From Isurus oxyrinchus (Eukaryota): a stretch of DNA of 64,000 bases. The DNA is taken from the NCBI GenBank assembly GCA_026770705.1, contig JANJGN010000034.1, positions 6,262,001-6,326,000 on the forward strand, written 5' to 3'. This document shows, one piece after another, positions 1 to 64,000 of the stretch (its first letter is position 1; every line of letters starts with the position of its first letter). The notes under the pieces are model-generated. The model made no database searches and was not told where the DNA came from. It worked only from the letters and a program-made list of their open reading frames with translations. Position numbers and translations under genes: made by a program.

Positions 1-74
1 AATGCAGAATTTTGATTTATGTGAGGAGAACAAGCACGGATTTGGAAAAGCCAGGTTTTGTATGAGAAATCTCA

Positions 75-2290
75 GAGGATCATAGAATGGCTGCAGCAAA
101 AAAAGATCCCTTCCGGTCCAAAGTTTCAGTGCTGAATATTTGCAAGAGAAACTCACTTGGCCCCACTTCACTGCCGCTCCTCCTTTACCTCTGAAGACTT
201 ATCCCTCAGATCAAAATTTAATTCATTCTCAAGGACACCTTTGTATATGCCTCCATCACATTGTCTGACAGTGCATTCCAAACACTGAGCACTTTTTTCC
301 CCCCAAAAAAACTCATTTTGCATTTGGTTCATTTCCAATGCACAATAAATTTGTGCCCGTTGTTCTCCATCTCTCCACAAGAGGGAATGATGTTCCCCAG
401 TCTGCATTGTCCAAGTTCCTCAGGCAGAACTCTATTAAATATGTTGTCAACCTTTCCTTCACAAAGGAGGACAGCTCACGATTATCTATTTTATCCGCTA
501 AATAGGTCCCTCTTACATTCAGCAATTCAATTAAATCTTGTTATTCTCGCCCACACCCCTCATAACGTCCAAAATATAGTGACCGGAAATTGACTCTATT
601 GAAGTCAATCCGGTGTTCTATAAATTTTCGGGGGAACTTCCTTGCTTTTACGATCTATGCCCCAATATTAAAGCGCAGATTATGTTATGCCTTATTAAGT
701 CGTCATTCTGCATACATAGGGCTTGTGCACATGTAAACCCAGGGCCCAATGCTCCTGTACGGCTTTGTGACTGCTAACCTTTATTTGTTTTTTGTTTCTC
801 CTGATTCACATCACACCACACTGCTCTGCACTGAATTTCACCAACGAGGAATCCACAGATATTGCTACTTTATGTCCCATCGGAAACTGCACAAATTTTC
901 ATCGCAGCTCGCAATGCTTCCAAGTTTCGTAGCATCTATATTTTTTGTACGAGGTTCTTTTTGCACAACTCAGATAAAGGCAACCGGTGGCGTTAATACA
1001 CTTAGCTGCTCCTCTGGATACTTTACCCTTACTTGAAAAAAAAATGTTTGTTCGCAACTTTCTATATCCTGTCACTCACCCAGCACATATCTGTGCCGAC
1101 AGTGTCCCTTTTAATGCTGGCCATTCAGTTGTGCTGAAAAGCCTGTTAACTACCTTACCAAACAGATTTTGGAAATTTGGGTGCATGAAGTCAACGCCAC
1201 TGTCGCCATCAAGTGTCTCTTTCTTATCAGGCCTACTAAGGTCAATAAATTTAGTTAACCATGACTTGCTCCTCAACATGTGTGCTGCCTTTCGTTAAGT
1301 CTTCTGTATTTTTCCAAAAGTCGTCACCTTGCCCAGAATTATCGTTGCTCACATCTTCCCCAACAGCGTGAAAAGTTGGCTGCTCATAGTTGCTGTCCTA
1401 ACATTCCACACTTTGTTTTGAACAACGGTTGAACATTTGCAATTCCCAGTACTCATTGTATAACAAATGTCGGTGATTACTCCTAGTATCACTCAAATGC
1501 CTGCGCTTACCTACCATTGTTTCCTCTGTTGCATCTGATCCCAGTCCAATCACTTGTCAACCTTTAGTAGAGCCAGATATTCACGTGCCAGAGCTTTTTA
1601 ATACTTAACCCGTCTCATTTTCAACGATTCCTGCTTCTATTTTGAAGCATTTTCTCCCTTATAATTTACAAAAAACATTGCAGCATTTTCTCCCTTGCTA
1701 TTATCAAAAGCAATATAGTTCTTTCGAGCCTCAGTCAAGCGCTCTGCCTCGCTGTATAGAATCTTGCTTGCTCTCTAGTCGAAAGCACGCCGACGTTCAG
1801 GGCATCTTAAAATGTGCATTTCAACGAAGAACATTTTGGATCCATTTTATGTTCATTGTCGCTCGGTTTTCACCCTCAACTTCGGCTTATTTTGATGGTT
1901 TCCACTTCCCACGGACTTCATATAATAAGCCACATTAGAGACTTTGATGCCATTTTGACATCTGCTATAAGCACAGTATATTTTCTTTCATCTTACTCTT
2001 TTAATTCTCTACATATCCAGTAAATATTCAGCTAAATATCATCTCTGATTTTGACTACTTTACTGTTATATCTCGTCCTGTAAGTGCTCGCTTCCCTTTC
2101 TTTCCTGAATACCCTGTATCTGGGAATATTTGATGCCTATCTCTGCCCTTCCTTGAACTGTGCCCCCGTTATACACAATATCAGATTTCCATTTAGTAAT
2201 GTGCGTCGTTAACTCAACAACACTTTTTACACACTCCACACATTTAAACCAATAGGCGGTGCCCCTCATTTCAATTTACATTTTCTAGTA
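75..2290 (-). mobile_element. Decayed CR1-type LINE fragments (endonuclease, RT, 3' end)
   Basis: ORF 1076-1279(-) KSWLTKFI..DGDSGVDFMHPNFQNLFGKV resembles CR1 RT KSCLTNL..D.G..VDVVYLDFQKAFDKV; ORF 2066-2269(-) resembles the endonuclease N-terminus. Paralog at ~34395-36590. Confidence 0.75.
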
Positions 2291-2599
2291 TATGATAAAG
2301 GATGAAAACGTCTTTATGTAATGCATTTGTCAAGTCTTATTATATATTTGTTTAATTTAAATGTGATTGAATATTTACCTGGATAATCCAACAAATTACT
2401 GCTTGAAACCTGATCTCACTAAATATTTTTTTACTACATAATCAATGAAGCAGCGGGAAGTTAAATGAGGAGATTCAGTGAATGTTGAATTTTACTCAGC
2501 CTTTTTCAAAAGTTAATATGTTTATTTATTAAGGACAGGAGGCTGATGTTTATCTAAACTTGATGGTGGCAGTGCAATTTATGAGTGGAGTTTGGAAAA

Positions 2600-3230
2600 C
2601 AGGTAAGATAGTCACGATCATAAATAGAAAAAGTGAGTGATTTTTTTCATGGAAATTATGAGAAAGCTCGAAAAAGCACTTACCGTGCCGCAAACAGAGC
2701 ATTGCCTCCAGTTCTGGTCAGCAGTATTCAGGATGGATTGAAGTGTTCTGGTAAGTATAGAGTGGAAATTTACCAACATTGCACGAGCGATAAAGGATAT
2801 TTGCTGCAATATCGGGTTGGAGATTGTGAAGATGTTGTGCTCACAGAAAAACTGATTAAGGGGAGATTTGACTGTTGTGTGCAAGATTATTGAAGTGTTG
2901 AAGAGCTAAGAATAACTATTCCAATTAGCATATCGTACTGCAGTCGTCGGTTAATGTTTTTGATAAAGAGACTCAGAGGCAGTGAGGAAGGACATTCTTT
3001 TTCAGTGCGAGTTTTAATGAACTGTTGTTCACTGCATATGCACGTGATCTAATTGCAGAAGATCACCAGCTTAAAAAAGGAAATTGATGGGCACTTGGGA
3101 GAAATAAACTTGTGGGGTACAGAGATAGCGTTGGAGAATTAACTGATTGCATTTATCGGCAGACACTAGCAGTGGACTTGTTGGTAAGAATGGCCTCCGT
3201 CTGTTCCCTGATGACTTTTACTATTCAGGA
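2600..3230 (+). mobile_element. Decayed CR1 LINE 3' fragment
   Basis: gcattgcctccagttctggtcagc resembles the CR1 ORF2 YCVQFWSP motif and is followed by a CR1-like 3' region; paralog at ~36930-37530. Confidence 0.6.
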
Positions 3231-5636
3231 ATTCCAAACAAGGGGACATTTTTTTTTTACTACTGGTCATGAGATGCTGGCATTGCTGGCCATGTGAGTA
3301 AGTATTGCTCATCCATAATTGCCGTCGTTCTGGGGCATTTAGGAGTAATCTATATTGCTGTGGTCCTGGATTCACGTGTAAGTCGGATTAAGGGCGTCGG
3401 ATTTCCTACCCTGAAGAACATTAGTGAATCAATTTTATTTCTTGTCAATCGCCAATGGTTTAGTAGTATCTTCAGGTTTTTTATTTAATGTTTTAATTGA
3501 ACTCAAATTGCACCTTCTACCATGGTGGGTATCGAACTTTGGTCCCCAGAGCTTTCTTAGGGGTCTCTGGAATTCACGTCCAGTGACATTAAATTTAAGG
3601 CTAGAGTTTTGAAGTTGAAGGGAGATATAAGGAAGATCTGGAAAAAAAAACTCAATAGTTCGTATAAATTGTCAAACTATCGAATGCAAAGATATGCTAA
3701 GAGGCCATTAAGTCCATTGCTGCTATAACTGTCCTTTAGTAAAGATTTCCAATTGGCCGCAATTCCATTCTATTCCCACAAAGCAATTACGTTCCCCTCA
3801 GGATTTTCAGCGATCTGATGTAGGCAAGGGTAATAAGAGCACTCAGTTTATGGGACACGTTGAGGATTGAAATCTATAGGCAGTGAAATTTCCCAGTTGA
3901 CATTCAGTTTTTTTGACACAAAGTAAATTGAATATCAGAGGAGGAGCACAACAGGCGTCAGATGTGCTACCGCCCTTGTAGCACTATGGAATGTTGACTT
4001 TCAATATTATTATTAATTTATAGGAAACGCTTTCCCCATTTGAATATCATTATGTTGAATATCTCATAATTTAATGGCTAAACCTTTGGTAGGCAAGGAT
4101 GATAAGGGCTACGAACACAGACAATTCAATAAGAGTTCAGTTATAGGTCACCCAATGTCCAATTGAATATCTTCCTCCGTAACATCTTCAGCACAATGAT
4201 GGGACACAATAATCTTGCCATGACTCCAATTTGCCTTATACTCCTGTGGCATACGCAGCATGACTCCATTGCTGGGGAGCTTAGTCAGCAGAGTAGGAAG
4301 CAGAAAGATTGGAAATAGGATAGAACAAGAAATATGCTGACCAACTAAGAAAATCAGCAAAATGCATACAATAATAATTATGGGGGGTTTCAGCTGTCCG
4401 GGAATGTATTGTTTAGAGAAATGGACATTCAATTAATCTAAATAGTGTAAACATTGGAAAATAAAACCCAATTATCAAGTTGCTGTACGAGATTAAATCA
4501 GTTGTGATAGATGTGAATTGGCCATATTTTTGTCACAGCAATTTCAGTATAGACAAGCATAAGGTATTATATTTGGATTATACAAATAAAGAAGTCATAT
4601 ATCCCTTGAAGAGTAAAGCTACATGAGGCAGAGGAGAAGAGGGGTTTGAGGCCTAAGCTCGTTGAAACCTCGAGAACAGTTGTTAGGACCAATAAAAATG
4701 CAAGCACGAGATATAATGATTAGATTAATGGAATTGACAAGTATAGCCATCAGAACACATTGGGTTAAACCATTGATTGAACCACATTTAGCATACTACA
4801 CATTGTCCTGCATTACGCATGCATGATATCACAGATTAGAGCAGATGACTATCAAGAAGAATAGGCATTTTTTTGGTTCCCTTTGTGAGGTGCAATAATA
4901 GGCATATTTAGAATTAGGAGGAGGCATCGAAAGACTAGCCAAGGGGAAGAGTTTTCTCATGGGAAGGGACAAAATAGCGCCAACAACACCATATTACCAT
5001 TCAAGAAAGAAATACTGAATTCAGAACATCGGTCTTTACCGAAGGAGTCGTGATAATATGATACACAACACTAAAGTCGTTAGTTGAGGTGAATTGCACA
5101 TAACAGTTTTAAGGGAAGCTTTTTAAGTATTTAAGGGCCCATGATTCAAAGCATATACCGATAGAGTGAGGTGAGCAGTGAGGGACGGAGCTTCGTGCAT
5201 CAAGCGTATCTTAGTCCAGCCTGGTCGGGTACAGTAGTCTTTATTTGTGCAGCCTACAAAATATACATTTCATATAATTCCGTTCTGTAACCATTCAATT
5301 TTAAGAACAATTCTTCTCAAAACTCCTCTCCCATTTTCTCCCAATTATGTTAAATCTGTGTTCTCAGTTACTGCTCGTTCCCTTGGATATGCCGACTCAA
5401 CATACCAGAATCTTGTCCCTCCAAGAGAAAAAGAAAACATAACTTTTCTTGGAATCCATGTCACCAAAGATGCTCATTCCTGGTGTCATTCAATTAAGGC
5501 TCCGCTTTGGAAATATCTGCGAAGAATTCTTAAAGGGTGATACACAAAGGCATACATGAATTGTCAGTGCAATTCGAATCAGTGATTTATCAAAGTTTGG
5601 TATTTCTCACAACTTGATTCTCACATTTGCTCACAG

Positions 5637-5672
5637 AGATGGAGAAAATGAAAGGCAATATCTCGGAATGCG
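5637..5672 (+). CDS. Micro-exon E1 (36 nt) of coiled-coil gene: (E)MEKMKGNISEC
   Basis: catttgctcacAG|agatggagaaaatgaaaggcaatatctcggaatgcg|GTgagc; phase 1-1, open frame; paralogous to E15 (45304). Confidence 0.85.
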
Positions 5673-7116
5673 GTGAGCTATAAAGTTTTAGTTTATTTTC
5701 CTTTACTACCAAAGTAATTATCACGTTAATTGATCTCAGGTTAATATTACCCAGATCCTCCACATCAGCTCTCTCTCCCGCACATTTGAAAGCCTGCTTA
5801 TCGATTCGTGCCGCTTTGAGTTCTGTGTTTATGAAAGTTACCCTGTCATCCATTCTATATTGCTTCCAATCTTATCTCTGCGAGGAGAGTTTGTGCATTC
5901 AAGTGCCACTTTGGACCTCTCAGCACTATCATCCAGGCAGCCAATCCTCGTCCTGAGCAGCCAGGAATTGTTGACTTGGTGGTGAGACCGTCTTCCCTTT
6001 CACGGTGAATATAGAAGATCTCCGGGTGTCAAATGATAACAATTTAGGGGTTACTCTCCTCTTTCTTATGCCAATATTTATCAACCAGCGTCAGGAAATT
6101 GCATTTTTAGTCAGTATTCCATTGGTATGAGAGGCCTCTTACTCTGGTAAACTTGGAATCCTGTTCCCTGGTTTAGAAAGGTGCTAAGTTTGTTGTATGA
6201 AATTTAGTAACAGCCTCAACGCAAAAGATGCAAAATGAATCCAAGCTTTTCTTTTATAGAGGAGCAAGTCAATTCATGTGCAGGTGTCAAACCGCCGGCA
6301 CAATTTTTGGTGACTGATCATTCTTGTCTGTGAGATGTTGAAGAAAGATTGACATTTAAATTACCCTTCTCACTGCTGCGGGATCTAGCAAACCTCTATC
6401 TGACCAATTTGTGCACAGCTTGGTGTTACATGAATGCAATAATGCAAAGATGCTTATTTTGTTGCCTGTTCGAATATTGGAAATGTTGGCTTGGAAACAA
6501 AGGATACCTATTCGAATATAACCCTTATATTGTTGTACGTCCAGCAGTGAAACAGCAGGGAGTTTACTACTTAACAGAGTGCATGCAATTTCAGCAGTGC
6601 AAGATTGCATCTTCAGCTTCCAGTTTACTACAAAGCTTGGAGTGGGACTTTAGCCCACTCTCTGACTGAGAGATGAGGAACCTGCCAACTGAAATATTGC
6701 ATGATCACGCCATCCCTTACAGCATGATGCACACAATCACTGATTCTCGAGTTTTGTAACAGAGAAATGAGCCCAGATCAATTCTTGACGTAGCCCTCAC
6801 CAAAAACATACTGTAATTTATATTAATCAGTAAATTCATGGCGCAATAATTTATTTTGGGTGTGAGTACACGATGTCCATTAACTTAGGAGGCGTCCGTT
6901 TCATGTCCAGCCTGATATTCTTTTCAAATGTAGTTAGAAGGATCGAATATTGAGTTGGGATTATGTTTATGAACCGAAGAGTAGCACCTGTATCATTGCA
7001 CCCAAGATGAACTTTTCATCGATACGTGCCCTTCGCTGTTGTTTTCCCACAATTAGGCTGTTATTGGTATTCTTCATTATGTTACTTATTAATTACTGCA
7101 ATTATGTTGCTCATAG

Positions 7117-7143
7117 ATGAAAAGTTAAAGGTCAAGCAGAAAG
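7117..7143 (+). CDS. Micro-exon E2 (27 nt): DEKLKVKQK
   Basis: gttgctcatAG|atgaaaagttaaaggtcaagcagaaag|GTaaat; paralogous to E16 (46731). Confidence 0.85.
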
Positions 7144-7789
7144 GTAAATAAGTGTGAATGATTTCAGATCACAACAAAAATACAGAATGAGGGAGATGTT
7201 AAAAAAACTGCTTCATAAACATGAGGCCAGAACTGAGAATCTTCACCTATACAGGGGTAAGGAAATTAGGAAATGAAGTGAAAAGACTGCAGATCGACCT
7301 AGAAATACCTTCAAACTGGACAGGCACATACCCGATTTTTTTCTTAAATTCACAACTGATAAAATTTGATAGGAAGGCTGCAGATTGCTGTACAGTGAAA
7401 TGGGATCCAGGCACACAATGGCTAGTATTGCATGACTGTATATATGACTGCGCATAACGAATGGAATAATCCAAAATAAAAGTAGGCCCATACAACCCTT
7501 AGATCCAATTCCAAAATTCAATAATACTGTGACTGACTCTCTTTCTTAATTTCAACATCCAGCTGCTTTTGCAATTTCCCACTTAACTGCAGAGACCCAC
7601 AAAGCGTTCAGTGAAGAAGTTTTATCTAAGCTCTATCATCAGTTACCAAAACAAGTATAGTATTTCACTGACCCTAAGCTCTATATATTAAATAGTTTTA
7701 ATACTGATCAGTAGCTGCATACTAAGCCTGAATACGCTTATTTGGGGATTCAGCTGGAGTGTTCTTTTATTCACGCACAGTCAGTGAAA

Positions 7790-9990
7790 TCCACTGGTTA
7801 CATTTTTACCTCACACAAAGGAATGTGCTTGTGATTATTGGAACCAATCATTTCATGCAAGGCATCATCGAGGAGATTTTCAGCGTGGTGTCCTCGGCCC
7901 AAGCACTTTCAGTTGCTTCATCCACAATATACTACCCAGCATGTGTTCAGGAGAAGGGATTTTGACTGATTATTACAGCATTTTCCCTATTATGTGCGAC
8001 TGCTCAGATACTGAATCAATCCTTGCCACATTCAGAAAGGAATATAAACATTTCCGACTTTGACTGCCAAGTTACAAGTCACATTCATGTTCCACAGGGT
8101 CAGCCAATGGACATCTCTGACAAGCGAGAATGGAATAAGCTAACCATCGAAATCTGTGGAGCTCACCTGGGCTGGCTTATGTGTAACTCCAGATCCGCTG
8201 TAACGTGGCAAGCCATCACTCAGCCATATGGGACTGCTGCAAAACTGCAAATAACACTGAATCCCTCGACTCTGTGGGCTTACAGGTTACTTGAGCAATA
8301 GCCTGGAAATTCCCAGTGACTGAACCTATGGAACATGCATGTTACTTGCAACATACAAGCAAAATTCGGAAGCCTGGCCTTGTACAGGCCACGAATCAGA
8401 CACCATCACTGTTCTATCAGTTGAGCTTGCGGCACCCTGGTATTCTCTTGGGAGGGAATTGCCTGAGAGTGCACAACACGGACTGCATCCCTTCCTCCCC
8501 ACCTCCCCCCAACCCTCAAGAAGGCTTATCACATCAAACGTGGCAAACTTGCTCATTAACATAAGCTGCCTCTACCCGCTGTCCACAAGCTCAGTAGCAC
8601 CAAAGGACGTGGCTGCTCGACCGGGTCTGCAGCAGATTTTTGGGGAACCAACATTGGGGGAAACATTGTTGACTTCATCCTCACCAACCTGTCAGCCACA
8701 GTTACACCTGTACATCTGTCCATGACAGCATGAGTGACAACCCTACAGTTCTTGTCGCGATGAAGCACATTCTTCATGTTGAGTAAACCCTCGTTTTTGT
8801 TTCATGGAAGGATCACGGTGCTAGCGGCCAATTACCCTTGACATCAAGGCTGTATTTGAACGAGCGGGGCATCTTGGAGTTCTAGCAAAATTAAAGTCAA
8901 TAGGAATCATGGGGAAAATATCCGCTCGTTGGAGTCCTATGAAGCACCAAAGAAGATGGTTTTATTTGTTGAAGGTCAATCATTTCAGTTCCAGGACATT
9001 GATTCATTACTTTCTCATGGTAGTGTCCTACGTCCAACCATCTTTAGCTGCTTCATCAATGGGCACTCTTCCAATAGAAGTTCAAAAGTAGGGACGCTCT
9101 CTAGATATAGCACAATGTTGATCAACAGTCGTCACTTCTCAGATGCTGAAGAGACGATGTCCAAATGCAGAAAGACAAGACAATCTCCAGGCTTGTGCTG
9201 ACATGTGGCAAGTAAAATTTGTTTGACACAATTGTTAGCAATGAAGATCTCCAACACTAGAGATTCTAACCATCGTCCCTTGACATTCAATAGCATTACC
9301 ATCACTGAATCCCCAACTATCAACAACTTGTGGTTAACATTGACTAGAAGCTAAACTGGACTAGCTATATGAACACTATAACTACAAGGGCAGATAAGGG
9401 GCTAGAAATCCTATCGCGAGTTACTCACATCCTGATTCCCCAAAGCATTTCCACCATCTAAAAGGTACGAGTCAGGAGTGCGATGGAGTACTGCCCACTT
9501 GCCTCTATGACTGCAGATCCAAAAACACTCAAGAAGCTTCACAACAATCAGGACAAATTGGCACGCTTGTTTGGTGCCCTTTCCAGAAGCATTCACTCTC
9601 TCCAACACGGAGTCACTATGGCAGGATTGTGTACCACCAAGATGATACACAGCAGAAACTCACTAAGGTTCCTTAGGCATAACCTGCCAAACCCAGGATC
9701 ACGACCATATAGAAAGAGAATGACAGAAGATACAGGGAACACCACCACCTGTAAATTGCATTACAAGCTGCTCACCATCCTGACTTGGAAATATATCGTC
9801 GTTCTTTCACTGTAAATTGGTCAAAATGTTGGAACTCCCTCGTTAAGAGCACTGTAGGTGTTGCTACACCACAGGGCCTGAAGTAGTTCATGAATGGATC
9901 TAATCACCACCTTCTACTGGAAAATAAGGGATGGGCTATAAATGCTGGTCTAGCTAGCAATGCACCCATCCCGTTAATGAATAAGGAACA
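7790..9990 (+). mobile_element. Decayed non-LTR retrotransposon (APE endonuclease + RT of the LDIKAAFDRVWH type) with 3' tail
   Basis: GLQQIFGEPTLG (ORF 8339-8725) resembles the APE C-terminal motif; cccttgacatcaaggctgtatttgaacgag resembles LDIKAAFDR; ggtagtgtcctacgtccaacc resembles GSVLGPT; tail gggatgggctataaatgctggtctagc. Confidence 0.75.
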
Positions 9991-10454
9991 CCCATGAAAA
10001 GCAGCATTTCTGATCTTTAGCTCACTCTCCAGCTTAAACATACAATCCATCTTTCCAGGTGCCTTCAAAGTGTGTTACCTCCAGGGCAGCAATTCATCAA
10101 ACATCTTTGGACAACACTTTCTAAACTCGAGGCTTCTACCACTTTAAAAGGCAAGGACATCAAACCAATTGCAATACCAACAACTACCAATTCCTGATTG
10201 CATGACAGTCCTCAGTCCATTTTTCGCCAGCCCTGAAATTACAGGTGCAAACAATCGAGCAACACATTCAGCAATTTGCGCTATTACCTATCTATATGTA
10301 TGATGACCGATCCTCTAGGTTTTGTCGCCCACCTCACTCAAATGGTAGCATTGTCTTCAATGGTCGATATTGCAACACAGTACACCGCTGTCCCGAACTT
10401 ACCTCCACGTTCGAATCCATCCGTAAAATACGATCTCTCACCTCTCTTCTCCAG

Positions 10455-10490
10455 AAATGGATAAACTGAAAAGTGATCTTGAAGATTGTG
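10455..10490 (+). CDS. Micro-exon E3 (36 nt): EMDKLKSDLEDC
   Basis: cctctcttctccAG|aaatggataaactgaaaagtgatcttgaagattgtg|GTaagt; strong splice sites; paralogous to E17 (50978). Confidence 0.9.
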
Positions 10491-11499
10491 GTAAGTAGAA
10501 AAATATTGAAGGCATTTCTCCTTAGCAACCATCAGGGGCAACTCTTCATTTTCTCTGGAAAAAGTAAACTAAATTTATGGTCCCGAACATTTATCATTTG
10601 ACCGAAATTATCTAATTCAGATTTTATGCTCCACTCGAGCCTCCTGCCACAGAAACTCATCAAGGCCTAACATCAGCGTCATCTAAATCCATCAAGTCAT
10701 TTCTTCCTCAAGTGTTTGTCTTATTCTGTCTTGAACTTATGTCTTTTACTCTCATTAAGTATGGCATATTCTTAGCAAATTCTACGTTTTCATCAAGCGC
10801 TACATAAATGAACATATCCTCACTTTGTTTGGTATTTATTGACTAACGTGTGCACATGGTACGTGGATTCAGACTCTCCAACCAATGTTATTTTCTCCCT
10901 AGCTCTTCTTGTTTTGGCTATATTTCTGTGAACTATCTTCGCTTTGAATGATTAAGGAAAACACGTCTGTTTTTCATGTTAACATCATTGTTTTAAGTGA
11001 AAATTAAAGCTATGCAATTAAGTATAAGGTTGACCTAGGGTTTTAAAACAATCAAAACGAATGATCAATCATTATGATGCTCGATTATGTTACTTAATAT
11101 TTCCTTCCATTAGGAAGAACGATGACTTGTAATAGTACAGATTCGATCGGCTTACTTGGCAATGATAGATCCTTACAGAATAAAATTAGACCATACAGCC
11201 CCTCGCATTGAAGTTGTTCTTTGGAATGATCTCCAGTTAACCCACTGCTAAGTACTTTGACGATAATCGCGATCATTAATCCCCATCGATCCTTCAAACA
11301 ATCCACGAGGAACATAGAAAGAAGAGGCAACAATCCATACACTCGAACCTGGAACGTCATTCTATGAAAATTGCTGGCCTAAAAATTAACACGTTATACA
11401 CACCTCTGACAACTTAAACAGGGGCGGGTAGATAAACATTTGCAAGACTATTTTATTAAAAGTGTTGTTTTATTGATCCATTCATCATCTTATTTTTAG

Positions 11500-11526
11500 T
11501 ACTAAAGTTCGCCAACACACAAAAAG
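11500..11526 (+). CDS. Micro-exon E4 (27 nt): VLKFANTQK
   Basis: tcttatttttAG|tactaaagttcgccaacacacaaaaag|GTaata; paralogous to E18 (52042). Confidence 0.82.
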
Positions 11527-12949
11527 GTAATACATGAGTTATTGTACATTTTATTTCCCAATGTGTGTTACTATATGTCTTATTACTCAAACTAATCTAC
11601 ACACCATCGGAATTTGTTGTTGACATTTTTAAAAATGCTGTACGCTGCAAATTTTGCTTATAGGGTGAAATCTTCAGTGTTTACAGGTGTCTAGTGTTTA
11701 TTTCAATTTTCTCCAAATCAAATCCCGAAAAATAAACCATTTATTTGCTACAGGAATGGGGCAGCATCTAGTATTTTCACCTCCTGCTCCTTAAACTGGG
11801 GCACAATTGTTTCCAATCATAGAGGCATTGTACATAGAAAATAAAGTGTGCAACTCGAGATCAGGGCATATGAACCATTTGCGGAATGCCGGCGTTTGTG
11901 CTGATCCAGAGGTTCATCCTAAACCACTTCTTCTCATCCTATCAGCGTATTAGCCTAGGAATTTCAAATATCTTTATTTAGCTTCCCTGTGAAAGCAGAA
12001 ACAGTGTTTATTGTTTAAATAATATTTCCTGAGGTGTGGGAGGAGCTTACTAGGCAGGTTCAGAAGACAAATGAAATTTTACCATATTGTCCCTTGTGCA
12101 GAGACAAACGCAAGCTGGACTTGGTCATGCAGGGAGATTTCCCTCCTGAACGTGCATTCGTGAAGCTTTTTTTCTTTATTTTGCTTATTATTCTTACAAT
12201 TGATGGCAGATGCCATGGTCACCATTATTGCGATTGATTTTCAATTCCTCATCCATAAATGCAGGAGTGGTAAGCTTTGGACCCCTGTCCCTAGAGAATT
12301 TGCCTTGTTCTTTGGTATATTTACACAGAATCATTATCACTGCTGCAGCATGTCCTTGGAAATTAGGGTCATCTGTGCCTTGTGTTAGGTTGATCCACCT
12401 TCTCACCACACTATGGACAAAGAAGTTTTACTTAACATCTGTATTTGATTCATTCGCTAATATCTTGTTTTTTGTCAAAACATTTCAAGCATTATAGACC
12501 CCTTTCAGGTCATCTGTTTCACGAAAAGTGCAGTCACAAAATTTCAGTCTTTCCTTATAGAGGGAAACCTCTCAGATCTGAGTTCTGCCTTTTTCTTCTC
12601 TTCTCCAATGCCTCTGAATCTTTTAAAAAAAACAAATTTAAACAGATTACTCTATCCCTGGGATTCAGATGAGTGGTTGAAAACGAATTGACACAACACC
12701 AGCAAAGAGATTGTTGAGTATTATTGATAAAAATAGATATGTTGAACTAGCTTTTACGGAAGTAATGAGGGTGTTAAACTAAACAAGAGGGGTGAGGGTT
12801 TAAACTTGGGTAAAGGTAGGATCCAAGTAGAAGAGTCAAGCCAGAGGAGCAAAGTAGCAATATGAGAAACGAGGGACAGAAAATGGGAAGGATGGACAGA
12901 CAGAAAAAATCTAAGAATGCGTCAAGAGTCTGAACTAGAGGTTAGAAAT

Positions 12950-15854
12950 GTACCAAAAAGAGTAAACTGAAGGCTGTGTATCTGAATACACATTATACAT
13001 AAAAAAAGTAGTTGAATTGGTGGTCCACATTGAAGTAAAATCATATGATTTCACACGAAATACGGCTGTATGGCTGCAGAACGACAAGAATTTTGCTCTG
13101 AATATTGAGGCGTACATGGCATCGAAGGAGTATAGGAAGCAAGCTAAACGTGGAGGTTTAGCACTGCTAATGAAAGAGGTACTTTGTGCAATAGTTAGAT
13201 GTGACTTTGGTTGAGGAGTTGATGATGTAGAATAAGTTTGGGTGGAGATGAGGAATAATACGGGAAACAAGTCACTAGTTAGAATGATGTATAGGGTTCC
13301 AACCAGTAGCCACAGTGTCGGACAAGTTATTCAATGGGAAATATTCTGCTTGTTATTAAGAGTTGACAATAATCGTGCCTGATTTTAATCTACTTATAAA
13401 CTAGAATAATCGGATTGGCAGTATTAGCCTGGAAGCGGAGTTCTCAGGATGTTTTCGAGATCGTTTCTCAGAACAGCATGGTCTGGAACCAAAGAGGGAG
13501 CAGGTTACATTAGACTTGGTATTGTGCAATGTGACAAAATTAACTAATGACCTCAAAAATGACCTCTTAGGTAGCAATGACCACAGTATCATTGAATTTT
13601 GCATTCAGTTTGAAAGGGAATAGATTGGGTCGAAGTCTATTACGTTAAATTTAGATATGCGCAACTCTGTAGGCATGGAAGCTGAATTAGCTGAAATGGA
13701 TTGGGATGCTATTGCCTAGGCGACATATCAATAGAGAAGCAGTGGCAGGCATATAAGGGACAATTCAGAATATTCAGAATGAGTACATTCGTAACATAAT
13801 GAAAAATACTCAGGGGAGGACCCACCATCATTGGTAAACTAAAGATGTTAAGGAAGGCATCGACCGTAAGGATAAGTGGATATAACACACAGAGATATGG
13901 CAGGGCAGATGATTTGTCAGAATACAAAGAATGGCAGAAACATACTGTAAGGTTAATGAGCAGAAATACTTTCAATATTAGAGGAAGTTAGATAGAAAAG
14001 TAAAAAGCGATTGCAAGATTTTCTGAAAGTATTTAATAAAGGAAAAACATAAGTTATGTGAGTGTTGATCGTCTAGAGATTGACTGAGGTGAGTTACTAA
14101 TACATAATAAGGAAATGACCGAAGCATTGTACTTTTTTAGCTTCTCTTTTCACTACAGTGAATGTCAAAAATATGCCAGTAATAGCTTCAGATCAGGAAA
14201 CGAAACGGAAGGAGGAACGTGGTGAAACTGAAATCGTTCAGTAACCGGCACTGAGAAAGGGCATGGAGCATCGGGCTGTCAAGTCTCCGGTTCCTGATGG
14301 GCAACATCCTAGGGTCTTAAAAGTGTTGGATAATGAGTGGTGGCTAATAATAACTTTTCAAAATTCGATTGATTCTGCAAAGGTTCCATCACGCTGGAAA
14401 GTAGCAAATAAAACCCCTGTAATTCAAAAAGGGAAGGTGGCATGAAACAGGAAACTATCGGGCAATGAGCTTGACGTTGGTCGTGGAGAATTTGGTAGAT
14501 AAGGAGAATATAGCTGACCACTTAGCAAATATAAAAAAAAATCGGGAAGTGTTTACATCCTTTTGAAGAAGGAAAGAATTGTTCATCCAATTTATTAGAG
14601 TTTTTAAAACGAGTAACGTGCACTTATAGATTAGAGGGAACGTGTAGATATAGTGTACTTGGATTTCCAGAATGCATTCAGCAAGGTGCCACATCAAAGG
14701 TTATTGAGAAAAATGGCAGCTCATGGTGTACGGGTAACACATTAGATTGGACAGAAAGTAGGCATGCAGGATGAAAACAGGGGGCATGCAATTATGTTTT
14801 TTTTTGGATTGGCAGGAGGTGGCGAGTGGAGTACCGCAAGGGTCTGTGCCTGATGCTTAACATTTTTTTTTCAATTTATATCAATTATTTAGATGAGGCC
14901 AGCGAAGGAATGCTCAATAGATTTGCAGATAACGCAAAGACAGGCACGGAATTATGTTGCGAAGAGGACATTAGGAGGTTGCAGGCGGAGATAAATTGGT
15001 TGAGTGAGTGGACAAAGATCTAGCCAACGGAGTTTAATGTGGCAAACGGAGTAGCTTTTAAATTTGGAAGGAAGAATAAACAGCTGAGCTTTACTTATAT
15101 AGAGAACGGCTGCATAATATTGAGCTGCAGACAGATCTAAGTGTCTAGCGCATGCGTCACAAAAAAGTAAGCATGCAGGTACAGCAAGTGATTTATAAGG
15201 CTAATGGAATAAAATTCTTTAAAGCGAGAATAAACTAAGAATGTTATGCTACAGTTATAGAGGGCATTGCAGAAACCCCATCGCGAATACTGTGTGCAGT
15301 TTTGGTATCATTATTTAAGGAAGGATGTAAATGCAATGGAGATAGCTCAGAGGAAGCTGTCTAGATTGTTGCCGGGAATGAGCGGCTGCCTTTTAAGGGA
15401 AGGTTGGACAGACTTGGCTTGTTTCCTCTGTAATGTAGAAGAGCGAGGAGTGATTTTATATCGAAGCATACAACACCATCAACGACCTTGAAACGGTAGT
15501 CATGGAAATAATGTTTCCATTTGTGACAAGACAAGGATTGGAGGAACTGATTTAAACTCAAGGCTCCCCTTTTTATACCAGAGAAAACGAGATTTTGTTT
15601 CCTCTGTCAGAGGGTTGTGCGACTTTGGAATTCCCTGCCTCAGAACGCGGTGGGGACACGGTAACATAATATTTTTTTTTAAGGAAGAGTCAGTTAGGTT
15701 ATGTTTTGGCAAGGGGATCAAAGATTATCGGGGGTAGATGGGAGTTCGATATTTGAAAAAAAAAAACAGATCAGCCATAAACTTATTCAATGGCAGAGAG
15801 GCTCGAGGTGCCAAATGGCCCACTCCTCGTCTGCTTTCTTATGTTTCTTATGTT
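12950..15854 (+). mobile_element. Near-complete but decayed CR1 LINE ORF2 plus 3' UTR
   Basis: Endonuclease N-terminus (ORF 13017-13214), gtgtacttggatttccagaatgcattc = VYLDFQNAF, IYINYLD...RFADNAK (14826-15023), EYCVQFWYHYLRKD (15267-15491), ttcttatg-type tail at ~15836-15854; many stops and frameshifts. Confidence 0.9.
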
Positions 15855-15869
15855 TTCAATTTGCACGCA

Positions 15870-18180
15870 TGTATACCAACATAATGGGAAAACAGCATGT
15901 TATACATAAAGTGAAGAGAGTGCTGATTGGTTGGGAAGTTGCCTCTGGTTGCTAGAGGTGGCGCCAAGCAGAATGCACTAGTGAAAATTACTCACAGTTA
16001 ACTTACAAGCATTGCTTGAAAGTTAGACCAAGCAGCTTGATCCTGAGTCGTCGAGTCAGTGCTCAGAAGATTGAGTCAACTTTAACTTATTTTGCTCGGC
16101 TGTAACAAGCCCAGCCTTTGCAAATTTTCTTTCAGCCTGTATGGAACAGGGTTCTCTGTATTGATATATCTATTTCCAGTACGCACAGTGTGAGCCACAG
16201 TGACAATCTTAAATCGGCTATTAGCCTAATTCTTAGAATATTGAGGAATGGGTCACAAATGTTGTCCGATTCTCGATTCACAACTAATGTTGGATATTGT
16301 TTTTTGAGTATTGCCAGCATGGGTTACTTGTGTATGATCTGTGCCTTGGTCTTGGCGAACAAAGGCTATGACATGCAGCTCAGTACGATCTGCCAATCTT
16401 TGGTGTGTATGGCCAATATACCTAGCATCACACTTGCACTGAAATTCGAATATCACATCAGTTTTTTGTGTGATAAGCAAAACATCTTTTTGATTTGGCC
16501 TCAGCATTCTGTTAATGGCGAACGCCAAACGTGTTTCTATTGCATAGTAGGAGTATGAAACAGCTAGCTGCATCTATGCTCAACAATTTGAGATAATTTG
16601 CCTTTCTAGGCTTACCTGAGGTCGCCTGTGCACTTTTCATAGTCGATAGTGACAGCCGGGGCATGTTCTTTAATTTCTGTGATATCAAGGGGAAATGATC
16701 TCATCAGGTTAGACATTATCCTTCAGGATGGCACTGATGGTCCCTATTTCAGTATCAAGTAGGGAGCCCTTGGCTGATTTTCCACCTAAAACGTCAAGAA
16801 GGGGAGTTAATTTGCCTGCTCCAATTTCATAGGTGAATTTGAGGGCCAGATGAAGCCCATTAAGATATGCAAGATATTCATTACTTGCAGACTTTAATAT
16901 AACAAACGTACCAACCACATATCAGAAAGATTCGAGTGGCAGGAAGTTGGGTGTCATTCCACCTAAGACATGTTTCCTATGAAACAAAGCAAAATATTTG
17001 CGAGAGCTGCACCTAGAGGGGATTCGATGGCTACACCACCTATATTTGCATAGTTGGTGCATTAAAACTGAAATCAACAGGGCAACTTACCGATTCGATA
17101 TGCCCAAACAACATTGCTTCACGCAAAGGTGGAAGGCCGTTATGAAACGGGAGCTCCAATATACATGGCCTCCATGGGTGGAAAATTGATGAATCGGCTG
17201 ACAATGTAAAAATGACCACGGGACAAAGCACTGAAAAGCATATATAATTCCCATAGGACCTTCACAAACTTGAAGGAATCCTTCACCCTGCATGTGGAAA
17301 AATTGGTCAAAAACTGGTTGTAAAAATTCACCTCACTTTATTGGCAATTCATGTTGCACAGAAATGGTCATAGGAAGATCAGGGGCTTCACCTTTGTGTG
17401 CCTTGGGTAGCCTATACATATGCAAATGCAGCGAACTGTGAGGGTGAATCCTGCCACATATATGACGATGCCTTATCTCTCTTAAGACAAGTAAAGCAAC
17501 CTTTAGGTAAAAGCAAAGAACTGTGGATGCTGGAAATCCAAAATAAAAACTGAACCAGAAATACCTGGAAAAACTCAGCAGGTCCGGCAGCATCCGCGGA
17601 GAAGAAAATAGTTGATGTTTCGAGTCCTTATGAAGGGTCGTGAGGATTCGAAACAGCAACCTTTAGTTTAGCTTGCTTTTGGGCATGCCTGTCCGGTCAT
17701 GATGCGTGGCGTGTCCAATAGATAGAAATTTGGAACCAGCATTATGGAAGGCTTGAATATTGTTCATATAGTCACGTTGTCTATCCCTGTCAATTTTCAT
17801 TGTTTACTGATCTATATATCCGGGATGGTCTTAAGGTGGTAAGAAGTCCACGTTGCAGGTGAAAGTCAGGCTGCTCATTCGGAATCCTGCAAAATACACG
17901 TGCTAGAACAGCTAGGCTCGCTTTCCAGGGTTCAACGTCTTCAGTGGGTGCTGGTTGCTGGCGGCATCTTCTCAGGAAATAAATTTTGCTGTTTGATTCT
18001 TAATGGAGGACATGACCATAGAAACCATGTGCAAGAACAACCTCCTTTTTTTCCTTGAGTGCATGGCCAGAGAGGCTGGATACCTGCTTACAATCATTGT
18101 TGGTTGAGTTGGTAAGCCGCTTATTCTTAAGTGAGGTTAGGGTGCAGACAGTTTCTAACGGGTACTGTTTATAGTCAGGT
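15870..18180 (-). mobile_element. Decayed Penelope-like element (RT + GIY-YIG endonuclease)
   Basis: ORF 16253-16573(-) DVIFEFQCKCDARYIGHTHQRLADR is GIY-YIG-like; the paralog ORF 57481-57738(-) GVAIESPLRPALANI resembles the PLE RT motif G.AMGSPL.P.LANI. Confidence 0.85.
17507..17654. mobile_element. Short non-autonomous insertion with 12-bp target-site duplication, nested in the Penelope-like element
   Basis: AGCAACCTTTAG at 17495-17506 and 17655-17666; body ggatgctggaaatcc...ctggaaaaactcagcaggtccggcagcatc also recurs near 25010 and 29130; paralog at ~58030-58177. Confidence 0.8.
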
Positions 18181-19135
18181 AATCAGGTGAAGCCACATAG
18201 TGGCATAAATGGATGATATCTACCCTTTTGCTCACAATGTAAGTTTGATACGATAATACAGCACTGTATATCATGCAAACTAATGAACGGGATTAAGGGC
18301 GTCACTTTCGGCCATGAATTGTGTTCTCTCGAACTCAGATTACCATGGAAGAGCAAGTTATCTCAAATAGTTTTAGCAATAGTTGTAGATACCTGATTCA
18401 CACCTCTACAATGAAATGGCAACACAAATGGTATTCATCACCAGCAGGACGCTATCGCCAATTCAAAAAGATGTTCTGTATATGAAACAAATGAATAATG
18501 TGATACAGGAGTTTCAGTGCCAGTGCGATTCTAGGTATGTAGGCCCTGTGCCCCAAAGACTTGCAGACCATAAAAATCAGCATGTCGCAGCCACTTTTCG
18601 CAATGAGCATTGTACAGACAGGACACAACCAGCCCACCCTGTCAAAACACAAAGCACAGTATCAATCATTAGATACGATTCCATGATCGGACAGCATAAG
18701 TTAAATAATCCTCAGTGTGCTAAGAATTACACTGACCACCAATTTCAGTATGTCAGCTGGCCGCTGTTGTGCGTACTAGGAAATAAATGTATTAATTCAC
18801 ATGGGCCTTATTCTTTGCAGACAGAAGGAACTTGTAGACACATTGCAGCAGGTTCAGCCAAACAAAATACATTACAACCATTCGCTGATTCATTCGTCAG
18901 GGCCATGCCTTGAACAATCAGCGTTAAGCTGCCTGGTGTGAACTTCAGGCAGTGCTTGGCTGCTGACTGCCATCACCATCACTGGCGCATTCACCATAGC
19001 AATGTTTCTACAATCAGAATTCACTTGCCAAGCAATTACATTTTTTACACGAACAGATAAACTATTGTGTCCTCTTATGCTGGTATCCTACAGAAGTGTC
19101 CAGATGAGTGAAAAAAGTAAAACTTTTGCATTTCG
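18180..19135 (+). mobile_element. Inverted 3' portion of Penelope-like element (GIY-YIG + 3' end; pseudo-LTR-like)
   Basis: ORF 18416-18913(+) NVIQEFQCQCDSRYVGPVPQRLADHKNQHV is the same domain as 16253-16573 on the opposite strand. Confidence 0.8.
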
Positions 19136-20650
19136 CTTTTTTCAGCAATACTCCAGGTCTGTACTAACATGCGACCAATTACGGACATTGTTGCTATTAC
19201 TATCACCGGGCCAGAAATATGCCTTAGGAAATGCTACTGTTCGGCTGTCTGCATCAGATACAACAACAAGAACAACATTATTCATTCAGTGCCGTTTACT
19301 GAATTATGCTTCCCAAGGGACATATATGAGCTTGAAGAGAAAACAAGATCAGATATACCAAGCTGCACAAACAGATAATGAGAGAGGCGGCCACAAACAA
19401 GATAAACAGGCGCGTTTCAAAAAGCATCTACCAGGAAGAAAGAGTGATAGAAAGGCAGCTTGTCTTTAGGTGCGATAGCGAGCTCTTTAGGCCTTAGCAG
19501 TTAAAGCTGCTGTTTAGTGGAGCGATTAAAGTTGCTGAGGACAAGAACGTTAGAGTCACAAACATATCTTCGAGAAGTTGGAAGGCATGACAGGAATGTG
19601 ACATCATACCGAGGTTTGCAAACAATGTTACGAAATTATAAATTGAGGTGTTGCTTGAGCTCGAGTAATGTAGGTATTAGAGCAAATGAATAATGGATCA
19701 GCGCAATTTAGAGACAATAAGCAAACGTGTAACAGAGATTTGGGTGAGCAGAGGGTCATTTTGTTGAAGTCAGATATAAGATGAATTTCTGCTCCAACCA
19801 AGTAACCTGGAGGTGATCCCCATGCAGGCGACACCAGATAAATAGATTCTACCATATTCAGTGCACCTGCTCTATTACTTCGATATAGCATGCAACTTTA
19901 TTTTAAGCACAGTTAACCAAGTAGTGTTATGTGACATAGATATTTTGTTCTTAATTCTGACATGAGGTTCTGCGCAGAGCAGGCAACAATCAGGTCGGAT
20001 TGCAACAACCTGTTGTTTTAAGATAGCCCCTATAACGTTGCAAAATCTCCCTTGGCACTTCTCTGTCGAAATATTATGTAAACTATATGAGGAGATCGAT
20101 GGACTAAACGGCCCAGTGAAAGACCGTCTTTACATGGGCGACAATGCTAGTGCCGCCATGTAGGCGCAAGTTATTGTTTTAAGCAGCCTGGGGTTCCTCA
20201 GTACCATTTGAAGCACAAGTGGGTTCACATTAGTCTGGACCAAAACGTGCAATACCGTTCAAACCAAGTGAACTCAACAAAGCTTAACATCATGCAGGCG
20301 GTATGATACTGTTCGTCTTTCAGTATCAGACAAGGCTCGTTTTTGCATAGTGATATATTAAAGCGGAAATGCCTTAGTCACTTTTGCTTTTTCACAAGCT
20401 TTAAGCGACGCCTCAATGGAACAATGTGCTGAACACAACATTTTTCACTGAAGGGATGCTGGGGATCCTAATTGACTGGATATCAAATTCTACAAGTAGC
20501 AATCCATGCATCTGGGTGTGTTCAATTGTATTCGTTCAGACCCATCGAGTACTATGAACCATTATTACTTTATTCCGATCTGAACTATTATTAATCGCTC
20601 CAGGTGCACGGAAGATAATATTTCAACCTCTCCCTTTTCCTCAATTCCAG

Positions 20651-20686
20651 CTATGGAGAAGCTGAAACAGAATATTAATGATCTAG
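20651..20686 (+). CDS. Micro-exon E5 (36 nt): AMEKLKQNINDL
   Basis: ttttcctcaattccAG|ctatggagaagctgaaacagaatattaatgatctag|GTgggt; paralogous to E19 (61206). Confidence 0.88.
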
Positions 20687-21229
20687 GTGGGTGAACGTTA
20701 TTGAGCAATGATCCATTATAAACCTGAAAAACTGTTTCCCTGTTTTACTTTATTTGCCATACTCTACGTAGCCAACTTGTGCAAAGCAACACATGAGCTG
20801 TAAGAATTGTTTCATTTCCTGTTGCTTAAGAATAAAGCAACAGTATTGCTCCGATTGATAAATACCAAATGGATGCACAGTTAACAAAATGCTTGTTCAT
20901 TTATGGCATTCAAACTTATATCTGTATATTTTCATCAGTCAATTAAAGTAGCCTTTGTCTGTCTGTTTTAGCGCTAATTGTGTCATTTTCGACACTGAGA
21001 TAAAAGATGGTGGCCTAAACCCACTCCAGAGACATGAGCATGCATCCTAGGCGAACAGGCTCGCACCCATTATTTCAGCAGTTCTGCATGGTAGATCTTC
21101 CATGTCCCAGTCTGTCCTCTGAGGTGGACTTAAAATGATTCACTGCACTATTTCTAAGTGAAGCAATGGCGTTCGGCATCCTAAAATGGTCAATAGTTTT
21201 TCCTTCAAATAATAACAGTAAAACAGTAC

Positions 21230-22800
21230 ATATGAGCATTCACCTCCTTTCTGTTTATAGGAATATAATCATGATCTCCGTGTCCTCGAGATCTTCCGAC
21301 TTGCGTCCCTGTTCCCAAATAAGGGCTACGAAATTCTGCAGCCTTGGCACCGCCATATTTTACAATTTCGGCAGTGTTCACATCTTCATCAGGAAATTAG
21401 TTGTTTTTCAACCGTTGAATCGCTTTTTGAATTTCACTCCAAGGCAGAGTGCGATGGGCTACAGTGGAATGGAGTTGAGGGCGCTCAAGTCAGAGGCTGA
21501 ATATCTGTTTAGGAGTCCTTTCAAATGTTCTCTTCAGTGACCACTGAATTTGTCCCTATCCTTGATGAACTTACCTCTAAGCTTGGCTCTCAGCAGTTTG
21601 CACCCCTGAGTGTTCATGTCATAAACCCTCTTGACAACGATAGAGAAAACAAGGATTTTGTTGGTGTCGGTGGGCTGCAGGATCTCCCATAATTTTCATA
21701 ATCACCATTGTTCATCATGTGGCGGCCTTTATGTTGTACCGCTGCCTTCAACCACATCTAGGGCTGTTGCATTTCTCTTATTTTATAATCAAGTTCCCTT
21801 TTAATGAAACGTTTGAGCATATGTTGGATTAGATCTGGTATCTCTATGACACTTTCGCAAAACCAGTCATGATGTTTCCTGGTAGATAGGGTATCTTCAC
21901 AGATATTTCATATGGTCAACTGTAGTTTGAGCAAGCAGAACGGGCACTCTTGTAGCTCCCTTTGGCTGCACGTTGACAGGTTGAAAGTAAGGCGCTGACT
22001 GAGAAGTGCAACCTTGTTGGGACCTGTGAACTCTTCGATATTAATTTTCTTGCAGTATTGCTTTTTTCCTCCACTATTTGTGGGGATGGGGTGGGGTGCT
22101 TGCAGACTTGGGAAGCAGACTGGATATTGCAGTGATTGGTTCAGCAGTTGTCAGTATCTGACATTGCAGACTTGATGTGCACATCGCTGTTAAAGTTCAT
22201 GAGTAACGTTTGGACTATGGGTCTTGCCATGAGAACATTCTGCTCATATCACTGGCAGCACAGAGTGTTGATTATGGCAAGATTGTGTCCTAGGCATTTT
22301 TCCAGGAGTGCTCCATTGGGGTTTGCTTTCCTACTCGCTTCTTGCCTATCACACCCTTCCAGACATTCGTGAACATCCAGACACTGGCATTGTAATATCT
22401 GAGGATGATTAATAGGCTGTGATGTAGCCTATTAACTACTAAAGGTTTTTCAACAATCTTTGTTGTCTTTCTAATCTGTTGCCTCAAGTATATGTTCATA
22501 GACACAGGCACACTAATTCTTCGTTAGGGTGAGTCTAGAATTCATAAGGCGCACACATATCCCACACAGGTGAGTAGTAAATAGCTGAGTAGTAGTAGAC
22601 AAAGATGTCCATTTTGGCTTGTGAATCCAACTTAGTGAAGGCATCTTCATTTACGGAAGATCTTTCCAGAAAATAATATACTCGCTGCCTTATTCCTTCA
22701 GTCGGCTTTCTCTTGCCAGCTGAGTCTAACCTTTAGATCTCGATGTCCGTTTCAAGACTTCAGAAGCACATAATTATCAGTAAACCACGCTGGACGTATT
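21230..22800 (-). mobile_element. Decayed RTE-clade (BovB-like) LINE fragment, endonuclease and linker region
   Basis: ORF 22290-22511(-) and paralog ORFs 62835-63026(-) NLIIPGYFNASI..WKVLTGNKRVGK (cf. LILLGDFNARVG..W.GVIG..GVGK) and 62140-62520(-) RKHHDWFGKRGNEI (cf. RKHQDWFDEND.EI). Confidence 0.75.
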
Positions 22801-23090
22801 CTAGGCGCATAAGGCTTTACAATAATTGAGGCCTCTGTATCTTGGCTATTTTTTCATATATTTTTAGCCATTCTGACAATCTTCAGTTACTTTCTTTCCT
22901 TCCTGGTTTCCAACTTTGTGCTTTCTCTTCTCACATATTTTCTTTTGGAGGTTGCTTGCCAATTTACAGACAATCTCTAAACATTGTCCAAAATTATCTG
23001 CCAACCACAAACCTTGCAAATGTATACACGGTGACTGTGAGTAATCTTACTGTTCATGTACTAATCCTATTTTGCATATGTTTCAATTAG

Positions 23091-23117
23091 ATCAAAAATT
23101 GATCCATAAGGAGACTG
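23091..23117 (+). CDS. Micro-exon E6 (27 nt): DQKLIHKET
   Basis: atgtttcaattAG|atcaaaaattgatccataaggagactg|GTaatt; paralogous to E20 (63657). Confidence 0.82.
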
Positions 23118-25229
23118 GTAATTACGTGCATAAGGTTCATTATCTTAAATAAAACGTGAATATGTTATTTAAATGTGAATAATTCCATTCAAAGTGGTTG
23201 CACTTGGTCAAGAAGTTTTAGGTTTCTTCTTTATGATTCATTTACCTTGCAAAGCACTCTTCTGTTGATAAAAACTGACACTTCCCCAGTTAGAGTCTGT
23301 CGCAGCAAATGCAAAAGAAGATAACAGTTTATTTGTGCAGGTGCTCTGTCTTTGAAATTGCAATTATGCCTCATTCACTTCAGTCAAGTACAGAAGAGAA
23401 AAGGTTTCATAATGACAAGGGTGTATAGCGTACAGAATTGCATTGAGATTTATTTATACATGCTGCCCAATAAGTGATTGCTATTTCCTTTGTGGACTGT
23501 AAATCACATCATATATCAGAACGATTGTGGTGGGAGTGATATTCTTGCTTAGTCAGCAGTGTCAAATTTCACCGCTCCATGTCCCAAGCACATTAAGAGT
23601 TAAGGACAGCGGACCATGGTTATCCGAATATCGACCTTTATCTAAGCACCCATTACCTATCTTTTAAAAGTATCTAATTAACTTTCTAGTTGACCAGTGA
23701 GGGATTTGACGTGGACAGATCCTTCAAGGTAGTAAGGCAGTTGGATAATGTGTTTAAGGAGGCATATGGAATCGATTAATTTATTAGAAAATAACTCAGT
23801 GCTTGAAAAGCTTGTGGAGACAGAAATCCTCAACTCTTTTAAAAGAATTTTGGATATTTACCCGAACTGCTTTAAACTGCAGGGCCACCGACCAAATACT
23901 GGGAAGTGGGATTAGGGGCTACGTGGCTCTATTATTCGGCCAGCAGAGACACCATGGGCCAAGTGGCATCTTTCTATGCCTTTTCCGTTCTATGATTCTA
24001 ACTTGCGATGAAGCCATTACTTGCATTTGACTATCGGTAACGTCATTTTCTTTGCCATTCTCTACCAAAAGTCCTCTGTTTTGGTGTAGTTTCGTAGACT
24101 TTTCAGGCTTGTTACTCCATCTAAAGAACCTCGGTGTAAAACCAGTCCTCCTTACTACAGTGTCCAGAATCTGCCGCATAATCGGCTAATAAATAAAGGC
24201 AAAGTATGTGGAATAAAGGGGCGAATGCCATAATGGATTGTTCGTTGGTTTCAATATAGAAAACAGAGAGTGCATTCAAATGGTAGTTATTCAGGGTGGC
24301 AAAACGCACAAATTGGTTTTCCATTTGGATTAGCGAAGGGACTATTAATGTTCACAAATCACATTCATGATTTGGATATTGAACTCCAAACGATTTCTCA
24401 ATGCACAGATGGCACAGAATTTGGCGGGTTGGTGGCGGGGGGGTGGGGGGGGGGGGGGGTTGCAGGGATGGGATTGTTGCGTTACTGTGAAGGTCGGCAA
24501 CAATTTACAGGAGGTTAATATTAAAATTACATTCCATGCAAATAACTGACAAATGAGCTTCACAACATGAAATCATCATTATGGCATACATAAAGAATAT
24601 TCGGGTTATCAAGTGCAGGCTGGTTCTCTGCCTCGCAATCTGGACAGCCCACCTGTACCATTCCATTTTCATATCTCTCCAAGTGAATTTCACTGAAGTT
24701 TCCATTAAATTCGCTTTTGAAATACTTGATCGCCTTTGCTTCCACCACATCATCAGAGCTCGAGCTGAAGTCAACAGAGATCTGAGTGTAAAAATAAAAC
24801 TTTCTTTCATTCCCTCTGCCCCTCTTATACAAACGGCACACGTGTCGCCCATGTTTTTTCCATTATTGGACACTGGGTACAGCCTCCCTTTCTGTCCAAC
24901 TTTTTGAATCTTTTAATTATCTTTTCCAATTGATGCAAGGTAAACGGGAGTTTCTTCGACCTGCAAGAGAATCCCCCCAAAAAAGTAAAAAACTGCCACA
25001 ATAAAAATGCTGAAAAACATCAGCAGGCTTGGTGTCATCTGTACAGATATCAACAGAGTTCAAGTTTCGAATCCAACATGGCTCTGGCTCGTAAATGCAT
25101 TGGAAACATTTACAATCCGTTCTGGCTCATTTAATTAAGTTTAGAACACTGCAAGAGCCTGCAAACCTTTCCCATGTTTATTACCTCTAAAAGCTTATTG
25201 GAAATAGATGTGCAACCAAATGATCAACA

Positions 25230-26020
25230 ATGTCCGTCATAGATTAAGTCAAGTTTCTAATCAAATGTGGAGGTCAATTATTAGAAAGTACAAGTCCAAA
25301 TGTGGTAGAACAGCGAGGAATATGGGAATGAAAATGCATCAATCACTTCAGGTTGCGTCACAGGCTAGCACCGCCATATCAAGAAGCAACTCACTTCACT
25401 TTCTTTCCAAAAGGAGAACATTGAAAAGTAGGGATATTTTGCTGAGCAAACATTGATCCTTGGCAAGGCAACACGGAGATTATTGTGTGCATTTTGTCGA
25501 TGCATTATTATTTAAAATACGGGCACTGAGTAGGTTGCATTGAAGATTTACAAGGATCATACCAGGAGTGCCTGGGTTTGCAAGTGAGGAAACGATAAAC
25601 AGATCTGTTCCCTCAGGTCTTGAAAGAGTATTCTGAGAGGTAACGGATAGAGGCTTTTATAATTATGGTCAGCGTTGATAGAGTGAATATGGAGACAATT
25701 CTTCCTCTTGTGATTTGTGCATTTGAAAGGCCATTGGTATGAGATACTAACCAATAAATCGAAAAAGGGGTTTTGTGCAATCTTCTTTTCTCAAAGAGTG
25801 TTGAGAATGTAGCACAGGCTAAAACAGGGGTGGTCGAAGCGAGCTGCATTGATGCATGAAATGGACAGCCAATGAGACATGGTTGGGAGTGGGTAAGAGA
25901 GAGTTATGAAGCCAGATGTGGAAAGATGCGAGGAGACTTGAGTTAAGGCTAAACAAGCTGCATGCTGTCGGTGGGCCTAATAGCCTTTATCAGTGCCGGA
26001 TATCCTAGGTAATTCTATGT
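25230..26020 (+). mobile_element. Decayed CR1 LINE 3' fragment
   Basis: gattattgtgtgcattttg (DYCVHF), gaagatttacaaggatcataccagg (RFTRIIPG), gagaggtaacggatagaggcttttataattatg resembles RGDLIEVFKIM. Confidence 0.7.
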
Positions 26021-26306
26021 TTCGCGACTAAGTGTTTATTTATGATCAATAATCCTGTCTTCAATGTTCGGACTGGAATGTTGCATCTAATTGGATACAT
26101 GGCGCTGAGGTTGAGTTTGCTGCTTGTACATATACAACCATAACCTCTGTTTAGCTTCCCATTGGACGTGTGTGCGAATTTATCACAGTAAATACATTCT
26201 TTTCAACTCAAGGGACCAGTTCTATTTCAAAAAAGTATGTTAGACAAATATCGGGTAAAGCCATATACAGCAGAATTATTTAAATGCAAATGCAAACAGA
26301 CATGCA

Positions 26307-26495
26307 CTCTTTCTCTCTCTCTCTCCATTTCTCTCACTCTCTCTCTCTTTCTCCCGCTCCCTCACACGCACACACACGGAAACATTGACACACATAAGCA
26401 GACACACAGAAACATTGCCACATACATGCACACAAAGTGATAGAGAGAAACGGGGACACACACACACAAACACAAAATGATAGAGAAACACATAT
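26307..26495. repeat. Imperfect compound (CT)n/(CA)n microsatellite
   Basis: ctctctctctctc...cacgcacacacac...cacacacacacaaacac. Confidence 0.9.
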
Positions 26496-27423
26496 TTACA
26501 TCTAGTCACCCTTTTTACGGTTATGGTCGAATAGAATTTATCGAAATCACAAAACAATCACTATCTTGCAACAAAAATCATTTCATACAAATGCACATCT
26601 CGAGACTCTCACGTTGATTATGATTCTGTTCCAGAATAATTGCGAACAATTTGTTTTTTTTATTTTAAATGTGGTATCCATAATTTCAATTGTAAAGCAT
26701 GTTGTCATAACAATAACACATAGCATTCATTGCCAATGGAGGTCGACATTATTCTGAACTTCAGAAGAGAAGTCCCTTTCTTTATGTGGTTCGAAATTCC
26801 AGTCCAAGTCATTGGTGCTTCCACCACGTATCTGTCTGAGTTTGCTGTCTGATTTCTAGTAACCATTCGGGACTGTAAGTCCTATTACCGCTAACAACTG
26901 TACTTCTAGTTGATCCCCGATTTACAGGCACCAACATGAATGGATACATTGATTCTGGATTACTCATCATGAGTTTAATAGTTTCCTTACAGTTCTGCTG
27001 GTAAAAGGGATGCCACGAAATGTATCCGGATTAGAGCGACACTGAATGAAATTGTAATGTTTTACGCAGTTTCATTAAAATAAACTTGCATTAACTTGGG
27101 CCTTTAATGGAGCACCATGAAATAAAGTGCATGACAACTGCGTTATCAGTATAAAAATATTCATGCACAAACTTGGCCAAAGATGTGGGTTTAAAGCATC
27201 AACACAGTATTATATCGACCAATCATCATATCAGTGTATGTGTATAATGGACTTGTCCAGGCAGAAGCAACAAAAGCATGTCGGAAAATGTTAAAATTAA
27301 ACCCTTTTTGCATATCAACATAACAATTTATGGTGCAATTCCATTTTTTAAGATGTACTGTGCAGTTAATCACTCATTTGATCCTACAAAACATATTGCC
27401 CACCAAACGTTTTAATCCCCCAG

Positions 27424-27459
27424 AATGCCAAGACTTAAGGGACAGCCTTGAAGCTAAAG
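27424..27459 (+). CDS. Micro-exon E7 (36 nt): ECQDLRDSLEAK
   Basis: ttttaatcccccAG|aatgccaagacttaagggacagccttgaagctaaag|GTatat; fits size, phase and heptad pattern; donor is weakish. Confidence 0.72.
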
Positions 27460-30323
27460 GTATATGAATGCATTGTTATAATTGTCTCTTATTGTCGTTA
27501 ATATGCAGCTTCAAAAATTCTTAAAACTCGTAGTTTTGGTTAAAATGCAAGCAGCGCAGTAGAGTTCAATTGCGGATGAGTGAAATTAACCAGCGTATAA
27601 ATTACATTAAACACACTTAGAGACTTATTGAGCAAAATTGAATATAATGTGAATCGGAGGAAAGGGCGTCGGCAGATGGTGGTGCCGGATCTTTTCACTG
27701 GTTGGAGTCGGGCCGAGTTAGAAACAAGATTGTTATGTTTGTTTCTGAAGCCAATCTTGTTACACCTAGCACAGAGTTTCAGGGTTTTTCAGCGGTAATA
27801 TCTGAGTTGTACATATATTCAGCCACCCAACGTAACTTCAGGAGTGAAATTTTTCGGTGATGGTGGCAAATTCACACCTCACAAAGGCTCAAACATTCTC
27901 ACAGTGAGAAGCAGACAACATTTATTTCTGTGTTAATGATTCTCAAGGAACACGCACACCACAAAAATGCCAAAAAATAGCCATCTCCAAGAAAATGGAT
28001 GCTAAGAATCTCCTCTTGATATTTAATCGAATAAACGTTGTTGAATCCCCGTCATGAACATGCTAGGACTTACCAGTGATAAGTAACTTAACGAGACAAG
28101 CCTTATAAATACTGTAGTTGTATTAAAAAGGTCAGATGCTGATAATTTTCCCCAGATAATTCACATCCTGACTTATCAAAGCCAGTCCACCATCGCCAAT
28201 GTTCATGTAAGGAGTATGTTGGAATAAGGGATTCTCTCCAGCAGCCTGGAAGATTGTAGGTCAAGGACAATCAAAATCGGCATCATCCTGAATAATAACA
28301 GAAAGTGCTGGAAGTGTTCAGCAGGGCCACTGTAGAGGTATTTTGGTAGTTATGTGAACTACCTACAAGATGCAATTCAACATCTCGTCTAGGCTCCTAC
28401 AGCAGGCCATTCCAATTCTGCCACCTTTACTAGCAAGAACAGACAAGGCAGCAGCCATGTGTAACATCGCTGTCTTTATGATTTCATTCATGGCCCACAA
28501 CAGCATGACTTGTGCCGTTTTCGCCATTTTGTCACTACCACTAACCCATGTTTCTGGAACTCACTCCCTAATAGCAATCTGACTGTACCTCCATCACGTG
28601 CACTGCAGCGGTTGAACAAAGCAGCTATGCACCATCTTCTCGTGGTAATTAAGGAGACCCTAAATGCCAGCAACGCTCAAATCCAAAGAACAATAAAAAA
28701 GAGACCACAATTGTTGCGCTGAACAGAAATGTGTCCTCCGTACAACTCGACAGGTCTGCACTTGGAGCACTGTTCAACTTTCTCGCCCACAAATAATAGA
28801 ACATAATACATGGGTGCCTAAAGTTCAGAAAAGCATTGAACAGGTTGATGCTAGCGCACGGAGAAAGCCATTAATGGGCTCAGGTCCTATTGTCCAACAG
28901 AGGAGACATAATAGAAGTTTTGTATATTATGAAACAGTTTGATTGGCTAGTAGTATAGAACCTACTTCCATAATTGTGGAAGAAATAAACTAGCAAAATA
29001 GCAAAGGTATCTTAAGGTAGTCACGAATAAACTAAAGAAAGAAGTCAGGCTAAACATATTTACGCGGCGAGTGAGGCCAAGTTGGAATGTTCTACTAAAT
29101 GCAATGTTTCTGGGGATGAAAACAGGAAGTACTGGGAAATGTCAACCGGCCTGACAGCACCTGTGGAGAGAGAAACACGGTTAAAATTTTGAGTCAAATA
29201 TGACTCTTTGGAGCTGCAGAAGTAGAAATGTGAATGGTCGAATTATTTTTTAAAAAGTGGGTAGAGACAGGTGGAGCACAACAGAAAGTCAGAGAGAGGT
29301 GAGAGAGCGCACCAGAAAAAATGAGAAAAATGTCATGGAAGATCATTTAAGGCAGTTGTAATGATTTTAAAGGAACAAAGCTTGATCGGAGTCGGTATTT
29401 ATAGCAGGAAAAGAACTGGAGCAGAATAACATGAGCATTTGAGACATGAGGCTGAGAGGCAAAGCTGCTTAAAAACATGCCATAGAGTAGAAACGAATGG
29501 GTATGACCGCCGAGTGAGATGAATTAGCCTGGGAGGAGTGCAGTGGGAAATATAATTATCAAGATACTCTTGCTGTGCCGAATTACAAGAACTGTTAACA
29601 TTTCCACTGATATTAACTCTCGCAAAATAAGCTAATATCATTATGATAGAATAATAGAATGTTCAAAACAAAATGATCCCATATCTGCACAGTCTTATTG
29701 AAAATATTTGCCCTTTACCCTGCATTTCTCTCAAATGCAAGTAGTTATTTACCTCCCTTTTGAATGTTCCTGTTAGATTTCCTTCACCACCCTTTCAGAC
29801 AGTCTATTCTAGATCATAACTGATCACTGTGCTTATGGCATCCGCTTATCTTAGCTCTCGTTCCTCTCAGATGCCTTTAAACTGCCTCCATTGGTTACTG
29901 ATAGTTCTGCAGAGAGAAACATTTCTCCGTATTTAATATCCCAGAATTTGCTGATTTAAAATCCTGTTATTGATGCATTAAACGTGCTCTGCAGGGATAA
30001 ATACCAAGTTGCCATGTATCCCAAATAAATTAATTTCTCATTGCTGCCATCATTCTATTACCTACCCTCTGCATAGTTAGCTCCTCATCAACATCCCTCT
30101 GAATGTGTAGTGGGTACAATCGGAAATAATATCTGAATATAGCTGAGGCCGAATAAATGAGTTATTAGATATGAGCATGATAGACTAATATTTTGTAGTT
30201 CCTCAAATAAAAAAAAAGTCGAGTTGGCGTGATAATCAAGTAGTGAGGTATTTTTTGTGCACAAATCTGACAACACTTGCTTCAAATATTATTAACACGA
30301 TGAATATGTTTTGTTCCTTTTAG

Positions 30324-30350
30324 ATCAAGCATTAGCAAGGAAAGACAAAG
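30324..30350 (+). CDS. Micro-exon E8 (27 nt, GC donor): DQALARKDK
   Basis: ttttgttccttttAG|atcaagcattagcaaggaaagacaaag|GCgagt; strong acceptor, non-canonical GC donor in near-consensus context. Confidence 0.72.
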
Positions 30351-31239
30351 GCGAGTTATTTTATATTATTCTATGTATTGCATAAAATTTTCAACGTTTT
30401 AACTTATGTATTTGTTTCATTGTTTCTCTTTCCTGGGTTTTGAGCGTTGCAGAACAGTCCAGCATTTGGTTTCCATCCTTAGTGGCACTTGGGTTAAAAA
30501 AAAAACAATCATAGTACTAGGAGTCTCATTTTGGCCAGACCCGGTACGTAAGATATATTACCTCACCTAAAGGGCATCCATGACAGTTACCAATATCATC
30601 GAGACCATGACTAACTATAGTTCATATTCCAGGTTAATGAATGTAATTTAGAGTTGCAAGAACTACCACAGTGGGATTTCAATCAATGTTCTCAGTGTAT
30701 TGCTAAGCCAGTTGAAACTCCACCCAGCTACAAGATCAAAGTTTTCTTGCAGGTTACCAGAAAATGGGGTTATAAACAGCCATGTTCCTTCAGCATTATC
30801 ATTTGATACGTTATTATAAGAAGCAATTTATTGCTCTGATTCCGTTTCCAAGTTCACATAGTCCCTTGCGTGGTCATCGCTACTTTAAGCACCTACTTGA
30901 CGTTTGCCTATGGTTTGTGTTTCTTGCAATGGTCGATGTAGTTTCGTAGAATAAACACGTGGAAAAAAATATTTTATAATGCTGATGAAAGATTAGACTT
31001 TTCACGAAGGGGGTCGATTGCGAAAACCTGTAAGCTCATTTCACAGGTGTACAAATCTCTGGGTTCACACATTTTAGAACATTCGGTTCATTTCAGGGAA
31101 ACAAACATCAGGAAGGATATACTGAGCTTCAAATAAGTGCAGCAGTTATTCTTTAGAGCATACCTGGACTAGAGGTGCTGAACACAAACCAGCCTAACGA
31201 TAAGTTTTTTTTTTCTCAAAAAAAACGAAAGCTCTTGGT

Positions 31240-31560
31240 GACTTGCACTACAGCATCTTCCAAATCACTCGACCCTTACAACCGAGCAGGACAAGGGCTG
31301 TAGTTGCATTGAAACACCACCACCTGCAGCTTTCCCTCCAAGCCACACAACATCCTAACTTGGAAATATGTAGCAGTTTATTCACCATCACTAGACCAAA
31401 ACCGTGGATTCCTTCCCTAACAACACTATGTATATACCTAAACAAAATGGACTGCAGCAGTTCAAGAATGCAGCACACCACTGCCTTTTCAAGGGCAATC
31501 AGGGAAGGGTCATAAATGCTGGCCCAGCCGCGATACCTAAAGCCAAAGAAAGAAGAATAC
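31240..31560 (+). mobile_element. 3' end fragment of the same LINE family as 7790-9990
   Basis: ggactgcagcagttcaagaatgcagcacaccactgccttttcaagggcaatcagggaagggtcataaatgctggcccagcc resembles the tails at ~9880-9960 and ~41930-42010. Confidence 0.7.
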
Positions 31561-31939
31561 AATGAAAAGACATGGACCGTAACTGCCTCATTCAACAATT
31601 GACTAGAGTATCTCTTTCACTATGTCTAGCATTTACTCTTTCACCAATAATTACCATATAAACAGTACCTCTCACTTAATGTGCATCACACCCTTGCACA
31701 AGTTATGCTATCACTTACGCCATGGTTGTTGCTCATTCTTTCCCACAAAACTGTTTTACTGAGGTCCCTGGCCGATATATGTTGGTTCCTTCTCTCACAA
31801 GGTAGTGAGTTAAGAGAAACCGTATTCTTCTTTGAAACTGTCCATCTTAATTGCGATATTTGATAGATGATTTTTGAGTGGTCTTTTCAAAAATTTGTCA
31901 AGGCAACCATTAAACAAACCTGTCCCATATTCCTAACAG

Positions 31940-31975
31940 AATTAGAAAAACAACGAAAGAGTAACTTGGACTGTG
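31940..31975 (+). CDS. Micro-exon E9 (36 nt): ELEKQRKSNLDC
   Basis: cccatattcctaacAG|aattagaaaaacaacgaaagagtaacttggactgtg|GTgagt. Confidence 0.85.
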
Positions 31976-33360
31976 GTGAGTGCAAGAATATTGGGATCAT
32001 TGTCGTTATTCATAGGCATGCAACTAGCACATTCATTTGACGGCAGTGACATGTCCATCTTCCTCTAGAGGATGTGTTTCTGCTAGGCTACTAGGATGGT
32101 TTGGATATCAGTTGCAATTGTGTATAATTCCATGACATCGAATGGTATAAGAAACAGAACTGGATAGGTTACAAATATTCAGTGAAAAATCATTGAAAAA
32201 ATCTGAGCGACTCTGATCTCATTATGGTAGACGTTTGTATTGGGAAGATGCATAAAAATCTTGTTATTTGATTGACTGCAGTAATTTCCGTCAATAATAG
32301 ATTCCAATGGCTACAATGGACCTCAATATTGGGCAGCATGTGATGCGATAACTGGCAAGAAAAATAATCTAACTTAACCTGGATTTCTTCTGTCTAACGA
32401 AAGTCTCCACAAATGACTCAAAGCAACAAAAGTGTGAGCACACCTCTCAGATGGAGCAATTAGGAAACATTGCCTAAATATCGAGTACTCCGGTAGTGTG
32501 GGTCGTATATATGGCTCCTCAAGTCCCTGGGGAGAAGCATGATCCCATAGATTCCCTATTACAAAATGAGCATGTTGCAATTGTTCTACTCATGCTGAGC
32601 ATGAAGCAGAAAGTCTGAGCCCCAGACAAATTGCGAACACCAGAGCTTGAAGAACCAAAATATTTGGTGGCTTTCAAAACACATCAGATTTAATGCCTGT
32701 GCAAAGATTACAATTTATTTCAGCCACCAAGTTATCACAATTGCAAATTTTTCAAGTTGCAACTTATGAAGATTCAAACGTCAAACACCGTAAAATTATG
32801 TCAGGTTGATGTTCCAGTTAGTAAAAATTGTAAAACAGGTTGAAAGGCTTTGTATACTCTATAACGTGTTGTTCTGTATTATACTCTCAGACTTGATTAA
32901 GTTGGCAGCACTATCACCCCTGAATCAAAACGTCATAGTTTCAAATCCTACATACAACAATGGAACCATAACATGGACGGAAAATTGATTGACGAAATGA
33001 AGCACTGCTGCACTCTAGAGGAATGTTGTCATTTGGGAGAAACAAGAAACATGATCTTGGGTTAACTTCTTAGCGTCAATGAAAAAGATCTCAAGGCTGT
33101 ATTTCAAATGAGTGCAAGGGTGTTCACAGTACAAAATAATTTCCTCAAATACTTTAACTAAAAGAAACTAAGAAAAAGTAGTGTTACTGTCAATTATCTC
33201 TTTGCTTATTGTTGGAGCTGAAAACACAGAAACTTGCACCTGCAACTTCGCTGGCCATAGGTTCTGGGTCCGTCTGAATCAACGGAGATTGTTACATGGT
33301 TGCACCGCTTCACGTTTCCTGACATTTATATTGCTTATTCCCCCGTTCTGGCTCCATTAG

Positions 33361-33387
33361 GAAAGGCTTTAAAGGATAAGGAGGCTG
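33361..33387 (+). CDS. Micro-exon E10 (27 nt): GKALKDKEA
   Basis: ttctggctccattAG|gaaaggctttaaaggataaggaggctg|GTaagt. Confidence 0.85.
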
Positions 33388-36300
33388 GTAAGTGCGTAGA
33401 TACATTTCTTGCCATTGGGTAGGTTTTATTATATCGTACCTTTTCTGAATGACATTAGGGCAATCAGCTCTGACTGATTTTGTGGCATATCGGTTATATG
33501 ACTGGCATAATAAAATTTACAGATTGGAAGCTAGCTAACTTCAATGGATGATAGACGATGCAGCATTGTAAGAAAAATGGAAGTAAAGCCTGACAGGAAA
33601 AACTGTAATAAAAATTCAGTGATCTGTATGGAGGAGATCCATCAGTTACAGATTAGTTTCATAGTGACATATAGATTATGATGGGAAGAATTTTTAAAGT
33701 TTAATACATGTCAACTTTGTTCTTAAAGAAATAAAAACTGCCAAATAAGTTACTTTCAGAAACGAAGTGAGGAAGAAATAAAAGCTCTGAAAGTAAGAAT
33801 GCTAGACTATAATGGAATTTGAAACGGAAGAAAACTGTACAAACATGTAATGGTCGGTAAATAACAAGCAGTTCATAACAGCTGGTGTGAGGCAAAGAGG
33901 CTGGCATTGCTTAGAACTCCAAGGCAAGTCTTTGATACTTCATGAGCATTTTGTATAGGGTCATATGAAGGATAAGAATGTTGACAAAATATTGCTTTAA
34001 GCCGATGTGGTAAAGTTAATGTATAGAGCTTTACTTGATAGGCAAGTTGTGCTCTAATGTCTGATGATATGCAGAGTAAGTACATCATCTACTCTCGATG
34101 GCTTGCCATGCTGGTTGAAAAGGAAAGCGAGGTGAAAACAGTGGAAGCTATTCCACATCTTCCAATGTTGCCAGCGAAATGGAGAGGAGCAATAGGATTG
34201 TAGATTGAAAGACTGTAGAAGGATGTGTTTTAGAGTAATCCTACAGACCACAGGCTGTGGTATTTAACCTAGGTTTTGAGTAAGATCTTAGAAACAAAAT
34301 TCTGAGTAAATGAACACGCAATTGCAGAGTTTGGAGTTAGGTAAGGAGAACAAGCATGGATTTGGAAAAGCCATGTTGTGTGACAAATCCCATAGGATCA
34401 TAGAATGGCAACAACAAAAAAATAGCCCTTCCAGTCCATTATGTCAGTGCCGGATATTTGAAAGAGAAACTCACTTGGCACTACCCCACTGCCTTTCCTC
34501 CCTTACTCTGATGATGTCTCCTTCAGATCAAAATGTCATTAATTTTGAAGGCCACCTTTGAACCTGCCTCCATCACATTGTCATACTTTGCATTCCAGAT
34601 CCGGAGCATTAGCTTCCCAGAAAAAAAAAATAACTATTTTTTTTGTTCTTTTTCACTTCAACATAAATTCGTGCCCATTGTTCTCCATCTTTCCACAAAA
34701 GGGAATGGTGTTTCCCTCTCTAAATGGTTCAAGCTCTTCAGGTAGAACTCTAATAAGTATGTTGTCAACCTTTTCTTCGCAAAGGAGAAAAGCTCATGTT
34801 TATCTATTTTATCCGCTAGATAGATCCCTCTTACAAGCAAACATTCAATTAAATCTTGTTACGCTCCCCAACATTCCATAACGTCTAAAATGTAGTGACC
34901 GGAAATTAAATCAATTGAGGTCATACCGGTGTTCTATAAATATTCGCAGGGTCTTCCTTGCTTTTACGACCCATGTCTCAATATTAAAGCCGAGATTATG
35001 TTATGCCTTATTACGTCAAGGCAGTATGCATTATTAGGGCGTCTGCACATGTAATTCCAGGGCCCAATGCTCTTGTACAGTTTGTAACTCCTACCCTTAA
35101 TTTGATTTTGTTTCTCCTCGCTCACATCACACCACACTGCTCTGCACTGAATTTCATCAACGACGAATCTACAGGCATTGCTACCTTATGTCCCATTGGA
35201 AACTGTACAAATCTTCATCGCAGTTCACAATGGTTCCAAGTTTTCCTGGCATCTTAATTTTTTGCATGTGATTTCATTTTGCACAATAGGTCATTAACCC
35301 AGATAAAGCCACCCTGTCGCCTTAATACATTTCGCAGCTCCTCTGAGTACCTTCCACTTATCTGAAAAAAAGTGTAGATCGCGACTTTCTGTTTTCTGTC
35401 AATCACCCAGCACCTATCTGTGGGGACACTATCCCTTTTATTGCAGGCCATTTAATTGTGCTGAAAAGACTGTTGCCGGCAACTTTACCAAACAAGTTTT
35501 GGTAATCTGAGTACATGACGTCAACGCCAATGTCGGCATCAAGTCTCTCTTTCTTATCTCGTCTACAAAGAGCAATAAAATTACTTAACCATGATTTGCT
35601 GCTCAATATGCGTGCTATAACTCGTTAATTATTCTGTATTTTTCCAAAAGTAGTCACCTTGTCCAGAATTATCATTGGTCACATCTTGCCCAACAGCGCG
35701 AGAAGCTGGCTGTCTCTAGTTGCTGTCCTACCTTTGCATGCTTTGTTTTAAACAATGATTGAACATTTGCAATTCTCCAGCCCTCGGTTTATAATAAATG
35801 CTGGCGATTATTTACAGTATCACCAAAATGACCGCTCTTACCTCCCTTCATTTCCTCTGATACATCTGATCCCAGTATGATAACTTGTCAACCTTTAATA
35901 GAACCAGCAATTCTAGTGCCCAGGCTTTTTAATTCTTAACCCATATCGTTTTCAACCAATCCTGCCTCCATGTTTAAGCATTTTCTCCCTGATATTTTAC
36001 AAAAAACATTGCAGCATATTCTTCCTTGCTATTATCGAAAGCAATATAGTTCTTTCGAACCTCAGTCAAGCACTCTGTTCGCTGCATAGAATCTTGTTTG
36101 CAAACTAGTCGAACGCGCTCCGACATTCAGGGCATCTTAATATGTGCATTGAGCGATGGAAAACGTTTTTGTATCCCGTTTATGTTGATTGTCGCTCGGT
36201 TTTCACCCTCAACTTTTGCTTATTTTCATAGTTCTCAATTTCCACCTGACCTCATATAATAAGCCACATTCTAGACTTTAATGCCATCTTGAAATCTCCT

Positions 36301-38766
36301 ATAAACACAGTTTCTTTTGTTTCATCTTATTCTCTTAACTCTCTGCATAACCAGTAAATATGCAGGTAATTATGATCTCCCATTTTGATTACTTTACTGT
36401 TATAGCTCTTCTTCTAAGTTCTAACTTCCCTATCTTTCCTGAACACACTGTATCCGAGAATATTTGATGCCCATCTCTGTCCTTCCTTGACACAGTATCA
36501 GATTTCCACTTTGCAATATGCGTCATAACTCACCTGCATTATATACACATGCTGAACATTTAGACCAATAGGCGGTACCCCTCATTTCAATTTACATTTT
36601 TCAGTATATGATATAGGATGGAAACTTATTTATGTAATGCATTTGTCTGGTTTTATTATATAGTTGTTCAATGTAAACACTATTCAATATTTAGCAGGAT
36701 AATCCCCCAAATTACAGCTCGAAACCTGATCTCACTAAATATTTTTTGATTAAATAGTCAATGAAGCAGCAGGAAGTTAAATGAGTAGATGCAGTGAATG
36801 TTGAATTTTACTCAGCCTTTTTTAAAAAGTTGATATATTTATTTATTAAGGACAGGGGCTGATGTTTATTTAACCTTGAATGTGGAAGGACATTTTTTAG
36901 AGAGGATTTCCGAAACCAAGTAAGATAGTGACCTTCATAAATAGAGAAAGTGAATATTTTTTTTCATGGAATTTATGTGAAACCTCGAAAAAGCTCTGAT
37001 TCTGCACCAACTAGAGCATTGATTCCCATGCTGGTCAGCAGCATTCAGGATGGATTCAAGGGTTCTGGTAAGGATAGAGTGGAGATTTACCTCATGGCTC
37101 GAGTGGTATTAGCTGCAATATCGGGTTGGAGAGTGTGAAGAGGTAGTGCTCGCAGGGAAACAGATTAAGGAGAGATTTGACTGGGGTGTGGAAAGTTATT
37201 GAAGTGTTGAAGAGATTAGACTAACTGTTCCAACTAGCTGTTTGTATTGCAGTCGTCGGATAACGGTTTTTAAAAGAGACTCAGAGGCAGTGAAGAAGGA
37301 CATCTTTTTTTCCCGAGCGAGTTTTAATGAACTGGTGCTTACTGCCTATGCACGTGATCTAATTGGAGAAGATCAATGGTTTAGAAAAGGAAATTGACGG
37401 GCACCTGGGTGAAATAAACGTGTGGGGTGCAGAGAATTTTTGGAGAATTAGCTGACTGGATTTATCGGCAGAAACTCGAGGTGCACTTGATCAAAAGAAT
37501 GGCTTCCCTCTGTACCCTGATGATTCTTTTTGTTCAGGAATTCCAAACAAGCGGACATTTTTTTTTACATTCTGTCATGAGATGTGGGCGTAGCTGGTTA
37601 TGCCAGCACTTATTGCTCATCCCTAATTGGCGTCTTTCTGGGGCATTTAAGCGTCAACTACATTGTTGTGGTCATGGAGTCACGTGTAGGGCTAACCAGG
37701 TAAGGGCGACGGATTTCCTTCCCTGAAGAACATTAGTGAATCACATTGTTTTTCATAGCAATCGGCTATGGTTAAGTAGTAACCTTCAGATTTTTCATTC
37801 AATGTTTTAATTGAACTCAAAGTGCACCATTTTACCATGGTGGGAATCGAACTTAGTTCCCTAGAGCATACTTATGAATCTCTGGAATTCACGCCAGTGA
37901 CATTAACATTAAGGGTAGAGTTTTGAATTTGAAGGGTGATATAACGAAGATCTGGAAATAAAAAAAATAATTTGTAAAAATTGTCGAACTGTCGAATGGA
38001 AAGATATTCAACGAGGCTATTAATTCCATTGTCCCTATGTATGTCCTTTGGTAAAGATTTGCAATTGGCCGCAATTCCTTCTATTCCCACAAAGGAATTA
38101 CTTTCCCCTCAGGAATTTCAATGAGCTGATGAATCTTCTTTCCCCAAACTTTGGTTAAGTGAAATCCAGATCACATCACCTTGCTGCTTCACAAAATACA
38201 TGCCTTCATAACAAGTCGGATCTTTTGAATTAATTTGTAAACATATTTCCGCGTCGTGCCCACTATTATGGCATTGGACTTTTTTTATTAAGCAAATAAA
38301 AACCTTTCATTATTAAAAATAACATTGTTTATCCTTTTGAACGTATCCTGTTCAAAGGACCGTAATCCCCATTTCTCCTATGTGGTCACATAACTAAAGA
38401 TTCTCTGCGATGGTACAATTGAACTGAACTTGCATTGTACTATGCCCAGGTCTTTGACATCCTCCTTAGACTTTAGTACCCAGAACTGTCGTCAGCTCAG
38501 TGTTTTCCTTGGGATAACGTTTCCTCAGAGAAAGAGTGCAGGAATCCTTGAATTCTATAGTGGAATTAAAATGTTCAGGTGATGCCATTGAAGGGCTATT
38601 GATGGATTTTTAATGTGCTATAAATTTATTAATATGACAGAATCAGGACTCGTAGTTGAATCCAGCATGATACAGCTGAATGGTGGAAATGCGCAGGGAG
38701 CTTTCTGGACCATTCATGTTCCTCTGATCGCTGTGATTTATGCTTGTGGTTTCTTTCATGTGACAG

Positions 38767-38802
38767 AATTGCAGAAAACGAGGGAGATCTGCCAACAACA
38801 TG
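38767..38802 (+). CDS. Micro-exon E11 (36 nt): ELQKTREICQQH
   Basis: tttctttcatgtgacAG|aattgcagaaaacgagggagatctgccaacaacatg|GTtagt. Confidence 0.75.
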
Positions 38803-39279
38803 GTTAGTAGAAAGGAAAATATTAAATTTGACAAGTGATGATTATCTCATTTTCTGTTTCCTCATTCTTACTTTACCCGTAGGAAAGTGTCAAATTGGGG
38901 ATTTTTTTTGTTTAGTTTTCTGTAATAACTTGTCAGTACAATGTATATGTTTCTCTACGATCGCTGCACAGTCTTTAAATAAAAGGCATGACAATATGTA
39001 AACTGTTTTTAGCTTCACAAAAGTCACCGCTGCACTCGTCTAAATATGGAAAACTCTACATAATTCATTGAATCCATCAGCAATTACATATAGTGTGTGG
39101 TGTACATTCAACAATCATGTAATCCGTCTCAAGAGCAATGAAGGGATGGGCAATAAATCCTGGCCTAGCATCGGTTAACCTCATCCTGAGAACGAGTATT
39201 TTTTTAAAAAGACATTAATCCAACTGCCATAAAATCAAGACACATCCACGTCGACAGACACCGTACCGCTGCCTATACG

Positions 39280-39620
39280 CATTAGCTGCTGAAAGCTATT
39301 GTAACCTCGAAGCCGTCCAAGGCTCTGCTGCTCTCATCCTAACTGTCACAATCTCTTGTCATCCATCACTTCTTTTTTCGCTGACCTACATGGGATACCT
39401 CCTAAGTAATGTACGCTTTTTTAAATGCTCATCCCTATTTTGAAATCCCTCCATGTCCTCACCACGAGCACTGTAAATTCCTCCAATCGACAACTCTCAA
39501 GTACGTTTGTGTTGTTCTAATTCAGCCAACTTTGGCACTATCGAACCTGATTTCTCCACTGTTAATCTCCATGCCATTAGGCCACTGGGATATAAGATCT
39601 AGAATCACCTGCCTACAATT
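39280..39620 (+). mobile_element. Decayed L2-like LINE 3' fragment
   Basis: caaggctctgctgctctcatcctaact...ccatcacttcttttttcgctgacctacatggg resembles L2 QNSAARIL...PITPVLADLHWL. Confidence 0.55.
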
Positions 39621-39824
39621 GTCTGTCTTTCTGCCTCTGAATCTTAACTGGATTCTCCATAAAGTATCGTATACCCCGATGTCTCCTTACTGAGCCACTG
39701 TAACACCTTATTTATTGAAAACCATTGAATTTTCTACATAATTCTGATTTCAAAGTAAAAATGAAATGCAGGTTGGTTTTCTTTTTGGTTCTGAAACTAG
39801 TCATTATTTTCATGGCCTTAATAG

Positions 39825-39851
39825 AACAAGAACTGACCATAAAAAATGAAG
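39825..39851 (+). CDS. Micro-exon E12 (27 nt): EQELTIKNE
   Basis: ttttcatggccttaatAG|aacaagaactgaccataaaaaatgaag|GTaaat. Confidence 0.8.
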
Positions 39852-40124
39852 GTAAATACGGCAGTTTATGCTATTTTTGCGACTCTAATTCATTGTGAGG
39901 CTGGCACTGGACATGGGCGCTTCCTCAAATCGCATGCGTTATTCAGTTGCATTGAACTCAACGAGAGGTGACAATAGGACCAGCGGTTTGCAGAATGATT
40001 GTCTCCTTCGTACCGATAATGATTCCCTGCCAATCATATCGTCATGCAAATGTTGGCTGCATATTCAGCAAAACTGAGCAGATTATTTGGTAATTTTCAT
40101 TCTTCATCTTTCTTTTGTTCGCAG

Positions 40125-40160
40125 AAACAGAGAAACTAAAAGTGGTGATTCTGGATTGTG
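40125..40160 (+). CDS. Micro-exon E13 (36 nt): ETEKLKVVILDC
   Basis: ctttcttttgttcgcAG|aaacagagaaactaaaagtggtgattctggattgtg|GTgagt; very strong splice sites. Confidence 0.88.
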
Positions 40161-40689
40161 GTGAGTTGATGCGATTGGATTTGGGACTCCCCACGGTCAA
40201 TGATCCCATTGCTACATCGATATTCATGCTGAAGGAACATATTTTGCGCAAAGTGGTCGTAGGATGGTGTTGGATAATGGAGTAATGTCTTTGAAGAGCA
40301 GATGTATTTACTTATCATCCAGCTGATTAAAGAACATAAAATGCCGAGGATAGATGGCAATATTAGAAAATACCGCAAAACTACCACTCCAGGGTCAAAT
40401 TCCTTTCCTCTTTGTATGATATTCAATTTAATTTCCTTCAGCGCAAGTGGATCAACGACACAGCATAACACTGCTGTCGCTTAGATAACTTCTGTTACTA
40501 CAATCCATGACAAATTTGCAACACAGAGAACTCAACAGTTAAGATAGCTTTATCAAAATATATGGATACGTTATTTAAGCTTAGATTTCCTAAGTGAATA
40601 TGCCACAGACAGTTAAAGCTGCAATATTACCTGTTCTATGCTGATTGACTTTTCACCGCTCGTCCTCTCTGAAGGCAGAATGTTCTAAC

Positions 40690-42050
40690 AGAAGCAAAGC
40701 AGGACAAATCCAATGTGCCTAATAACCGCTCCACTGGTCTATGCGCGATCATCTTCACAGTAATGGAAGGGGTCATCAACAATGCTCACAGGCAGCCAGC
40801 AGTTGCTGAGCAACAACCTGCTCACTCATGATCAGTTTTCATTCCTCCAGGGCCAATCAGCTGCTGACCGCATTACAGTCTTAATTCAAAAATGGACAAA
40901 AGTGCTGAACTCCAAAGGACAGGCGAAACTGGCTGCCTTTGACATAAAGGCCGCATGACCGATTGTGGTATCAAGGAATGTGACCAAAACTGGAGTCAGT
41001 AGGAATAAGGGGGAAATATCTCCACTGCATTGAGTCATGCCTAGCAGCAAGAAATGTACTTGTGGTTGTTGCAGTTCATCCTCAAAACAGGACAAAAATG
41101 CAGGAGTTGCCCATGGTAGTGTCCTCGGCCAAACCATGCTTGCTGCTTCGTCAATAGCCCTCATAATATCCGAATTGGGGATGCTTGCTGTCGATTGCAA
41201 AATGTTCATCACTGCTCTGATACTGCAGCAGTCCATGTCAAAATTCTGCAAGACGTGGCTTGGACTGACAATTATCATTTGCTCCACACAATTCTCAGAC
41301 AATGGCCATCTGCAACAAAACAGGATCCAACCATCGTTGCTTGATGTCCAATGCCATTACCATCACTACATCACTCACAATCAGCAGCCTGGAGGTTATC
41401 ATTTCCCTGAAACTGAACTGAACTAGTCTTGTAATACTTTGGCTACAGGGGTAGGTCAGAGGCTGCATATCATGCGGCAAGCAATTCACATCCCGATTCC
41501 CCAAAAGGCTGTCCACCATCTATAAGGCACAATCAGGAGTATGAAAGACTACTCTCCATTTGCCTGGATGAGTGCTGCTCCCACAACACACAATAAGCTT
41601 TACACCAGCCCGGACAATTCAACCTGCTTGATTGGCACCGCATCCACAAACATGCACTCCCTCCACCACCGATGCACGGTGTGCTCCATTTACAAAATTC
41701 CAGCAGGAATTGACCAAAGGCAATTCGACATAACCTGCCAAAGACACAGTCAAAACCATTTAGAAGGAAAATGGCAGCAGATAGTTGACTACATCACCAC
41801 CTGGAAGTTCCCCTGAAAATCATTCACCATCCTGGCTTGGTAATATTTCGCTCTTAATTCACTGTCGCTGGGTCAAAGGTTTGGAATTCCCTTCCGAACA
41901 TCAAGTTGGGGCCAACCTGCACCATTCAAACTGCAGCAGCGCAAGAAGGCAGCTCACCACCATCTTGTCAAGGGCAATTGTGGATGGCCAAAACATGCTG
42001 GGTTAGCCTACAAAGCCCACATCCCATGAATGAATCATAAAATAAATCTC
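40690..42050 (+). mobile_element. Decayed LINE RT + 3' tail (same family as 7790-9990)
   Basis: gcctttgacataaaggccgcatgaccgattgtggtatcaagg resembles LDIKAAFDRVWHQG; AGVAHGSVLGQT in ORF 41037-41426; tail caagggcaattgtggatggccaaaacatgctgg...atcccatgaatgaat. Confidence 0.75.
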
Positions 42051-43448
42051 AATTGAACGGCTAAAATTTCACTCAAAATGACCAGAAATGATGTGTGCAC
42101 ATATAAAGCTCATGCAGCATTTTTAACATCTGATTAGAACGTTCGCCTTGGTGATATTATTCCCGACATAGCAGGAATTGTAAATAGGTTGCAGCACCAA
42201 AAAGGACAATTTAAGCCCACCTAGTGCATTTATGCCCCTTGCACCTCCATTTAAACCCGTTAAAGTATATGGCTCGCTGCTCATATATTTATCCAATATC
42301 TTCGCCCTCAGTTTATAGCCATTATTAACATTATAGCCCCTGAGATAGAAAGTTGTGGTTTGCTGTCACACTACAAACCTGGTGAACGAATGCCTTGCAG
42401 AAATTCGGAGTTGGAAGGACATAAGGAATGATGCACTCTATGAAGTTACACTGAATCATTGCCTCCCTGTAGAATGGATAATACATTTTGCACTCAGTTA
42501 TTTAGAGTATGCAAAGTGATGTTCGCCCTGGTGCCTCGGCTCAGTATGCCAGTTAGCCAAAAGATCAAAGCAGATTTGTTGATCAATAAGACATTCATGT
42601 TTGTCGAGCTTTTCGGTGGGAATGTTGGCTGTCACTCTTCCCAAACTACAAGAGTGACTTCGCTTCAAGAAACTTAATTGGCGATGAAACCTTTTATTGT
42701 TTGTTGAGCATACAGTTATACGACGGGAAAGCCAATGGGGAGAAAAGAAATCGATTTCTACATTTCTTTCCGAAGAGAAATTATCTAAAATTCAGATGTT
42801 ACACTCACTTCCCGACGTCCTGTGGTGCAGTGTTTGCGTCTCCACCTCTGCAGAAAAAATCATGAGGTTCAGGCACAATTCTGCGCCATGATAGCCCGCA
42901 AATTGCCCTCATTACGTTGCAAAGCAGGTGGCTTATCAGCCTTTAATCATTTGAATATGCCGGATGGCAGGCAAAAAGAGTTTCCTGGTCAGCCATCCTG
43001 CAGAAAGCAACAGCAAACCACTAAAGTTCTTTATCAAGCATTACCTTGGACCAATCCAATGGAAGACATTAGATGTCTACACCCTCTTTATGCATTTAAC
43101 TTCAGGGATGAAGATGGACTTCAATCAATCAATTAGGCAGATTTAGACATTTCATCACTCCTTAGATAATCTACTTTCCGAAGAATCCCCTATTGAGTTA
43201 TTGAGTGTCTGACCTATATTTATAGCCTTAATTTTATCCATCCAACAATCAAACTATCGTTTATGATAGCTTAAACCTTTAGAGTGTTAAAGTTCTTTTT
43301 CAGGGCAATTTCTATCCTTCTCTGTTGTATAACAGTGAAGAATTCCATCAAATTAACCCTTTCCTGATAGTTACCAACTTATATATTTTCCGTTCTCTTA
43401 TCACCCATGTAAACACACAAAAAATGTTTTCATTTATATTGTTCACAG

Positions 43449-43475
43449 AGCAAAAACTAACTGAGAAAAATGCAG
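43449..43475 (+). CDS. Micro-exon E14 (27 nt): EQKLTEKNA
   Basis: ttatattgttcacAG|agcaaaaactaactgagaaaaatgcag|GTaagt. Confidence 0.87.
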
Positions 43476-45303
43476 GTAAGTGAATGACTTGCACTCTGTT
43501 TTTGGGATATATTGAGGATTGAAATCTATAGGCAGTGAAACTTCCCAGTTGACATTAAGTTTCGTTGATGCCAAATAAATTGAATATCTGAGGAGGAGCA
43601 CAACTGGTCTCAGAATTGCTAGCGCCCTTGGAGTGCTATGGAACGGCGACGTTCAAGATTATTATTAATTTATCGGAAACTCTTTTCCATTTTACTATCA
43701 TTATGTTCAATGTCTCATAATGTGATGGCTAAACACTTGCTAGGCAATGATGCCAAGGGCTACGATGAGAGCCAATTCAATAAGAGTTCAGTTATAGGTC
43801 ACCCAATGTCCAGTTGAATATCCTCATGCGTAACCACTTCAGCATGAAGACGGCATACAATAATCTCGCCATGACTCCAATTTGCCTTGTAATACTGTAG
43901 CATATACAGCATGACTCCATTGCTGGAGTGTTTAGTCAGCAGAGTAGGAAGCGGAAAGATTGAAAAGACGATAGAGCAAGAAATATAATGACCAACCAAG
44001 AAAATTGTAAAATGCATACAATAATAATGATGGGGGATTTCAGTTCTCCAGGAATTTATTGTTTAGAAAAGAGGGCTTAATTTAAAAGAGGATTTAATTT
44101 ATCTAAATGGTGTAAACATTGGAAACCAAAACCCCATTATTAAGTTGCTGGACGAGATTAAATCGGTTGTGTTGAATGCGAATTGACCATATATATGTCA
44201 GAGCAATTTCAGCATAGACAAGCCTAAGGTATTATATTTTCATTATACAAATAAAGAAGTCATATATCCCGTGAAATGTAAAGCTACATGAGGCAGAGGA
44301 GAAGAAGAGTGTGAGGCAAAAGCTCCTTGAAACCCCGAGAACAGTTGTTAAGATCAATAAAAATGTAAAGCAAACACGAGACATAATTATAAGAATCATG
44401 AAATTGACAAGTATAGTGGTCAAAACATATTCGGTTAAACCCTTGATTCAAACACAATTAGCATTCTATGCAGAGTCCTGCATTATGCATGCGTGATACC
44501 ACAGCGTAGAGCATATCACTATCAAGAAGGATAGGCATTTTTTTTATTCTCTTCCTGAGCCACTATAATGGACTTGCTTAGAAATAAGAGGTGGCATCGG
44601 CAGAATAGACAAGGAAAAGAGTTTTCTCTTGGGAAGTTTTAAGTTAGAGCCAACAACACACTATAACCACCAAGAAAGAAATTTTGAAATCAAAACATCG
44701 GTCTTTACTGAAAGATTCATGATACGGTGAAAGACAACAGTAAAGTTGTTAGTTGAGGCGAATTGCACATAACTGTTTTAGGGGAACATTCATAAGTATT
44801 TAAGGGCCAATGATTCAAAGGTTATACCGATAGAGTGGGAGGAGCAGGGAGGGCGGAGTTTCACGTACCGAGCGCATGGTAATCCGGCCTGGTCAGGTAA
44901 AGTAGCCTTAAGTTGTGCGGCCCACAAAATGTAACTTTCATGTAATTCCATTCTGTAACATTCAGCTTTTAAGAAAAAATCTTCTCAACCCTGCTCTCCC
45001 ATTTTCTCCAAATTATGTTAAACCTTTATTCTCAATTACTACTCGTTACCTTGGATATGCCAACTCAACCTCCCAGAATCTTGTCCCTCCCAGGAAGAAA
45101 AAGAACATAACTTTTCTTGGAATCCATGTCACCAAAGCTGCTCATTCCTGGTGCTATGCAATTAAGGCTCCTTTTGGCAAAATCTACGAATAATTCTTGA
45201 AGGATGATACCCAAAAGGATACATGATATGTCGGTGCAAGTCGAACTAGTGATTTATCACCGTTTGGTATTTCTCACAACATGATTCTCACATTTGCTCG
45301 TAG

Positions 45304-45339
45304 AGATGAAGAAAATGAAAGAGAACATCTCGGATTGCG
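45304..45339 (+). CDS. Micro-exon E15 (36 nt): EMKKMKENISDC
   Basis: catttgctcgtAG|agatgaagaaaatgaaagagaacatctcggattgcg|GTaagc; paralog of E1. Confidence 0.87.
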
Positions 45340-46730
45340 GTAAGCTATTTGCTTTTGCTTAATGTCCTTTACTACGAAATTAATTATCACATTCATTGAT
45401 CGCCTTTATATTACCCAGATCCACCACAGCAGCTCTATCTCCTACACAGTTGAAAGGCTGGTTAACGATTAGCACTGCTTTGAGTTCAATGCATGTTAAA
45501 GTTACTGTGTCATCCATTCCATATTTCTTCCACTCATATCTCTGCGAGGAGAATTTGTGCCTTCAACTGCCACTTTGGGCGCTCTGAGCTCTATCATCCA
45601 GGCAGGCAATCCTCATCCTGAGCCCCCGGGAATTCTTGCATTGGTGGAGAGACTGTCTTCCCTCTCAGGGTGAATATATAAGATCTCCGGCTGTCGATTC
45701 ATAAAAATGCACGAGTTACTCCCCTCTTCCTAATGCCAATATTTATCAAACAGCGTCAGTAAGGTTCATTTTTGTCAGTATGGTCTGAAATGCCTCTTAC
45801 TCTGGTAAACTTGGAATCCTATTCCCTGGGTTAGAAAGGTGCTAAGTTTGTTGTATCAAATTTCGTAGCACCCTCAGCGCAAAAAGCGCAAAATGAATCC
45901 AAGTGTTTGTTTTCTAGAGAAGCATATCAAATCATGGACAGGTGTCGAAACGTTGGTGCAGTTTTTGGTGATTGATAATTTTTGGCTGTGACATGTTGAA
46001 GAAAGATTGGCGTTTAAATTGCGCGTTTCACTGCTGCAGGATCTAGCAAAGCTCTATTTCAGCAATTTGCGCACAGCTTGGTGCTACCTGAATCCGATAA
46101 TGCGAAGATAAATATTTTTTTCACTGTTTGATTATTGGACATGTTGGCTTGGAAACATGGGATACCTATTCGAATATAATGGATATGTTGTTGTACGTCC
46201 ACCAGCGAAACGACAGGTAGTTTAATATTTAACAGTGTGCATGTCATTTCAGCAGTGTAAGACGGCGTTTCAGCTTGCACTTTACTTCAAAGCTCCGGAG
46301 TGGGACTTCAACCCAGTCTCTGATAGCGAGACGAGCAAACTGCCAACTGAGATATTGTTGGATCACGCCATCCCTTCGAGTAGGATACACTCAATCACTG
46401 TTTCTAGAGGTGGTAACCGAGAATTGAACCCATGTTAATTCATGAAGTAGCCCTCACCAAAAAATATGTAATTTTTATTAATGGGTAAATTAACTTAGGA
46501 GCCGTGCGTTTAACGCACAGGCTAATATCCTTTTCAAATGTAGTTCGAAAGATCAAATATTTCATTGGAATTATGTTTAGGAACCGAAGATCTATCACCA
46601 CTGTATCATTGCACCAAACATGAACTTTTCTCCAATATGTGCCCTTCGCTGGTGTTTTTCCCCCAATTGAGCTGTTATTGGTATTCATCATTGTGTTACT
46701 TACTATTTACTGCAAATATGTTGCTCATAG

Positions 46731-46757
46731 AAGAAAAGTTAAAGGTCAATCAGAAAG
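46731..46757 (+). CDS. Micro-exon E16 (27 nt): EEKLKVNQK
   Basis: gttgctcatAG|aagaaaagttaaaggtcaatcagaaag|GTaaat; paralog of E2. Confidence 0.85.
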
Positions 46758-47399
46758 GTAAATATGTCTGAATGGTTTCATGTCACAACAAAAATAGAGA
46801 ATGAGTGAGATGTAAAAAAAAACTGTTTCATAAACATGAAGCCAGAACTGAGACGTTTCACCTATACAGGCATAAATAAATTAGGAAATAAAGTGAAAGG
46901 ACTGCAGGACCACCTGGAAATATTTACAAAGTGGATAGGCACACGCCTTTTTTTAAAACATTCACAACAGATACAATTTGGTAGCAAGGCTGCAGAGATG
47001 CTGTATCAGTGAAATGGGGTCCAGGCACACAATAGCTAGTATTACATGACTGGATGCGTTGAGCATGCCGAATGATATTATACAAAATAAGAATAGGCCA
47101 TGTTGCCCTGACCCCCAATTCCACCATTCAATAATACCGTGGCGGATTCTCTTTCTTATAAAAACATCCAGTTGCTTTTGCAGTTTCCCACTTAACTGCA
47201 GAGACCCACAGTCCGTTCCATGAAGAGGTTTCATCTAAGTTCTCTCATCAATTACCAAAACATGTATTGTATTTTTCTGACCCTATGCTCTAAACGTAAC
47301 ACGTGTTATATTTAATATTTACAAGCAGATCAGTAGCTCCCTACTAAGGCTGAAGAACTTTATTTAGGGTATTCAGCTAGAGTAGACTTTTATTCACGC

Positions 47400-50300
47400 A
47401 CAGTCAGCGAAATCATTGGTTAAATTCTTACCTGCTTGTGGTTATTGTAACCAATCATTTCATGCAAGAAATCACCGAGGAGTTCTTCAGGTTAGTGCCC
47501 TTGGCCAAGCATTTTCAGCTGCTTCATTCACAATATACCCTCCAGCATGTGTCCAGAAGAAGGGATTTTGACTGATTATTACAGATTTTTCCCTATTATG
47601 AGCGACTGCTCAGATACTGAATATATCCTTGCCACATTCAGGAAGGAATGTAAACACTTCCGACTTTGGCTGCCAAGTTGCAAGTCACATTCATTTTCCA
47701 CAGATTCAACCAATGGATATTTCTGACAAGAAAGAATGGAATAAGCTAAACTTCAGAATCTGTGGTCCTCACCTGGGCTGGGCTAGGTGTAACTCCAGAT
47801 CCGCAGTAATGTGCCTAGCAAGTTACTCCGTTTCATGGAACTGCTGCAAAACTGCAAATGAAACTGACTTTCTCGACTCTGGGGGCTGAGAGGTTACGTA
47901 GGCAATAGCCTGGAAATGCCCAGTGGCTGAACCTATGGAACACGCATAGTACTTGCTATATAGAAGCAAAATTTGCAAGCCTGACATTGTCCGAGCCACG
48001 AATCAGACACCATTACTGCTCCACCAGTTGAGTTAGCTGCACCCTGGTATACACTCGAGAGGGAGTTGCCTGACAGTGCTCAACTCGGACTGCGCCCTTT
48101 CCTTCCCACCTCCCTTCAACTCTCCAAAAGGCTCATCACATCAGGTCAAACATGGGAAACCTGCTGACTAACAAAAACTGCCACTACCCCACTGTCCACA
48201 AGCTCAGTAGCACTAAAGGACGTGACTGCTAAACTGGGTCTGCGGCAGATGGTGAGGGAACCAACGCTAGGGAAAACAAAGTAGACTTTGTCCTCACCAA
48301 CCTGTCTGCCACAGTTGCTCCTGTACATCTGTCCATCCAGCATGAAGGACAACCGCACAGTTCTGGTAGAGATGAAGGACATTCTTCACGTTGTGTAAAC
48401 CCTTGTTTTCTTTTCTATGGAAGGTCCACCGCGCTAAATGGAGCATATTTCGAACATATTTAGCAATTCAATACTGAGCAAGCAAGAGGCGCTCTGAGCC
48501 ATCAGCAGCAGCAGAATTACACTCAGCCACAATGTGTAACCACATAGCCCGACGTATCCCCCACTATACTATTACCACCATGCCGGGGGATTAATCATGG
48601 TCAACCAAGAGTTAAGGAAGCCAACCAGCAGCAGCAGCAGGCATAGCTCCTACGAGGCATCAGCTTGGTGAAGCAACAACTCAGAGCTACTTGAGTGCTA
48701 AGCAACATGAGCAAGTGATAGAAAGAGATCAGAGCTTCTCCAACCAACGGATCAGATCTAAGCTCTACACTCCTTCCACTTCCAGTCGTGAATGGTGGTG
48801 GACAAGTAAACAAGTCAGTGGAGGAAAAGTTTCCACAAATATATTCATTCTTAATGATCGAAGAATACTTAATTGGTGCAAAAGATAAGGCTGAATCATT
48901 CACAGGAATTTTCAGTCAGACGCAGAGTGGGTGATCCACCTAGGTCAACTCCAGTGGTCCTCTTCATCAGCCTTCAGCTATTTTAATTCACTCTGCATGC
49001 TATCAGGTAACGGCTTGGGACTATGGGCCTAACAATATTCTGTCGATAGCTTTATCAAGACCTGTGCTCTAGATCTTGCCTTGCTTTTCCAGTACATCTA
49101 CAACACAGACTTCTACCTGGCAATAAAGGAAATGGCACTGTTTTCCCAAATTGTGCCTTACTTTAAAACTAGGACAATTCTAATCAGGCCAGTTACTGCT
49201 CCAACAGTCTAGTTTCACTCATCAGTAAAGTGATGGAAGTGGTCATCAACAGAGATATCAAGTGCCAATTATTCAGCAATAAACTACTCAATGACACTCA
49301 GTTTGAATTCCACCACGTTCACGAGGTTTATGAGCTCAAATAGCCTTGGTTCACACATGGACAAGGGAAGCTATCACCAGAAGTGAGGTGAGAGTGACTG
49401 CCCTTGACATAATGGCAGTATTTAAACGAGCGTGGCATCATGGATTTCGAGCAAAACTAAAGTCAATAAAAATCAGGGGGAACATATCCTCCCGTTGGAG
49501 TCCTGCAAAGCACCAAGGAAGATGATTGCCGTTGTTGGAGGTCAATCATCTCAATTCCAGGACATTGATTAAGGAGTTTCTCGTGGTAGTGTCCTATGCC
49601 CACCGATCTTTAGCTTCTTCATCAATGAGCTACTTCCCATCATAACTTCAGAAGTGTGGATGCTCTCTGAATATGCACAATGTTGATCACAAGTCATGAC
49701 TTCTCAGATACTGAAGGAGACCATGAACACATGCAGAAACACCAGACAATCTCCAGTCTTGTGCTGACAAGTGACAAGTAACTTTTGCATGGCACAAGTG
49801 TCGGCAATGAAGATCTCCAACAGTAGAGAATCTAACCATCGTCCCTTGAAGTTCAATAACATAATCATCACTGAATCCCCAACTATCAACAACTTGGTAG
49901 TTAACGTTGACTAGAAAGTGAACTGGACTAGCTATATAAACATAGTGAATACAAGGGCAGGTCAGCGGCTAGGAATCATGTTGCTTGTAACTCAACTCAT
50001 AACACCCCAAAGCATTTCCACCATCTAAAAGGTACGAGTCATTTGCCTGTCTGACTACAGATCCAAAAGCACTCAACAAGATTCACAACATCCAAGACAA
50101 ATTAGCATGCTTGATTGGTGTCGCTTCCAAAAGCATTCACTCCCTCCATCACGGATGCAATGTGGCAGGAGTATGTACCACCTACAAGATACACAGCAAA
50201 ACTCACCAAGGTTCCTTAGGCAAAACCTGACAACCATCTAGAAAGAGAATGACAGAAGACATAAGGAACACCACCACCTGTAAATTGCATTCTAAGCCAC

Positions 50301-50520
50301 TCACCATCCTGAAATGGATATACATCACTGTTCCGTCACTGCCAATTGGTGAAAATGTTGGAACTGCCTCGTTAACAGCACTGTGGGCGTTGCTGCACCA
50401 CAGGGCCTGAATCAGTTCATGAATACAGCTCATCACCACCTTCTGCAGGAAGATTAAGAATGGACAATAAATGCTGGTCTAGCCAGCAATGTACTCATCA
50501 CGCTTAATAATAAGAAACAC
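47400..50520 (+). mobile_element. Copy-2 paralog of the LINE at 7790-9990, longer by ~960 bp
   Basis: ctgggtctgcggcagatggtgagggaaccaacg = LGLRQMVREPT; ORF 48691-48888 RIRSKLYTPSTSSREWWWT; colinear with copy 1. Confidence 0.8.
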
Positions 50521-50977
50521 CCATGACGAAGCAGAATTTCTGATCTTTAGCTCCTTATCCAACATAAACACATAATCCTTCCCTCCAAGTGCCTTCAACG
50601 TGTGTAACCTCCAGGAGTATATTGCAGCAATTCATCAAACATCTTTGGACAACACTTTCCAAACTCGAGACGTCTACCACTTTAAAAGCCAAGGGCATCA
50701 AACCAATTGGAATGCCACCAACTACCCATTCCTGATTGAATGAAAGTCCTCCGTCCATTTTTCGCTGGTGCAAACAATCGAGCTTCACCTTCTGCAAATT
50801 GCGCTATTATCCAAATCTATATATGATGACCGATCCACTCGGGTCTTTCACCCTCCTCACTCAAATGGTGGCATAGGCTTCAGTGATCGGTTCTGCAACG
50901 CAGAATACCACTGTACCCAACCTCCTTCTATGCTCGAATCAATCCGTTCATTACGATATCTCACCTCTCTTCTACAG

Positions 50978-51013
50978 AACTGGATAAACTGAAAAGTGAT
51001 CTCGAAGATTGTG
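50978..51013 (+). CDS. Micro-exon E17 (36 nt): ELDKLKSDLEDC
   Basis: cctctcttctacAG|aactggataaactgaaaagtgatctcgaagattgtg|GTaagt; paralog of E3. Confidence 0.9.
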
Positions 51014-52041
51014 GTAAGTAGAAAAATATTGAAGGGATTTCTCGTTAGCAACCACCAGGGGCAACTCTTCATTTTCACAAGAAAATAAATTTAAATTAAT
51101 AGTCCAGGATCATGCAATTTGACAGAAATTAACTAATTGGCATTTTATGGTCCACTGGAGCCTCCTGCCATAGAACCACAAAAAGGTCTATCAACAGCGT
51201 CATCTAAACACAACAAGTCATTTCTCCCTCAGGTGTTGGTCTAATTCCGCCTTGACCTCATGTCTCTTACTGTCTTTAACTACCGCATGTTCTTAGCGAA
51301 TTCTACATTTTCATCAAGCGCTACATTTATAAACGTATCCTCACTTTGTTTGTTATTTATTGACTAACGTGTGCACATGGTACTTAGATTCAGACTCTGC
51401 AACCAATGTAAATTTCTTCCTAGATCTTCTCGTTTAGGCTATATTTCTGTGAACGATCTTCCCTTTGCTCGATTAAGGACCAAACGTCTCTTTCTCATGT
51501 TAACATAATTGTTTTTAAAGACAATAAAAGCTATGCAATTAAGCATAGGGTTGACCGAGGGCCTTAAAACAAACAAAACGAATGATCAAGAATTATGATG
51601 CTACATGATGTTACTTAATATTTCTTCCATCATGAGGAACGATCATTTGCAATAGCACAAATTCGACTGCCTTACTTGGAAATCATAGACCCTTAAAGAA
51701 AAAAAAATGACTTCATAGGGCCTCTCGCACTGAAGTTGTTCTTTGGAATGATATCGCGTTAACCCACTGCTAAGAACTTTCGTGATAATCACAATCATTT
51801 ATCCCCATTGTTCCTTCAACCAATCCACGAGGAACATTGAAAGAAGAGGCGACCATTCACCCACTCAAAACCTGGAACGCCAATCAAATGAAAATTGCTG
51901 GCCTAAGAATTAACACGTTATATACGTTTTTTTCCCCCGGTATCTCGTAATGCAACTGAAATGGGGGCAGGCAGATAAACATTTACAAAACTGTTTTATT
52001 AAAGGTGTTTTATTATTCACCCACTAATCATCTTATTTTAG

Positions 52042-52068
52042 TACTAAAGCTGGCCAACACACAAAAAG
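52042..52068 (+). CDS. Micro-exon E18 (27 nt): VLKLANTQK
   Basis: catcttattttAG|tactaaagctggccaacacacaaaaag|GTaaca; paralog of E4. Confidence 0.82.
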
Positions 52069-53539
52069 GTAACACAGGAGTTATTGTTCATTTTAATTTC
52101 CAATGTTTGTTTCTATATGTCTTATTATTCTAACCAATATACGCACTATTAGAATTTGTTCCTGAAGAAAAAAAATTTGTACACTGCACATTTAACTTAT
52201 AGGGTGAAATCTTCAGTGTTTGCAGGTGGCTGGTGTTTATCAGAATTTGCTCCAAAACAAATCCCTAAAAAGAAACCGTTTCTTTCTTCCAGGGATGGGC
52301 CAGCATTTAGTATATTCACCTCCTGCTCTATAAACTGGGGCACAATTGTCTCCAATCATAGAGGCATTGTCCATAGAAAATAAAGTGTACAGTTCGAGGT
52401 CAGGCGAAACGAACCATCTGGCCAAAGTTGGCATTTGTGCTGATCAAGAGGTTCCTCCGAAAGCACTTTATCTCATCCTATCAGTGTATTGACCTTTTCG
52501 TTTCAAATATGTTTATTTAGCTTTCCCTTGAAAGCAGCAACAGTGTTTATGTTTTAATATTCTTTCAAGAGTTGTGGGAGGAGCTTATTAGACAGGTTCA
52601 GAGGATGGATGACAGTTTACCATGTTGTCCTGAGTCCGGAGACAAATGCAAGTTGGACTTGGTCATGAAGGGAGATTGCCCTCCTGAACGTGCTTTCATG
52701 AAACATTTTTTTTTAATTTTGCTTGTTATTCTTACAATTGATGGCAGATGCCATGGTCAAAATTATTACGAATGGTTTTCAATTTCTCATCCATAAATTA
52801 TTTGAATGCAAATTCCACAAGCAGGAGTGGTAACTTTTGGATCCCTGTTTGCAGATAATTGCAGATAGCTTTGTTCTCTGGTATATTTGCACAGAAGGAT
52901 TATCGCTATTCCAGCATGCCCCTTGAAATTTGGGTCATCTATGCCTTGTGTTGGTGTGCACGACTATCTCAACACACTATGGACACAGAGGATTGACTTA
53001 ACGTCTTTATTTGATTCATTGGCATTTTTTTCTTATTTTTTGTCAAAACAGTTCAAACATTGCAGACCCTTTTCAGGTCATGTTCTCTTTCGCTACAAAT
53101 GCAGTCACAACTTTTTCAGTCTTTTCTTATAGAGGGAAACCTCTCAGATCTGAATTCTGTCTTTTTCTTCCCTTCTCCAATAGCTCTGAATCTTTTAAAA
53201 ACAAATTTATGCAGATTGCTGTATTCCTGGGATTCAAATGAGAGTGGGAAAATGAACTGAGACAACACCAGCAAATAAATTGTTCAGTATTATTGAAAAA
53301 AAATAGATATCTTAAACCAGCTTTTATTGATTTAGTGAGGGCTTTAAACTAAACAGGCGGGGTGAGGGATCAAACTTGGGTAGAGATAGGAATCCAAGGA
53401 GTAGAGTCAAGACAGGGGAACAAAATAGTGATATGAAAAATGAGGGACAGCAAATGGCAGGGAGGGAAAGACAGACAACATCTAACAATGCATCAACATT
53501 CTGGACTAGAAATTGCAGTTGTAACAAAAAAGACTAACC

Positions 53540-56385
53540 TGTAGGCTGTGTATCTGAATGTGCATAGCATTCATAACAAAGTAATTGAATTGATGGTCCA
53601 CATTGAAGTAAACTCATATGATTTGACAGCAAATACGGATATGTGGCTGCAGAACGACAAGAATTGTACTCTCTATATTGAGGGGTACATTACATCGAAG
53701 AACCATAGGAAGCTAGCTAAATGTGGAGAGTTAGGACTGTAAATCAAAGAGTTAATTTGTGCAATATTTCGATGTGACCTTGGTTGAGGAGGTGAGGATG
53801 TAAAATTAGTTTGGGTGGAGATGAGGAATAATATGGGAAACAAGTCACTAGTTAGAATGATCTATAGGAGCGCTACCAGTAGCCACAGTATCAGACAGGT
53901 TCTCAATGGGAAATATTCTGTGCTTGTGGTAAAGAGACGACAATAATCGTGCCTGATTATAATCTACTTATAAACGAGAAAAATCGGATTGCCAGCATTA
54001 GCTTGGATGAGAAGTCCTCAGAATGTTTCCGATTTCGTTTCTCAGGGGAGCATGGTCTGCAAACAAACAGAGAGTAAAAGACATTAGACTTGGTGACGTG
54101 TCATATGACAAAATTAACTAATGACCTCAGAGCAAAGATACTCCTAGGTAGCAATCACAACAATATGACTGAATTTTGCATTCAGTTTGAAAGGGAGTAG
54201 AGTAGGTCAAAGACTAGTATCTTAAACTTAGATATGTGCAACTATGTGGGCATGGAAGTTGAATTAGCTGAAGTATACTGGTATACTATTGGCTAGACGA
54301 TAAATCAAACGAGATGTCGTGGCAGACATAGAAGGTGCAGTTCAGAATATTCAGAATGAGTGCGTTCAAAAAATAAAGAAAAGTACTCAGGGGAGGACCC
54401 TGAAGACCATAAGGAGAGCATCGAACGTAAGGATAAACGCATCTTACTACGCAAAGATATGGCAGCCCAGATGATTTGTCAGAAGATTTGGCAGAAAATT
54501 ACAACAATGATAATCAGGAGAAATATTTGCAGTATTAGCGGAAGCTAATGCAAGTATTTAAAAAAAGGAAAAGCGTAATTTAAGTGAGTGCTGATCTTCT
54601 AGAGAGTAACAGTGGAGAGTAAATAATACATAATAAAGAAATGACTGACGCAATGTCCTTTATTTTGTTTCTCTCTTCACTACAAAGAATGCCAAAAATA
54701 TGCGAGTAATGGCTACAAATCAGGAGCTGAAAAACAGAGTGGAATGTAATGCAACTGAAATCACTTGGTAACCAGCACTGAGTAAAGGAATGGAGCTGAA
54801 GGTTGGCAAGTCTCTAGCTCCTGATGGGCAACATCCTACGGTCTTAAAAGTATTGGCTAATGAGTGGTAGCTAATAATATCTTTTCAAAATTCGCTTGAT
54901 TCTGCAACGGTTCCACCAGGCTGGAAAGTAGGAAATAAAAAACACTCTAATTCAAAAAAGGGAAGGTGGCATAAAACATGAAACTATTGGGCAATGAGCT
55001 TGACGTCGGTCGTGGAGAATTTGGTGGAAACGAACATTAAGGAGGAGACTGCTGGCCACTTACTAAAATCTCAAAGTATTGGGAATTATCAACGTCGTTT
55101 TGTTAAAGGAAAGAATTGTTTAACCAAATTATTAGCGATTTAAAAACAGTAACGTGCACTGTGGATAAAAGGGAACCTATAGACGTACTGTACTTGGATT
55201 TTCAGAATGCATTTGATAAGGTGCCACATCAAAGGTTATTGAGGAAAATGTCAGCTCGTGCAGTAGTGGTAACATGTTAGAGTGGATAGAAGGTTGGCTG
55301 GCTGGATGAAAACAGGGAGCATGTAAAAATGTTTTTTTTTTGCATTGGCAGGAGGTGACGAGTGGAGACCTGCAGGGGGCTGTGCTGAAGCCTTATTTTT
55401 TTTTTTCAATTTACATCAATGATTTAGAAGAGGGGAGCGAAGGAATGGTCAATAAATTTGCAGATAACCCAAAGACAGGCAGGGAATTATGTTGTGAAGA
55501 GGATATGAGGAGGTTGCAGGCCGAGATAGATCGTTTGAGTGAGTGGGCAAAGATCTGGCAAACGGAGTTTAATGTGGCAATAAGTGAAGCTTTTAAATTT
55601 GGAAGGAAGAGCAAACAGATGAGCTTTACGTATCTAGAGAACGGCTGCATAATTTTGAGGTGCAGAGGGATCTAGGTGTTCTAGCGCATACAACACAAAA
55701 AAGTAAGCATGCCGCTACAGCAAGTAATGAATAAGGCTAATGGAATGAAAGATTTTCTTACGATCTTGAACTAGGAATGTTATGCGACAGTTATACAGTG
55801 CATTGTAGATACCCCATGACAAATACCATGTGCAGTTTTGGTATCATTATTTAAAGTTGAGAGTAAATGCATTGGAGATGGCTCAGAGGAAGCTGTCTAG
55901 ATTGATGCCAGGAATGAGCGGGCTGCCATAGAAGGGAAGGTTGCACAGACTTGGCTTGGTTCCACTGTAATCTAGAAGAGCACGGACTGATTTTATATTG
56001 AAACATGCAGGACCCGAACAAACTTGAAACGGTGGGCGTGGAAAGAATGTTCCCCCTTGTGGACAAGTCCAGAAATAGGGGGAACTGATTTAAACTTAAG
56101 GCTCCCCTTTTTAGAACAAAGAAAAGGAAATTTTGTTTTCTCTGTCTAAGGGTTGTGAGACTTTGGAACTCTCTGCCTCAGAAGGCAGTGAAGACGGGGT
56201 AATGTAATATTTCTTTTCCAGGAAGAGGCAGTTAATTTCTTGTTTGGCAAGCAGATCAAAGATTATAGGGGATAGATGTGAATGTGAAATTCGAAACACA
56301 ATCAGATCAGCCATAATCTTATTGAATGGCAGAGAGACTCGAGGTGCCAAATGGCCCACTCCTCTTCCTCTTTCTTATGTTTCTC
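53540..56385 (+). mobile_element. Copy-2 paralog of the decayed CR1 LINE
   Basis: YLNVHSIHNKVIEL (53548-53742); WQEVTSGDLQGAVL...IYINDLEEGSEGMVNKFADNPK (55340-55675). Confidence 0.9.
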
Positions 56386-56419
56386 ATCTCTTTGACTTGC
56401 ACTTATTAGAACACTCCCA

Positions 56420-59400
56420 GAGCACCAACATTAGGGGAAAACAGCAAGTATACTTAATGCGAAGAGAGTGCTGATTGGTTGGGAATTTGCCTTTGGTTAG
56501 TAGAGGTGGCGCCACGCAGAATGCACCAGTGATAATTACTGAAGTTACCCTTCAAGCAGTGCTTGAAAGTTAGACCAGGCAGCTTGAAGCTGAATGGCCA
56601 AATCAGTGCTCAGAAGACTGAGCCTGCTTTAACTTACTTTGCTCAGCTGTAACAAGCCCAGCCTGTGCAGCTATTCTTCCTGCCTGTATGGAACAGGGCC
56701 CAGTGTAATGATATATGTAGTTTCCAGTACCCACAGTGTGAGCCAGAATAACAATCTCAAATCGGTTGTAAGCCTAATTTTTAGAACACTGAGGATTTGT
56801 TTCACAAGTGTCTAATTCTCGATACACATCTAATGTTGGATACTGCACTTGAGTATTGCCAGCATGAGCTACTTTTATATCATCTGTATCTTGGACTTGG
56901 CGAACAATGGCTATCACATGGTGTTTGGTACGATCCGCCAATCTTTGGGGTGTATGGCCTATATACCTATCATCACACTGGCACTGCAATTCGTGTACGA
57001 CATTAGTTTTTTTTTGGTGTGTGACAGACAAAACGTCTGTTTTATTTGGCCGCAGCATTCTGTTAATGGCGAATGCCACACGTGTTTCTAGTGCATAGTC
57101 ACAACACGAATCAGCTAGCTGCAACTGTTGCTCAACTATTTGAGATAACTTGCCATTCCAGGGTTATCTGAGGTCGCCTGTGCACCTTTCATAGTCGATA
57201 GTGACGGCTGGGGCACGTTCTTGAACTTGTGTGATATCAATGGGAAATGATCTCATCAGTTTAGCCATTATCCTGCAGGATGGCACTGATGGTCTCTATT
57301 TTAGTATCAACTAGGGAGCCGTTGGCTCATTTTTCATCTAAAACTTCAAAAAATTTCAATGTTGAATATGAGCGCCCGATGAAGCCCATTAAGAAATGCA
57401 AGATAATGATTACATGCAGACTTCAACATAGCAAACGTATCAACCACATATCGGAAATATGCCAGAGACAGGAAGTCCACCTAAGACAATTTTCCTGCGA
57501 AACACAGCAAAATATTTGCGAGAGCTGGACGTAGAGGGGATTCTATGGCTACTCCACCTAAATTTGCATACAAGCTGCCACTAAAACTGAAATCAACAGG
57601 GCAATTTGCCGTTTCGATATGCCCAATGAATTTTGATTCATGAAATGGTGGAAAGCCATTATGGAGCGGGAGCAGAAATATATGTGGCTTCCATGGATGG
57701 AATATTGGGCAATGGGCTAAAAATGGAAAAATGAGCACAGGGACAAAGCACTGAAATGCATATATAAGTCCTGTTTAGCCTTCTCAAATTTGAAGGAATC
57801 CTTCACCCTTCATGTGGAAAAATTGGTCAAAAACCAGTTGTCACAATTCACTCTACCATTTTGGCAATTCATGTTGCACAGAAAAAGTCATAAGTGACAT
57901 AAGGTGCTTCACTTTTGTTTGCCTTATGCAGCCTAAACATATGGGAATTCAGCGAACCTTGAGGATGAATCCTGTCATATATATGACCTGATGCCTTAAC
58001 TCTCTTAAGACAAATAGAGCAATCATTAGATAAAAGTAAAGAACTGTGGATTTTGGAAATCCAAAACAAAAACAGGAAGATAAATATCTGGAAGAACTCA
58101 TCAGGTCTGGCAGCATCGGTGGAGAAGAGCACAGTTGACTTTTGGAGTCTTTTTGAAGCTTCATGAGGAATCGAAACAGCAACCTTTAGTTTGGCTTGCT
58201 TTCGAGCAAGGCTGTCCGGTCAGGATGAGCAGTGTGTCCAATGGATAGAAATTTGGACCCAGCATTATGAATGGCGTGAATATTGTTAATATGGTCACGT
58301 TGATTATCCCTGTCATGTTTTCTGGTTTACTGATTTATATATCCGGGATGGTCTTAAGGTTGTAAGACATTCACGTTGAATGTGAAAGTCAGGCTGGTAA
58401 TTCGGAAATCCTGCAAAATACACGTCCTCGATCAGCTAGGCTCGCTTTCCAGGGTTCAACGTCTTCAGTGGACACAGTATTCTGGCGGCATATTCTCAGG
58501 ACATAATTTTTGCCGTTTGATTCTCAATAAAGGTCATGAAAATGGAAACCGTGTACTAGAACAACCTCCACGTTTTCTTTGAGTGCATGGCCAGAGAGGC
58601 TGGTTAGCTGTTTAGTGGCATGGTTAGTTGCGTTGCTAAGCCGCAATTCTTAAGTGAGGTTATTGTGCAGACAGTTTCTAACGGGTACTTTTTACAGTGA
58701 GGTAATCAGGTGAAGCCATATAGTGGCACTAATGGATCACATCCTCCCTTTTGTTCACAATGCAACTTGATGTTATAATACAGCGCTGTATATCATGCAA
58801 ACTAATGAACTGGCCTAAGAGCGTCACTTTCGGCCATGAATTGTGCCATCCTCAACTCAGATTACCCTGGAAGGGCAAGTTATCTGAAATAGTTTTAGCA
58901 ATAGGTGTGGATACCTGTTTCACGCCTCTACAATGAAGTAGCAACACGAATAGTATTCGTCACCAGCAGGACGCTGTCATCAATTCAAAAAGACATTCTG
59001 CCTATGAAATAAATGGGTAATGTGATACATGAGTTTTAGTGCCAGTGTGATTCTAGGTATGTAGGCCCTGTGCCCCAAAGACTGGCAGACCATAAAAAGC
59101 AGCATGTCACAGCCACTTTTCACAATGGGAATTGTACAGACATTGCACAACCAGCCCAACCTGCCAAAACACAAAGCACAGTGTCCAACATTAGATGTCA
59201 TTCCACGATCGGGCAGCATTTGTTAAATAATCCTCACTGTACAAAGAATTACACTGACCAGCAATTTCAGTATATCAGCTGGGCGCTGTTGTGTGTACTG
59301 GGAAATACATATATTAATACACACAGGCCTTATTCTTTGCAGACAGAAGGAACATATACAGACATTGCAGCACGTTCAGCCAAACGAAATAAGTTACAGC

Positions 59401-59660
59401 CATTCGCTGACTCATTCTTGAGGGCAATGCCTTGAACAATCAGTGCTAAGCTGCCTGGTGTGAACTTCAAGCTGTGTTTGGCAGTTAACTGTCGGTCTCC
59501 ATCACTGGAGCCTTTTCCATGGCAATGTCTCTACCAATCAGATTTCACTTGCCAAGCAATTACACTTTATCCACAAACAGATAAACTATTGTTTCCTCTT
59601 ATACGGTTATCTTGGAGAACTGTCCAGATGAGTGAAAAAGTAAAACCTTAACATTTCACT
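56420..59660. mobile_element. Copy-2 paralog of the Penelope-like element (minus-strand body, plus-strand inverted 3' arm)
   Basis: GIY-YIG in ORF 56774-57124(-) and ORF 59070-59435(+); RT motif in ORF 57481-57738(-). Confidence 0.85.
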
Positions 59661-61205
59661 TTTTTCATCAATAATCCAGTTCTCTACTAACATGCAACCA
59701 TTTACGGACGTCGTTGCTATTACTATCACCGGGGCAGAATTATGCCTTACGAGATGCAACTGTTGGGCTCTCTTTGCATCAGATACACCAACATTTCCAA
59801 CACTATTCATTCAGCATCTTTAATTAAATTAAGTTTCCCAAGGGACATATACGAGCTTGAAGATTTAAAAAAGAGCAGATATACCAAGATGCAAACAGAC
59901 AGATATTAAGAGAGGCGGCCACAGACAAGATCAAACAGATACGTTTCTAAAAGCATCTACAAGGAAGAAAGAGCGATGGAAAGGCAATGTGTCTTTAGAA
60001 GCGACATCAAACACTTTGGGCCTTAGCATTGAAAGCTGCTGTTTGGTGGAGTGATTAGAGTTGCTGAGGACACCAACGTTAGAGTCGCACCAATATCTTC
60101 GAGAAGTTGGAATGCATGACAGGTATGTGGTATAATGGCGAGTTTTCAAAACAATGTTAAGAAATTATAAATTGAGGTGTTGCTTGAGCTCGTGTAATGT
60201 AGGTATTAGAGCAAATGAATAATAGGTTAAGCGCAATTAAGAGACAATAAGCATATGTGCAACAGAGATTTGGTTGAGCAGAGGGTCATTCTGTTGAAAT
60301 CAGATGTGAGATGAATTTCTGCTCCAACCAGGTAACCTGGAGTTGATCCCCCATGCAGGCAAAACCGGAGAGCAATGAAATAGATTCTACCATATTCAGT
60401 GCACCTGCTCTATCACTTCAATATGGCATGCAATTTTAGTTTAGGTATAGTTAACCAAGTAGCATTATGCGACATACGTATTATGTTGTTAATTTTGACA
60501 TGAGGTTCTCTGCAGGGCAGGCAACAATCAGGTCGGATTGCAACAACCTCTTACTTTAAGATAGCCCCTATAACGTTTCAAAATCTCCCTTGGCACTTCT
60601 CTGGATAATTATCTGTCGACATATTATGTAAACTATATGAGGAGATCGAGGGACTAAACGGCCGAGTGAAAGACCGTCTTTATATGGGTGACAACACTAA
60701 GAGGTGCAAGGTCGACGCAAGTTGTTGATTTAAACAGTCTTGGGTTGTCCTGTGCCATTTGAAGCACAAGTGGGTTCTCATTAGTCTGGACGAAAAAGCG
60801 CAATAACATTCAAACCAATTGAACTCATCAAAACTTAACATCAAGCTGGAGGTACGATATTGTTCGTCTTTCAGTATGAGCCAAGAATAGTTTTTACAGA
60901 TTGATATATTACAGCAGAAATGCCTTAGTTAATTCTGTTTTTTTTTTATCAAGCTTTAAACGGTGTCTCAATGGAACAATCTGCTGAGCACAGCGTTTTT
61001 CACTAAGGAAATGTTTCTCATTCTCATGGACTGGATATCAAGTTCTAAAAGTAGCACTCCATGCATCTGGGTGTGTTCAATCGTATTCGTTCAGACCCAT
61101 CTAGTACTATGAACCATTATGGCTTTACTCCCATTTGAACAATTATTAACTGTTCCAGGTTCACTTCAGATAATAACTGAACGTTTCACTTTTCCTCAAT
61201 TCCAG

Positions 61206-61241
61206 CTATAGAGAAGCTGAAAGAGAACATTAATGATCTAG
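61206..61241 (+). CDS. Micro-exon E19 (36 nt): AIEKLKENINDL
   Basis: ttttcctcaattccAG|ctatagagaagctgaaagagaacattaatgatctag|GTgggt; paralog of E5. Confidence 0.88.
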
Positions 61242-61789
61242 GTGGGTGAAAGTTATTGAGCAATGATCCATTATAAACCTGAAAATCTGTTTCCTTGATT
61301 ACTTTAAAAGCCATAATTTACATGGCCTCCTCGCGCAAAGCAACACATGAGCTGAAAGCATTGTTTCACTTCCTGTTGCTTAAGAATAAAGCAACAGTAT
61401 TGCTCTGACAGAGAAATACCAAATGGATGCAGAGTTAACATGGTTCATTTATGTCATTCTAACTAATATCTGTATATTTTCATCAGTCAATTAACGAAGC
61501 CTTTTTCTGCTTGTTTTGGCGCTAATTGTGTTATTTTCGACGCTGAGAAAAAAAGCTGGTGTGCTTAACCCTCTCCAGAGACATGAGCATGCATCCTAGG
61601 CAAACTGGCTCGCCCCCATTATTTCAGCAGCACTGCATGGTAGATTTAACATTTCCCAGTCTGTCCTCTGAGATGGACACAAAATGATTCACTGAACTCT
61701 TTCTAAGTGAAGCAATGGCGTTCGGCCTCTTAAAATGAACAATAACTTTCCCCCTCAAATAATATCACTAGAAACAGAAATATGGTCAT

Positions 61790-63370
61790 TCACCTCCTTT
61801 CTGTTTACAGGAATATAATCATGATCACCGTGTCCTCGAGATCTCCCGACTTGCCACCCTGTTCCCAAGTGAGGGCTATGACATTGTGCAGCGTTGGCAC
61901 CACCATATTTCACAAATTCAGCAGTGTTCACACCTGCATCAGGAAATTAGTTATTTTTCAACCGTTAAATCGCTTTTTCAATCTCACTACGAGATACAGA
62001 CCGATGGGTTGCTGAGGAATGGAGTTGAGGGCCCTCAAGTCAAAGGCTGACTATCTGTTCAGGAGTCCTTTCAAATGTTTTCTTCAGTGACCACTGATTT
62101 TCTCTCTATCCTTTATGAACTTACCTCTAAGCATGACTCTTAGCAGGGTGCACCCCTGAGTGCCCATGTCATAGATACGCTTGACAACGATGGAGAAAAC
62201 AAGGAATTTGTTGGTGTCCGTGGGCTGTTGGATCTCCCATACCATTTATAATCACAATTGTTCACCATGTCGCTGCCTTTATGCTGTAACACTGCCATCA
62301 AACATATGTAATCCTCCTGCATTTCTCTTATGTTGTTCTCAAGTTTCCTCTCAATGAAACGTTGGAGCATATGCTCGATTAGATCGTGTATCTCATTGCC
62401 ACGTTTGCCAAACCAGTCATGATGTTTCCTGGTCGATAGGGTATCTTCAAGATATTTTATAAGGTCAACAGTAGTTTGAGCAAACAGAACGGGCATCCTT
62501 GTATCTCCCTTTGGCTGCATGTTGACAGATTGAAAGTAATGCGCTGACTGAAAAGACCAACCTTGTTGGGACCTTTGAAGCCTTTGATGTTTATTTTCAT
62601 ACAGTATTGCTTTTGTTGCTCCACTGTTTGGGGGGGGTGGGGTGGGGTGGTTGTTTGGGGTTGCATGCAGACTGGGGTAGCAGACTGGATATTGCAGCGA
62701 TCGGTTGAGTAGTTGTCAGTATCTGACATTGCAGATTTGATATGGACATCTCTGTGAAAGTTGATGTGTAATATTTGGACTATGGGTCCTGCCATGCGGT
62801 CATTCTGCTCGTCTCACTGGTAGCAGAGCGTTGACTATGGCAAGATCGTGTCCCAGGCAATTTTCCAGGAGCTCTCCATTGGGGGTTGCTTTCCTACTCG
62901 CTTGTTGCCTGTCAAAACCTTCCAGACATTTGTGAACTTCCAGATACTGGCATTGAAATATCCGGGGATGATCAGATTGTTGCCTGCTGAGATGCCGGCT
63001 AATGGCTGCTCAAGGTTGTTGAACAATTCGTGTTTTCTTCCTAATTTTTTGCCTCAAGTTTGGGATCATACGCGCCGATGACACAGGCACGCTAATTCTG
63101 TTAGGGTGAGTCTAGAATTCATAAGGCGCACACATATCCCACACAGGTGAGTAAAAAATACGCCAGAGATGTCCATTTTTGTGCGTGAAGCCAACTCGGT
63201 GAAGGCATCTCCATTTGCATAAGGTCGTTCCAGCAAATAATATACTGGACGCCATAATCTTTCAGTCGGCCTTCTCTTGCCTTTTGAGTTTCACTTTTCG
63301 AGTTTGCTGTCGTTTTCAAGGCTTCAGAAGAACATAATTATCGGTAAATCACAATGGATATATTGTAGGC
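61790..63370 (-). mobile_element. Copy-2 paralog of the RTE-clade LINE fragment
   Basis: ORFs 62140-62520(-) and 62835-63026(-) carry RTE-like motifs; colinear with 21230-22800. Confidence 0.78.
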
Positions 63371-63656
63371 GAATATGATATTACCAAATTGAGGCTTGTC
63401 TATCTTGGCCTTTTTTTCATTTCTTTTTTTTTCCCATTCTTACATTCTTCAGTTATTTACTTTCCTTCCTGGATTCCATCTTTCTGTTTACTGTTCTCTC
63501 TTGTTTTCTTTTGTTAATTGCTGGATATTTACCAGCCACCCTTTAAACTTTGACAAGAATTATATGCCAGCCACAAACGTTGCAAATGTCTACACGGTGA
63601 CTGTCATTAATCTCACTGTCCATGTACTCATCCCATTTTGCATATGTTTCAATCAG

Positions 63657-63683
63657 ATCGAAAATTGAGCTATAAGGATACTG
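63657..63683 (+). CDS. Micro-exon E20 (27 nt): DRKLSYKDT
   Basis: atgtttcaatcAG|atcgaaaattgagctataaggatactg|GTaagt; paralog of E6. Confidence 0.85.
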
Positions 63684-64000
63684 GTAAGTACCTGCATAAA
63701 GTCCATTATCTTAAATAAAACTTGAATATGAAATTTAAATATTTATAATTTTATCCAAAGTGCTTGCATTTGGTCCAGAACTTTTATGTTTTTTCTTTAT
63801 GATTCACTTACCTTGAAAAGCACTCTTCTGTTGATACGAAAAGACATTTCCCCTGTTAGAGTCAGTAGTAGCAAATCCGAAAGATGATGAGAGCTTATTT
63901 ATGCAGGTGCTCTGGGTTTGAAATTGCAATTACACCTTGCTCATTTCAGTCAAGTACAGAGGAGTTGAAATTTCATAATAGCAAAGGTGTAAAGCCTGCA

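Follow-up and report, generated by a model that had tools for sequence, protein, structure and literature searches.

An array of 36- and 27-nt micro-exons leading to a B30.2 exon in the shark Isurus oxyrinchus, a candidate giant coiled-coil gene

A coiled coil built from micro-exons has known analogues in the tails of chicken BG and butyrophilin proteins. Butyrophilin genes carry small heptad exons, followed by a 27-nt Trp-bearing exon and a B30.2 domain encoded in one exon. Enterophilin-1, a mammalian protein far shorter than the product considered here, joins a long leucine-zipper rod to B30.2 and has no Ig domain or membrane anchor, and the schistosome MEGs are small secreted parasite proteins without a folded head. 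According to two sources (PMC4046983, PMC8813856), chicken BG tails comprise 13-36 exons of 21 or 24 nt; these many tiny heptad exons form a coiled coil, expand and contract, and occur in rearranged duplicates, and a soluble form of the tail (zipper protein) controls the actin-myosin interaction. Published work likewise describes butyrophilins as heptads followed by B30.2 (PMC8813856), enterophilin-1 as binding SNX1 and lowering surface EGFR (PMC13749957), and MEG coding sequence as made of very short exons (bioRxiv 10.1101/2023.06.21.545858). Here, we analyzed a window of 64,000 nucleotides from Isurus oxyrinchus (contig JANJGN010000034.1, hereafter C34, positions 6,262,001 to 6,326,000) together with the locus around it, which we call gene A.

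Micro-exons and modular duplication in the window

An earlier note had placed 20 micro-exons on the + strand at window positions 5637-63683, in an unbroken 36/27 alternation. All 20 were recovered, ten of 36 nt (odd-numbered) and ten of 27 nt (even-numbered), and the alternation held throughout. As had been described, every exon is preceded by AG and has G as its last base, and the donor is GT in 19 exons and GC in one. When joined, the exons give 630 nt with no stop in one frame, compared with 25 and 22 stops in the other two, and the spliced product contains neither Pro nor Trp. Heptad power at period 3.5 was 4.2, whereas none of 2000 shuffles exceeded 1.9, which bears out the proposed coiled coil. 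Since every exon is symmetrical (phase 1-1), the frame survives when any of them is duplicated, deleted or skipped; since a 36+27 pair makes exactly three heptads, changes by whole pairs also keep the register.

On surrogate sequence, the control that the earlier note had proposed, 18/20 exons scored in the real window, compared with 0-1 per sequence over 30 Markov surrogates and none on the - strand; the score includes a composition term trained on these same exons and is thus partly circular. When splice-site scores were used without any amino-acid term, 6 candidates each were obtained at 27 and at 36 nt on the + strand of the window; all remaining lengths of 15-60 nt and the - strand averaged 0.3 and never exceeded 3. 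Over 584 kb around the window, the same scan returned 47 candidates of 27 nt and 52 of 36 nt versus a mean of 2.9. Three runs guessed to be RNA (X7, X10, X11) gave no exon-to-exon joint over window positions 38600-46900 among the 15 joints listed of 101; their cover piles up on repeats, and the blank weighs neither way.

The strict alternation is local. Among 184 called 27/36-nt exons at 5.812-6.396 Mb, 125/183 adjacent pairs alternate, a count that leaves out 15-nt exons and missed exons, and 15-nt, 21-nt and consecutive 27-nt exons are present outside the window. The 21-residue (12+9) module, proposed as the building unit, is the commonest arrangement, but not the only one: 9+9, 9+5 and 12+5 combinations and single 7-residue exons occur as well.

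Self-BLAST revealed an intragenic tandem duplication of 40 kb that spans the window, its copies being 81-83% identical. Copy 1 (1..32482, + strand) starts ~2.1 kb before the window and holds 10 exons, and copy 2 (32506..64000, + strand) ends ~9 kb past it and holds 14 exons, that is, 7 modules or 21 heptads. Exons 1 to 6 (5637..5672, 7117..7143, 10455..10490, 11500..11526, 20651..20686 and 23091..23117) are duplicated as exons 15 to 20 (45304..45339, 46731..46757, 50978..51013, 52042..52068, 61206..61241 and 63657..63683), so that only 14 exon types in the window are independent. Exon 7 (27424..27459) has its duplicate 4.1 kb past the window end; exon 8 (30324..30350) carries the GC donor, which is GC in its tandem copy also and GT in a paralog, B; exon 9 (31940..31975) is the final exon of copy 1, and exon 10 (33361..33387) opens copy 2. 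Exons 11 to 14 (38767..38802, 39825..39851, 40125..40160 and 43449..43475) lie in a 5.4-kb segment (38132..43490, + strand) absent from copy 1. This segment carries just four exons, which make up two modules or 42 residues (6 heptads); its loss therefore keeps frame, alternation and register. Duplication and deletion each comprise whole two-exon modules, which points to selection of the heptad register at the level of the exon pair. The 40-kb duplication had gone unmentioned in the earlier note. In run X1, exon 11 shows two substitutions, no stop and unaltered splice sites.

Between copy 1 and copy 2, both splice sites were retained in 10/10 exons (pN 0.081, pS 0.216). The same was true of 14/14 exons between copy 2 and paralog B (pN 0.101, pS 0.218), which has a single 14-exon copy of the window duplication unit at C34:7.29-7.33 Mb. 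Ten 28-kb tandem units offer an internal series in which constraint on micro-exons can be measured. Here, AG was kept in 108/108 cases and GT in 107/108, against an intronic AG/GT background of 65%, and the lone apparent GT loss is an alignment gap with the donor present. Exon identity was 92% against 82%, and no stops or indels were found in the 120 exon copies of these units. The constraint is moderate, with pN/pS of about 0.4-0.46 at few sites, and third codon positions in the tandem units are 90% conserved versus 93% for first and second, a near-equality that partly indicates splicing-level constraint or gene conversion. Together, these comparisons confirm that the window exons are real and conserved. 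A 58-nt segment bounded by AG and GT also recurs in these units; it was considered as an exon and rejected, its length not being a multiple of three and the segment being unremarkable among conserved islands.

Extent of gene A and its B30.2 head

The micro-exon chain runs beyond the window on both sides, on one strand only. In the 806 kb read, 237 micro-exons were found on the + strand versus 1 on the - strand (~2,270 residues seen), and 101 kb of flanking controls contained none. The first micro-exon lies at C34:4868774. The last lies at 6395161, and an open B30.2 exon comes next, at 6.396 Mb. Up to this exon, the chain is continuous over a fully read 584 kb that includes the window; 730 kb of the inferred gene were sampled by 16 x 6 kb. 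Samples had + strand exons in 11/16 cases, - strand exons in 0/16 and no exon call in 5/16. The majority of exons are of 36, 27 or 15 nt, and the size class shifts along the array from 36/27 to 21 nt (at about 5.08-5.30 Mb) and then back to 36/27. Gene A appears to occupy C34 from about 4.848 to 6.396 Mb on the + strand (~1.55 Mb), with the window in its last tenth. The view that the 20 exons are the middle of a large gene with a rod of two-exon modules is thus supported by the extension of the chain on both sides, the exon constraint and the heptad pattern, while the splicing itself we infer.

The layout is best explained as a probably non-coding exon, a 111-nt exon, several hundred phase-1 micro-exons, a 27-nt exon and a single B30.2 exon. 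From the genomic sequence, we infer one mRNA of roughly 375+ exons encoding 3,500-4,300 residues, with all exons spliced together. Human titin has 363 coding exons (PMC3575840). If gene A is one gene, it would rival or top the known vertebrate exon-number record using almost only micro-exons, and would provide a natural test case for the ordered splicing of hundreds of 15-36-nt exons across kilobase introns.

The terminal exon matched Pfam SPRY with an E of 2e-13, passing the cut-off, and no match to Pfam PRY was reported for it. A genome search with PRY found no C34 locus among 150 scored of 313, which is uninformative since the clade does not match PRY. In a quick unrooted tree, the B30.2 fell in a cartilaginous-fish clade of 12/61 rows (SH-aLRT 100); the tree used 59 chosen database rows, mostly single-B30.2 proteins, from about 165, with Ig and RING rows intermixed, and the clade stands apart from all RING-bearing rows tested. 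Its members include proteins of skate (XP_055510696.1), electric ray (XP_069797409.1), catshark (XP_038672308.1), chimaera (XP_042191567.1) and bamboo shark (GCC29436.1). B30.2 identity to the bamboo shark and electric ray proteins is 55% and 51%, respectively. The catshark, electric ray, skate and chimaera models consist of coil plus SPRY only, and RING/B-box was found in 0/7 clade models scanned. Relatives carry automatic names (TRIM39/58/69-like, A33-like or butyrophilin-like) and models of 175-945 aa. Shark annotation has a blind spot for such genes, the relatives being entered as short proteins under names taken from TRIM/butyrophilin domains absent from them.

A 945-aa catshark model, outside the tree, shows 37% identity and has coil plus SPRY, and a 9-residue cassette directly before B30.2 distinguishes two isoforms of the electric ray. 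A protein search with the B30.2 exon gave no longer forms among 832 candidates. A profile search, blind above 2000 aa, gave one long coil-only relative (945 aa) among 81 matches of 491-2000 aa. Besides generic SPRY clusters, the ESM Atlas gave a single lead under 0.9, to a coil-plus-SPRY cluster (1579 aa, 137 members). In a literature search with sparse coverage of subscription papers, we found no paper on a chondrichthyan family combining coiled coil and B30.2.

Proposed product and competing readings

The best explanation, to which we assign a probability of roughly one half (0.52), is one large functional gene of a cartilaginous-fish family, encoding a cytosolic coiled-coil rod without signal peptide and with a B30.2 head. 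The protein would be made without a signal peptide and stay in the cytosol, where its rod would form a parallel coiled-coil dimer about 0.5-0.6 micrometres long. One end of such a dimer would carry both B30.2 domains as neighbours, and the pair may engage a protein ligand with avidity, the rod serving as tether, spacer or cytoskeletal scaffold, much as might be pictured for the soluble chicken BG tail (zipper protein), enterophilin, or a TRIM without RING and B-box. Gain or loss of whole 36+27 pairs would tune rod length. The most far-reaching reading of the locus we hold tentatively, at rather less than an even chance: a single ~1.55-Mb transcription unit with more coding exons than titin, nearly all of 15-36 nt, encoding a half-micrometre Cys-stitched rod plus B30.2 head, in an unstudied cartilaginous-fish family annotated only as short TRIM-like stubs, in which the gain, loss or skipping of exon pairs that fit the heptad register determines how long the rod is.

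The same gene might instead encode a secreted or membrane-anchored protein with its rod outside, a coiled-coil fibre laced with disulfides, its B30.2 head extracellular, which would act like a collectin/fibrinogen-type rod-plus-head in matrix, mucus, egg capsule or innate recognition; this we consider unlikely, though it is the strongest competitor. Cys accounts for 4.8% of the rod, at fixed core positions: it occurs in 66/78 36-nt exons, and 64 of those Cys fall at heptad position d, where disulfides suit dimeric coils. N-glycosylation sequons, however, are not enriched (4 vs 5.5 expected). At the 5' end, the 111-nt exon and the first micro-exons are common to gene A and an upstream paralog, Z. 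The 111-nt exon opens with hydrophobic residues, five only, whose codons differ from Z mostly at third positions, so that this start looks coding upstream of Z's first ATG; yet paralog B, which has lost the 111-nt exon and whose first micro-exon offers an in-frame ATG, is intact in the parts that were read, and a reading of B as a pseudogene is unsupported. A donor with ~400 bp of homologous upstream sequence is common to A, B and Z and is non-coding in the needed frame in Z. The interval from this donor to the 111-nt exon holds no shared exon that combines an ATG with a hydrophobic stretch, and no ATG-signal exon common to A and Z was found. The best-looking candidate (C34:4840063-4840093) was rejected, since it aligns at 71% to an unrelated locus and resembles a LINE fragment, probably of CR1 type. 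As for relatives, the skate protein XP_055510696.1 begins with a hydrophobic, signal-peptide-like stretch, and models with signal or transmembrane segment, coil and B30.2 exist in tarpon and bowfin, though outside the clade. Against this, in the skate and epaulette-shark models alike, the hydrophobic start closes with what appears, judged from the protein text, to be a translated splice acceptor, and other coil-bearing clade models, including the 945-aa catshark model, have no signal peptide.

A good deal less probable is an array of two or more tandem coiled-coil genes, the last of which (with the window) alone has B30.2, or of internal promoters giving shorter proteins. That 730 kb of the array are known from samples only, that exon size class varies along it and that relatives' models are short would all fit. 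However, the unbroken chain through the fully read 584 kb to the B30.2 exon and the strand uniformity of the samples argue for one gene, and no second B30.2 at E<=1e-20 was found among 150 scored of 456 candidates in 4.817-6.396 Mb. Moreover, a probe from the 5' region has two copies only on C34, in A and B, and paralog B connects this region straight to the 21-nt block.

A true butyrophilin/BG-type membrane protein with a giant cytoplasmic tail, its Ig and transmembrane exons missed or lying in a neighbour, seems very improbable. In its favour, the best solved relative of the head is the BTN3A1 B30.2 (E 3e-21; the PDB alignment spans the whole B30.2), one butyrophilin model, from sturgeon, includes a long tail of heptads, BG tails too are made from tiny exons, and the B30.2 exons of A and B are followed, 17-28 kb downstream, by a V-domain exon. 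But this V exon is nectin/PVR-like, 3' of the gene and broken beside A; as a start for paralog B it was also rejected, being 3' of both B30.2 exons, with B's 5' region matching A's. Upstream of the first micro-exon, 0/78 ORFs matched an Ig or RING family, while a control V domain did (E 1e-10); these were + strand ORFs of at least 70 aa (86 listed minus two CA-repeat and six downstream), with one further ORF, crossing the locus border, outside the scan. Nor did the upstream ORFs contain RING/B-box; an Ig motif scan of 4.808-4.966 Mb was negative, and scans found no hydrophobic (transmembrane) exon with strong splice sites, though one with weak sites could escape them. Finally, in the quick tree, with its intermixed Ig and RING rows, none of the 7 Ig-bearing rows falls in the clade of this B30.2. 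By these tests, gene A is neither a butyrophilin nor a TRIM. Least probable of all is a recently dead gene with exons still undecayed, since pN/pS of 0.4-0.46 would allow it but no stop, indel or lost splice site was seen in 120 + 24 exon comparisons at ~18-20% intron divergence, and the B30.2 is open in A, B and Z.

Gene A beside known systems

The single cytosolic-rod gene that we favor shares its B30.2 clade with the chondrichthyan coil-plus-SPRY models, but these have 175-945 aa, whereas gene A has at least 237 micro-exons. Its plan of small heptad exons, a 27-nt Trp-bearing exon and then a one-exon B30.2 is that of butyrophilins; unlike them, it has hundreds of heptads rather than few, and no IgV, IgC2 or transmembrane exon was found. 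The His of the BTN3A1 'NWHY' stretch, which has a role in phosphoantigen binding, aligns to Ser in gene A. As in TRIM proteins of the PRY-SPRY class, a coiled coil precedes B30.2, but no RING/B-box was found and the rod comprises thousands of residues in micro-exons. Enterophilin-1, likened by description alone, also combines rod and B30.2 without Ig domain or anchor. With the schistosome MEGs there is no homology, and their introns reach up to 5 kb, compared with a megabase-sized locus here. Chicken BG combines a V domain with a transmembrane segment and lacks B30.2, whereas gene A has B30.2 and no Ig was found; its unit is mostly the 36+27 pair, and it has ~ten times as many exons.

A micro-exon chain ending in a B30.2 exon

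The earlier note had proposed that 20 micro-exons, alternating strictly between 36 and 27 nt and each ending in G, encode a coiled coil across 58 kb of the window. A first scan of the window for AG-[27 or 36 nt]-GT/GC recovered 18 of these segments, the remaining two, at 7117 and 46731, having weaker pyrimidine tracts. All 20 (window 5637–63683) do alternate, end in G and are phase 1-1, and when joined they form 630 nt that are stop-free in one frame. When splice-site scores alone were used, the plus strand of the window yielded six candidates each at 27 and 36 nt against a mean of 0.3, and 584 kb yielded 47 and 52, respectively, against a mean of 2.9; the sole other length peak in the 584 kb, at 15 nt (23 candidates), turned out to be real exons. 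The heptad coiled coil was borne out as well, with a power of 4.2 at period 3.5 compared to at most 1.9 across 2000 shuffles. In the window translation, residues are hydrophobic in 93% of cases at one heptad position and in 53% at the position three residues on, and 6/8 Cys occupy the same position, in the second core column, of the 12+9-residue, three-heptad module encoded by each 36+27-nt exon pair. Both 9-kb introns hold inverted copies of dispersed repeats (window 15911–16653, 18300–18992, 56511–57206 and 58822–59574; ~67% alike), which are probably old transposon fragments.

The window (C34:6262001–6326000) is also, as anticipated, part of a larger chain, since micro-exons continue outward from it, on the plus strand only, through what we call gene A (~4.848–6.396 Mb of contig C34). 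At the 3′ end, a 27-nt Trp-bearing exon at 6395161 is followed by an open B30.2 exon (Pfam SPRY, E 2e-13), to which the closest solved structure is the BTN3A1 B30.2 (E 3e-21). Upstream of the window lie ten intragenic tandem units of ~28 kb each (C34:5884000–6164000), every pair ~80% identical. Because these units mix modules of 9+9, 9+5, 12+5 and 12+9 residues, the strict 36/27 alternation stands within the window but not as a general rule. Samples spaced 50 kb apart contained 36/27 exons at 5.40–5.76 Mb, 21-nt exons at 5.10–5.30 Mb and 36/27 exons again at 4.95–5.05 Mb. The first micro-exon, at C34:4868774, is preceded by a 111-nt exon at C34:4859457 (phase 1-1).

N terminus, predicted product and exon number

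At the 5′ end of gene A, 78 upstream ORFs and a motif scan of 4.808–4.966 Mb yielded neither an Ig nor a RING exon, and splice and hydrophobicity scans yielded no strong transmembrane exon. A donor at 4848607 and ~400 bp upstream of it are homologous in gene A and its paralogs on C34, B (downstream) and Z (upstream); since Z has stops in the needed frame upstream of this donor, the exon ending there would fit a non-coding first exon. The 111-nt exon carries an ATG, as the second full codon in A and further along in Z, and no ATG-signal exon common to the paralogs was found between the shared donor and the 111-nt exon. Together, the absence of such exons and the ATGs in early exons favor a cytosolic product. 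One attractive signal-peptide exon candidate was rejected, as it sits in a repeat.

Our preferred reading, to which we give a probability of roughly one half (0.52), is that gene A encodes a soluble cytosolic parallel coiled-coil dimer with paired B30.2 heads. At the coiled-coil rise of 0.148 nm per residue, the rod would measure ~0.5–0.6 micrometres and might serve as a tether or scaffold, while the paired heads would bind a putative ligand with avidity. With symmetrical exons, the frame would survive any duplication, deletion or skip, and with exon pairs of three heptads, so would the register. A secreted disulfide-linked rod is less likely. Several features nonetheless count against a cytosolic product: the hydrophobic opening of the 111-nt exon looks coding upstream of Z's ATG, Cys reaches 4.8%, with 64/82 at heptad position d, and a skate model has a hydrophobic start. 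The skate stretch, however, may be a translated splice acceptor, and N-glycosylation sequons show no enrichment.

We infer that the whole chain is one gene, and consider it improbable that the array is several genes in a row. A single exon model called 237 exons on the plus strand versus one on the minus strand across 806 kb of gene A DNA, and none in 101 kb of flanks; the 237 encode ~2,270 residues. The other 730 kb (4.966–5.812 Mb) is represented by 16 samples, straight extrapolation from which adds ~137 exons, giving ~375 in gene A; as the model fails to call some known exons, this figure is probably too low. For comparison, human titin carries 363 (PMC3575840). Only tentatively do we suggest that all exons of gene A are joined in a single mRNA, which would then exceed titin in exon number. 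Very improbable is a butyrophilin with missed exons. The head is of the butyrophilin or TRIM type, on a BG-like rod, and by the features tested gene A falls outside butyrophilins, BG and TRIM.

Duplication and constraint

The window contains a tandem duplication whose copies are 81–83% identical. Copy 2 comprises 14 exons, that is, seven modules or 21 heptads, and copy 1 is missing 5.4 kb that holds exactly four exons; neither the duplication nor the deletion disturbed frame, alternation or register. When the two copies are compared, both splice sites are retained in 10/10 exons, identity is 283/315 in exons against 83.6% for introns, and pN/pS, calculated from few sites, is 0.081/0.216. Across the 28-kb units (12 exon positions, nine copies each), AG is retained in 108/108 cases and GT in 107/108, against 65% for intronic AG/GT, and the lone miss is an alignment gap where the donor is actually present. 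Exon identity across units is 92% versus 82%, with zero stops and zero indels. Because third codon positions (90%) are only slightly less conserved than first and second (93%), some of the constraint may be on splicing or reflect gene conversion. Contigs from sequencing run X1 (organism A) are colinear over most of window 38600–46900, with ~6–7% differing letters; there, among the matches listed, exon 11 (copy 2 only) has two substitutions, is stop-free and keeps both splice sites. The micro-exon chain is real, conserved and of extreme scale, and a dead gene is the least credible reading of the array.

B30.2 relatives on C34, located among 150 scored of 456 candidates, lie at 7.496 Mb (gene B, 92%), 4.8165 Mb (gene Z, 58%) and, on the minus strand, 2.709 Mb (2708644) and 3.474 Mb (3474122; both 44%), the last two and Z (plus strand) being further family members besides A and B. 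Gene B (~6.43–7.50 Mb) is a copy of gene A with a clean deletion matching A's 4850373–5091193 (241 kb). A sequence search gave it one 28-kb unit and one 40-kb unit; its B30.2 is open, and 14/14 of the window unit's exons are retained. After the deletion, its first micro-exon is 21 nt with an in-frame ATG (C34:6459146), possibly a new start, behind a putative non-coding exon. Gene Z, which appears to span ~0.8 Mb (C34:4005537–4817018), has the 111-nt exon and first micro-exons in common with A. Since the 28-kb units, the 40-kb duplication in the window and the megabase-scale duplication behind gene B are similarly diverged (75–85%), these comparisons suggest a single burst of duplication.

Downstream of B30.2, both A (C34:6424335) and B (C34:7513586) have a nectin-2/PVR-like V-domain exon, with a stop and frameshift after A and open after B; five more such V exons cluster at C34:13.07–13.73 Mb. 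On another contig, C21, PRY-bearing exons form a very large cluster at 82.9–118.2 Mb, which holds most of the best 150 of 313 genome PRY matches.

Relatives and known designs

The closest proteins to gene A are all from cartilaginous fish, with models of coil and SPRY only (175–460 aa, except for a single catshark model at 945 aa). A 9-residue block that is homologous to gene A's last micro-exon distinguishes two electric-ray isoforms, and this indirectly supports splicing of such micro-exons. In a quick unrooted tree built from 61 B30.2 domains, ten relatives group with A and Z in one clade (SH-aLRT 100), separate from all Ig- and RING-bearing entries; the tree favors neither a butyrophilin nor a TRIM origin. 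Long coil-plus-B30.2 designs outside the clade include a model from tarpon, whose start is signal-like, and one from bowfin that carries a membrane segment along with glycosylation-rich repeats. A sturgeon butyrophilin, also outside, combines several IgC domains with a heptad tail that is likewise long.

Enterophilin combines a comparable rod with a butyrophilin- or TRIM-type head. SNX1 is reported as a partner of enterophilin (PMC13749957). In working design, the rod would resemble the chicken BG tail, for which two papers describe 13–36 exons of 21 or 24 nt each and a soluble form that controls actin-myosin (PMC4046983, PMC8813856). Butyrophilins are described as a gnathostome domain shuffle (PMC11788884), and the accessible sections of a 2026 survey across jawed vertebrates report varying heptad numbers and describe no gene like gene A (PMC12841164). 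A literature search found no paper on this coiled-coil and B30.2 micro-exon family, which is apparently unstudied. The design itself, heptad micro-exons with B30.2, has known analogues, and gene A is a variation on it.
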